Below, piece after piece: positions 1-33,958 of a stretch of 33,958 nt of DNA (its first letter is position 1; every line of letters starts with the position of its first letter). The DNA comes from Gemmatimonadota bacterium (GTDB lineage: Bacteria > Gemmatimonadota > Gemmatimonadetes > Longimicrobiales > Gaopeijiaceae). Made by a program: the position numbers and the translations under genes. The notes under the pieces are model-generated. The model ran no database searches and had not been told where the DNA came from. It worked only from the letters and a program-made list of their open reading frames with translations. Where the stretch lies: positions 1-33,958 of the forward strand of contig JASFUR010000001.1 of the NCBI GenBank assembly GCA_050050215.1. The letters are read 5' to 3'.

Positions 1-1856
1 ACGACGAGGAGAACTCCCTCGTCTTCGTCACGACCCCCGCCAGCGTCCGGACCGACTGGACGTTCGCCAACGACGCCAGCGGCGCGCCGAATCAGCGGTG
101 GGACACCTACTGGGACGCCGAAGGCAGACTCACAGACTACGGATGGTCGGCCGAGGTCCGCATTCCGTTCACGAGCATGGGCTACCAGGTGGTGGACGGG
201 CAGGCCGTCATGGGCTTCTCCGTCACGCGCACCATCGTGCGGAACGCGGAGTCGATCGTGCATCCGCGCATCGCCCCGGATTGGGGTCCGGGTGGGGTGG
301 CGAAGCCGACCCAGATGAGGAAGATGGTGATCACGGGCCTGGGGGAGCCGAGGAAGCCCGTGTATCTGACGCCGTACGCGTTGGGTGGCGGCGGCCTGAC
401 GACCTCCCTCGATTCCGCGGGTGACGCCTACGATCGCGACACGCGGCGCGTCACCGAGGTGGGTGGTGACCTGAAGTACGCCATCACGCGGAACCTCAAC
501 CTCGACCTCACGGCGAACACCGACTTCGCCCAGGTCGAGGCCGACGACCAGCAGGTGAACCTCACGCGCTTCTCCCTCTTCTTTCCGGAGCAGCGACGCT
601 TCTTCCAGGAGCGGAGCGGGATCTTCGAGGTCAACCTCGGCTCCAACGAGCGCCTCTTCCACTCGCGCCGCATCGGCCTGGTGAACGGGGCTCAGATCCC
701 CATCTACGGGGGTGCGAGGGTGGTCGGGCGGGTCGGAGACTGGGACGTGGGCTTCCTCGACATGCAGGCCGAAGGCACCGAGACGGTCGCCTCGGAGAAT
801 CTCGGAGTGGTGCGCCTGAGGCGGCGCTTCCTGAACGACGCCTCCTACGTCGGCACCATCGTGACCAGTCGACTCGGTGCCGACGGGGGCTCCAACGTCC
901 TCTACGGTGCCGATGCGTCCATGCGGGTGTTCGATCAGGACTACCTCACCGTGAACTGGTCGCAGAGCTTCGACGACGCCGACCCGTCCGGGGTCGACGC
1001 CCTCGACCGCAGCCTGGTCCGCGCGAACTGGGACCATCGCGGAACCGACGGCCCCACGTACGAGGCGAGCGTGGTGCGCGCCGGCGCGGCCTTCGAGCCC
1101 GGCATGGGCTTCCTGCGACGCCGTGACTACGTGCGCGGCTTCGCGCGGGCCGGCTACGGATGGCGCCCGGGGGCCGGGTCGGCGCTGAACCGGTTCGGCT
1201 TCGACTTCAACGGCAACCTCGTGCGCCGCAACGACGACGGGTCGGCCGAGTCGGCCTCGTACGGCCTCAGCGGATCCCTGCAGACCCGCGGGGGACATCA
1301 GCTGCGCATGGACGTCAATCGGAGCTACGAGGACCTGCTGGTCCCCCTTCGGCTGTCCACGCACGTCTCGGTACCGGTCGGATCGTATTGGTTCACGGAC
1401 GCGAGCCTCTCGTACAGTCCATCGCAGGGGAGTCGGTTCCGGCCGGGCGCGAGCCTCCAGATCGGCCACTTCTACGACGGCGGACGGATCTCGGTAGGCT
1501 TCTCACCAGCCTGGTCGGTCTCCCGGCTGGTGCGCCTCGGCGCCACGTACGAGCTCGACCACATCGACTTCGCCGATCGCGAGGTGACGTTCACGTCCCA
1601 TATCCTTCGGATGCGGACGGAGTTCACCTTCTCGACGAAGACGTCATTTTCGGCGTTCGTACAGTACAACAGCAACGAGGATCTCGTGGCCGTGAACGCC
1701 CGCTTCCGGTACAACCCCCGAGAGGGCACGGACCTGTACGTCGTGTGGAACGAATCGCTCAACTCCGATCGCTACGCGCTCGATCCGGTGGCGCCGCTCA
1801 CGCAGCAACGCACGGTGCTCGTGAAGTATTCGCACACGCTCACGTTGGGCCTCTGA
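1..1856 (+). CDS. DUF5916-type (CBM9-associated) outer-membrane/secreted protein, 5'-truncated by the window edge
   Basis: Frame 3 is open from base 3 to the stop at 1854-1856. The track ORF 177..1856 is only the part after the first in-frame Met. The translation has ...GWSAEVRIPFTSM... followed by GGDLKYAITRNLNLDLTANTDFAQVEADDQQVNLTRFSLFFPEQRRFF, which I recognise as the characteristic start of DUF5916 domains. The rest is long and beta-strand-rich. Confidence 0.7.
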   Translation, partial: DEENSLVFVTTPASVRTDWTFANDASGAPNQRWDTYWDAEGRLTDYGWSAEVRIPFTSMGYQVVDGQAVMGFSVTRTIVRNAESIVHPRIAPDWGPGGVAKPTQMRKMVITGLGEPRKPVYLTPYALGGGGLTTSLDSAGDAYDRDTRRVTEVGGDLKYAITRNLNLDLTANTDFAQVEADDQQVNLTRFSLFFPEQRRFFQERSGIFEVNLGSNERLFHSRRIGLVNGAQIPIYGGARVVGRVGDWDVGFLDMQAEGTETVASENLGVVRLRRRFLNDASYVGTIVTSRLGADGGSNVLYGADASMRVFDQDYLTVNWSQSFDDADPSGVDALDRSLVRANWDHRGTDGPTYEASVVRAGAAFEPGMGFLRRRDYVRGFARAGYGWRPGAGSALNRFGFDFNGNLVRRNDDGSAESASYGLSGSLQTRGGHQLRMDVNRSYEDLLVPLRLSTHVSVPVGSYWFTDASLSYSPSQGSRFRPGASLQIGHFYDGGRISVGFSPAWSVSRLVRLGATYELDHIDFADREVTFTSHILRMRTEFTFSTKTSFSAFVQYNSNEDLVAVNARFRYNPREGTDLYVVWNESLNSDRYALDPVAPLTQQRTVLVKYSHTLTLGL

Positions 1857-1909
1857 TCGGCACACCCCCGACCCCGGGTCCCCTCGGGCCGACGCCGGCG
1901 TAGACGCGT

Positions 1910-2521
1910 ATGCACCAGCTCCTCGCCTGGATGGACCGGCTCGCGAGCCCGACGCTGTATCTCCTTCTCGGCGCCGGCTCGGCCGTCGAGAACGTCTTTC
2001 CGGCGATTCCGGCGGACACCTTCGTGGCCCTGGGCGGTCTCATGTCGGCGATCGGCGAACTGGAGGCGCGCTGGGTCTTCGTGGTCACCTGGCTCTGCAA
2101 CGTGGGCTCCGCCCTCGTGGTGTACCGACTCAGCTACCGGCATGGGCGCGGCTTTTTCGAGTCGGGCTGGGGACGACACCTGCTGAAGCCGTATCAGATG
2201 GACCGCATGGCGGAGTTCTACGACCGCTGGGGGACGCCGGCGCTCTTCCTGACTCGGTTCTTGCCGGGTGTGCGCTCGGTGACGCCGGTCTTCGCGGGTG
2301 TGACGCACCAGGGGTGGCTTCCGGTCGCGCTCCCGATCGCGACGGCCTCGGCGATCTGGTACGGGGGGCTCGTGTGGCTCGGGATGTTCGCGGGCAACAA
2401 CCTCGACCGGCTCGCCTCCCTCCTGGACGACATCAACCTGTGGCTCGGCGTGGTCGCCCTGGTCGTCATCCTGGCGTTGTTCGCATGGTGGTGGCACACT
2501 CGCCATCAACCGCATGACTGA
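1910..2521 (+). CDS. dedA: DedA family (VTT/SNARE-associated domain) inner-membrane protein
   Basis: ATG at 1910. 203 aa with the typical DedA N-terminus (LLLGAGSAVENVFPAIPADTFVALGG), a FLTRFLPGVRSVTPVFAG motif and several hydrophobic helices. Confidence 0.75.
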   Translation: MHQLLAWMDRLASPTLYLLLGAGSAVENVFPAIPADTFVALGGLMSAIGELEARWVFVVTWLCNVGSALVVYRLSYRHGRGFFESGWGRHLLKPYQMDRMAEFYDRWGTPALFLTRFLPGVRSVTPVFAGVTHQGWLPVALPIATASAIWYGGLVWLGMFAGNNLDRLASLLDDINLWLGVVALVVILALFAWWWHTRHQPHD

Positions 2522-3419
2522 CGACCTCCCGGCCTTCCGCTTCGAGCAGTTCCAGGACTACCTGGGCTACGAGCGCGGCCTCTCCGCCCGCACGGTGGCC
2601 GCCTACACGCGGGACCTGACCCGGTGGCGGACGTTCGTGGTCGGGCTCGGCGTGAAGGAGCCGGCCGACGTCACGCCCCGGCAGATGCGCGAATGGGTCT
2701 TCTCGTTGAAGGACGCCGGCCTCGCGCCGACATCGATCCGGCGGGCCCAGTCGGCGCTCCGGACCTACTTCGGCTTTCTGCTGGCCGAGAAGGCGGTCGC
2801 GGCCGATCCGACGGACCGCCTGGAAGCCCCCAGGGTCTCGCGAAAGCTGCCGGAGTTCCTCACGCTCGACGAGGTCGGACGGCTGCTCGACGCCCTGGAC
2901 GACTCCAAGGCCCTCTTCTGGAGGGACCGGTCGATCCTGGAAATGCTGTACGCCACCGGGGTGCGGGTCTCGGAGCTGGTCGAGCTGCCCCTCACGTCGC
3001 TCGATCTCGAGGAGGGCTTCGTGACGGTCTTCGGGAAGGGGTCGAAGGAGCGCCTGGTGCCGGTCGGGGAGCCGGCCCTAAGAGCCGTCGGGCGCTACCT
3101 GCGCGACGTGCGACCGAGGCTCGACAAGGGGAAGGGCGCCGGGCGGGTCTTCTTGAACGCGCGCGGCGGGCCGATGCGGCGGGAGTCGGTCTGGTCGATC
3201 GTGAAGAATGCGGCGAGTCGGGCCGGTATCGCCAAGACCGTCTCACCCCATACGTTGCGCCATACGTTCGCGACGCACCTCGTCGAGGGTGGAGCCGATC
3301 TCGCGGCGGTCCAGGAGCTGCTCGGCCACGCCGACATCGCCACGACCCAGATCTATACGCACCTGGACCGGGACTACCTCCGCGACGTGCACCGTCGCTT
3401 CCATCCGAGGAGCTCGTAA
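2514..3419 (+). CDS. xerD: Site-specific tyrosine recombinase, XerD-like (XerC/XerD family)
   Basis: 301 aa. The N-terminal SAM-like domain has LSARTVAAYTRDL. The catalytic domain has RDRSILEMLYATGVRVSEL...GKGSKERLVPVG...HTLRHTFATHLVEGGADLAAVQELLGHADIATTQIYTHL and ends in HPR, closely paralleling E. coli XerD as I recall it. The ATG at 2514 overlaps the dedA stop by 8 nt. XerD versus XerC cannot be settled without alignment. Confidence 0.85.
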   Translation: MTDDLPAFRFEQFQDYLGYERGLSARTVAAYTRDLTRWRTFVVGLGVKEPADVTPRQMREWVFSLKDAGLAPTSIRRAQSALRTYFGFLLAEKAVAADPTDRLEAPRVSRKLPEFLTLDEVGRLLDALDDSKALFWRDRSILEMLYATGVRVSELVELPLTSLDLEEGFVTVFGKGSKERLVPVGEPALRAVGRYLRDVRPRLDKGKGAGRVFLNARGGPMRRESVWSIVKNAASRAGIAKTVSPHTLRHTFATHLVEGGADLAAVQELLGHADIATTQIYTHLDRDYLRDVHRRFHPRSS

Positions 3420-3425
3420 GCGAAA

Positions 3426-3453
3426 GGCGGGACCCCCGAGTGGGAGCCCCGCC
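3426..3453. terminator. Candidate bidirectional hairpin between convergent xerD and protease genes
   Basis: GGCGGG (3426-3431) pairs with CCCGCC (3448-3453). An inner CCC/GGG helix sits around a GAGT loop. It lies in the 78-nt gap between two convergent stop codons. There is no clear U-tract. Confidence 0.35.
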
Positions 3454-3497
3454 ATCGCGAAGCGTGCTCTACGGCCGTCTCAGCCCGGGGGCCGGTC

Positions 3498-5138
3498 CTA
3501 GAGAGGCACCCCCGACCGATCCCTGGGCGGCTGCGCGCCCGCGGAGGCGGCCCGACTCGCGCTCTCCTCGTCGGCCTCGCGGAATAGGTCGGCCTGGGTC
3601 TGCGCGCCTTGGAGCAGCCGGATCGCTTCGGAGAGCACCCTGTCGCGCTGAGCGCGGATCTCCGCCTCCGCACCGACGTCGTCCATGCGCGTGGCCACCG
3701 CGATCTCGGCCTGCCACCTCAGGTACTCGCGCACCTGGGGATCTTGCAGGAGGTCCTCGGGAAGGCCCTCCTCGCGCAGCGAGGCGATGAATCCCTCGAA
3801 CTCCTCCGGGGTGATCCCCGGGGCACCATCGGTGGCGCGCAACCGGGTGGCGGCGTCGAAGCCGATCTCCTGGAGCCGTTGACCCAGGGGGAACTGACTC
3901 TCGCTCACGAGACGCACGAACTCCTGCTCGGACGTATAGAGCGTGTCGTCCGCCACCGGGTAGTCGGGGAAGATCCCTCCCCCGTTGATCAGGTCCCGGC
4001 CGCCCGGCGTGGTCACGTGCGGGAGCGTGTCGATGTCCTCGGGCAGCGGACGCATCTGATTGTCACGCGGGCGCTGAAGCGAGCGACCGAGCGGAGTGAG
4101 CCACGATCCGGTGGTGAAGCGAAGGCGCCGATCGTGGGGCAGGGCCAGCACGGTCTGCACGACCCCCTTTCCGAACGTGCGCTCGCCCACGACGAGGGCT
4201 CGGTCGTAGTCCTGCAGCGCGCCCGCCAGGATCTCGGCGCCCGATGCGGTATACCCGTCCACCAGGACGACGATGGGCAGATCCGGCACGCGGACCGGCA
4301 TCCGGTCCATGTAGGAGTCCGTCTCGGGATTGTCCACGGAGCCGCCGGCGCGGCGTTGCACCGTGCTCGCCAGCGTGGAGCCTCTCTCCAGAAAGAGATC
4401 GGCCAAGTCCAGCGACTCGTCGAGGAATCCGCCGGGGTTGCGGCGCAGGTCGATGATCAGGCCCGGGGCGTCGGAGTAGTCCTCGAGCGCCTGGCTCATC
4501 TCCTGGGCGGCGCCACGGGCGACCCGGTCCATGATGACGTAGCCGATGCCGTTGCTCAGTGTGCCATGCTGGACCGCGGGCACGTGCACCTCGGCCCGGG
4601 TGATGTCGAAGGCGAGGGGCTGCTCGTAGCCGGAGCGACGGACCCGCACGTTCACGTCCGTGCCGGCCGGCCCGCGAATCGAGTCGGCCGCCGTCTGAGT
4701 ATCCCAGCTGGAGGCGTCGCGGTCGCCGACACCCACGATGACGTCGCCGACCATGATGCCCGCCTGGCTGGCGGGGAAACCCCGGAACACGGCCGTCACC
4801 GTAACCTCTTCGTTGAGCACGGTGATCTGCAGACCGATGCCGGAGTAGTTCCCGGTGGTCTCCTCCTCCCACTCCTGGGACTCCACCGCGGTGAACAGCG
4901 ATGCGTACGGATCGTCGAGGGACTCGATGAGCCCGTCGATCGCGGCCTCCCAGAGCATGGAGTCGCTGAACTCCTGCATATGCATCCGGGAGATGGCGCG
5001 GACGGCATCCGTGATGACTTCCGCCTCTTCGGGGCGGCGAGAGCTCTGCCTGTCGGCCGTCCCCCGGTCCTGCGCGGAGACACCCGGCACGGCGAGTGCC
5101 ATGGCGAGGATCAGTGCTGGAATCGTGCGAATCTTCAT
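3498..5138 (-). CDS. S41 family carboxy-terminal processing (tail-specific) peptidase with PDZ domain
   Basis: The preferred start is the ATG at 5138, giving [23 protein letters not shown], a signal peptide. The track start at 5171 adds 11 aa. Motifs: YSGIGLQI, a PDZ-like [29 protein letters not shown], and [27 protein letters not shown] (S41 Ser/Lys region). Confidence 0.85.
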   Translation of the reverse strand: [546 protein letters not shown]

Positions 5139-5330
5139 ACGGCGCCCTTCGTTCCGTCGGCTGAGTGACACGGATGTTTAACCCCGGCTCTGCAAGCCCC
5201 GTTCCCTCGAAGAAGCATGGCTCGGTCGAACACCCATCGTATGGTCCCGGGCACGAGAAAGGATACCTTTGTCGCATAACCACCCGGGGCCGGTGACGGT
5301 CCCTGAAACACCGATACGGCAACGCCTTCC

Positions 5331-7136
5331 ATGAATCAAGATCCGGCACGGCCGCCGCTCCGGGTGGCGCTCGTCCAGTTCACGCCGAAAAAGGCGGACA
5401 CCAGCGCGAATCTGGGGCGGGTCTCCGACCTGTTGGCGCAGCAGTCGGCGCACGCGGACGTGGTGGTGTTCCCGGAGACCGCGCTGTCGGGCTATTTCCT
5501 CGAGGGAGGGGTCGCCGAGGCCTCCCTCACGGTGGAGCAGGTCGTCGAGGGGCTCGGCGAGCCTCCAGCGGATGCCGCGGACGTCGTCGTGGGATTCTAC
5601 GAGCGTTGGCGTCGGCGCCTGTACAACAGCGTCGTGTACCTGGAGCCGTCCGAGGGCTCGTGGATCGTCCGGCACGTGCACAGGAAGATGTTCCTCCCCA
5701 CGTACGGCGTCTTCGACGAGGCTCGCTTCGTGGAGCCGGGACGCGAGATGAAGGCCTTCGAGACCCGCTTCGGGCGGTTCGGGCTGCTGATTTGCGAGGA
5801 CGCCTGGCACTCGCTTCCCGGGACGATCCTCGCGCTCGACGGGGCCGAGCTACTCCTGGTCGTGAGCGCCTCTCCGGCGCGCGACTTCGCGCCGTCGGGG
5901 GCCGGGAGGCCGGCCAACCTCGACAAGTGGGACCGGCTCGCGCCGGCCATGGCCAGCGAGCACGGCGTATTCGTCGCGGTCGCGCAGCTGACCGGGTCCG
6001 AGGGTGGCAAGCTCTTTCCGGGCGGCTCCGTCGCCGTGGGACCGGACGGACAGATCCTGGCGAGGGGCCCCATTCTGGAGGAAGCGGTGACCGTGGCGAC
6101 ACTCGACGCGTCGGCCCTCGACCGCGTGCGTGTCGCATCGCCCCTTCTCTCGGACCTCGAGCAAGTGGTCCCGCAGCTCCAGCGGTCGCTCGATCGCGTC
6201 ACGGATCACGGCGGCGCGGACGAGGAGGAGACCGACGAGATCGAGGAGCCCGTGGACATGCACCATGCGCTGTCCGGAAGGGGCGAGCCCGCGCCCGCGG
6301 ACGGCACGCTGCACGACCCGCACGCCCTCGACATCGACCTCGATCTCGTGGAGCGCACGTTGATCGAGTTCATCCGGGAGGAGGTGCAGAGGCGTCGCGG
6401 CTTCGAGCGCGTCGTCGTGGGCGTCTCGGGTGGCGTGGACTCGGCCGTCTCACTCGCCCTGGCGTGCCGCGCCCTGGGGTCGGAACACGTGCACGGCTTC
6501 CGGCTCCCCTACCGCACGTCGAGCGAGGAGAGTCTCGAGCATGCGACGCTGGCGCTGGAGGCCACGGGAGCGCAGTCCCACACCATCGACATCAGCGACC
6601 CCATCGACCGGTACGTGGAGGAGTACGAACCCGACATCAGCCCCCTGCGGAAGGGCAACCTGATGGCCCGGCTGCGTGCGGTCGTCCTCTTCGACCAGTC
6701 GGCCAAGCTCGGTGCGCTCCCGCTGGGCACCGGAAACAAGAGCGAGCGCCTGCTCGGCTACTTCACCTGGCACGCGGACGACTCGCCGCCCATCAACCCC
6801 TTGGGAGATCTCTTCAAGACCCAGGTCTGGGCGCTCGCGAGGCATCTCGACGTCCCTGACGTGATCGTCGAGAAGCCTGCCACCGCGGACCTCGTTCGTG
6901 GCGTCACCGACGAGGACGAGCTCGGCGTCTCCTACCACGACGCAGACCCGATCCTGCACTGGCTGCTGAGGGGGTACCGGGCCGACGAGCTGGTCCGGGT
7001 CGGCTTCGATGCACAGGCCGTCGAGCTCGTATCACGACGGCTCCAGTCGACGCATTGGAAGCGGGAGCTGCCGACGGTGGCGGTGCTCTCGTCCAGCGCC
7101 ATCGGCGAGTTCTACCTGAGGCCGGTCGACTACTGA
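5331..7136 (+). CDS. nadE: Glutamine-dependent NAD(+) synthetase (N-terminal CN-hydrolase/nitrilase domain fused to NAD synthetase PP-loop domain)
   Basis: 601 aa. The N-terminal half has the nitrilase-fold pattern (VVFPETALSGY...GLLICEDAWH). The C-terminal half has the PP-loop VVGVSGGVDSAV plus GTGNKSE and the ATAD...DE..LGVSY motifs typical of NadE. Confidence 0.9.
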   Translation: MNQDPARPPLRVALVQFTPKKADTSANLGRVSDLLAQQSAHADVVVFPETALSGYFLEGGVAEASLTVEQVVEGLGEPPADAADVVVGFYERWRRRLYNSVVYLEPSEGSWIVRHVHRKMFLPTYGVFDEARFVEPGREMKAFETRFGRFGLLICEDAWHSLPGTILALDGAELLLVVSASPARDFAPSGAGRPANLDKWDRLAPAMASEHGVFVAVAQLTGSEGGKLFPGGSVAVGPDGQILARGPILEEAVTVATLDASALDRVRVASPLLSDLEQVVPQLQRSLDRVTDHGGADEEETDEIEEPVDMHHALSGRGEPAPADGTLHDPHALDIDLDLVERTLIEFIREEVQRRRGFERVVVGVSGGVDSAVSLALACRALGSEHVHGFRLPYRTSSEESLEHATLALEATGAQSHTIDISDPIDRYVEEYEPDISPLRKGNLMARLRAVVLFDQSAKLGALPLGTGNKSERLLGYFTWHADDSPPINPLGDLFKTQVWALARHLDVPDVIVEKPATADLVRGVTDEDELGVSYHDADPILHWLLRGYRADELVRVGFDAQAVELVSRRLQSTHWKRELPTVAVLSSSAIGEFYLRPVDY

Positions 7137-7137
7137 G

Positions 7138-7159
7138 GGGTCGGCTCGTGCCGACCCCG
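7138..7159. terminator. Perfect 9-bp stem / 4-nt loop hairpin between convergent genes (candidate bidirectional terminator)
   Basis: GGGGTCGGC tcgt GCCGACCCC sits immediately after the nadE stop (7134-7136) and 15 nt from the stop of the minus-strand lipoprotein gene. Confidence 0.55.
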
Positions 7160-7173
7160 GCCGTGGGACCCGG

Positions 7174-7815
7174 TTACTCGTGGATCAGGCGAACGTTGTC
7201 GAAATAGGCGTCGGCCGGGGCGGCGTCCGCGGCGTACGTTCCGGAGCCCTCGAAATCCTCCAGCATCAGGCGGATCGTGCCGTCGGTGGGCACGAAGTAG
7301 TCCGACGGGTGGAAGGAGATCGAGTAGGAGTGCCACGCACCGTCGTCGACCAGGATGTCGGTCACCTGATCCGGCTGCGTGCCCGCGATCCAGGCGAGCT
7401 GCGTCGGGAAGTTCGTGTCGTCGGAGATGCCGATGAAGCCGCCGAGGCCTCCCGGCGGGACCGCAGCCGGGGGAAGCCCGAGGTAGTCGAACGAGAGCGT
7501 GTAGCGGTCGTTGGGCTCGACCGAGAGCGCCGGGCTGAAGATGTCGCCGTTGGCGATCACGTCCGTAAAGCGAACGACATTACCCCCGGTGCCGAGGGGG
7601 TCCGGAACGATCTCGGCGTTGTGGCCCGCCGGACGACCGACCCAGGGCGCGAGTCCCGACTCGAAATCGTGCTCGAAGACGACGTCGATGCCCGGCTCCA
7701 TGGGAGAGCCGTCGCCACAGCTCCCGAGCGTGGCAACGATCGCGACGGTCGAGAGCGCCATGGACAGCGTGCCGCCCATCGCGACCCACCCCAGCACCTT
7801 CCGGTCCTCGTTCAT
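7174..7815 (-). CDS. Hypothetical lipoprotein with a CBM/LamG-like jelly-roll-type domain
   Basis: The preferred ATG at 7815 is preceded by GGGAGG 7 nt upstream. The N-terminus MNEDRKVLGWVAMGGTLSMALSTVAIVATLGSCGDG has a lipobox (LGSC). The C-terminus AYFDNVRLIHE resembles the final strand of carbohydrate-binding or galactose-binding-like modules. Function unknown. Confidence 0.6.
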   Translation of the reverse strand: MNEDRKVLGWVAMGGTLSMALSTVAIVATLGSCGDGSPMEPGIDVVFEHDFESGLAPWVGRPAGHNAEIVPDPLGTGGNVVRFTDVIANGDIFSPALSVEPNDRYTLSFDYLGLPPAAVPPGGLGGFIGISDDTNFPTQLAWIAGTQPDQVTDILVDDGAWHSYSISFHPSDYFVPTDGTIRLMLEDFEGSGTYAADAAPADAYFDNVRLIHE

Positions 7816-7894
7816 CGGCGCCTCCCGAGCGTGTTCGTTGCGGACCTGGATCCACAGTGTCACGGTCGCCACGCGCAGGTCAATCCTCCTCGAC

Positions 7895-8989
7895 TCAGCC
7901 CCCGCGCGTCACTCGCCGCCGCAGCGACTCCATGATGCCCGGAGCCACGGGCGTCAGCTCTCCGTCGATGATCGCGGCGAGCTCCTCCTCCCGCTTCCAA
8001 TGGGCCTCCAGCTCGGCGAGCTCGAGCTCGAGGAGGTGCTGCTCGTTGGCTTCGTTCGTGGCGATCTCCAGAGCGATGCCTCCCGTGCGCTGCAGATCGC
8101 CCAACCGTCGCCCGTCCTTGACCACGATGCGCGCGAGGTCTCGAGGGGACCCCGCCTCCTGGATGAGCCGCGACGCCGACATCACCCGACGCTCGGACGC
8201 GCCGGCGAAGTGATGGTAGGCGAGCACGCGACGGAGCGTGCGCTCCGCATCCTGCCCCTTCAGGCGTAGCCCCCCGTCCCGGTAGGTTCCACAACGATCG
8301 CAGCGCGCGACCAGCTCGATCTCGCCGGGCTCGTCACCGGGGAAGAGGCCCAGCGCGGCCCGCTCACGAAAGGGAATGCGCCTCAGGGGAGCGCCGCAGT
8401 TCTGGCAGCGTTGCTCGCCCTGCCAAGCCGTGCTCCCGAAGCGGAGCCAGCGCGCCCCGTCGCGCACGGTCTCGCTTCCGTGCCCCATGATGAGCCAGGC
8501 GCCGAAGAAGGTCATGCCTCCCGTCGCCCAGCTGCCCACCATGAACGCTCCGGCCGCGAGCGAGCCCGCGAAGCCGAGCTTCTGCCAGTTCTTGCGCCGT
8601 GAGGCGAGCTCTCGTCCGTAGCGCCACCACGCCTCCTCGCCGAGCTCGGCCCGACCGACGCGCACGATCTCCAGCGGGCCGTGTCGGAGCAGGGCGATGT
8701 TGTCGGTCTGCGAGAGCAGGTGCGCCTTGTCCCGCGTGAGCTTCTCGAGCTCCTCGAGCGCCTCCCAGCGCTCCTCGATGGGCGTGAGCGACCAACGTCT
8801 GCACGCGCGGCACACCACCCACAGGCGGCCGCGACCGGGGTCGAAGGCCAATCGCTTCCCCTGAGGAAGGTGTTCGAGCTCCTCGTTGGGCTCGAAGGGC
8901 GTGGCGCAGACGATGCAACGCGTGTACAGGGCGACCTCCGTCGTCCGGTGCGTCGGGCGATATGGAACCTTACCCGCTGCGCGGGGCAT
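7895..8989 (-). CDS. Uncharacterised membrane protein with two CxxC...CxxC zinc-ribbon modules and a C-terminal coiled-coil-like region
   Basis: 364 aa with ATG at 8989. The first ribbon is CIVC...CRAC. A hydrophobic stretch follows (GFAGSLAAGAFMVGSWATGGMTFFGAWLIMG). The second ribbon is CQNC...CDRC. The tail is acidic and helical (EANEQHLLELELAELEAHWKREEELAAIIDGEL). I recognise no family. Confidence 0.6.
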   Translation of the reverse strand: MPRAAGKVPYRPTHRTTEVALYTRCIVCATPFEPNEELEHLPQGKRLAFDPGRGRLWVVCRACRRWSLTPIEERWEALEELEKLTRDKAHLLSQTDNIALLRHGPLEIVRVGRAELGEEAWWRYGRELASRRKNWQKLGFAGSLAAGAFMVGSWATGGMTFFGAWLIMGHGSETVRDGARWLRFGSTAWQGEQRCQNCGAPLRRIPFRERAALGLFPGDEPGEIELVARCDRCGTYRDGGLRLKGQDAERTLRRVLAYHHFAGASERRVMSASRLIQEAGSPRDLARIVVKDGRRLGDLQRTGGIALEIATNEANEQHLLELELAELEAHWKREEELAAIIDGELTPVAPGIMESLRRRVTRGG

Positions 8990-9078
8990 CGGATCCGGTC
9001 ACCGGGGTCGACCCGCGCATTGGAGGCTACGGGGCCCAGGGCTAGATTCTTCGCCGATCACTCCGGCGCCGGCATGCC

Positions 9079-9657
9079 ATGCTGCTCGTCATCGACAACT
9101 ACGACTCCTTCACGTTCAACCTCGTCCAGTTCCTCGGGGACCTGGGTGCGGACCCGGTCGTGGTGCGCAACGACGAGAAGAGCGTCGACGAGCTGGTCGA
9201 TCTCGGCCCGGAGCGTGTGGTCGTCTCGCCGGGGCCGTGCACGCCCCGAGAAGCCGGCGTGAGCATCGAGGTCTTCCAGAAGCTGGGAGGGCAGGGCACA
9301 CCCATGCTCGGCGTCTGCCTGGGCCACCAGAGCCTGGGCGAGGCGTTCGGCGGCCGCACGGTTCGTGCACGCCGGATCATGCACGGCAAGACCGGGCCGG
9401 TGCGGCACGGTGGTGAAGGGATCTTCGAGGGCGTGCCTTCGCCCTTCGAGGTCGCGCGCTACCACTCGCTCGTGACCGACGCGGCCGTGCTGCCCGCCGA
9501 GCTCGAGCCGATGGCGTGGAGCACCGATCCCGCGGACGAAGGGGAGGTGCAGGCCATGCGGCACCGCGAGCTGCCGCTGTGGGGCGTGCAGTTCCACCCC
9601 GAGTCGCTCTTCAGCGAGCACGGAAAGACGATCCTCGCGAACTTCCTGACCCTCTGA
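9079..9657 (+). CDS. Anthranilate / aminodeoxychorismate synthase component II (class-I glutamine amidotransferase, TrpG/PabA)
   Basis: 192 aa with a classic N-terminus MLLVIDNYDSFTFNLVQ. It has the catalytic GVCLGHQ and the C-terminal GVQFHPES motifs. No trpE/pabB partner lies in the window, so TrpG versus PabA is left open. Confidence 0.9.
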   Translation: MLLVIDNYDSFTFNLVQFLGDLGADPVVVRNDEKSVDELVDLGPERVVVSPGPCTPREAGVSIEVFQKLGGQGTPMLGVCLGHQSLGEAFGGRTVRARRIMHGKTGPVRHGGEGIFEGVPSPFEVARYHSLVTDAAVLPAELEPMAWSTDPADEGEVQAMRHRELPLWGVQFHPESLFSEHGKTILANFLTL

Positions 9658-9682
9658 TCCACTCCGCCGAACGAGTTACGGC

Positions 9683-10219
9683 TTGCCGGAAACCGAGACC
9701 CTCCTGACCGTCGCCGAGGTCGCGGTAGCCTTCGCGGGCTTCGCTTCCCTCGTCAGCATCCTCGGGCGCGGAACGGCCGACGCGCATCCGAAGATCCTCA
9801 GCCTGCGCATGCGCGCGATGCTCATCAGCAGCCTGCTGGTGGTCGGGTACGCGCTCGTGCCCGTCATCGTGCACGGCTACGGCGCCCGTCCGCACATGGC
9901 CTGGGTGGTGTCGAGCGTGATGATGCTGGTCACGACGCTGTACTACTACGGGTGGCTGCAGCACGCGATCGTCACGCTCGGGCGCTTCGGGCTCACGCCG
10001 AGCCGGTTCCAGCGCAGGGTGATCATCCCGACGCTGCTCCTGACGCTGCTCGTGGTGAGCGTTCTGTTGCTCACGAACGTCATGCTCGCGATGCCGGCCA
10101 TCTACCTGACGGCGCTGGCGCTGCTCCTCTTCCAGTCGGGCTTCGCCTTCTGCCTGATCGTGTTCTCGTTTCTTCCGAGCATCACCCAGGACGACCTTCA
10201 CGACGACGTCGACGACTAG
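9683..10219 (+). CDS. Hypothetical polytopic membrane protein (about 5 predicted helices)
   Basis: TTG start at 9683, which is uncertain. 178 aa, almost entirely hydrophobic segments with an acidic tail (DDLHDDVDD). No family recognised. Its third-position GC bias resembles that of neighbouring genes. Confidence 0.5.
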   Translation: MPETETLLTVAEVAVAFAGFASLVSILGRGTADAHPKILSLRMRAMLISSLLVVGYALVPVIVHGYGARPHMAWVVSSVMMLVTTLYYYGWLQHAIVTLGRFGLTPSRFQRRVIIPTLLLTLLVVSVLLLTNVMLAMPAIYLTALALLLFQSGFAFCLIVFSFLPSITQDDLHDDVDD

Positions 10220-10323
10220 CGCGATCGCGACCCGTCACCTCGCACCTGGGATGTTGCGGTCGAGAAGCCCCGGGAAGGGCTGGCCGCAGGTTGACCCTCA
10301 CCCCCGGTTTCAGGTAGCTTCCC

Positions 10324-10340
10324 GGGCGTGAAATTTGCAT
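10324..10340 (+). promoter_or_regulatory. Candidate sigma-54 type -24/-12 promoter element upstream of kdsB
   Basis: gGGCgtGaaatTTGCAt compared with the consensus TGGCACG-N4-TTGCW. The GG (10325-10326) and GC (10337-10338) have the canonical 12-nt register, and 9 of 12 specified positions match. It lies 35 nt upstream of the kdsB TTG start. This is a sequence match only. Confidence 0.25.
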
Positions 10341-10374
10341 CGGCGCGCCGCCTCTTCCGGCTCGGAAGCCTCCT

Positions 10375-12818
<2,444 letters not shown>

Positions 12819-12840
12819 AGCCCCGGAGGGCTCCGGTGAC

Positions 12841-13674
12841 ATGCTCGATCGCTTTCTGCTCATCGCCGGGCCCTGTGTGCTCGAGGACGATGACCTGAAC
12901 CTCGAGGTAGCCCGCAGCCTCTCGACCCTGTCGAGTGAGCTGGGGCTGCCCGTGATCTTCAAGGCGTCGTTCGACAAGGCCAATCGGTCCCGCTTCGATT
13001 CGCCCCGGGGTCCCGGTATGGTCGAAGGGCTGAAGCGACTCGATACCGTCAGGTCGGAAACAGGCCTTCCGATTCTCACCGACATCCACGAGCCGGCGCA
13101 GGCCGCTCCCGCAGCCGAAGTAGCCGACGTGCTCCAGATCCCGGCCTTCCTCTGCCGCCAGACCGACCTGCTCGTCGCCGCCGGCCGCACGGGGAAGCCC
13201 GTGAACGTGAAGAAGGGGCAGTGGATGGCACCCGAGGAGATGGCGGGTGCCGTGGAGAAGGCGCGTCGGGCCGGGGCGGCCGAGGTCGTGGTAACCGAGC
13301 GCGGCAGCGCCCATGGCTACGGCGATCTGGTCGTCGACATGCGCTCCTTCGAGCGCCTACGGGCGGCGACGGGAGCGCGGGCGATCTTCGACGGCACGCA
13401 TTCGGTTCAGCGGTCCGGTCGCGAGGACGGCTCGAGCGGAGGCGACCCCGAGCACATTCCGGCTCTGGTACGGGCCGCCACCGCGGCGGGCTGCGACGGC
13501 CTCTACCTGGAGACCCATCCGCGGCCGGCGACGGCTCCCTCGGACGGCACGAACATGCTACCGCTCGAGACGCTGCCGGGACTGCTGCGCGAGGCGCTGG
13601 CACTCCGCGCTGCGCTCGATCGAAATGACACGACCGCTACGAACGACGACACACAACGGGAGGCGTCCGCGTGA
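12841..13674 (+). CDS. kdsA: 3-deoxy-8-phosphooctulonate (Kdo-8-P) synthase
   Basis: 277 aa with LIAGPCVLE...FKASFDKANRS...DIHE...VLQIPAFLCRQTDLL...NVKKGQ...ERG, the canonical KdsA motif series. Confidence 0.9.
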   Translation: MLDRFLLIAGPCVLEDDDLNLEVARSLSTLSSELGLPVIFKASFDKANRSRFDSPRGPGMVEGLKRLDTVRSETGLPILTDIHEPAQAAPAAEVADVLQIPAFLCRQTDLLVAAGRTGKPVNVKKGQWMAPEEMAGAVEKARRAGAAEVVVTERGSAHGYGDLVVDMRSFERLRAATGARAIFDGTHSVQRSGREDGSSGGDPEHIPALVRAATAAGCDGLYLETHPRPATAPSDGTNMLPLETLPGLLREALALRAALDRNDTTATNDDTQREASA

Positions 13675-14237
13675 GCGGATCAGAAAACCCACTGGACTCG
13701 CAGCTGGCCGCCAAGGTCGAGCTCGTGATCTTCGACGTCGACGGCGTCCTGACGGACGGAGGCGTATACATCGGCTCCCGTGGGGACGGCCATCCGATCG
13801 AGCTGAAGCGGTGGGACATCCAGGACGGCGTCGGCATCAAGATGCTGAAGTGGGGAGGTCTCGACGTGGTCCTGGTATCGGGCCGGGTCTCCACCGCTAC
13901 GGAGCTGCGTGCACGGGAGATCGGCGTGGAGTGCCACCAGGAGCCCGACGCGTACAAGATCCGGGTCGTCGAGCGACTTCTCGACGAAAAGGGGGTCGAT
14001 TGGGATGCCGTGGCCATGCTCGGTGACGACATCCCGGACCTCGCCGTGCTGAGGCGCGTCGCACTGCCCGCGGCGGTCTCCAACGCGACGTCCACGGTCC
14101 GGGACATCGCCAAGTGGACCTCGACCCTCAGGGGAGGACACGGGGCCGTCCGGGAGTTCTGTGAGGCCCTGCTGGAGGCCCGTGGAAACCTGGACGCGGT
14201 GGTGGAGCAGTACGTCGCGGAGCGGAGCCGGAGCTGA
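13671..14237 (+). CDS. kdsC: Kdo-8-phosphate phosphatase (HAD superfamily, KdsC)
   Basis: The GTG at 13671 overlaps the kdsA TGA (GTGA) and has GGGAGG 8 nt upstream. It has the HAD motif I FDVDGVLTDG, then DGVGIK...GDDIPD and GGHGAVRE, typical of KdsC. Confidence 0.85.
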   Translation: MSGSENPLDSQLAAKVELVIFDVDGVLTDGGVYIGSRGDGHPIELKRWDIQDGVGIKMLKWGGLDVVLVSGRVSTATELRAREIGVECHQEPDAYKIRVVERLLDEKGVDWDAVAMLGDDIPDLAVLRRVALPAAVSNATSTVRDIAKWTSTLRGGHGAVREFCEALLEARGNLDAVVEQYVAERSRS

Positions 14238-14332
14238 CGACCCTGGCGAACGATCGAATGCGAATGCTTTGTGTACCAGTGAAGACGACACGACCCAGCG
14301 CCACATCGAGAGACTCGGAGCCTCACAGAGCC

Positions 14333-14908
14333 ATGCACCCTCGGCGAAGACTGAGACCCAGCGGACGGGCCGCACATCTGTTGCTCGGCACGGCCGTCGT
14401 CCTCGGAGCCGCGGCCTGCAGCGAGCAGGCCGTGGAGCCCGGCAGCGCCACGCAGCAGATGGAGAACCTGGAGTCGCCCATCGTCTTCGGCATGACCGCG
14501 TTCATGACGACGAACGGCGTGCGGGCCGGTCGCATCCAGGCCGACACCGCCTACACCTACGCGGATTCCGTGAAGGTCGACCTGCGCGGCATGACGGCGA
14601 CGTTCTTCGACGAGAACGGCAACGACCGGGCGACCGTCACGGGGCTCACGGGTGAGTGGGATCAGCAGACGGACCGCATGGTCGCTCGGGGCGACGTGGT
14701 CCTGACGATCCACAACGATGGCAGCAAGATCGAGAGCGCGGAGATCAACTACGATCCCAGCATCGATCGGGTGTGGAGCGACTCGGCTACCGTGAGGACC
14801 ATGGCGGACGGGTCGGTCACGCGGGGATCGGCGTTCGAGTCCGATATCGACTTCACGAACGTCACGGTGCGCAACGTGCGTGGTGAGGCCGGTACGATCT
14901 TCAACTGA
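14333..14908 (+). CDS. lptC: LPS export system protein LptC-like (membrane-anchored OstA-fold protein)
   Basis: The preferred ATG at 14333 gives MHPRRRLRPSGRAAHLLLGTAVVLGAAAC, a basic N-terminus followed by an anchor. The track start at 14258 is possible. The beta-rich body and its position between kdsC and the lptA-like gene match lptC synteny. Confidence 0.7.
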   Translation: MHPRRRLRPSGRAAHLLLGTAVVLGAAACSEQAVEPGSATQQMENLESPIVFGMTAFMTTNGVRAGRIQADTAYTYADSVKVDLRGMTATFFDENGNDRATVTGLTGEWDQQTDRMVARGDVVLTIHNDGSKIESAEINYDPSIDRVWSDSATVRTMADGSVTRGSAFESDIDFTNVTVRNVRGEAGTIFN

Positions 14909-14924
14909 CGTAGCCGTCCGTCCC

Positions 14925-16694
14925 GTGCCCGTCGCCAATCTTCGCTCCGTCGCGGTGGTCGCGACGTCGCTGGCAGCCCTGTCGACCTCGACCGGACACC
15001 TGGCCGCGCAACAAAGCTGCCGCTATGCGGACACCGGAAACGACCTGTACGTGACCCGGGGCCCGTTCACGTACATCACGAATCCACACCTGCTGTGCAA
15101 CGCCGACCAAGTGGAGATCGCGGCCGATTCGGCCGTCGCGAACACGGAGCAGGGGATGTTCCTCCTGATCCGGGCGGTGCATTACCGGGACGGAGCTCGT
15201 GAGCTCGAATCCGAGGAGGCGCGGTACTTCTACCGCGTGGGCCGCATCCAGGCCCAGGGCGGCGTCCGCGTCACCAACCACGAGGACGGCTCGACGGTGG
15301 AGAACGGCGATCTCGTGCTCCTGCGTCAGACGGAGACCCGCGACGTCGAGGAGATGACGTTCACGATCGGGGACGACGGCATCCGCCCGCGGGCGACTGT
15401 CTATCCAAAGCGCCCGCCACCGCCGCCGGACACGGTATCGACAGCGCCCGATGCGGCGATGGAGACCGCGGACGCCGACAGCACGGGCCTCGCGCTGGAC
15501 AGCCTCGCGCTGGACAGCCTCGCCACCGGCGGGGTCGCAGCCGCGGACAGCGCCCTCGCGACTCCCGACAGCGCGGCGATCGCCTCCCCCGAGCCGACTC
15601 CGGAGCCCCCGGAGCCCGAGCGCATCGTTCCCGAAGAACCCGCCGAGCCCCAGGAGTACATCATGGTCGGCGACCGGCTCTTCTTCCGCGGGGACTCCTA
15701 CTTCAATGCCGTCGGTACCGTCGAGATCACCCGCGACTCGCTCTTCGCCTTCGCCGACTCTGCGGAGTACGACGGCGACCTCGGCGAGTTACGGCTCGAG
15801 GGCTCCGCCCGGGTCGAGAGCAACTCGTACGACCTCGTCGGCCGGCGGATCACGATGGTGTCCGCGTCCGACGGTAGCGACGAGATTCGGGCGCTCAGGG
15901 ACGCGGTGCTGACCGGTGAGGACCTCGAGGTGACGGCACCGCAGGTGGTGCTGCACATGGCGGACGGCGACCTGCAGCGTATGGTCGCAGTCCCGCTGCC
16001 CGAGCCGGACTCCGTCGCCCCGGACCCTCGACGCCCGAGGGCTCCCAGCGCCCCCGCGACGCCGGACAGCACGTCGGAGGACTCTACGGCGGCACCGGGC
16101 CAGCCCCGTGCCGTCGCCCAGGACTTCGAGCTGACCGCGGACTCGCTCGACCTCTCGGCCCCGGGCGGCGAGCTCGATCGGATCTTCGCGGCAGGCCGGG
16201 CGCACAGCATCTCCAATACCCGGTCCGAATTGAACGTAGAGGCGCTACCCGAGCTCGCGCGCACCGACTGGATGGACGCCGATACGATCGAGGTCTTCCT
16301 GGCCACGGACACGACCGCAGCGCCGGGAGCAGTGGCCGACTCGGCTTCGGCCCCGGGCGGCTACACGGTGGATCGGATCGTCGCACGGGTCCGTGCGCAC
16401 GCGCTTTACCGGCTCGTTCCGTCGGACTCGACGGCCGTGGCCGGAGTGGATCCGCCGGCGGTCAGCTATCTCCTCGCCAACGAGATCACGATCTTCATGG
16501 ACGACGGTCAGGCTGACCGGGTGGAGTCGGTGGGCCAGGTGAGCGGTTGGCATCTCGAGCCTTTGAAGCGCTCTGCCGAGCCGACGGATGACGACGCCGA
16601 CGCCGCGTCGGACGACCCCGCCGACCCCATATCCGACGTGCCGTCTCCCGATCCGTCCAGTGCCCCGGTGAACCCCGGGGGCGACGGGGCGTAG
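14925..16694 (+). CDS. Unusually long LptA/OstA-like periplasmic protein with several beta-jellyroll-like segments separated by Pro/Ala/Asp/Ser-rich linkers
   Basis: One uninterrupted frame runs from 14880 to 16694. I prefer the GTG at 14925, which lies after the lptC stop and gives the signal-like [30 protein letters not shown]. Segments such as [35 protein letters not shown] resemble the LptA/OstA_N repeat pattern. The gene occupies the lptA slot between lptC and lptB. Confidence 0.6.
15488..15524 (+). repeat. In-frame 15-nt tandem repeat (about 2.5 copies) inside the lptA-like gene
   Basis: cctcgcgctggacag occurs at 15488-15502 and 15503-15517, followed by a partial copy cctcgcc. It encodes (LALDS)n within low-complexity linker 1. 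Confidence 0.9.
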
Positions 16695-16732
16695 CAAGAA
16701 CCATACCTTACATAGAGACGGAAACGCACCGC

Positions 16733-17593
16733 GTGGAGGCTTCATTGACGACGACGAACGGCAGCCGCCTGTGGGCCGAGGGGCTCACGAAGATCTATCG
16801 AGGGCGGAAAGTCGTGAACGACGTCGACATCAGCGTCGAGCAGGGCGAGATCGTCGGCCTGCTCGGTCCGAACGGCGCCGGGAAGACGACGACGTTCTAC
16901 ATGATGGTCGGGCTCATCCCTCCGGCCTCCGGCACGGTGCACCTGGACGACGACGATCTCACGCGGACGCCGATGTTCAAGCGCGCCCGACGGGGAATCG
17001 GCTACCTGGCTCAGGAGCCGTCGGTGTTCCGGAAGCTGACGGTCGAGGAGAACGTTCTCGCGATCCTCGAGACCATGGGGCTCTCCAAGGCCGACCAGAA
17101 GGCTCGGCTGAACGAGCTCCTCGACGAGCTCGGGCTGCTCGGCCTACGTGAGCACAAGGCGTATTCGCTGTCCGGCGGTGAGCGACGCAGGTTGGAGATC
17201 ACGCGGGCGCTCGTGCAGGAGCCGAAGTTCATGCTTCTCGACGAGCCCTTCGCGGGCATCGATCCCATCGCGGTGAACGACATCCAGGAGATCGTGCAGG
17301 GCCTCCGAGGGAAGGGGATCGGCGTCATCATCACCGACCACAACGTCGAGCAGACGCTCGAGATCGTGGACAGGGCCTACATCATGTACGACGGAAAGAT
17401 CGGCGTGAGCGGCACGGTGTCCGAGCTCGTCTGGAACGACGAGGTCGCCCAGGTCTATCTCGGCCCGATCCTGACGGCGCGCATGCGCCAGCGGTTCCCG
17501 GAGCCCGAGGTGGCCGCGGTCGCGCAGGTCACCGAGCCCATCGGGGCGCAGGACGCCGCCACGGGCTCCCCGGACGAAGTCTCCGCGGAATGA
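16733..17593 (+). CDS. lptB: LPS export ABC transporter ATP-binding protein
   Basis: GTG start at 16733. It has Walker [12 protein letters not shown], the signature [11 protein letters not shown], Walker [14 protein letters not shown] and an H-loop ITDHN. About 35 extra C-terminal residues follow the usual LptB end. Confidence 0.9.
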
Positions 17594-17632
17594 CGGCGAC
17601 GGACCCTACTGTGAATCGTTCGACGAGATGAT

Positions 17633-19141
17633 ATGAGCGGCTTCAACACGAAGCTCTACCAGAGCCAACAGCTCCGGCAGGACATGCGGATCAACCCTCG
17701 CCTGTACCAGGCGATGGAGTTGCTCTACATGCCGCTCCTGGATCTCGAGCAGCATCTCAAGGAGGAGATGGCCGAGAATCCGTTCCTCGAGATGACCGAG
17801 GCCGAGGAGCAGCAGGAGGTCGAGCTCAAGGAGGACACCCAGGACGAGCCCATGGGCGACGACGACGTCGACTGGGAGGAGATCCTCCTCGACGGCTTCG
17901 AGGTCGGCGGCCGCCGCCAGCAGTACGAGCAGAAGGAGTTCTACGAGCCCACGCCCGTCGAGGCCGAGGACCTGCACGACCATCTGCTCGAGCAGCTCCG
18001 GCTCCTCTCGGTCTCGGAGCGCGAGCTGCGCCTCGGCGAGGAGATCATCGGCAACGTCGACGACTCGGGCATGTTGGCGTGCAGTGTCGAAGAGGTCGTC
18101 GACGGGGTCAACGAGTGGCTCGAAGAGGTGCGTCCGACCGCCGTCGAGACCGCCGAGGGCATCGAGGACGAGGAGGAGCGCGCCAGGGAGCTGGCGGAGA
18201 TCGACGAGCTCTTCCGTCCGTACGAGACGGTGGAGGGCGAGCGGATGCTCACGGTGGTGCAGGCCTTCGACCCCCCCGGAATCGCGGCCCGTGACGTCAG
18301 GGAGTCCATCCTGATCCAGCTTCGCCAGCGGGACGAGGAGGGCACGCCCCAGTACGAGATCGTCGACGAGCATTTCGACGCGCTCATCAACCACCGCTGG
18401 AACGACATCGCGCGGGACCTCGGGATCACGCCCAAGGAGGTCCAGGACGCCTGCGACGAGATCAGCCATCTCGATCCGAAACCGGGGCTGAAACACTCGG
18501 TTGCGCCGGAGCAATACGTGATCCCGGATCTCATCGTCGAGAAGATCGACGGCGAGTACATGGTCTTCGCCAACGACACCAGCCTGCCGCGGCTGCGCAT
18601 CTCCCAGTCCTACAGGGACGTGGCTCGCAACAAGAACAAGTTCAAAGGCGAGAACAAGGAGTTCATCGCGAGCAAGCTGAACTCGGCCAACTGGATGATC
18701 CAGGCGATCGAGCAGCGCCGTCAGACCATGCTCAAGGTCATGAACTTCATCGTGGACCGGCAGCGCGACTTTTTCGAGCGCGGCGTGCAATACCTCAAGC
18801 CGCTGACGCTCCGCGAGGTGGCCGACTACATCGAGATGCACGAGTCGACCGTCTCACGCGTGACCAACAAGAAGTTCGTGCAGACTCCCCGAGGCGTGTA
18901 CTCGCTCAAGTACTTCTTCTCGAGCGGGCTCTCCACTGTGGGTGGTGAGGACCTCTCGGCCAGGGCCGTGAAGGACAAGATCAAGCACATGGTCGCCGAC
19001 GAGGACGAGAAGAAGCCGCTCACGGACCAGGCGATCGTGAAGCTCCTCAAGGCCGACGGCGTCAAGATCGCGCGCCGCACGGTAGCCAAGTATCGCGACC
19101 AGATGGGTATTCTCCCCGCTCGCATGCGGAAGCGGGTGTGA
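17633..19141 (+). CDS. rpoN: RNA polymerase sigma-54 factor
   Basis: 502 aa. The N-terminal region I is Gln/Leu-rich (LYQSQQLRQDMRINPRLYQAMELL), followed by an acidic region II. The HTH is ESTVSRVTNKKF. The RpoN box ARRTVAKYR lies near the C-terminus. Confidence 0.95.
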   Translation: MSGFNTKLYQSQQLRQDMRINPRLYQAMELLYMPLLDLEQHLKEEMAENPFLEMTEAEEQQEVELKEDTQDEPMGDDDVDWEEILLDGFEVGGRRQQYEQKEFYEPTPVEAEDLHDHLLEQLRLLSVSERELRLGEEIIGNVDDSGMLACSVEEVVDGVNEWLEEVRPTAVETAEGIEDEEERARELAEIDELFRPYETVEGERMLTVVQAFDPPGIAARDVRESILIQLRQRDEEGTPQYEIVDEHFDALINHRWNDIARDLGITPKEVQDACDEISHLDPKPGLKHSVAPEQYVIPDLIVEKIDGEYMVFANDTSLPRLRISQSYRDVARNKNKFKGENKEFIASKLNSANWMIQAIEQRRQTMLKVMNFIVDRQRDFFERGVQYLKPLTLREVADYIEMHESTVSRVTNKKFVQTPRGVYSLKYFFSSGLSTVGGEDLSARAVKDKIKHMVADEDEKKPLTDQAIVKLLKADGVKIARRTVAKYRDQMGILPARMRKRV

Positions 19142-20097
19142 CACCCGACATCGTCGCACGCCGCGACTTCACGGTCCTCGTGCCCGCCTACGACGAGGCG
19201 CCGGTGATCCCCGATCTGGTGCGAGAGCTCCGGCAGACGTTCGAGCGACACTCGCTCGAGGGCGAAGTCGTCCTCATCGACGACGGCTCGACGGACGGCA
19301 CCGCCGAGGTCGCGGAGAGGGAAGCCGAGGGCTGGGACGCATTCAAGGTCGTCCGGCACAAACAGAACCTGGGCAAGACCGAGGCGATGGTGACGGGCGC
19401 AGCGGCGAGCACCGGGAGCTTCATCGTTCTCTTCGACGCCGATCTCCAGCACTCGACCGAGGAGATTCCGCGTTTCCTCGAGAAGCTGGACGAGGGCTGG
19501 GATATCGTGACCGGGAAGAAGATCGGCAGCTACGACAAGCAGGCGGTGTCGTCGGTCTACAATCGCCTCTCGCGGCGGATCTTCGACGTCCCGGTCCACG
19601 ACCTCAACTCCATGAAGGCTTTTCGCCGCAGCGCCCTGGAGGGCGTCACGCTGCGCCACGACTGGCACCGCTTCTTCGTCGTTCTCGCGCACGCGAGGGG
19701 CGCGAGCGTCACGGAGCTCGACATCGAGCTGCTTCCCCGGCGGGCTGGCGTGTCCAAGTATCAGGGGCCGTTCAGGATCGGGGTCGGGCTCATTGATCTG
19801 ATCTCCGTTTGGTTCCTCCTCCTCTTCTCGCGGAAGCCGCTCCTGCTCTTCGGCGGTACGGGGCTCGCTCTGGCCACGCTGGGTGTGCTCGTCGCCGCGG
19901 TCACGCTGTACCTGCGCTTCCTTCACCCGATGCTGGGGTTCGAGCCGTACGTGCCGCCCATGGGGTATCGGCCCCTCCTGTACCTCGTCATGTTGCTGGA
20001 GACGCTGGGCTTCCTCCTGGTGGGGTTCGGTCTCGTCTCGGAACAGGTGGCACAGGTGCGCGACGAGCTGGAGACGATCCGCAAGAGGAGCACGTAG
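19138..20097 (+). CDS. Family-2 glycosyltransferase with two C-terminal transmembrane helices (GtrB/ArnC/CsbB-like polyprenyl-phosphate sugar synthase architecture)
   Basis: The GTG at 19138 overlaps the rpoN TGA (GTGA). The GT2 core has VLVPAYDE...VVLIDDGSTDGT...FDADLQH. The C-terminal part has two long hydrophobic helices (GLIDLISVWFLLLF..., LLYLVMLLETLGFLLVGFGLV). Confidence 0.75.
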   Translation: MTPDIVARRDFTVLVPAYDEAPVIPDLVRELRQTFERHSLEGEVVLIDDGSTDGTAEVAEREAEGWDAFKVVRHKQNLGKTEAMVTGAAASTGSFIVLFDADLQHSTEEIPRFLEKLDEGWDIVTGKKIGSYDKQAVSSVYNRLSRRIFDVPVHDLNSMKAFRRSALEGVTLRHDWHRFFVVLAHARGASVTELDIELLPRRAGVSKYQGPFRIGVGLIDLISVWFLLLFSRKPLLLFGGTGLALATLGVLVAAVTLYLRFLHPMLGFEPYVPPMGYRPLLYLVMLLETLGFLLVGFGLVSEQVAQVRDELETIRKRST

Positions 20098-20170
20098 GCG
20101 ATTGGCGTCTCACGCGACACTGGGCCATCTGGACGGCTCCCGTAGGCGACCCTAGGGCCGAGGGCGACAC

Positions 20171-20896
20171 ATGACCCCAGACCGCATCCTGGTCATCGTG
20201 CCGACGTACAACGAGCGCGACAACCTGCCGCGGAAGATCCCTCGCATCCTGGAGCAGGACGAGCGCATCGACGTGCTCGTCGTCGACGACGCCTCACCCG
20301 ACGGGACCGGCGAGCTCGCGCGTGAATTTGCGCTGGAGAATCCGCGGCTCCACGTGCTGGAGCGAGAGGCGAAGGACGGGCTGGGCAAAGCGTACCTGGC
20401 TGGGTTCGATTGGGGCCTCGCCCGCGACTACGACCTCTTCTTCGAGATGGACGCCGACATCTCCCATCCTCCGGACGCGCTCCCGCGTATGATCGAGGCC
20501 GCGGCGCAGTATCCGGTCGTCGTGGGGTCCCGCTACGTGGCCGGTCGCGTCACGGTGTCCAACTGGCCGATGAGCCGCCTGCTGATCAGCCTTCTCGGCT
20601 GCTTCTACGCGCGGATCATCACCGGCATACCCGTGCGCGACGCGACCGGCGGATTCAACTGCTGGCGTCGCGAGGTGTTGGAGGCCGTCGGTCTCGAGCG
20701 GATTCGATCCAACGGCTACGCCTTCCAGATCGAGCTCAAGTTCAGGGCATACCGCAAAGGCTTCTCGATGGTGGAGATCCCGATCCTCTTCACGGAGCGC
20801 GACAGCGGCGAGTCGAAGATGTCCAGGAAGATCGTCGGCGAGGCCATTTGGCGGGTCTGGTCGCTGAAGCTCAGGGACCTATTCGGCAAGCTCTGA
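20171..20896 (+). CDS. Polyprenol/dolichol monophosphomannose synthase-like GT2 (Ppm1/DPM1-like, soluble catalytic domain)
   Basis: 241 aa with ILVIVPTYNERDNL...VLVVDDASPDGTGELA...GKAYLAGF...EMDADISHPP...GGFNCWRREVLE...GYAFQIE, as in polyprenol-phosphate mannosyltransferases. Confidence 0.8.
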   Translation: MTPDRILVIVPTYNERDNLPRKIPRILEQDERIDVLVVDDASPDGTGELAREFALENPRLHVLEREAKDGLGKAYLAGFDWGLARDYDLFFEMDADISHPPDALPRMIEAAAQYPVVVGSRYVAGRVTVSNWPMSRLLISLLGCFYARIITGIPVRDATGGFNCWRREVLEAVGLERIRSNGYAFQIELKFRAYRKGFSMVEIPILFTERDSGESKMSRKIVGEAIWRVWSLKLRDLFGKL

Positions 20897-20938
20897 CGAG
20901 GGGGCCCGGCCGGGCGGCTTCGGCGGCCAGAGGCTGCA

Positions 20939-21601
20939 TCACGTGGCGCGCCGACATACGAAGCTGAACTGGTAGGTCCAGCGGAGGGGAATCACGGCCC
21001 GCGCGACCGTGCGCAGCGTGCGCGTCCAGAACCCGGCCGGCTTCGTGTGCCAGGGCTCCTTCTCGACACGCGCGACCCGGAGGCCTCGACGCTCGATGAG
21101 CGTGCGCCAGCCCGTCAGGTCGAGCAGCAACTCCTGCGCCTCCTGTTGCTCAGTCCCTCCGGAGCCGCGGAGGCGCCACACGATGAAGTCCGCGTTGGGG
21201 ACCACGAGCAAGGCGACGCCGTCCGGTCGGAGCACACGCGCTACCTCGGAAATGCCCACGGCGGGATCGAGGAAATGCTCGAGGCTGCCCAGGCACATGA
21301 CGACGTCGAACGCGGCGTCCCGGAAGGGGAGGGCCTCGCCTGCCGCGCGGGCGAGCCCCGCCGACGGGGTGCGGGCCCGCGCGAGCGCGACCGCGTTGGG
21401 GGCGATCTCCACGCCGAACGGGTCGAGCCCCACCTGCTCGGCATCACGCAACAGAAAGCCCTCACCGCATCCGATGTCGAGCAAGCGTCCCCCCGTGCGC
21501 GCCCCCACCGTGCGCAGGTACGTGCGGTAGTCGCGCATCGATCCCGGCGGATGCGTGTAGCGTCGGGTGTAGAACTCCTCGACGTCGCGCCGCGTGCTCA
21601 C
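20939..21601 (-). CDS. Class I SAM-dependent methyltransferase
   Basis: The real gene is the C-terminal 220 aa of track ORF 20939..22387. The GTG at 21601 overlaps the stop of the upstream gene (GTGA). It has SAM motif I LLDIGCGEGFLL and motif II DVVMCLGSLEH. The upstream part of the long ORF is Arg/Pro-rich and overlaps a better gene in another frame. Confidence 0.8.
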   Translation of the reverse strand: MSTRRDVEEFYTRRYTHPPGSMRDYRTYLRTVGARTGGRLLDIGCGEGFLLRDAEQVGLDPFGVEIAPNAVALARARTPSAGLARAAGEALPFRDAAFDVVMCLGSLEHFLDPAVGISEVARVLRPDGVALLVVPNADFIVWRLRGSGGTEQQEAQELLLDLTGWRTLIERRGLRVARVEKEPWHTKPAGFWTRTLRTVARAVIPLRWTYQFSFVCRRAT

Positions 21602-22497
21602 GCCCGCCTGCGCAGCAGCAGCAGGGCCGGGATGACCTCGCCTGTCATGGTCCACAGTCGTGCCCCGATCGCGACGGCCGCCGCCACCCCGAGCGGCATG
21701 ACACCGCTCAGCAACAGGGCGAGGGCTCCCTCCTTGGCGCCCAGGCCCGCCGGCGCGATGACGACGACGTATCCTGCGACGAACGAAAGCGCGAAGCTCG
21801 CGACGAGATGAGGGAACAGGGCGATGGGGGCATCGGTGAGGCTCGCCGTGAACGCGTGGAAGGCCGCGCCGTATACGAGCCACTGGCCCGTGCACATGAC
21901 CAGGAGCACCGCGGCGTCGACGGTAGTACCCCGCCAGGGGCGGAGCTCGCGCTTCAGCAGGCGCCCGGGAATCCGCAGAGCAGCTCGCACGAGCGCAGGA
22001 TGCAGGAGGAGCAGCGCCATCGGCGCGACCCAGCGAGCGACGACCAGCGGCGCCTCGAGGGCCGGGATCGCATCCAGGGGAAACAGGTAGACGCCCAGCA
22101 CCGATGCGGACAGCGTCGCGTACAGCATGTAGAGCGCCAGGGAGGTGATCGACGTCACGGCGTCGATCCCGAGGGCGCGGGCCATGTCGGCCACGCCGAC
22201 CAGCTGCCACACCTTGCCGGGGATGTAGCGGCCCAGGCTGGACACGAACCAGACGCGTGCGAGGGGAACGAGGGCGACGTCGTGATCGAAGGCGGCGAGG
22301 ACGCGTCGCCAGATGACGGCGCTTCCCATCAGGCCGCATAGGAGCAGGGCGATCGACAGGGCCAGCCATCCTCCTTCGAACGACCAATCGTAGGCGAGCA
22401 GCTCCTCGCGCCTTCCCACGACCGCGCGCACCAGAAAGAAGAGCGCTGCGACGATGAACAGCGTGCCGGCGAGGCGGCGCAGGAAGCTCCGGCTCAA
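21598..22497 (-). CDS. Flippase-like / lysylphosphatidylglycerol-synthase-TM-domain (UPF0104) family membrane protein
   Basis: This is the C-terminal 299 aa of track ORF 21598..23838. The TTG at 22497 overlaps the TGA of the upstream YfhO-like gene (TTGA). It has eight or so hydrophobic helices and the SLGRYIPGKVW and APAGLGAKEG motifs I associate with UPF0104/TIGR00374. Confidence 0.7.
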   Translation of the reverse strand: MSRSFLRRLAGTLFIVAALFFLVRAVVGRREELLAYDWSFEGGWLALSIALLLCGLMGSAVIWRRVLAAFDHDVALVPLARVWFVSSLGRYIPGKVWQLVGVADMARALGIDAVTSITSLALYMLYATLSASVLGVYLFPLDAIPALEAPLVVARWVAPMALLLLHPALVRAALRIPGRLLKRELRPWRGTTVDAAVLLVMCTGQWLVYGAAFHAFTASLTDAPIALFPHLVASFALSFVAGYVVVIAPAGLGAKEGALALLLSGVMPLGVAAAVAIGARLWTMTGEVIPALLLLRRRA

Positions 22498-24905
22498 GCG
22501 GATTCGGGGGGAGGGGCGGCCCGGCGCGCGCTCAGCACCGAGACGACCGTCACCACCAGGAGCACCCCGGCGGCCAGAAGCGTGATGACGAGCCCGATGC
22601 GGAGGGAGGGGGGCTCGAACGTGAACGTGACCGTGTGCGTTCCGGCCGGAATCGGAACGGCGCGGAAGGTGTGGTACGCCCGCAGGACCCGCGCCGGAGC
22701 GTCGTCGACGCGTGCGACCCAATCGGGATAGTAGTTGTCCGTCAGAACCAGGAAGGCGGGCTGATTGCTTTGGACCTCGACGTCGACCCTGGCGGGGTCG
22801 TGCCGTGTCACTCGAGCGTCGGCCTGCAGCGTGCTCGGGTCGGACCCACCCGAGACGGTATCGTAGACCAGGGCAGCCCGGAGCGGATCGAACCCTTCCT
22901 CCTGCATCGCCCTGAGCGCGCCGTCGGGCTCCGGCACCTGCTCCGCCGCGGCCACCACGAACGCTCTCGGCAATGCCGTCGTGTTCCGGTAGACGATGGC
23001 GGACCGCCCGTTTCGCGTTCGTCCTCGGAACACCGGCTCGAAGATCGGTGATTGGACGTTCTGCTGCGTCAGCACGTATCGGGCGTTCGCGAGGGCGAGG
23101 AACACGGGGTTGTTCATGTTGCTGAAGTCCGTGTACGAGGCCCCACTCGTGCCCAGGAACTCGTTGTAGGCCTGCAGCTGGTTGCCGTGCTCGCCCCCCA
23201 CGATCTCCAGATCGAAGAGCGTGAGGTAGTCGTCCTGCGGCAGGTCCGGAAGCACGAAGGTGCGGAAGGGACCATCCTGTGTGCTCAGGAACTCGACGAT
23301 CTCGTCCCGTGGAAAGACCTGATCGGGACCCGGGATCGCCTCGATGAACCGCCGATCGATGACCCAGAGGTCCGTCACGACGATGATGCCGATGAGGATC
23401 CCGGCTGCGCGGAGCGGCAGCTTGCCGCGCAGCCATGCCCACAAGGCGCCGAGGGTCACGCCCGTGAAGAGAACGAAGCGCCACGCGCCCGGAGGGTACG
23501 TCGGTCGCTGAGCACCCTGGGTCGAGGCGATCAGGCCCCAGAGCACCGCGACCCCGCCGGCAGCAAGCATGACCCGGGTCGCGGTGGCGAGCTCGCTGGA
23601 CGCGGCGGCACGCTCCGCCTTGCGTCGCCCCGACGCCGCCTCCTCGCGCAGCGTCGAGAGGCGATCGAGCGCGAGGCCCGCGACCACCACGATGCACAGG
23701 ATGAAGAGGAAGAAGGCCAGGGACGGCGCTCGAAACCGAGCCGTGCCCGGCAGCACCGCGTAGTAGAGCCGGTAGATCGGCGTGTATCCACCGAAGGCGA
23801 TGGTCAGTATGAACAGCGCGAGCCCGCCGAAGAACCACGCGACCCGGTCACGTCGCAGCACGTAGACGCCGACGACGGCGAGCAGCAACGCGAACGCGCC
23901 CAGGTACTCGGTGTGCAGCTTGAACGGGTTGGCGCCTCGGTACGCGTCGAGGATGCCGGCCTGCTCGGGTACGGCGAGCCCGGTGATCTCGACCGGCGGC
24001 ATCGACCACGAGGTTGCGTACTCGTAGCCGCGTCCGGGCCCCGCTCGCGGCGACGCGTCCACGTATCCGGCGAACGGGAGGAAGTTGACGGCGTTGAGCG
24101 CAAACGCCGCCGTGAGCATGAAGGCCGCTCCGGAAAGCTTCCTCACGACCCGCTCGGGGAAGCGGAAGAGGAGGAAGACTCCCCACAGACCACCCGCGAG
24201 GAGGACGTAGTAGGCGCTCTGTATCTGGAACGAGAGCATGGCCGAGCCCAGCACGAAGCCGCCCAGCGCGAACCAGCGTAGCCCACCCGTACGCACAGCC
24301 CGGTGGAGCGCGAAAAGGAAGAACGGCGCCAAGGTGGCCACGATCGTGCGCCCGTCGTGCCCCCCGTACACGTACGAGATCAGGTATCCCGAGAACATGA
24401 ACGAGAGACCCGTCAGCCACGCTGCGAAGCGCCTCGCCCCCAACTCGCGCAGCAGCGCGTACGTACCCCAGCCGGCGAGCACGAACTGCACGACGAAGAT
24501 GATCGCCAGGTGCTTGTACGTCGGCACGCCGATGAGCCGAAGGACGAGGGACACCGGGTAGTAGATGTCCATCGAGTTGGCGAAGTACGGCACGCCCCCG
24601 TACACGTACGGGATCCATTTCGGTAGCTCGCCCGCCTGGAACTGATGCGTCACGAACTCCTCGAAGATGTAGCTGATGGCGAGGTAGTCCGTGCCGAAGA
24701 TCTGCATCCCGGGCATGAGCGCCGGCATGAAGAGGGCGATGGCGAGGACGACGTAGCTGCCGATGAGCAGCAGGGGAGGGAAGAACTCGTCGCCGGAGTC
24801 GTCGCCCGACCGCTTCTTATCGCTCACGTACGGAGCTCCAGCTTCATGCCACACAACCCGACGGGAATCGCCGTCGACCGTGTCATCATCGATGTGCTCC
24901 GTCAA
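22494..24905 (-). CDS. YfhO-like polytopic membrane protein (putative GT-C fold glycosyltransferase)
   Basis: About 800 aa with many transmembrane helices in the first two thirds and a C-terminal extracytoplasmic domain. That domain ends LVLTDNYYPDWVARVDDAPARVLRAYHTFRAVPIPAGTHTVTFTFEP, then a final TM helix, a pattern I recognise from YfhO family proteins. The start is ambiguous: TTG at 24905, GTG at 24854 or GTG at 24827. Confidence 0.7.
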   Translation of the reverse strand: MTEHIDDDTVDGDSRRVVWHEAGAPYVSDKKRSGDDSGDEFFPPLLLIGSYVVLAIALFMPALMPGMQIFGTDYLAISYIFEEFVTHQFQAGELPKWIPYVYGGVPYFANSMDIYYPVSLVLRLIGVPTYKHLAIIFVVQFVLAGWGTYALLRELGARRFAAWLTGLSFMFSGYLISYVYGGHDGRTIVATLAPFFLFALHRAVRTGGLRWFALGGFVLGSAMLSFQIQSAYYVLLAGGLWGVFLLFRFPERVVRKLSGAAFMLTAAFALNAVNFLPFAGYVDASPRAGPGRGYEYATSWSMPPVEITGLAVPEQAGILDAYRGANPFKLHTEYLGAFALLLAVVGVYVLRRDRVAWFFGGLALFILTIAFGGYTPIYRLYYAVLPGTARFRAPSLAFFLFILCIVVVAGLALDRLSTLREEAASGRRKAERAAASSELATATRVMLAAGGVAVLWGLIASTQGAQRPTYPPGAWRFVLFTGVTLGALWAWLRGKLPLRAAGILIGIIVVTDLWVIDRRFIEAIPGPDQVFPRDEIVEFLSTQDGPFRTFVLPDLPQDDYLTLFDLEIVGGEHGNQLQAYNEFLGTSGASYTDFSNMNNPVFLALANARYVLTQQNVQSPIFEPVFRGRTRNGRSAIVYRNTTALPRAFVVAAAEQVPEPDGALRAMQEEGFDPLRAALVYDTVSGGSDPSTLQADARVTRHDPARVDVEVQSNQPAFLVLTDNYYPDWVARVDDAPARVLRAYHTFRAVPIPAGTHTVTFTFEPPSLRIGLVITLLAAGVLLVVTVVSVLSARRAAPPPESA

Positions 24906-26124
24906 GGCCGCGCGAGACGCGTCGGCCGCGCCCTTTCGACGCGACGTCCCGGTACAGTGCCTCGAGGCGCGGAACGACGGTCCTCCACGAGAACTCGTCG
25001 CGTACCAGGGCGCGACCCTGTGAGCCGAGGCGAGCGCGCAGCTCGGGGCACTCCGCGAGGCGTACGATCGCTTCCGCCAGGGCCGCCGTGTCGCCCGGCT
25101 CCACGAGGAGCCCGGTCTCGTCGTCCTTCACGACATCGACGATCCCGCCGGTGCGGCTCGCGATGGCCGGCTTGCCGTGCGCGAGGGCCTCGATGAGCAC
25201 CACGCCGAGGCCCTCCGTGTCTCCCTTTTCGTCGACGACGGCCGGCAGCACGAACGCGTCCGCGCTCCTGTAGCGGTCACGCAGGGTCGCGTCGTCCACG
25301 AACCCTTCGAAGGTCACGATGTCGTCCACTCCCGCGCTGCGAGCGTGCGCCTCCAGAGACTCGCGAAGCGGCCCGTCGCCCACGACGCGGAGCTCCACCG
25401 GGACCCGAGTCCGAGCCTGCGTGAGGGCATCGAGCAGGTAACGGACTCCCTTCCGGGCCACGAGACGGCCCACGAAGAGCAGGGAAAGGGGGCCGGAATC
25501 GAGTGACGGGGTGGCTTCGGTCTCCGATCCGACGTCGATCGAGCTGCCGAAGGCGATGCGGTGCACTTCACGGTCGTAGACCGCGCGGATCATGGCGCTC
25601 GTATAGGTGGAGTTGGCCGTGACCGCGTCGGAGCGGCGGATGATCCAGCGCAGCAGCGGCTTGAGTGGACGCAGCTGACGGTTCGTCCAGGTGAGGCCGA
25701 CGCCGTGAAAAGTGCAGATCACGGGAACCCTCGTGACGAGTCGTGCCGCGAAGCCGAGAAGAGCGTGCGGGATCGGCCAGTGGACGTGCACGGCGTCGAA
25801 TCGGCCGCGACGTACGATGCGCGCCGCGGCGAGGGCGCCCGAAGCCACATACCCCGGCACGAGGGCGAGGTAGGCGGGCCGGGATCGGATGCGATCGGGC
25901 GCCGTCTGGTCGTGGGTGAGGTCTTCGATCCTAGCCGGAGCGTAGCGGAACCGATGCACCCGCACGCCGTCGACCGTGTGGCTGCGGAGGCCACGGTAGG
26001 AGGGTGCTAGGACCTCCACGTCGATCCCGTCGGCGCGCAGCCGTTGAATCGTCTCGACGAGCCACGGGGTGACGACATCGTCTTGATGACGCTTGTAGGC
26101 CGTGACGATGTAGAGGATCTTCAC
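24886..26124 (-). CDS. Glycosyltransferase family 4 (GT-B fold, group 1 glycosyltransferase)
   Basis: The preferred GTG at 26124 gives VKILYIVTAYKR, a typical GT4 N-terminus. The track start at 26205 adds 27 Arg/Pro-rich residues. The C-terminal domain has the EX7E-type region PAVVDEKGDTEGLGVVLIEALAHGKPAIASRTGGIVDVV. Confidence 0.8.
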   Translation of the reverse strand: MKILYIVTAYKRHQDDVVTPWLVETIQRLRADGIDVEVLAPSYRGLRSHTVDGVRVHRFRYAPARIEDLTHDQTAPDRIRSRPAYLALVPGYVASGALAAARIVRRGRFDAVHVHWPIPHALLGFAARLVTRVPVICTFHGVGLTWTNRQLRPLKPLLRWIIRRSDAVTANSTYTSAMIRAVYDREVHRIAFGSSIDVGSETEATPSLDSGPLSLLFVGRLVARKGVRYLLDALTQARTRVPVELRVVGDGPLRESLEAHARSAGVDDIVTFEGFVDDATLRDRYRSADAFVLPAVVDEKGDTEGLGVVLIEALAHGKPAIASRTGGIVDVVKDDETGLLVEPGDTAALAEAIVRLAECPELRARLGSQGRALVRDEFSWRTVVPRLEALYRDVASKGRGRRVSRGLDGAHR

Positions 26125-26362
26125 GTGTCCGAGCCGCCGTGGGGTCGGTGAGTCCGCGCTTCGGCCCGGCAGCTGCCGGGGGACCAGGAGCGCGTCGCGT
26201 CTCATTCCGCGTTGAGGCCCATGAACCTAATCTGCGGGCCTCAGCGGAGCCAAAGGGCCCGCAACCCACGAGGCACGAAAACGTTGCGTTCCGCCCGCAG
26301 ATTCGCCATCGAATGGGCGGATTCCACTCCGGGTGAGCCCACGAGAGCGAGAAGGACCGGAC

Positions 26363-26881
26363 ATGGCCTGGGAAATCGAGCGACGCTTTCTGGTGCGCGT
26401 GGCCGATGCCATGTGGCTCCGTCTCGGCGAGGGGTACCACCTGCGACAGGGATACATCCGGAACGGTCAGCCATCGGTGAGGATCCGCATCGGAGAGCCC
26501 AGAGGGGCGGTCCTGACGTGCAAGAGCGGGAAGGGGATCCGGAGGGAAGAGCACGAGGCCGTCGTCCCCGACGAGCTCGCGACGGTCCTTTTCGAGGCGG
26601 CTGAGGATTGCGTCATCGAGAAGATCCGCTGGCACGTGGGGGACTGGGAACTGGATCGCTTTCTGGGCCCTTTGGACGGGCTCATCCTCATCGAGATCGA
26701 GCTCGAGTCCGAGGATCAGGCGATGCCTCCGGTCCCGGAGGGAGTCCATATCCTGCGTGAGGTCACAGACGATAAACGCTTTGTCAGTGGGTACTTAGCT
26801 CGTATGTCTGACAAGAAGCAGAGGAAGCTCGTGAAGAAGGTCTACAAGGAGGTGAAGGGATGGGACGGTCTCAGCGGCTAG
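26363..26881 (+). CDS. CYTH domain protein (triphosphate tunnel metalloenzyme family)
   Basis: The ATG at 26363 has GAAGGA 7 nt upstream. The N-terminal MAWEIERRFLV is the ExExK-type CYTH signature. Alternating charged beta strands follow (RIR, LTCK, EIELE). A Lys-rich C-terminal tail is encoded by a locally AT-richer stretch. Confidence 0.75.
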   Translation: MAWEIERRFLVRVADAMWLRLGEGYHLRQGYIRNGQPSVRIRIGEPRGAVLTCKSGKGIRREEHEAVVPDELATVLFEAAEDCVIEKIRWHVGDWELDRFLGPLDGLILIEIELESEDQAMPPVPEGVHILREVTDDKRFVSGYLARMSDKKQRKLVKKVYKEVKGWDGLSG

Positions 26882-27414
26882 CGGCGCTTCCGGCGGCGCT
26901 GCTGCTCGGGGGCTGCACGATGATCGGCTCTCAGGGCCGAATGGCACCCTCCGTGTCTTCGCGTCCTCCGGCTGGGGGGTCCGTCGCGTCGATTCCGGAC
27001 ATCATTCCGTCACCCGAGCCGCCGGCGGGCTCTGGCAACATGGTCTCGTACGAGCAGAACGGGCATCGATACCGTGTCCTCGACTGGTCCTACGGCTACG
27101 ACGAGCGCGGTAAGGCTTCTTGGTACGGGGAGGACTTCCACGGCCGCAACACGAGCAGCGGGGAGCCTTACGACATGTACAAGCTCACGGCCGCCCACCG
27201 GACGCTCCCGCTCCCGAGCTTCGTACGGGTCACCAACCTGGACAACGGGCAAGCCGTGGTGCTGCGGGTGAACGACCGTGGTCCGTTCGCCGACACGGAC
27301 TCCCGCATCATCGACGTGTCGTACGCGGCCGCCGTGCGCCTCGGAATGGTCGGCACCGGGACGGCCAACGTGCGCGTCGAGGCGATTCAGCCCTGGCAGT
27401 ACCGGGTCGAGTAG
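26860..27414 (+). CDS. rlpA: Septal-ring lytic transglycosylase RlpA family lipoprotein (DPBB domain)
   Basis: The ATG at 26860 is preceded by a strong AAGGAGGTG (26846-26854) that lies inside the CYTH gene. It has a lipobox LLLGGC and the motif series GKASWYGEDFHGRNTSSGEPYDMYKLTAAHRTLPLPSFVRVTNLDNGQAVVLRVNDRGPF, which is diagnostic for RlpA. Confidence 0.9.
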   Translation: MGRSQRLAALPAALLLGGCTMIGSQGRMAPSVSSRPPAGGSVASIPDIIPSPEPPAGSGNMVSYEQNGHRYRVLDWSYGYDERGKASWYGEDFHGRNTSSGEPYDMYKLTAAHRTLPLPSFVRVTNLDNGQAVVLRVNDRGPFADTDSRIIDVSYAAAVRLGMVGTGTANVRVEAIQPWQYRVE

Positions 27415-27600
27415 TCCGATCCCATCGGAAGGACCATCGCTCCTCCGGGGTCAGCGCAGGTCCGCAGGTGTTCGGGCCCTCCGGGGCGCATCCCTCCAGG
27501 CGCATGAGCATCCGAGTGTACGCGGTGGGGCAGTCGGATCACCCGATTCGGCGTGTTCCGGGGCCGCTACCCAGGTGGAGATCCCATGGGCTCGTTCTTA

Positions 27601-27628
27601 GAATAACATAATACATATTATACGAAGC
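27601..27628 (-). other. dif: dif-like XerC/XerD chromosome-dimer-resolution site (28 bp)
   Basis: The minus strand reads GCTTCGTATAA-TATGTA-TTATGTTATTC. E. coli dif is GGTGCGCATAA-TGTATA-TTATGTTAAAT. That gives 8/11 in the XerC arm, 4/6 in the spacer and 8/11 in the XerD arm, with TTATGTTA exact. It is the only strongly AT-rich patch in the window. It lies in the longest intergenic gap (383 bp), between convergent genes. Confidence 0.7.
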
Positions 27629-27698
27629 ACTCCGAGGTCGCATACGGAGTGGGATCCGGTACCAATGCCCCGGTGATCTTCGACGACGACCGAGTCGT

Positions 27699-27738
27699 GG
27701 CCCGCACGGACGAATCAAGCGTGGAGTCCGTGCGGGCC
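27699..27738. terminator. Perfect 13-bp inverted repeat hairpin downstream of the TPR gene (candidate terminator)
   Basis: GGCCCGCACGGAC (27699-27711) and GTCCGTGCGGGCC (27726-27738) are exact reverse complements with a 14-nt loop. It lies 60 nt beyond the stop of the minus-strand gene 27798..28490. There is no U-tract. Confidence 0.4.
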
Positions 27739-27797
27739 GACGAGTTGATCAGAGGCTGACAGCGCGGCACGGAGGCGCCGGCGCGATGGGAACGAGC

Positions 27798-28490
27798 CTA
27801 GGCCTGCCTCGCCGTCTCGATCTCCTCGATCCGCATCTGGTACTGGCCCCTCTGCGGGTCCGCCTCGTCGAGGCCGTCGAGAAGGCGCTGATAGAGGGTG
27901 ATGGCCCCGTCCAGATCGCCCTGGTCCCTGCGAATGCGGGCGGCCGCCTGGAGCGCGTCCCTCACCTGGAAATCCAGCTCCGACCGGTCGGCGATGCCGA
28001 GGTACACCTGAATCGCATCGTCCCACTCACCGTCTTCCTCGAGGGCGGCTCCGAGGAGCATCGCCGCCTGGAACTCGATGGGCCGACGCGGCGCCTCTCC
28101 CACGGGCCTCAGGACGGCCTCCGCCTGCTCGGGGCTGTCGTCCTTCAGGTAGAGCTCACCCAGCAGGAGCCTGGCCTCGGCCTCGAACGGCGTCCCCGCG
28201 GAGCGCTCGAGGAAGGTCGCGAGCTGCGTGCGGGCACCCTCGGTGTCGTTGATCGAGATGCTCTGGTAGATCTGCTCGAGCTCGGACGCCGCCTGGAGGT
28301 TCAGGTTGGCCCGGTAGTTCCGGTAGTAGACCATCCCGAGCACGCCGATCGCGATGACGACGATCAGGATGGTAAGCAGCTGCTGGTTGGCCTCGGCCCA
28401 CTTGCCGAGGTGCAGGACCTTCTCGACGAAGACGTCGTCGGGCTCGTTGCCCTTGTGTTTGCTACGCGTGCCTCGATGCCGCTGCGCCAT
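27798..28490 (-). CDS. YfgM-like membrane-anchored tetratricopeptide-repeat protein
   Basis: 230 aa. It has a short basic cytoplasmic N-terminus, one TM helix (LLTILIVVIAIGVLGMVYY), then TPR-like helical repeats (EARLLLGELYLKDDSPEQAEAVL...). The architecture matches YfgM/UPF0070. Confidence 0.65.
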   Translation of the reverse strand: MAQRHRGTRSKHKGNEPDDVFVEKVLHLGKWAEANQQLLTILIVVIAIGVLGMVYYRNYRANLNLQAASELEQIYQSISINDTEGARTQLATFLERSAGTPFEAEARLLLGELYLKDDSPEQAEAVLRPVGEAPRRPIEFQAAMLLGAALEEDGEWDDAIQVYLGIADRSELDFQVRDALQAAARIRRDQGDLDGAITLYQRLLDGLDEADPQRGQYQMRIEEIETARQA

Positions 28491-28553
28491 ACCGGGATCA
28501 CTCCGAGGGGTGGTCTGGAGAGCGCAAAAACCTAGATGTGGCGGTGACTCGGG

Positions 28554-29303
28554 TCAACGCGAGGTGCGCATGTCCCGTGGCGGGTCCGCCGGCGCTTCAC
28601 TCGGACGGTCGTAACCCGCCAGAGCCCACAACCCAGCGTGCTTCTGGATACAGACGCAACCGTTCGACGACGTGGAGAGAATGCCGTCGTAGAGCCAGTC
28701 GTTCAGAAGCGTCGTGACCGTGGCGCGGTGGGAGCCGGCGAGGTCGGCGAGCACCTGGTGCGTGAGGCGTTCGGGGATCTCGATCCGGCGGCCGTCCGGC
28801 TCTCCGCAGCGGTCGGCCACGTCGAGGAGCACCTCGGCGAGCCGCTGGGCGGCCGTGGGACCGCGCGAGCCCCCCTGCGCGTGACGCAACCGGTGCAGCT
28901 CCCGCTCGACGCCGTCGAGATACGCGTCGAGGCTCTTCCTCGCCGTCTTGAGGCCGTGGAGCACCCCCGTCTTCGGCAGCGGAAAGACCGTGCACGTGGC
29001 GCCTGCGATGGCGCCGTACCGGCGGTGTCCCTCGGTGAACGCTTCGTCGCCGAAGAGCTCCCAGGGGAGCGCCACACCCACGGTGCGCTCCGGTCTGCCC
29101 TTGTCCATCGCCGGGAGCACGAGGCGCATGTATCCCCGCTGGACGAGGAAGACCTCCCTGGCCGTATCCCCGGCGGCGTACAGCGAGCGTCCCTTCACCA
29201 GGGAGATGGGCTCCGCCTTCTTCACGAGTCGGTACAGCTTGCGATCGCGTGGCGGACTGAGACGAAACGGCAAGTTCGGAGGTCGGCCGAGGGTAGAGGG
29301 CAT
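28554..29303 (-). CDS. Crp/Fnr family transcriptional regulator
   Basis: The preferred ATG at 29303 gives 249 aa; the upstream part of track ORF 28554..29561 overlaps the DUF423 gene region. It has a cNMP-binding-like beta roll (GDTAREVFLVQRGYMRLVL...FGDEAF) and a C-terminal HTH (THQVLADLAGSHRATVTTLLNDW). There is no N-terminal Cys cluster, so it is not a classical FNR. Confidence 0.8.
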   Translation of the reverse strand: MPSTLGRPPNLPFRLSPPRDRKLYRLVKKAEPISLVKGRSLYAAGDTAREVFLVQRGYMRLVLPAMDKGRPERTVGVALPWELFGDEAFTEGHRRYGAIAGATCTVFPLPKTGVLHGLKTARKSLDAYLDGVERELHRLRHAQGGSRGPTAAQRLAEVLLDVADRCGEPDGRRIEIPERLTHQVLADLAGSHRATVTTLLNDWLYDGILSTSSNGCVCIQKHAGLWALAGYDRPSEAPADPPRDMRTSR

Positions 29304-29408
29304 GCATTCGGGCAGCGGACCAGAGACCCAGGATAATGGCGCGCCGCACGACTCGCGAGCGGCGGGGGCACACTGGCGCGGCCCCGCCCCGAATGCGAAC
29401 GTCCTCGC

Positions 29409-29783
29409 ATGACATCCGTACGCATGTTCTTCCTGCTCGGCTCGCTTCTCGGCGGCCTCGGCGTCGGGCTCGGCGCGTTCGGAGCTCACGGGCTTCAGCG
29501 GGTGCTGAGCGCCGACGATATCTCGACGTTCGAAATCGGCGTCCGCTACCAGATGTACCACGCGCTGGCGCTGCTGGCCGTGGCCTGGGCGGCATCCAGG
29601 TGGGAGTCCGGCGCGGTTCTCGCCTCGGGTTGGCTCTTCGTCGCCGGCATCGTGCTGTTCTCGGGGAGTCTCTACCTGCTGGCCCTGACCGGCTCGCGGT
29701 GGCTCGTCTGGATCACGCCCGTGGGGGGCCTGACGTTTCTGCTCGGTTGGGCCGCTCTCGCCTGGAGCGCCTTCCGCGGATGA
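29409..29783 (+). CDS. DUF423 (YgdD/TMEM256 family) small membrane protein
   Basis: 124 aa with four hydrophobic helices and the GAFGAHGL...YQMYHALALL motifs characteristic of DUF423. Confidence 0.8.
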   Translation: MTSVRMFFLLGSLLGGLGVGLGAFGAHGLQRVLSADDISTFEIGVRYQMYHALALLAVAWAASRWESGAVLASGWLFVAGIVLFSGSLYLLALTGSRWLVWITPVGGLTFLLGWAALAWSAFRG

Positions 29784-30547
29784 GCGGCGACCTCGAGCGC
29801 GCCCGTGATCTCCTGGGTGGCGCCGAGCGCATCGCGGTTCTCACGGGAGCGGGCGTGTCCGCCGAGTCGGGCGTGCCGACGTTCAGGGGCGCACAGGGGC
29901 TGTGGAAGTCCTACCGGCCCGAGGAGCTCGCCACCCCGCAGGCCTTCGCCCGCGATCCCAGGCTCGTCTGGGAGTGGTACGCCTGGCGACGGGCGTTCAT
30001 CGCCGAGTGCATGCCGAATGCCGCGCACACGGCCCTCGCGCGGCTGGCTCTGGGCGGCGACCGCGCGACCATCGTCACCCAGAACGTGGACGGACTCCAT
30101 CACCGGGCCGCGGAACAAGTCGCGGAGGACGATCAGCGACCCGAGGACGCTTATCCGCTCGAGGTCCACGGCGCCATCCACCGGGACCGCTGCGGCGAGT
30201 GCGGGCGCAGGAGCCCCGGCACGCAGGACGTCGACGCCACGGCCCTCGAGACCCTCCCGCGCTGCCCCGTCTGCTCGGGCCTGCTGCGCCCCGACGTGGT
30301 CTGGTTCGGAGAAGCGCTCGACGCCGACGTGATCGGGGCGGCGTTCGAAGCCGCCCGCGCCGCGGACGTCTGCCTGGTCGTGGGAACGAGCGCCATCGTG
30401 TACCCCGCGGCGTCGGTCCCCGAGGTCACCGTTCACGCCGGCGGGGCCGTCATCGAGGTCAACCCCGAATCCACGCCGCTGACCTCGCTCGCGTCCGTCA
30501 GCTTGCGGGGGCCCGCCGGGGAGCTCGTACCCGCGCTCCTCGCCTGA
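29780..30547 (+). CDS. cobB: NAD-dependent protein deacylase/deacetylase (Sir2 family, CobB-like)
   Basis: The ATG at 29780 overlaps the DUF423 TGA (ATGA). The upstream part of track ORF 29336..30547 is Arg-rich junk overlapping DUF423. Motifs: VLTGAGVSAESGVPTFRG...LW, TQNVDGLH, a Zn ribbon CGECG...CPVCSG, LRPDVVWFGE and VVGTSAIVYPAA. Confidence 0.9.
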   Translation: MSGDLERARDLLGGAERIAVLTGAGVSAESGVPTFRGAQGLWKSYRPEELATPQAFARDPRLVWEWYAWRRAFIAECMPNAAHTALARLALGGDRATIVTQNVDGLHHRAAEQVAEDDQRPEDAYPLEVHGAIHRDRCGECGRRSPGTQDVDATALETLPRCPVCSGLLRPDVVWFGEALDADVIGAAFEAARAADVCLVVGTSAIVYPAASVPEVTVHAGGAVIEVNPESTPLTSLASVSLRGPAGELVPALLA

Positions 30548-30567
30548 GCTCGAGACGCCACGAAGGC

Positions 30568-30600
30568 CGCCCGAGCGCAGGAACTTCGGAGACTCGGGCG
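30568..30600 (+). terminator. Candidate hairpin after cobB
   Basis: CGCCCGAG (30568-30575) pairs with CTCGGGCG (30593-30600), giving an 8-bp stem and a 17-nt loop, 21 nt after the cobB stop. There is no clear U-tract. Confidence 0.3.
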
Positions 30601-30766
30601 TCATATGAGGTGAGGCATCTGAGGGATCCGGAGCCGATCCCGGCGTCGGGCCGTAACATCCCCGCGGGCCGATAATGTTGGCGTCCGGCGCGCGTGATCG
30701 ACTAACATTGCACCGTGCGTCTTCCCCACCGACGTGCCCGTACTTCCGACCAACCGGGACCGCTTC

Positions 30767-32812
30767 ATGAGGCACCTTCGTCCGTCCAGGATCCTCGCGC
30801 TGCTCCTTCTGGCCGCGTGCAACAGCGGGACGACGGTCGTGGAGGTGGAGGTGGGGAGCATCAACGTCTCTCCCGCCTCCGCTGCCCTCGAGGTGGGCCT
30901 GACGCTGCAGTTCACCGCGGAGGTGCTCGACGATTCCGGCTCACCCCTCACGGGCCGGACGGTCACGTGGGAGTCGAGCGTGCCGGGCGTCGCATCCATC
31001 GACTCGGACGGTCTGGCGACCGGGCTCACCGAGGGTACGACGACGATCACCGCCACGGTCGACGGCGTGAACGGGAGCCGGTCCCTCACGGTCTCGGCCG
31101 CGTCGTGCAGCACGGTCACGGACGTCACGCTGAGCCCCGGCGAGTTCGCCTCCTTCCCGGGGGACGAGTGCCTGCTCCTGCCGGCCGGCTCGGCCGGTGA
31201 CACGTACCGGGTCGCCCTGGCCCGGCCGACGCTCATCCCCATCGAGAGCAACGTCCCGGACGTGACGCTCTACATGGACCCCGTCGCGATGGCCGCGGCT
31301 CCGCCGGCCGGTGAGGGCCCACGCGCCGCGTCCGTTCCGGCAACGGTCCTGAGACGGGATCCCGGGGTGGGCACCATCGACATGAGTCGCTCGCTCCGCC
31401 ACCTCGAATGGCAGGACGCCACGCGTGCCTTCCACAACGAGCTCCGCCTCCGCGAGCGCAACCTGAGGTTCGGCCCGGACGCGGTGCTTCCTCGCACTCC
31501 TCCGGGCCTCGCGGGTGCACCCCCGGCGCTCGTGGATCCGCCGGCGACCGACAGCATGTTCCTCCAGCTCGACTGCAGCGACACGACGGCGTGGAAGCAC
31601 GTGACCCTCATCGCGTTCAGCAACACCCTGGCGGTCTACCAGGAGACCGCCGAGCGGGACACCGCGGCCATCAGCACCCAGGCGGCGCAGGAGCTCATCG
31701 ACTACCACGACGCCTACGTCCGCGACATGGTGCAGCAGTACTGGGGCTCCATCCCGGATACCGACGCGAACGGCCGCGTCAACGTGGTGACCACGCCGAA
31801 CCTCGGCGAGAACGTGGCGGCGGCCGTCTACAGCGGGGACTACATCCAGAGGAACGCGGGCTGCCCGAGCTCGAACGAGGGCGAGACCGTCTACTTCAAC
31901 GGTCCCCTGATGGCCGATCTCGCTCCGAGCACCGGCGAGGCGGACTACTACGCCCTCGGCACGATCGCCCACGAGATGAAGCACGTCGTCTCGCTCTACA
32001 ATGGCATCCAACGTCCTACGGGATTCAACGACATCTGGGTCGAGGAGGGGACGGCGGAGGTATCCCAGGAGATGTCGTCCCGTTACGCGTGGGCCGCGAA
32101 CGGCGGGCCTGCCGTCGGCGACCAGATCACGGCGTTCCAGCTCTACCAGGCGGCGACGGGCGGGCTCCTGGACCGGGAGATCACCGGCGTGATCGACGTG
32201 CTCGCGGGCACGGTGCGCTCGCTGGCCTCGCAGCCCAACAGCGTGATCACGGACCCCGACGGCGCGGCCGAGGGCCACTCGTTCTACTCGACCGGCTGGC
32301 ACTGGCATCGGTGGCTCGGCGACGCGTTCGGCGGTGCCTCCGAGGCCATGGACTCGGCGTTCTTCCGCGAGCTCACGGACCCCAACACCCCGGCCGGCGG
32401 CACCACGGGTGAGATCCAGCTGACCGGCGAGGGGAGCTTCGAGCAGCTCTTCGAGGACTTCGTGGTCGCGGTGAGCCTCCACGGGACCGGGTATACCGCG
32501 CCCTTCCCGATCGACACGTGGGACTTCGTGGGCGCGGCGAACATCTTCTCGAACCCCGACCCGCCGGGCGACTACCCCTGGCCGGTGACGGCGACCGAGT
32601 CTGGGAGCGGCGCCACGGAGACCAAGCAGCAGTGGGCTCCGTTCGGCACGGCGACCTACTCGAGCCCGATCGGGCCGTCGGGCGTGCGCTTCCACGACTT
32701 CCGCTCGTCGGGAACCAATGACGTGCAGATCCATGCGTCCGCGAACCTGGCGCAGCAGTGCGACGGCGCCGCGGATCGCTGCGACCGCATCATCGTGTCG
32801 CGGATCGACTGA
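30767..32812 (+). CDS. Lipoprotein with N-terminal bacterial Ig-like (Big_2) domain and a HExxH putative zinc-metallopeptidase domain
   Basis: The ATG at 30767 gives MRHLRPSRILALLLLAACNSG, a lipobox. The Big_2-like segment is VSPASAALEVGLTLQFTAEVLDDSGSPLTGRTVTWESSVPGVASIDSDGLATGLTEGTTTITATV. HEMKH occurs at LGTIAHEMKHVVSL, with a downstream WVEEGTAE as a possible third-ligand Glu. Confidence 0.65.
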   Translation: MRHLRPSRILALLLLAACNSGTTVVEVEVGSINVSPASAALEVGLTLQFTAEVLDDSGSPLTGRTVTWESSVPGVASIDSDGLATGLTEGTTTITATVDGVNGSRSLTVSAASCSTVTDVTLSPGEFASFPGDECLLLPAGSAGDTYRVALARPTLIPIESNVPDVTLYMDPVAMAAAPPAGEGPRAASVPATVLRRDPGVGTIDMSRSLRHLEWQDATRAFHNELRLRERNLRFGPDAVLPRTPPGLAGAPPALVDPPATDSMFLQLDCSDTTAWKHVTLIAFSNTLAVYQETAERDTAAISTQAAQELIDYHDAYVRDMVQQYWGSIPDTDANGRVNVVTTPNLGENVAAAVYSGDYIQRNAGCPSSNEGETVYFNGPLMADLAPSTGEADYYALGTIAHEMKHVVSLYNGIQRPTGFNDIWVEEGTAEVSQEMSSRYAWAANGGPAVGDQITAFQLYQAATGGLLDREITGVIDVLAGTVRSLASQPNSVITDPDGAAEGHSFYSTGWHWHRWLGDAFGGASEAMDSAFFRELTDPNTPAGGTTGEIQLTGEGSFEQLFEDFVVAVSLHGTGYTAPFPIDTWDFVGAANIFSNPDPPGDYPWPVTATESGSGATETKQQWAPFGTATYSSPIGPSGVRFHDFRSSGTNDVQIHASANLAQQCDGAADRCDRIIVSRID

Positions 32813-33929
32813 CGACGTAGAGCCGGCGTGCGTGGTGATCCGAGCCGTAGCGGTTCTCGATCCGCGCGTACCCGATCACGCCGATCGACGCGTCGGACTC
32901 TACCCTGAAGAAGATGTGGTCGGTCGGGAAGCCGCTCCGCGTCGCCCGCCCATCCCACGGCGGCGACCCGGGGAACGCCTGCAGCATTCGCCTGAATGCG
33001 CTCTCGTTGCTCGCCCAGGTATTCATGTCCGCTCCCACGACCGTGGCGTCCACGGCGAGTCCGTCCGCCGCGGCCCGGGCCAGCCCGTCGACCAGGCCCA
33101 TGGCCTGCCTGAGGCGGGTCTGGTTCCCTGTCAGGAGAGTCCGCAGGAGGGTCGACGCGACGTCCAGGTGGAGCGCGACCACCCGTATGGTCCGCCCCTC
33201 GGGCATCGCCAGCGTGGCGGCGACGGCGACTTTCCGGCCGCCCTCGAGGGGAAGGTCGAACGCGATGGGGTCCGTGAGCGGAAGGTTGGACAGCACGGCG
33301 TTGCCCTTGTCCTCGTGGGGCCGGAGACCGTCGTCCGGGCCGTTGCGCGCCGAAGGCACGTACGCGAGAGCCAGCCCGCACCGTTTCGCCGCCTCCACGA
33401 TGTCGGGGCTTTCGCCCTGGGCCCGATCCGGGTCGATCGTGAACGGGATGATGCGGCTCCCCTCGACCTCCGGGAGATCCGCCGAATAGCGCCAAACCTC
33501 CTGTAGTAGCAGCACGAAAGGCTTCGTCCCCGACACCCCACGTCCGCCGACTGAGCAGTCGACGCCGAGCTCGTAGGACAAGAACCGAAGGAGGTCGCCT
33601 CCCCCGATCCACATGTTCCAGGAGATGACCTGGAGCGCGTCGCCTGGGCGCCACTCCACACCACCCTCGCGCGGTACGAGCTGGAGGACTGCAGCACCGA
33701 CGGTCGAGCACCAACGTGCGGCGAGCTCGACGTCGCGTGGGTCGGCGGCCCGGTACCAGCGCAAGTCGGAGTCGGATGGCGGCCGTTCCGCCACGGACGG
33801 GCCGTTCGGTAGGGGGCAGTGCCCTCCGGGGGCCGGGGTGGCCGGCTCCATGCGAGTCGGAAACGAGCAGGCCGCGGTGCCGACGAGGAGTCCGGCAGCG
33901 GCCAGCACGGCACGAGAGGAAGCACGCAT
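32790..33929 (-). CDS. Endonuclease/exonuclease/phosphatase (EEP) family lipoprotein
   Basis: 379 aa with a signal and lipobox MRASSRAVLAAAGLLVGTAAC. EEP-type motifs are VISWNMW, LLLQEV, VVALHLD, VGADMN and a C-terminal GSDHHA. Its 3' end overlaps the convergent upstream gene by 23 nt. Confidence 0.75.
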   Translation of the reverse strand: MRASSRAVLAAAGLLVGTAACSFPTRMEPATPAPGGHCPLPNGPSVAERPPSDSDLRWYRAADPRDVELAARWCSTVGAAVLQLVPREGGVEWRPGDALQVISWNMWIGGGDLLRFLSYELGVDCSVGGRGVSGTKPFVLLLQEVWRYSADLPEVEGSRIIPFTIDPDRAQGESPDIVEAAKRCGLALAYVPSARNGPDDGLRPHEDKGNAVLSNLPLTDPIAFDLPLEGGRKVAVAATLAMPEGRTIRVVALHLDVASTLLRTLLTGNQTRLRQAMGLVDGLARAAADGLAVDATVVGADMNTWASNESAFRRMLQAFPGSPPWDGRATRSGFPTDHIFFRVESDASIGVIGYARIENRYGSDHHARRLYVVSRSATR

Positions 33930-33958
33930 CTTCAGCCGATCGGGATGGAAAGCGAAGC

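Follow-up and report, generated by a model that had tools for sequence, protein, structure and literature searches.

A leading-strand octamer that reverses orientation at dif is probably the FtsK-orienting sequence of a Gemmatimonadota bacterium

Introduction

Does the one-sided orientation of the octamer GGGNAGGG around a dif-like site in an uncultured Gemmatimonadota bacterium mark a sequence that guides FtsK, or does it arise from another leading-strand process, from base composition and gene orientation, or from chance? The question was raised by a stretch of 33,958 nt (the window), which spans the final 27.6 kb of one chromosome arm and 6.3 kb of the other, and for which a KOPS-like reading of the octamer had been proposed. 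That reading is supported by a switch of orientation at dif and by the independence of the polarity from both gene strand and base skew. By analogy with the systems in which such words have been studied, we infer that GGGNAGGG is very probably the FtsK-orienting polar sequence (KOPS) of the host lineage.

Results

Octamer copies and dif in the window

The dif site, the xerD gene and all copies of the octamer in the window are the following, the last in three variants, GGGAAGGG, GGGGAGGG and GGGCAGGG.

2514-3419, plus strand: xerD (TIGR02225, 346.7 bits against a cut-off of 329.6), for the tyrosine recombinase activated by FtsK at dif; 24 kb from dif
3033-3040, plus strand: GGGAAGGG, towards dif; sense and in frame (Gly-Lys-Gly) within xerD
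3129-3136, plus strand: GGGAAGGG, towards dif; sense and in frame within xerD
3975-3982, minus strand: GGGGAGGG, away from dif, the sole wrong-way copy; sense in the minus-strand gene 3498-5138
4137-4144, plus strand: GGGCAGGG, towards dif; antisense to gene 3498-5138
9289-9296, plus strand: GGGCAGGG, towards dif; sense (Gly-Gln-Gly) in gene 9079-9657
10272-10279, plus strand: GGGAAGGG, towards dif; intergenic
11226-11233, plus strand: GGGAAGGG, towards dif; sense in gene 11148-12818
17309-17316, plus strand: GGGAAGGG, towards dif; sense in gene 16745-17593
21326-21333, plus strand: GGGGAGGG, towards dif; antisense to gene 20939-21601
22508-22515, plus strand: GGGGAGGG, towards dif; antisense to gene 22494-24827
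24773-24780, plus strand: GGGGAGGG, towards dif; antisense to gene 22494-24827
26528-26535, plus strand: GGGAAGGG, towards dif, 1.07 kb to its left; sense in gene 26363-26881
27601-27628, minus strand: dif, with 11-6-11 organisation (XerC arm, then spacer, then XerD arm), located between convergent genes
32501-32508, minus strand: GGGAAGGG, right of dif and pointing back to it; antisense to gene 30734-32812

A recount recovered exactly the positions and strands of the 13 copies listed in the original prediction, 11 on the plus and two on the minus strand (1 per 2.6 kb), and likewise its statement that all but one point to the putative dif, since 12/13 (92%) point at the 28-mer (11+/1- to its left, 0+/1- to its right). 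Independent gene calls place six of the plus-strand copies in sense, four in antisense (4137, 21326, 22508 and 24773, the same proportion antisense to minus-strand genes as previously claimed) and one between genes (10272), and the five copies said to encode Gly-Lys-Gly are indeed five GGGAAGGG copies in that frame.

The 28-mer occurs once in the host genome. A search for it with up to three mismatches in 60 other genera of the family gave no match, because the outer arms are too variable, and a search with the core ATAA-N6-TTATGT succeeded: 52 of the 61 relatives have it, for the most part as a single copy. Across the family the consensus reads ACTTCGTATAA-TATATA-TTATGTTAAGT, and in closed relatives the site lies opposite dnaA, at 48.7% of the circle from dnaA in the same-genus genome G067.

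The orientation switches at dif

As the window holds a single copy to the right of dif, a reversal can be established only from the rest of the genome and from relatives. In the unordered host contigs, motif orientation has a per-contig coherence of 0.706 (null 0.544 +/- 0.02), and when contigs are oriented by GC skew, with contig C1 excluded, GGGCAGGG and GGGGAGGG take the first two places for skew among all 65,536 octamers. Orientation by GC skew alone underestimates the motif skew (0.73-0.80, against 0.85 by synteny with G067). For the ordering by synteny, 136 host contigs were placed with blastn on the closed G067 genome. Without C1, the left arm carries 86 plus- and 16 minus-strand copies and the right arm 14 and 77 (Fisher P = 3.5e-23), and on contigs within 100 kb of dif 33 of 39 copies (85%) point at the site.

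The same polarity was found in four closed genomes, namely G067 of the same genus, G085 and G094 of the same order, and G011 of the same family. In G067 (4.05 Mb), 27/29 copies (93%) within 50 kb of dif point at it, the counts being 36+/6- on the left and 8+/48- on the right within 200 kb, and 108/23 and 38/127 within 600 kb. The best switch point, determined over 1.2 Mb and 296 copies, lies between -69 and +3091 bp from dif. The formal dif region of this genome (7% of its length) has 61 copies pointing one way and 8 the other (88%), and the density around dif is 1 per 3.4-4.1 kb, against a criterion of at least 1 per 40 kb. Within 200 kb of dif, G085 has 49/13 copies on the left and 20/52 on the right, with the switch at +1.3 to +3.4 kb, and G094 has 37/8 and 10/33, with the switch at -5.7 to +0.8 kb. 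In G011, the copies within 30 kb of dif are 11+/1- on the left and 0+/7- on the right, and the best global switch falls about 115-120 kb to the right of dif, owing to a block at +40 to +120 kb in which both the GC skew and the motif polarity are opposite; we read this block as an inversion or an assembly error, and not as evidence against a switch at dif. The absence of a switch at this locus had been put forward as the outcome that would speak against the original prediction, and both the two arms of the host and the switch point of G067 show the contrary.

The octamer thus lies on the leading strand of both replichores, running 5' to 3' from the origin to dif, and reverses at 27601-27628. 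Its polarity and density both rise towards the terminus: the skew is 0.49 in the 200 kb next to the origin, 0.76 in mid-arm and 0.86 in the 200 kb next to dif, and 0.86-0.93 overall for the neighbourhood of dif.

Comparison with known guide words

The consensus matches exactly, down to its degenerate fourth position, that of the KOPS/FRS (5'-GGGNAGGG-3') of E. coli, V. cholerae and P. aeruginosa. As in those systems, the host copies occupy the leading strand towards dif, switch at dif, rise in skew and density on approaching it, and are more skewed than GC skew predicts. The host also has the components that such a system requires: an FtsK with alpha, motor and gamma domains (PF17854, PF01580 and PF09397, the last, a C-terminal winged helix, with 90.7 bits on contig C152), XerD, a canonical 28-bp dif and, for XerC, a XerC-like paralogue on contig C239 that scores below the XerC cut-off. 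The differences are that the host is a member of the Gemmatimonadota with 68% GC, that its word occurs at 3-5 times the density (1 per 2.6-4.3 kb versus 1 per 12-22 kb) with no overall over-representation, and that its skew is somewhat below that of E. coli (about 0.79-0.85 in the arms and 0.88-0.93 near dif, versus 0.91 and 1.0) and absent within 200 kb of the origin. For validated KOPS and SRS, the skew amounts to 0.79-0.91 over the whole genome and to 0.90-1.0 near dif (PMC3384302). Relative to the working cut-off of Nolivos et al., a skew of 90% in the dif region, the 7% region of G067 (88%) and the host contigs within 100 kb (about 85%) fall slightly below.

The host word also resembles the AIMS of Hendrickson and Lawrence, as presented in PMC3384302, in being a skewed octamer whose skew grows towards the terminus, and GGGCAGGG is AIMS-like in most Proteobacteria. 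AIMS are a statistical class without an assigned reader, whereas the host word coincides in addition with the FtsK consensus. No paper on KOPS or AIMS in Gemmatimonas, or in the Gemmatimonadota at large, turned up in a literature search.

The FtsK gamma domain and the probable reader

The residues implicated in reading KOPS are S766, Q769 and N777 in P. aeruginosa and R1300, E1303 and E1306 in E. coli (PMC2680272, PMC9764985), N777 being among those assigned to KOPS recognition (PMC9764985). The original prediction had proposed a comparison with the gamma domain of the host FtsK, and the outcome is divided. The host domain can be aligned with the solved domains of P. aeruginosa and E. coli. 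Ser766, Gln769 and Arg1300 are retained in it, but Glu1303 is replaced by Asp, and Gly takes the place of the recognition Asn (N777) in each of the six Gemmatimonadota FtsK proteins read. At position 1306 the host has Glu and relatives have His or Phe, and the recognition helix reads GYGRAARIVDQLE instead of the proteobacterial GYNRAARIIEQME. The FtsK of D. radiodurans binds GGGCAGGG (PMC9764985). A tentative reading, which we consider possible but rather improbable, is that this gamma domain reads exactly the same octamer despite its Gly and its variable position 1306. The KOPS word would then be far more conserved than the residues regarded as specifying it, and recognition would depend on a different set of contacts, or mainly on the shape of the DNA and on how the gamma domains are arranged in a trimer; or else the reader is not FtsK.

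If FtsK is the reader, as we think probable, hexamers anchored at the septum would load on the octamer in one orientation through their C-terminal gamma winged-helix domains, and would translocate DNA as far as the XerCD-dif complex; there, gamma would activate XerD and chromosome dimers would be resolved. These steps are taken over from E. coli, P. aeruginosa and V. cholerae.

The alternative that survives best is that GGGNAGGG is a replichore-polarised, architecture-imparting sequence serving another leading-strand process, such as a Chi-like hotspot for RecBCD/AddAB or a signal for some other DNA-tracking protein, with no reading by FtsK. Polarity by itself cannot identify the reader, the base-contacting Asn of the proteobacterial gamma helix is replaced in the host, and Chi sites are likewise G-rich, leading-strand-biased octamers, the E. 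coli Chi word GCTGGTGG having a skew of 0.73 here. However, the sequence of Chi is different, and the skew of GCTGGTGG depends on gene strand, being 0.87 in leading-strand and 0.22 in lagging-strand genes, whereas GGGNAGGG is independent of it and has a gradient centred on dif. To our knowledge, no known Chi sequence equals GGGNAGGG. The seven informative positions and the free fourth position of GGGNAGGG match the known FtsK consensus exactly, and a polarity that is lacking at the origin and peaks at dif, with a switch within 3 kb of the site, fits a reader acting at the terminus. We consequently regard another reader as unlikely, and retain FtsK as the preferred one.

Independence from gene strand and base composition

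A second alternative holds that the polarity has no selection of its own, and merely follows from G>C skew, from the predominance of leading-strand genes and from the coding of Gly-Lys/Gln/Glu-Gly. There are grounds for considering it: near dif the leading strand carries about 70% of the coding bases, motif orientation is correlated with GC skew (rho 0.49), the commonest class of genic copies encodes Gly-X-Gly in frame 0 (191/651), and other G-rich words, for example GGGCGGGG, come close to the same skew as long as gene strand is left uncontrolled. When gene strand is controlled for, over 2.4 Mb pooled, the leading-strand fraction of GGGNAGGG is nevertheless equal in leading-strand genes (0.78, 270/77), in lagging-strand genes (0.78, 94/26) and, nearly so, in intergenic DNA (0.74, 112/40). 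The corresponding fractions are 0.75, 0.47 and 0.63 for the composition-matched mirror word GGGANGGG, which has no gene-independent skew, and 0.84, 0.49 and 0.59 for the control word GGGNGGGG, and the skew of codon-derived words is inverted in lagging-strand genes (0.22-0.37). All reading frames are in use among the genic copies, and just 69 of 775 copies encode Gly-Lys-Gly. The proposal had been considered vulnerable to an explanation by G>C skew or by Gly-Lys-Gly codons, and neither accounts for the bias.

In an unbiased scan, 98,304 octamer families with one N were ranked by their lowest z over the three gene contexts. GGGNAGGG ranked first in the relatives (z 5.84, the next family reaching 3.83), most of the families that follow being shifted versions of it, and it also ranked first in the host genome without C1. 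Rankings by raw z or with an order-1 Markov correction were dropped: abundant codon-derived words of the GCTGG and CATCGAGG types outrank GGGNAGGG in them, and in the order-1-corrected ranking it is 76th of 98,304, with many codon-derived words above it. The three-context test was adopted because these rankings ignore the 70% of genes that lie on the leading strand.

The skew is also specific to the exact word. A change at any of the seven fixed positions (1-3 and 5-8) lowers the gene-independent skew from 0.76 to 0.38-0.62, whereas position 4 is free, with 0.78, 0.78 and 0.71 for A, C and G. The B. subtilis SpoIIIE SRS (GAGAAGGG / GAGNAGGG) and the L. lactis KOPS GAAGAAG are polar FtsK/SpoIIIE guides of the same kind and of comparable skew, 0.79 genome-wide and 0.90 near dif (PMC3384302), with other sequences; since the G-to-A change at position 2, which gives GAGNAGGG, reduces the gene-independent skew from 0.76 to 0.57, the SRS form is not the selected word here. 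A longer motif or a repeat element was ruled out, each flanking base contributing at most 0.03 bit.

With regard to base composition, the leading-strand GC skew is 0.025-0.028 everywhere, so that the low motif skew near the origin occurs despite an unchanged GC skew, and the observed motif skew of 0.785 exceeds the 0.62-0.72 predicted by Markov models of order 1-6 (0.62 for order 1). The excess over a Markov background expected of a true orienting sequence holds on the leading strand, with 419 copies observed versus 255-346 expected (orders 1-6), while the lagging strand has 115 versus 130-209; in the whole host genome there are 775 copies, against 927 of the mirror word, and the word is not over-represented overall. 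Taking both sides into account, we consider a by-product of composition and coding very improbable.

Finally, that the window shows a chance run of one orientation has a negligible probability in our view: its 13 copies are not clearly above chance (7.3 +/- 3.1 in shuffles, 6/100 of which reach 13) and only one lies right of dif, but the 11/12 bias left of dif has a binomial P of 0.003 at p = 0.5 and of 0.027 at the composition-expected p = 0.62, and the polarity recurs in the rest of the genome and in the four closed relatives.

Implications

With these results, the window can be assigned to the replication terminus of its host, whose metagenome-assembled genome is fragmented, and the orientation of GGGNAGGG becomes a usable signal for ordering and orienting the host contigs. 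The combination of a scan stratified by gene strand with a substitution scan cleanly separates true guide words from artefacts of codon usage and GC skew. If FtsK is indeed the reader, the guide word of proteobacterial FtsK would extend, base for base, to an uncultured bacterium of a distant phylum, the Gemmatimonadota.

Octamer copies in the window and the dif site

The octamer GGGNAGGG, which resembles the FtsK-orienting polar sequences (KOPS) and has one free position (position 4), occurs 13 times in the window, and our recount matched exactly every position claimed in the original prediction. All 11 plus-strand copies lie left of 27601, the left edge of dif, and the two minus-strand copies are found at 3975 and 32501. 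Thirteen copies do not clearly exceed chance (7.3 ± 3.1 copies in shuffles, of which 6 in 100 reach 13), so the signal resides in orientation and not in number, with 11 of the 12 copies left of dif in one orientation (P = 0.003 for p = 0.5, and 0.027 for the composition-expected p = 0.62). Independent gene calls by codon statistics, made with a home-made codon model, bore out that four plus-strand copies are antisense to minus-strand genes and that five GGGAAGGG copies, read in frame, encode Gly-Lys-Gly; one plus-strand copy is intergenic, and the sole copy right of dif (32501) is antisense to its host gene. The site and the Xer genes are as follows.

27601-27628, minus strand: dif, reading as an 11-6-11 site, 20 of 28 bases identical to E. 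coli dif
2514-3419, plus strand: xerD (TIGR02225, 346.7 bits, above the curated cut-off), 24 kb from dif
Contig C239 of the source genome, 2687-3577: XerC-like Xer paralogue, best score as XerC

The xerD gene itself carries two GGGAAGGG copies directed towards dif, both in frame. The dif sequence is single-copy in the source genome, and 52 of 61 relatives have its core, ATAA-N6-TTATGT, in most cases as one copy per genome, while the reversed control of this core is almost never found in them; the tally takes in the unpublished genomes G005 and G090, and sequence-level claims rest on neither of these, nor on the unpublished G140. The consensus of 28 family dif sites is ACTTCGTATAA-TATATA-TTATGTTAAGT, with 75–100% conservation at bases beyond the searched core. 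In closed relatives dif is opposite dnaA, at 48.7% of the circle in G067, from the same genus, and at 49.9% in G011, from another genus of the family. Within the window, cumulative GC skew (2-kb windows) has its maximum at ~28–30 kb, 1–2 kb right of dif and not exactly on it. In another relative, G059, a word that fits the dif core, ATAATTTACATTATGT, is found three times at 249-bp spacing (G059:C1, 207,294–207,807) and once more at 2,501,837; these copies suggest a repeat or mobile element with a dif-like core, and the true dif of this genome is probably at 3,700,496.

Polarity across the source genome and in closed relatives

With only 6.3 kb to the right of dif, the window alone cannot show a flip at this site. 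It is the entire contig C1 of a metagenome-assembled genome (468 contigs, 3.34 Mb, 68% GC, 86.5% complete), whose best match among relatives, using the gene at 17633–19138 (putative rpoN) as query, is the closed 4,049,665-bp contig G067:C1 (CAWBNF010000001.1). In G067, too, this gene lies ~10 kb from dif, and local synteny is thus conserved. Although G067 is a single 4.05-Mb contig, it has a completeness score of 69% and a coding density of 80% (home-made caller), which suggests indel errors from the long reads, consistent with many frameshifts; these errors could have altered some G-runs, though without replichore dependence.

The source genome holds 775 copies of GGGNAGGG, whose orientation is coherent within contigs: the absolute difference between plus and minus copies per contig, summed and expressed as a fraction of all copies, comes to 0.706, where the null gives 0.544 ± 0.02. 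When contigs other than C1 were oriented by GC skew, GGGCAGGG and GGGGAGGG ranked first and second by skew z among 65,536 octamers. The original prediction had staked its claim beforehand on a switch of orientation at the dif locus, and this switch is present: across 136 contigs (1.05 Mb) positioned by blastn against 1.6 Mb of G067, and leaving out C1, there are 86+/16− copies left of dif and 14+/77− right of it (Fisher P = 3.5e-23).

The closed relatives, which are non-independent samples, show the same reversal. For the 50 kb on either side of dif in G067 we counted 13+/2− on the left and 0+/14− on the right; widening the span to 200 kb gives 36/6 and 8/48, and to 600 kb 108/23 and 38/127. 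A scan of all breakpoints over 1.2 Mb (296 copies) places the best switch point −69 to +3091 bp from the dif core. Outside the family but within the order, orientation reverses at dif in G085 (49/13 left, 20/52 right) and G094 (37/8 left, 10/33 right). The pattern in G011 is clean within 30 kb (11+/1− left, 0+/7− right); from +40 to +120 kb (G011:C1 ~1,761,800–1,841,800, L190–L193) GC skew is positive and GGGNAGGG is plus-oriented (6/3 and 8/3 per 40 kb), both opposite to the arm, and this block, to the right of dif, is suggestive of a recent inversion or an error in the assembly.

GC skew, gene orientation and codon usage

Five independent grounds (gene context, unbiased scan, substitution, gradient and Markov models) place the bias beyond GC skew and gene orientation, in line with the original prediction. 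Across 2.4 Mb from relatives, the share of GGGNAGGG copies on the leading strand is 0.78 for genes of that strand, 0.78 for lagging-strand genes and 0.74 for DNA between genes, compared with 0.75, 0.47 and 0.63 for the mirror word GGGANGGG and 0.84, 0.49 and 0.59 for GGGNGGGG. Ranking 98,304 octamer families that leave one position free, by the lowest z of the three gene contexts, puts GGGNAGGG first in the relatives (z 5.84 vs 3.83 for the runner-up), most of the families just below it being shifted versions of itself, and first again in the source genome without C1. Substituting any one of the seven fixed bases brings the gene-independent skew down from 0.76 to 0.38–0.62, and A, C or G is tolerated at position 4. 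Along G067 the GC skew of the leading strand stays constant (0.025–0.028), and motif skew amounts to 0.49 at distances below 200 kb from the origin, 0.76 between 200 and 600 kb from dif, 0.86 at under 200 kb from dif and 0.93 at under 50 kb.

Markov models of order 1 to 6 predicted a skew of 0.62–0.73 vs 0.79 observed, in the source genome and G067 alike. Relative to these models, GGGNAGGG is in excess on the leading strand and in deficit on the lagging strand; its genome total is not over-represented. Gly-Lys-Gly is encoded by only 69 of the 775 copies, and the skew of words derived from codons, such as GCTGGTGG and CATCNAGG, inverts in the gene-context test on relatives. All reading frames are in use, and no information was found in the octamer flanks.

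Around the G067 origin (G067:C1 2,747,001–3,147,000, L198–L217; dnaA at 2,947,128), GGGNAGGG is without strand bias (28/29), as are several other words, and its density is halved to 1 per 7 kb. Gene-strand bias within this 200-kb distance is 56.5% vs ~70% near dif, and GC skew matches that of other regions in strength.

FtsK and comparison with known guide words

Contig C152 of the source genome encodes an FtsK with alpha, motor and gamma domains, the last of which can be aligned with the solved domains of P. aeruginosa and E. coli. Residues reported as important are R1300, E1303 and E1306 (PMC2680272), and S766, Q769 and N777 (as cited in PMC9764985). The comparison agrees in part: Ser, Gln and Arg are kept, but Glu1303 is Asp, and in all six Gemmatimonadota FtsK compared (L001, L093–L097) the segment reads GYGRAAR(I/V)(I/V)DQL, where Gly replaces the proteobacterial Asn. 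The position equivalent to E. coli E1306 also varies: the source genome has Glu, G067 has Phe and the remaining four have His.

Validated guide words have a skew of 0.79–0.91 genome-wide and 0.90–1.0 in the dif region, with one copy per 10–22 kb (PMC3384302), whereas here the skew is 0.79–0.85 on the arms and 0.85–0.93 near dif, and the density is one per 2.6–4.3 kb. G067 has a skew of 88% in its formal dif region (7% of the genome), just below the 90% working cut-off. A literature search on KOPS/AIMS in Gemmatimonadota found no relevant paper; outside Proteobacteria there is a precedent in GGGCAGGG, bound by the FtsK of D. radiodurans (PMC9764985).

There is hardly any room for doubt that the polarity is real, follows the replichores, depends on the specific sequence and has dif at its centre. 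FtsK gamma is the likely reader of the octamer, given the exact agreement with the KOPS consensus, a gradient centred on the terminus and the presence of a full FtsK-XerCD-dif set.

Follow-up and report, generated by a model that had tools for sequence, protein, structure and literature searches.

A gene cluster for a putative multi-component transmembrane glycosylation pathway, conserved beside LPS-export and rpoN genes in Gemmatimonadota

The window analysed here, a stretch of 33,958 nucleotides, comes from a wetland Gemmatimonadota MAG. Downstream of a kds-lpt-rpoN array it carries two GT2 glycosyltransferase genes, which converge on a minus-strand operon for a GT4 glycosyltransferase, a large YfhO-superfamily GT-C protein, a UPF0104 membrane protein and a methyltransferase (Table 1). 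All six ORFs of the original prediction were found in place, and Pfam, NCBIfam and PDB searches, which were used for family assignment, returned the gene identities it had proposed (GT2, GT2, Methyltransf_11, GT4 and YfhO). The exact protein sequences of GT2a, GT2b, the methyltransferase and UPF0104 are NCBI entries; NCBI calls the GT4 and YfhO-like proteins shorter.

Table 1. Genes of the cluster and of the adjoining array, with positions in the window
Feature	Position	Strand	Length	Assignment and remarks
kdsB, pyrG, kdsA, kdsC, lptC, lptA-like, lptB, rpoN	10375..19141	+		Co-directional array running into GT2a
GT2a	19138-20097	+	319 aa	Membrane-anchored polyprenyl-phosphate glycosyltransferase, ArnC/GtrB/CsbB/AglJ type
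GT2b	20171-20896	+	241 aa	Polyprenyl/dolichyl-phosphate mannose synthase-like GT2, Ppm1/DPM1 type
Methyltransferase	20939-21601	-	220 aa	Class I, SAM-dependent, cytoplasmic; Pfam Methyltransf_11, 77 bits
UPF0104	21598-22497	-	299 aa	UPF0104/PplT membrane protein, MprF flippase-domain fold; TTG start
YfhO-superfamily GT-C glycosyltransferase	22494-24827 (NCBI) or to 24905 (JGI)	-	777 aa (NCBI) or 803 aa (JGI)	
GT4	24886-26124	-	412 aa (NCBI)	GT-B fold, cytoplasmic; first gene of minus-strand operon; ORF reaches 26205

The genes fall into three transcription units of differing orientation and are tightly coupled. Both of the 4-nt start/stop overlaps that had been predicted are present in the sequence: GTGA at 21598-21601 joins the methyltransferase start to the UPF0104 stop, and TTGA at 22494-22497 joins the TTG start of UPF0104 to the stop of the YfhO-like gene. 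A third, absent from the original prediction, is the GTGA at 19138-19141, where the rpoN stop overlaps the GTG start of GT2a. The cluster does abut the kds/lpt/rpoN locus, as had been claimed, with intergenic gaps of no more than 39 nt or gene overlaps from kdsB to rpoN. Pfam matches in this array were to CTP_transf_3, CTP_synth_N, DAHP_synth_1, a HAD hydrolase, LptC, ABC_tran and three Sigma54 domains, and its gene order was found again in relatives. Within the minus-strand operon, the GT4/YfhO junction (24653-24941) is spanned by metatranscriptome contigs.

Both GT2 proteins match Pfam Glycos_transf_2, with 99 bits for GT2a and 112 bits for GT2b. GT2a aligned from end to end, TM region included, with the solved ArnC structure (E 5e-29), and DPMS and GtrB were matched too; its top NCBIfam matches were ArnC, PgfS (94 bits) and AglJ (68 bits), all far under the equivalog cut-offs. 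Hydropathy gave hydrophobic C-terminal segments at 212-253 and 283-301 of GT2a, consistent with the two C-terminal helices predicted. The closest solved relative of GT2b is the Dol-P-Man synthase of P. furiosus (E 1.8e-33, residues 5-232). No C-terminal TM segment was seen in its hydropathy profile, so GT2b is probably peripheral to the membrane. The acidic motifs are kept in at least 95% of sequences in each family: D48/D49 and D100-x-D102 in GT2a (35 sequences), and D39/D40 and D94-x-D96 in GT2b (42 sequences).

The original prediction had been made to depend on a GT-C fold for the roughly 800-aa protein, and here the AF2 model (pLDDT 80.5, pTM 0.84) and Foldseek agree. The best structural matches were AftD, ArnT and STT3/PglB, followed by AftA, Emb, ALG12 and Pmt. 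In the model, a multi-helix membrane domain of about 13 helices precedes a beta-rich periplasmic domain (~495-738) and a C-terminal TM segment. The label "YfhO-like" held in part: Pfam YfhO was matched with 41.3 bits (cut-off 28.5), but only over the C-terminal 80 of the 835 positions in the profile, and the YfhO/PgfM models of Pfam and NCBIfam gave no alignment to the membrane core. The C-terminus also matched PgfM1 and PgfM2 (NCBIfam), far below the equivalog cut-offs, and a Pfam match to PTPS_related was weak. D47, just past TM1, is invariant in a 17-sequence alignment and kept in at least 95% of 61 sequences. Those of the protein's 772 homologues that bear names are from Gemmatimonadota.

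No TM segment was found by hydropathy in the methyltransferase or GT4. The former matched the NCBIfam DVU_1556 family with 73 bits, under its cut-off of 155. GT4 matched Pfam Glycos_transf_1 (135 bits) and Glyco_transf_4 (77 bits), has a conserved E331-x7-E339 motif, and has BshA, PimB', PimA and MshA as nearest solved relatives. The full-length alignment of UPF0104 to Pfam LPG_synthase_TM scored 26.2 bits, short of the 33.4-bit cut-off; PF03706 is in the precomputed annotation of most of its homologues. The AF2 model (pLDDT 91) gave MprF structures as its best four Foldseek matches in the PDB, all with probability 1.0 and TMq 0.50-0.62, and a sequence-level match to solved MprF was looked for and not found. 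Three DUF2079 fusions and one methyltransferase fusion occur among the closest relatives of UPF0104.

To place the cluster across the phylum, 60 Gemmatimonadota loci were compared, with denominators that differ per gene. The order kds-lpt-rpoN-GT2a, UPF0104-YfhO-GT4, GT2b is kept phylum-wide, so the predicted synteny was recovered and the arrangement is no chance juxtaposition. Relative to the GT-C gene, UPF0104 lies directly downstream in at least 42 of 52 loci and a GT4 orthologue upstream in 32 of 38; GT2a is downstream in 28 of 31 loci, and rpoN adjoins GT2a in 26 of 27. UPF0104 is missing from some loci (L004, L006, L038, L043 and L048); in the last three, GT2a follows the GT-C gene directly on the same strand, an order that echoes the csbB-yfhO pairing. 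The six-gene set as first proposed is conserved, but not as a fixed unit: the methyltransferase occurs in about half of related loci (19 of 38), and GT2b usually lies elsewhere, divergent and upstream of GT4 on the far side of the operon (35 of 38). GT2b has changed place in the genome of the window. A second GT4, present in many relatives, also varies between loci. BamA, TamB, PQQ beta-propeller and TPR_21/YfgM-like genes form the other flank of the locus in relatives.

The logic of transmembrane glycosylation systems with several components is established (PMC8035078, PMC11127046, PMC5836110), and the flippase family differs among three-component systems, with GtrA, Wzx, SMR and MATE all represented (PMC8035078, PMC11127046). 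No gene for any of these four was found among the ORFs and Pfam matches within 19138-26205, which leaves UPF0104 as the sole flippase candidate there. The parts of the cluster are all members of known protein families; a literature search found no relevant paper on the biochemistry, genetics or lipids of these genes in Gemmatimonadota. To call the combination undescribed was nevertheless an overstatement. For archaea, a 2015 study described a conserved neighbourhood in which UPF0104 occurs with an AglD-like GT2 and a PMT/STT3-like GT-C, and predicted that the UPF0104 family acts as a flippase in glycosylation pathways (PMC5898192); the gpgSDF system shares its pairing of GT4 and UPF0104 with the Gemmatimonadota locus; and a proposal for Bacteroidota YfhO, considered below, likewise precedes.

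The most likely role of the cluster is the addition of sugars, at the outer face of the inner membrane, to an envelope molecule. On the cytoplasmic face, GT2a and GT2b would charge polyprenyl phosphate with monosaccharides taken from nucleotide sugars, with polyprenyl-P-mannose the probable product of GT2b. GT4, joined in many relatives by the second GT4, would glycosylate a lipid-linked intermediate in the cytoplasm, and the methyltransferase would O-methylate it. UPF0104, as an MprF-type protein, would carry the lipid-linked species to the periplasmic leaflet, where the GT-C protein, with D47 in its first periplasmic loop, would move sugar from a polyprenyl-P donor to the envelope acceptor. 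Two donor synthases stand against one GT-C gene in the locus, and one donor may therefore serve another pathway.

The role of UPF0104 can be read in two ways. That it flips a polyprenyl-P-sugar, as presumed originally, is one plausible reading; a glycolipid substrate is the other. Characterised UPF0104/MprF proteins work on glycerophospholipids, not polyprenyl-P-sugars (PMC12713373; bioRxiv 10.1101/2022.03.11.483950); MprF flips glycerolipids, and the partner of GpgF is the GT4 enzyme GpgS (PMC12713373), so GT4 and UPF0104 could be a glycolipid synthase/flippase pair. By analogy to PIM/LM or gpgSDF, GT4 (with the second GT4 and the methyltransferase) would then make a glycosylated glycerolipid, which UPF0104 would flip and the GT-C protein extend in the periplasm, the polyprenyl-P-sugars of GT2a and GT2b being flipped by an unlinked protein. 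We consider such a lipoglycan or glycolipid pathway unlikely, if a real contender. It is in keeping with the glycerolipid-modifying partners of UPF0104, characterised or proposed (including GpgS beside GpgF, PMC12713373, and MprF), with GT-B-UPF0104 fusions (bioRxiv 10.1101/2022.03.11.483950) and a PLD/cardiolipin-synthase fusion among UPF0104 relatives, with PimB' and PimA among the nearest solved relatives of GT4, with the Ppm1/DPMS-like character of GT2b, and with the paralogous cassette of locus L066, where GT4 directly adjoins UPF0104. In 15 of 38 relatives, moreover, GT2b is followed by a PlsC-family acyltransferase; neither the acyltransferase nor its partner gene was found in the window. 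GT4 scored only 61 bits against the GpgS model (cut-off 480) and also fell under the monoglucosyl-DAG synthase cut-off, its best matches, BshA and EpsE, are not lipid-specific, and a second flippase would be needed for the donors.

General O-glycosylation of periplasmic or outer-membrane proteins or lipoproteins by the GT-C protein, as with PgfS/PgfM1 of Streptococcus mutans or PMT/Ppm1 of Actinobacteria, appears more doubtful; GT2a and GT2b would give the donors, or GT2a and the GT4s would assemble an oligosaccharide linked to polyprenyl-P in the manner of AglJ. The PgfS, AglJ and PgfM matches point this way, far under their cut-offs as all of them are, as do STT3, PglB and Pmt among the structural matches. 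Gemmatimonadota and Bacteroidota belong to the same FCB group. For the diderm Bacteroidota, YfhO has been proposed as the protein O-oligosaccharyltransferase of a phylum-wide system (bioRxiv 10.64898/2026.07.27.740950), and in the ppm operon of C. glutamicum, Ppm synthase is tied to the acylation and glycosylation of lipoproteins (PMC3460810). In the cassette of L066, found in part in L067, the GT-C and GT2b genes have a Big_1/Big_2 beta-propeller lipoprotein gene between them, but no candidate acceptor protein is encoded inside the module of the window, whose Big_2 lipoprotein at 30734-32812 showed no homology to the L066 protein. The conserved neighbours, too, are LPS and outer-membrane lipid genes, not protein-secretion genes. 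Least probable, in our view, is that there is no single pathway, with GT2a serving LPS through the kds-lpt-rpoN operon, GT2b in a separate acyltransferase-linked role and the minus-strand operon an unrelated polysaccharide or glycan neighbour. The separate transcription units, the relocation of GT2b, which usually is the first gene of its own operon with a 207-aa protein and an acyltransferase, and the variable methyltransferase and second GT4 would fit, but adjacency is kept in Longimicrobiales and Gemmatimonadales alike, with GT-C identity at 40-57%, the five families recur in L066 as a single-strand cassette (GT2a-GT4-UPF0104-YfhO-...-GT2b), and GT2a directly follows the GT-C gene in the three loci noted above.

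This is a real gene cluster, kept across the phylum beside LPS-export and rpoN genes. The transmembrane glycosylation pathway set out above, in which the GT-C protein draws on polyprenyl-P donors, is the explanation that we consider probable. Its acceptor is most likely lipid-anchored, either LPS (core or lipid A) or a different outer-membrane glycolipid; this is favoured because GT2a is co-transcribed with kds-lpt-rpoN and BamA, TamB and YfgM-like genes occupy the other flank, and it is this gene neighbourhood that favours LPS. Identities of 57-69% for GT2a and GT2b across the phylum, similar to that of RpoN, suggest a core function, and the cluster would probably represent a housekeeping, phylum-wide multi-component glycosylation pathway of Gemmatimonadota.

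For annotation of the glycosylation locus, a combination of gene calls from two sources, profile searches, structure prediction and comparison with related genomes was used. All six genes that the original prediction had assigned to a lipid-carrier-dependent periplasmic glycosylation module were present in the ORF list with the expected boundaries. NCBI protein sequences matched GT2a, GT2b, the methyltransferase and the UPF0104 protein exactly, and are shorter for GT4 and the YfhO-like protein.

Coordinates of the module genes and of other genes discussed in the text
Feature	Coordinates	Strand	Length
DedA/VTT-domain membrane protein	1910-2521		
XerC/D-type tyrosine recombinase	2514-3419		
Gene between lptC and lptB (lptA-like)	14880-16694	+	604 aa
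GT2a	19138-20097	+	319 aa
GT2b	20171-20896	+	241 aa
Methyltransferase	20939-21601	-	220 aa
UPF0104	21598-22497	-	299 aa
YfhO-like	22494-24827 (NCBI) or 24905 (JGI)	-	777 or 803 aa
GT4	24886-26124 (NCBI), ORF to 26205	-	412 aa
CYTH-domain and RlpA-family genes	26333-27414		
Crp-like regulator	28554-29561	-	
Sir2-family protein	29336-30547	+	

Both of the 4-nt start/stop overlaps claimed for the minus-strand operon could be seen in the junction sequence (GTGA at 21598-21601 and TTGA at 22494-22497). A third overlap, absent from the original prediction, was found at 19138-19141, where GTGA joins the TGA stop of rpoN to the GTG start of GT2a. Translation of GT2a, which closes the kdsB...lptB-rpoN array, is thus probably coupled to that of rpoN; in two related loci, L080 and L081, the gap between rpoN and GT2a is 7-10 nt. 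On the plus strand, ten genes (kdsB, pyrG, kdsA, kdsC, lptC, lptA-like, lptB, rpoN, GT2a and GT2b) form a co-directional array with overlaps or gaps of at most 73 nt. The G+C content of the window is 64-71%. The Gemmatimonadota MAG to which it belongs occurs in wetland metagenomes, and two short contigs from a wetland metatranscriptome span the GT4/YfhO junction (24653-24941), providing weak evidence for expression and co-transcription of these genes. A promoter tie of the module to RpoN was also considered and rejected: scanning for TGGCAC-N5-TTGC with up to two mismatches gave 20 sigma-54 matches where 21.6 were expected, and none was convincing upstream of GT4. A sigma-70 scan returned 0 promoters, the terminator-like sites were all inside genes, and the 42 nt separating GT2b from the convergently oriented methyltransferase gene contained no significant hairpin (z = -0.30).

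The 777-aa membrane protein, named 'YfhO family protein' by NCBI, scored 41.3 bits against the Pfam YfhO profile (PF09586; gathering threshold 28.5), with an alignment limited to residues 696-775, equivalent to profile positions 755-835 of 835; the membrane core was not aligned. The NCBIfam models PgfM1 and PgfM2 also matched at the C-terminus only, and the membrane/N-terminal region gave a weak PTPS_related match in place of YfhO. An AlphaFold (AF2) model built from 17 homologues (pLDDT 80.5, pTM 0.84) comprised a membrane domain of many helices, a periplasmic domain rich in beta structure and a TM helix at the end. When this model was compared with the PDB using Foldseek, the top matches were GT-C enzymes only (AftD, ArnT, STT3/PglB, AftA, EmbA/B, ALG12 and Pmt), with a probability of 1.0 for AftD, ArnT, STT3, PglB and Emb and a TM score on target of 0.56 for ArnT. 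Directly past TM1, in the first periplasmic loop, D47 was invariant in the 17-sequence alignment and present in at least 95% of 61 sequences; its position and conservation are as would be expected for the catalytic acid of a GT-C enzyme. The GT-C fold, which the original prediction had made decisive for its ~800-aa protein, was therefore recovered. The 'YfhO-like' label held as regards the Pfam threshold and the fold, but only the last ~80 residues align to YfhO models, and going by the model the protein is best worded a divergent YfhO-superfamily GT-C. In 2023, attention was drawn to a large 'dark' family resembling YfhO (PMC10584680).

Among the Pfam families, GT2a matched Glycos_transf_2. 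Solved ArnC aligned to the whole of GT2a, including its C-terminal membrane region (E = 5e-29), with DPMS and GtrB weaker, and ArnC, PgfS and AglJ were the top-ranking NCBIfam models, each far under its equivalog cut-off (for ArnC, 100 bits against 529). From the full-length ArnC match and these sub-cut-off scores, GT2a is predicted to be a polyprenyl-phosphate glycosyltransferase. For GT2b, the closest solved relative was the Pyrococcus (Pf) Dol-P-Man synthase, residues 5-232 aligning with PfDPMS 24-246 (E = 1.8e-33). Homology to the DPMS catalytic domain spans the entire protein, which, like Ppm1/DPM1, has no TM helices at its C-terminus; it reached the cut-off of no NCBIfam equivalog model, and GDP-mannose is a putative donor. 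The DxD motif is intact and kept in the family alignments of both GT2 enzymes. In GT4, both GT-B halves were found and the E-x7-E motif is conserved in the family alignment; its best solved relatives, BshA, PimB', PimA and MshA, do not point to a particular acceptor. The methyltransferase is an ordinary class I enzyme according to Pfam and NCBIfam, and its close homologues are named 'class I SAM-dependent methyltransferase' by NCBI.

Pfam LPG_synthase_TM (PF03706) aligned to the UPF0104 protein over positions 3-295 of 302, at 26.2 bits against a cut-off of 33.4. The same family is present in the precomputed annotation of most of the orthologues, some of which NCBI names 'lysylphosphatidylglycerol synthase domain-containing protein'. 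Searches by sequence against PDB chains were fruitless both for the GT-C, where nothing useful was returned, and for two UPF0104 profiles, which found no MprF, so fold comparison was needed. The top four Foldseek matches to the UPF0104 model (pLDDT 91) were MprF structures from three species (9j8s, 7duw, 7f47 and 6lvf), with a probability of 1.0, TMq of 0.50-0.62 and ~290 aligned columns; the next matches were at or below 0.21. This confirmed the MprF-flippase-like fold that had been proposed. No member of the GtrA, Wzx, SMR/ArnEF or MATE families was found among the six genes that fill 19138-26205, leaving the MprF-type UPF0104 protein as the only flippase candidate, in line with the expectation that the presumptive flippase is not GtrA-like.

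A UPF0104 profile was then searched against 1.84 billion representatives, giving 17,123 matches, and the domains of the 150 closest were checked. Fusions among these 150 were to DUF2079 (three), to a TolC-like OEP domain (two), and to a class I methyltransferase, a PLD/cardiolipin-synthase and a B12-radical-SAM (B12-binding) domain (one each); the fusion proteins carry the handles P0219, P0232, P0283, P0222, P0266, P0297, P0333 and P0339. Those with OEP domains are unusual and might have arisen from errors in gene calling. As far as domain content can tell, the fusions lend support to a UPF0104-GT-C partnership, and the methyltransferase fusion mirrors the translational coupling in this window. 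DUF2079 is presumably a member of the GT-C clan; aligning the GT-C family with a UPF0104-DUF2079 fusion in hhalign, using that single sequence as template, gave no match, a permissive Pfam scan gave no cross-match to other GT-C families, and a literature search returned no paper naming DUF2079.

Synteny was established from a pattern scan run over 185,579 species genomes, which yielded 79 loci, mostly from Gemmatimonadota MAGs (Longimicrobiales and Gemmatimonadales). An ancestral layout was derived by mapping the window proteins onto these loci, together with gene calls of two further contigs. It begins with kdsA-kdsC-kdsD-lptC-lptA-lptB-rpoN-GT2a, reading rightward, followed on the opposite strand by [MT]-UPF0104-YfhO-[GT4b-MT']-GT4, where MT is the methyltransferase, then again rightward by GT2b-(207-aa Zn-ribbon protein)-(PlsC-like acyltransferase), and ends with a leftward TPR_21 gene; BamA and TamB were found beyond it in relatives. 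UPF0104 directly follows the GT-C gene in at least 42 of 52 loci, two more (L024 and L033) having been missed by the proximity filter though UPF0104 lies just downstream. Downstream of the GT-C gene, GT2a was located within 8 kb in 28 of 31 loci and has a convergent orientation in 27, and rpoN adjoins it in 26 of 27. Upstream, a GT4 orthologue was found in 32 of 38 loci and GT2b in 35 of 38, the methyltransferase and the acyltransferase being present in 19 and 15 of the 38, respectively. The synteny of the module, a check that the original prediction had named, is thus kept among relatives. Identity across the phylum is 57-69% for both GT2 enzymes, similar to RpoN, which indicates a core function.

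Relative to the ancestral layout, GT2b has been relocated beside GT2a in the window, and CYTH and RlpA genes are placed between GT4 and the TPR gene. The CYTH-domain protein falls just under the Pfam cut-off, and the other product is a lytic transglycosylase lipoprotein of the RlpA family; the two ORFs share 22 nt, and their site is occupied in relatives by GT2b and its operon. The 207-aa protein, the PlsC-like acyltransferase and KdsD were searched for in the window and all were absent; for kdsD, tblastn (E <= 1e-3) found none anywhere in the window, the compared interval being 13671-14908. In relatives, kdsD (SIS and CBS domains) lies between kdsC and lptC, as at 19273-20259 of L080. Where the acyltransferase is present, GT2b is followed by the 207-aa protein, which carries a CxxC...CxxC zinc ribbon at its N-terminus and matches no Pfam family, and then by the PlsC-family enzyme (L080, 4703-5961; L081, 6663-7948). 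The order of GT2b and acyltransferase is like that of the ppm1-ppm2 (synthase and acyltransferase) operon of Corynebacterium, although the acyltransferase family differs.

A paralogous cassette of the same five families, all on one strand, was found in two Gemmatimonadaceae MAGs (L066, 400-8722; in part L067, 865-5998) in the order GT2a-GT4-UPF0104-YfhO-(630-aa protein)-GT2b, which argues that the five act together. The 630-aa protein contains Big_1/Big_2 and beta-propeller domains and is 48% identical between L066 and L067; in L066 its N-terminus resembles a lipoprotein signal, with a hydrophobic stretch ending LAAC. Conceivably, it serves as an acceptor or a partner. A comparison with the Big_2 lipoprotein of the window found no homology between the two. 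UPF0104 was not found beside the YfhO-like gene in any of 11 loci from other phyla, so that, within this small sample, the full cassette is seen only in Gemmatimonadota. Two MAG loci (L004, 12427-16508; L006, 12298-16382) are without UPF0104 after the GT-C gene; in its place they carry an additional, divergent YfhO-like gene (28-29% identity), paired with a separate GT4 on the opposite strand. Locus L049 (CAWDAE010000006.1), labelled 'uncultured Actinomycetota', is of Gemmatimonadota type with fragmented GT2b, GT2a and rpoN matches, which suggests mis-binning or a frameshifted long-read assembly.

Elsewhere in the window, the 604-aa product of the gene between lptC and lptB has no Pfam match, and its 518-aa counterpart in L081 has a faint LptD_N/OstA match only; as an LptA, the protein would be three to four times the usual size. 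The DedA/VTT-domain gene overlaps the start of the tyrosine recombinase gene by 8 nt. DedA proteins have been implicated in undecaprenyl-phosphate recycling. The longest ORFs of the Crp-like regulator and the Sir2-family protein share 226 nt at their 5' ends, so one or both genes probably start farther downstream.

The established scheme combines a C55-P-sugar synthase of the GT2 family with a flippase and a GT-C transferase (PMC8035078, PMC11127046, PMC5836110). We consider it fairly probable, and the best explanation available, that the parts encoded here form a multi-component transmembrane glycosylation pathway of this kind, given the folds, motifs, coupling and synteny observed. A GT2 synthase would load sugar onto the C55-P carrier, UPF0104, as the sole flippase candidate, would move a lipid-linked species across the membrane, and the GT-C would transfer to an envelope acceptor. 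The acceptor, which like the donor sugars and the flipped species we infer, is favoured to be a lipid-anchored outer-membrane molecule (LPS core, lipid A or another glycolipid) on grounds of neighbourhood, namely co-transcription of GT2a with the Kdo/Lpt/rpoN array and, in relatives, the presence of outer-membrane biogenesis genes on the flanks of the locus.

Judged by family membership, the locus appears to work like the CsbB/YfhO, ArnC/ArnT and Gtr systems but is an orthologue of none, all NCBIfam equivalog models being missed by wide margins. The teichoic-acid systems CsbB/GtcA/YfhO of B. subtilis and S. aureus and CsbB/YfhO of Listeria (PMC5836110, PMC7389260, PMC8035078) share with it a membrane-anchored C55-P-sugar GT2 linked to the gene for a large YfhO-family GT-C with an extracytoplasmic C-terminal domain; in the window protein, only the last 80 or so residues align to the YfhO models. 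Characterized YfhO enzymes act on teichoic acid (LTA or WTA) or, in the Pgf system, on protein. They differ in that the host here is a diderm, in which teichoic acids are neither known nor expected, and in that the flippase candidate is MprF-type rather than GtrA-type; the window locus also adds a Ppm1-like second synthase, GT4 and a methyltransferase. In ArnC/ArnT/ArnEF, which adds L-Ara4N to lipid A, a GT-C decorates LPS in the periplasm using a polyprenyl-P-sugar from an ArnC-like GT2. ArnC is the best solved relative of GT2a, ArnT is a top structural match of the GT-C, and linkage to LPS genes is shared. An Ara4N system was nevertheless rejected, since the ArnC score falls short, the GT-C is YfhO-type, not ArnT/PMT_2-type, and no arnA, arnB, arnD, arnE or arnF gene, nor any deacetylase, was found in the window. 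Kin of the Arn-type systems are Rhizobium RgtE/RgtA-D with LpcC, Francisella FlmF1/FlmF2/FlmK and Bordetella LgmABCD; of these, Francisella likewise has two synthases, and Rhizobium combines a GT4 core transferase with GT-C enzymes.

The locus could also be read as one for a glycolipid that GT4 and UPF0104 may make and flip and that the GT-C may then extend, by analogy with PIM/LM synthesis. In the actinobacterial PIM/LM/LAM pathway (PMC3485146, PMC12041525), PimA/PimB' (GT4), Ppm1 (GT2) and PimE/Mpt (GT-C) provide the same succession of cytoplasmic GT4 on a lipid anchor, Ppm1-type donor synthase and periplasmic GT-C extension. The best solved relatives of the window GT4 include PimB' and PimA, but the GT-C families differ and the window is without a phosphatidylinositol synthase. 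Actinobacterial PIM/LM genes are scattered, not clustered, and we know of no flippase for that pathway. Characterized UPF0104 proteins are tied to glycerolipids, with MprF flipping aminoacyl-PG, GT-B-UPF0104 fusions have been reported (bioRxiv 10.1101/2022.03.11.483950), and the PlsC-like acyltransferase of relatives would fit. In P. aeruginosa gpgSDF, a GT4 makes GlcNAc-PG beside a putative UPF0104 flippase, and C. difficile hexSDF likewise pairs GT4 and UPF0104 in one predicted operon (PMC12713373). This pairing is all that the two have in common with the window; they include a deacetylase, yield a simple glyco-phospholipid and have no GT-C or polyprenyl-P-sugar synthase. Assignment of the module as a gpgSDF system was rejected, GT4 not being a GpgS orthologue (61 bits against the GlcN_PG_synth model, cut-off 480) and the module encoding no deacetylase.

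A protein O-glycosylation system is likewise suggested by the PgfS, PgfM and AglJ matches and by the Big-domain lipoprotein within the paralogous cassette; S. mutans PgfS/PgfM1/PgfE/PgfM2 combines a GT2 with YfhO-type enzymes that glycosylate proteins. Bacteroidota YfhO, also a YfhO-family GT-C found phylum-wide in a diderm lineage, has been proposed, in silico only, as the missing O-oligosaccharyltransferase (O-OTase) of general protein glycosylation (bioRxiv 10.64898/2026.07.27.740950). The sole Bacteroidota locus retrieved here (L073, a Marinifilum MAG) encodes a YfhO-like protein ~24% identical, with no partner families in the 10 kb upstream, its contig ending ~0.5 kb downstream. The Bacteroidota O-OTase is expected to use Und-PP-oligosaccharide donors, unlike the window locus, which encodes polyprenyl-monophosphate sugar synthases. 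The three transcription units could also serve different pathways, against which conserved adjacency and the paralogous cassette argue. Within the preferred reading of a transmembrane glycosylation pathway, a narrower version is that LPS or another outer-membrane glycolipid is decorated by a YfhO-type GT-C system for which UPF0104 is the dedicated polyprenyl-P-sugar flippase, as a phylum-wide housekeeping function co-transcribed with lptB-rpoN. We regard this version as rather unlikely; if true, it would add a fifth flippase family for three-component glycosylation systems and would give an enzyme of the YfhO superfamily its first defined role in the envelope of a diderm.

The combination is not wholly undescribed, as had been supposed: a conserved archaeal neighbourhood of an AglD-like GT2, UPF0104 (arCOG00899) and a PMT/STT3-like GT-C (arCOG00563) was reported in 2015, when the UPF0104 family was predicted to act as flippase in glycosylation pathways (PMC5898192). 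Both sets contain a polyprenyl-type (dolichyl) phosphate GT2, a predicted MprF-type flippase and a GT-C transferase. The archaeal trio, known from prediction only, is tied to S-layer N-glycosylation and its UPF0104 is often fused to the GT2 (AglD), whereas the window locus is bacterial, with separate genes, a YfhO-type GT-C and a link to LPS genes. No publication dealing with the locus, or with envelope glycans in Gemmatimonadota, came up in literature searches, nor did anything relevant on glycolipids, LPS or polar lipids of the phylum. Every component belongs to a familiar family, its function here being a presumed one; what is new is a YfhO-type GT-C system in a diderm phylum with an MprF-type flippase candidate, accompanied by two donor synthases, GT4 and a methyltransferase and fixed beside kds-lpt-rpoN.

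Gemmatimonadota are abundant in soils and wetlands, and what the locus makes is probably a core part of the envelope in this phylum, given its rpoN-level conservation and its site between the Kdo/Lpt genes and, in relatives, those for BamA/TamB. Its value is practical, as a defined and testable six-gene locus of an unstudied envelope, and no new principle is involved. It provides a natural setting for asking whether MprF-type UPF0104 proteins serve glycosylation pathways, as was predicted for archaea in 2015, and bears on what YfhO-type GT-C enzymes do in diderms, a question that has been raised for Bacteroidota too.

Follow-up and report, generated by a model that had tools for sequence, protein, structure and literature searches.

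A highly probable chromosomal dif site with converging KOPS motifs in an uncultured Gemmatimonadota bacterium

We consider it highly probable that the 28-mer at positions 27601–27628 of the 33,958-nucleotide stretch analysed here (the window) serves an uncultured Gemmatimonadota bacterium as its chromosomal dif site, the type of site at which the recombinases XerC and XerD resolve chromosome dimers when the cell divides. The assignment is based on the architecture of the 28-mer, its conservation relative to its flanks, its single copy in the available DNA, the switch in both KOPS polarity and GC skew that is seen there, and the xerD gene; its binding and cleavage, its dependence on FtsK, the existence of an XerC partner and the termination of replication forks nearby we infer by analogy. 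The source organism is represented by a fragmentary MAG (GCA_050118455.1) and by short metagenomic contigs (4.6–16.3 kb; none greater than 20–50 kb); searching with the rightmost gene led only to a contig of 3 kb.

The site is GAATAACATAATACATATTATACGAAGC on the plus strand of the window and reads GCTTCGTATAA-TATGTA-TTATGTTATTC on the minus strand, with an 11-6-11 layout and an inner ATAA/TTAT dyad. Its parts are:

27601..27611, minus strand, putative XerD-binding arm of dif (minus strand TTATGTTATTC; contains the exact E. coli XerD-arm core TTATGTTA)
27612..27617, minus strand, central 6-bp spacer, the expected place of strand exchange (minus strand TATGTA)
27618..27628, minus strand, putative XerC-binding arm of dif (minus strand GCTTCGTATAA; 8/11 against the E. 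coli XerC arm)

The 28-mer agrees with E. coli dif at 20/28 positions, those of the exact TTATGTTA core among them, and is equally similar to B. subtilis dif (20/28). The runner-up 28-mer on either strand of the whole window matches E. coli dif at 16/28, and the best match in 200 simulated windows (first-order Markov) is 17/28. The earlier note on this DNA had singled out the 28-mer as the only strongly AT-rich patch in the window and had pointed to its dif layout, its 20/28 match to E. coli dif, the XerD-arm core and the dyad, all of which is confirmed; 28-nt stretches with ten or fewer G+C form one cluster in the whole window, which is 68% GC, with starts at 27585–27609 and a minimum of 4 G+C. 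The site resembles the E. coli dif, XerC/XerD and FtsK-KOPS system in its 28-bp length, 11-6-11 layout, TTATGTTA core, ATAA/TTAT dyad and accompanying XerD orthologue, as well as in the convergence of GGGNAGGG motifs upon it (see below), and differs in the XerC arm, which has TTCGTATAA where E. coli has TGCGCATAA, and in the outer XerD-arm positions, which are TTC here and AAT in E. coli. The TTC at the last three positions of the XerD arm departs from the usual A-x-T and counts against dif. The B. subtilis site (CodV/RipX) has in common with the window an XerC arm of the ACTTCC/ACTTCG type, but its arm reads TAGAA and GTAAACT. Within the same phylum, Kono et al. 2011 (PMC3025954), whose dif predictions cover 641 organisms from 16 phyla, list for Gemmatimonas aurantiaca T-27 the sequence AATGCGTATAATACATGTTATGTAAACT, which is separated from the GC-skew shift point by 0.011% of a replichore (their Additional file 2). 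The window site is identical to it at 18/28 positions and shares with it the stretch CGTATAAT, whereas the XerD arm TTATGTAAACT and the spacer TACATG of the T-27 site are different.

No second copy of the 28-mer is present in the 34-kb window even when three mismatches are allowed, and with a position weight matrix built from related sites the 28-mer scores 50.6 bits while the next non-overlapping match in the window scores -4.7 bits. A search for repeats nearby likewise gave no second copy and no notable flanking direct repeats, and each locus fetched from a relative (10 kb to either side) contains one dif-like site. Membership in an IMEX-flanking pair or pdif module, in which two or more dif-like sites surround a cargo, was rejected on the runner-up score in the window. 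Scans of the window with Rfam (gathering thresholds) and for tRNAs gave no RNA genes, and an RNA-gene explanation of the 28-mer was dropped because of this.

The site lies between two convergent genes, and the window also encodes a tyrosine recombinase:

2514..3419, plus strand, xerD, tyrosine recombinase (TIGR02225 XerD equivalog, 347.1 bits against a cut-off of 329.6)
26860..27414, plus strand, rlpA-family gene, left neighbour of the site (Pfam DPBB_1, NCBIfam TIGR00413), adjoining it in most relatives
27798..28490, minus strand, YfgM-like TPR_21 gene, right neighbour of the site (Pfam TPR_21; homologues belong to the YfgM family at NCBI), adjoining it in most relatives

The gap that holds the site was earlier said to be the largest intergenic gap and to separate convergent rlpA and TPR genes; it measures 383 nt and is the largest seen, on the basis of ORF-based gene calls and the gene calls of same-species contigs. 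Proteins homologous to the TPR protein carry YfgM-family or TPR labels and come from Gemmatimonadales, Longimicrobiales and Gemmatimonadetes MAGs. Elsewhere the window contains nadE, pyrG, a kdsB/kdsA-lptC region, an ABC ATPase gene, rpoN and a glycosyltransferase cluster; these remaining genes are chromosomal housekeeping genes, and the window is therefore chromosome and not plasmid. A plasmid multimer-resolution site of the cer/psi type, with about 180 bp of accessory sequence, was rejected on the chromosomal housekeeping genes and the unconserved flanks. We note that a perfect 13-nt GC-rich inverted repeat (GGCCCGCACGGAC and GTCCGTGCGGGCC, at 27699–27711 and 27726–27738, with a 14-nt loop and no T-tract) is situated between dif and the TPR stop codon, and the repeat (27699–27738) may stop transcription of the TPR gene.

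The XerD-like recombinase that had been noticed 24 kb away holds up as an XerD equivalog above the TIGR02225 cut-off; its gene lies 24.2 kb from the site. Its product has Phage_integrase and SAM-like N-terminal domains (Pfam), and the best solved structure for it is E. coli XerD (1a0p, E = 1.1e-58). The XerS model gives it 104 bits, below the cut-off of 267, and a single-recombinase site (XerS/difSL or XerH/difH) was rejected on the 6-bp spacer, the canonical arms and the nearby XerD equivalog. Neither xerC nor ftsK is present in the window, and a tblastn search with XerD of 2.0 Mb of fetched DNA gave no Xer paralogue in Gemmatimonadota loci, the only paralogues being in low-GC contigs mostly labelled Bacilli or Mollicutes. 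In these low-GC contigs (loci L094–L098, L121, L128, L129, L131, L134, L154, L173 and L179, three of them labelled Muribaculaceae or Clostridiales and the others mostly Bacilli or Mollicutes) a gene for an Xer-type recombinase 32–37% identical to the window XerD lies no more than a few kb from the dif-like site, compared with the 24 kb between xerD and dif in the window.

The footprint of conservation was measured in 21 non-redundant Gemmatimonadota sites with their 40-nt flanks. The mean top-base fraction is 0.90 in the 28-mer and 0.41 and 0.43 in the two flanks, so the proposal that relatives would keep the 28-mer and not its surroundings is borne out; in all sequence available the 28-mer is single copy. 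The consensus of the 21 sites is ACTTCGTATAATATATATTATGTTAAGT. The core TTATGTTA is invariant in 21/21 and the TTCGTATAA of the XerC arm is conserved at 0.90–1.00 per column; the arms are nearly invariant, and variation falls mostly in the middle of the spacer (positions 2–4) and at the outermost arm positions, including the outer three of the XerD arm. Spacer positions 1, 5 and 6 are conserved or nearly so around a variable middle (TATATA, TACATA, TAAGTA, TGGTTA, TGTGCA), and a variable mid-spacer is the usual pattern in dif sites. Conserved arms with a variable spacer and unconserved flanks are the footprint that would be expected of dif. The proteins encoded next to the site have diverged to 41–74% identity among the relatives.

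Relatives fetched by way of their TPR homologues (10 kb of flank on either side) have the same rlpA, site, TPR arrangement. A metagenome scan with RlpA gave four diverged relatives (RlpA 49–72% identical), and in every one of them a dif-like 28-mer follows rlpA closely and in the same orientation; of the 80 more distant metagenome loci that RlpA retrieved (42–64% identity), the majority lack a dif-like site in the vicinity and are uninformative here. When 185,579 genomes, one per bacterial species, were scanned with the inner 23-nt pattern TTCSTATAATNNNTATTATGTTA, at least 120 stretches from many phyla matched, once each. The free positions in the matches listed mostly read like a canonical XerD arm (TTATGTTAA, then A/C/G, then T), which indicates that the pattern retrieves dif-type sites across phyla; Acinetobacter sites are among these matches. 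Nine Gemmatimonadota/Longimicrobiales MAGs are also among the matches listed, and in eight of the nine a TPR or RlpA homologue, usually both, was found by tblastn in the 8-kb stretch that holds the site. In the complete Longimicrobiales chromosome OZ220481.1 (locus L106) the same site is found between an unknown 475-aa ORF and a methyltransferase gene, and its presence in this unrelated context indicates that it is conserved independently of its usual neighbours. The pattern matches at about 51% and 50% of two complete Methylophilaceae genomes and at 44% of the Longimicrobiales chromosome, positions that depend on where the records start and carry little weight.

The octamer GGGNAGGG is the consensus of the E. 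coli KOPS motif that orients FtsK. To the left of the site the window has 11 copies on the plus strand and one on the minus strand, and to the right none on the plus strand and one on the minus strand:

3033..3040, plus strand, GGGNAGGG toward the site
3129..3136, plus strand, GGGNAGGG toward the site
3975..3982, minus strand, GGGNAGGG away from the site, the sole such copy in the window
4137..4144, plus strand, GGGNAGGG toward the site, antisense to a minus-strand S41 peptidase gene
9289..9296, plus strand, GGGNAGGG toward the site
10272..10279, plus strand, GGGNAGGG toward the site
11226..11233, plus strand, GGGNAGGG toward the site
17309..17316, plus strand, GGGNAGGG toward the site
21326..21333, plus strand, GGGNAGGG toward the site, within a block of minus-strand genes
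22508..22515, plus strand, GGGNAGGG toward the site, inside a minus-strand YfhO-like ORF
24773..24780, plus strand, GGGNAGGG toward the site, antisense to a YfhO-like gene
26528..26535, plus strand, GGGNAGGG toward the site, at a position common to several relatives
32501..32508, minus strand, GGGNAGGG right of the site and toward it, antisense to a Big_2 gene

A same-species contig that reaches further to the right adds two more copies, both aimed back at the site. In a scan of octamer polarity in which no motif was assumed beforehand (the window plus loci L009–L222; 16 loci, 227 kb pooled), GGGNAGGG ranks first of 7013 octamer families, with 85 copies toward the site and 4 away, counts that are not independent because most of the loci are syntenic and many of the motif positions are homologous. 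It is also first of 3508 families in the source species alone (14 toward, 1 away), and in an overlapping pool of loci the counts by side are 52:4 on the left and 38:0 on the right. Copies antisense to the local gene, according to rough gene calls, still point to the site by 10:1, and the polarity is thus not a coding-strand effect. Around the Gemmatimonadota sites the motif has a density of about one copy per 2.6 kb, some five times that in E. coli (one per 12.6 kb; PMC3384302), whereas SpoIIIE, the FtsK-family translocase of B. subtilis, reads GAGAAGGG and not GGGNAGGG (PMC3384302). Convergence of FtsK-orienting polar sequences is what functionally defines dif (PMC3384302, PMC13342612).

Pooled GC skew switches sign at the site, from +0.065 over the last kb on its left to -0.025 over the first kb on its right, and the left skew exceeds the right skew in 16/16 loci; part of this change could be a coding-strand effect, because the flanking genes are convergent and syntenic in most relatives. 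In the window by itself the skew is weak (left +0.014, z = 1.9; right -0.006), and the maximum of its cumulative GC skew, about 2 kb right of the site, is weakly informative. The strand-polarity switch that had been anticipated at the site is thus seen, as judged from local loci, both in the convergence of GGGNAGGG and in the sign of the pooled skew. The further statement in the earlier note that the site fixes the terminus and the replichore boundaries is kept for the KOPS and replichore junction and is too strong for the exact point at which forks meet, because dif need not mark that point (PMC3025954; PMC13342612). Whether forks terminate near dif is the main residual uncertainty. That this is a genuine XerCD-dif and a junction of KOPS polarity, but with the forks meeting elsewhere and no replication termination in or near the window, seems to us rather improbable. 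Such an arrangement would agree with the conclusion of Kono et al. 2011 (PMC3025954) that replication ends close to dif and not at it, with replicons in which dif is offset from the coverage minimum (PMC13342612), and with the offset peak and weak skew of the window; it agrees less well with the pooled skew, which switches at the site itself, and with G. aurantiaca, the one Gemmatimonadota genome analysed in the literature, where no more than 0.011% of a replichore separates dif from the skew shift point.

If the dif site functions as in E. coli, XerC would occupy the GCTTCGTATAA arm and XerD (encoded at 2514–3419) the TTATGTTATTC arm. Homologous recombination would fuse sister chromosomes into a dimer, septal FtsK would read the polar GGGNAGGG motifs and pump the DNA toward their point of convergence and, on reaching XerCD at the two copies of dif, would activate XerD; two pairs of strand exchanges across the 6-bp TATGTA would then resolve the dimer.

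Two other readings of the 28-mer were weighed against a chromosomal dif. It is very unlikely to be a secondary Xer site of a mobile element, an IMEX scar or a pdif-type boundary, and not the principal dif. The pdif sites and dif modules of Acinetobacter and the attachment sites of IMEX elements (CTX, TLC) do have arms of the XerC/XerD-binding type, the Acinetobacter modules are mobile and flanked by dif-like sites that the same pattern matches, many IMG/VR viral contigs carry dif-like sites, and two relatives (L210, L220) have insertions right next to the site while a third (L223) has a hybrid half site. However, sites of those elements are paired or multiple around mobile cargo, while here a single dif-like site is found in 34 kb, and one in the 10 kb to either side in each relative, in chromosomal surroundings that are conserved; relatives across the phylum carry it at the orthologous position, KOPS polarity converges on the 28-mer, and the surroundings are the housekeeping genes pyrG, kdsA/kdsB-lptC, ABC ATPase, rpoN and nadE. 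The chance that the 28-mer is an AT-rich regulatory element, a promoter -10 box or a transcription stop between convergent genes, is slighter still and close to negligible. Its position between convergent genes, a perfect TATAAT on the minus strand and one weak sigma-70-like match overlapping its left edge would fit such an element, but conservation extends to about 24 of 28 positions, including the whole TTATGTTA arm, far beyond a -10 hexamer, there is no gene downstream in either direction, a terminator scan at the site gave no terminator-like structure, the same 28-mer occurs in a non-syntenic context, and the KOPS convergence would be left unexplained.

Insertions beside dif were seen in several relatives. 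In L223 (GCA_050181335.1, JBFXDG010000020.1) the expected dif position, 11859–11886, is occupied by ACTTCGCATAA-TAGATA-GTGTGTCTGCA, a half site that retains the XerC arm and spacer but has another sequence in place of the XerD arm. From there to the end of the contig (11887–19654) extends a lower-GC island of at least 7.8 kb with unknown ORFs on one strand, one of which is endolysin-like (phrog_894, E = 5.6e-11). The L223 locus has no rlpA gene, and the half site is where its sister contig L224 breaks off. Half site and island together look like the remains expected of Xer-mediated integration of an IMEX-like element, and L223 is one indirect indication of recombination in this phylum. A scan of viral contigs for one L223-island protein gave no relative, and among the many dif-like sites that a dif-pattern scan of IMG/VR viral contigs returned none was clearly from Gemmatimonadota. 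In L210 a 2.1-kb block (10700–12778) with a 143-aa ORF, a split ECF sigma factor gene and a methyltransferase gene lies between the yfgM-like gene and dif, and in L220 a 171-aa gene (10770–11715) lies between dif and rlpA; neither insertion is accompanied by a second dif-like site.

A dif site in Gemmatimonadota is an ordinary finding that was already predicted for the phylum, the site itself being well supported; the novelty that the earlier note attached to dif in a poorly studied phylum was overrated, the G. aurantiaca T-27 site having been predicted in 2011 at the GC-skew shift point. Mildly new are that the octamer with the strongest polarity in Gemmatimonadota is the KOPS word of E. coli, that the rlpA-dif-yfgM neighbourhood is, judging from gene order, conserved across the phylum, and that a relative carries a candidate Xer-exploiting element. 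We regard it as an even call whether all three parts of a broader reading hold jointly, namely that Gemmatimonadota share the E. coli FtsK word GGGNAGGG at about five times its density there, that a fixed rlpA-dif-yfgM-like locus extends across much of the phylum, and that L223 contains the first Xer-exploiting integrative element of the phylum, with a TLC-like hybrid site that has no XerD arm. If so, FtsK-gamma specificity would be conserved far outside the Proteobacteria and the terminus would be unusually stable. The site provides a reliable replichore-junction landmark for orienting and scaffolding fragmentary Gemmatimonadota MAGs, can anchor coverage-based estimates of growth rate, and adds to the evidence that a little-studied high-GC phylum shares the XerCD-dif-KOPS architecture and the KOPS word of E. 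coli itself; knowledge of the mechanism of chromosome-dimer resolution is unchanged by it.

Gene order on both sides of dif is kept over about 20 kb between positions 19138–30547 of the window and the diverged Gemmatimonadota loci L212, L216, L218, L220 and L222. On the left it runs rpoN, glycosyltransferases, YfhO-like, LPG-synthase-like, methyltransferase, CYTH and rlpA, then dif, and on the right yfgM-like, Crp-like, (MFS), DUF423, Sir2 and Big_2; this order points to an unusually stable terminus neighbourhood. L212 and L214 are 99.72% identical over 20.7 kb (43 mismatches), with the site at 10757–10784. Two of their differences fall inside the 6-bp spacer (TATGTA and TGTGCA) while the arms and the 40-nt flanks are identical, a change in the spacer that is far above what the background rate predicts.
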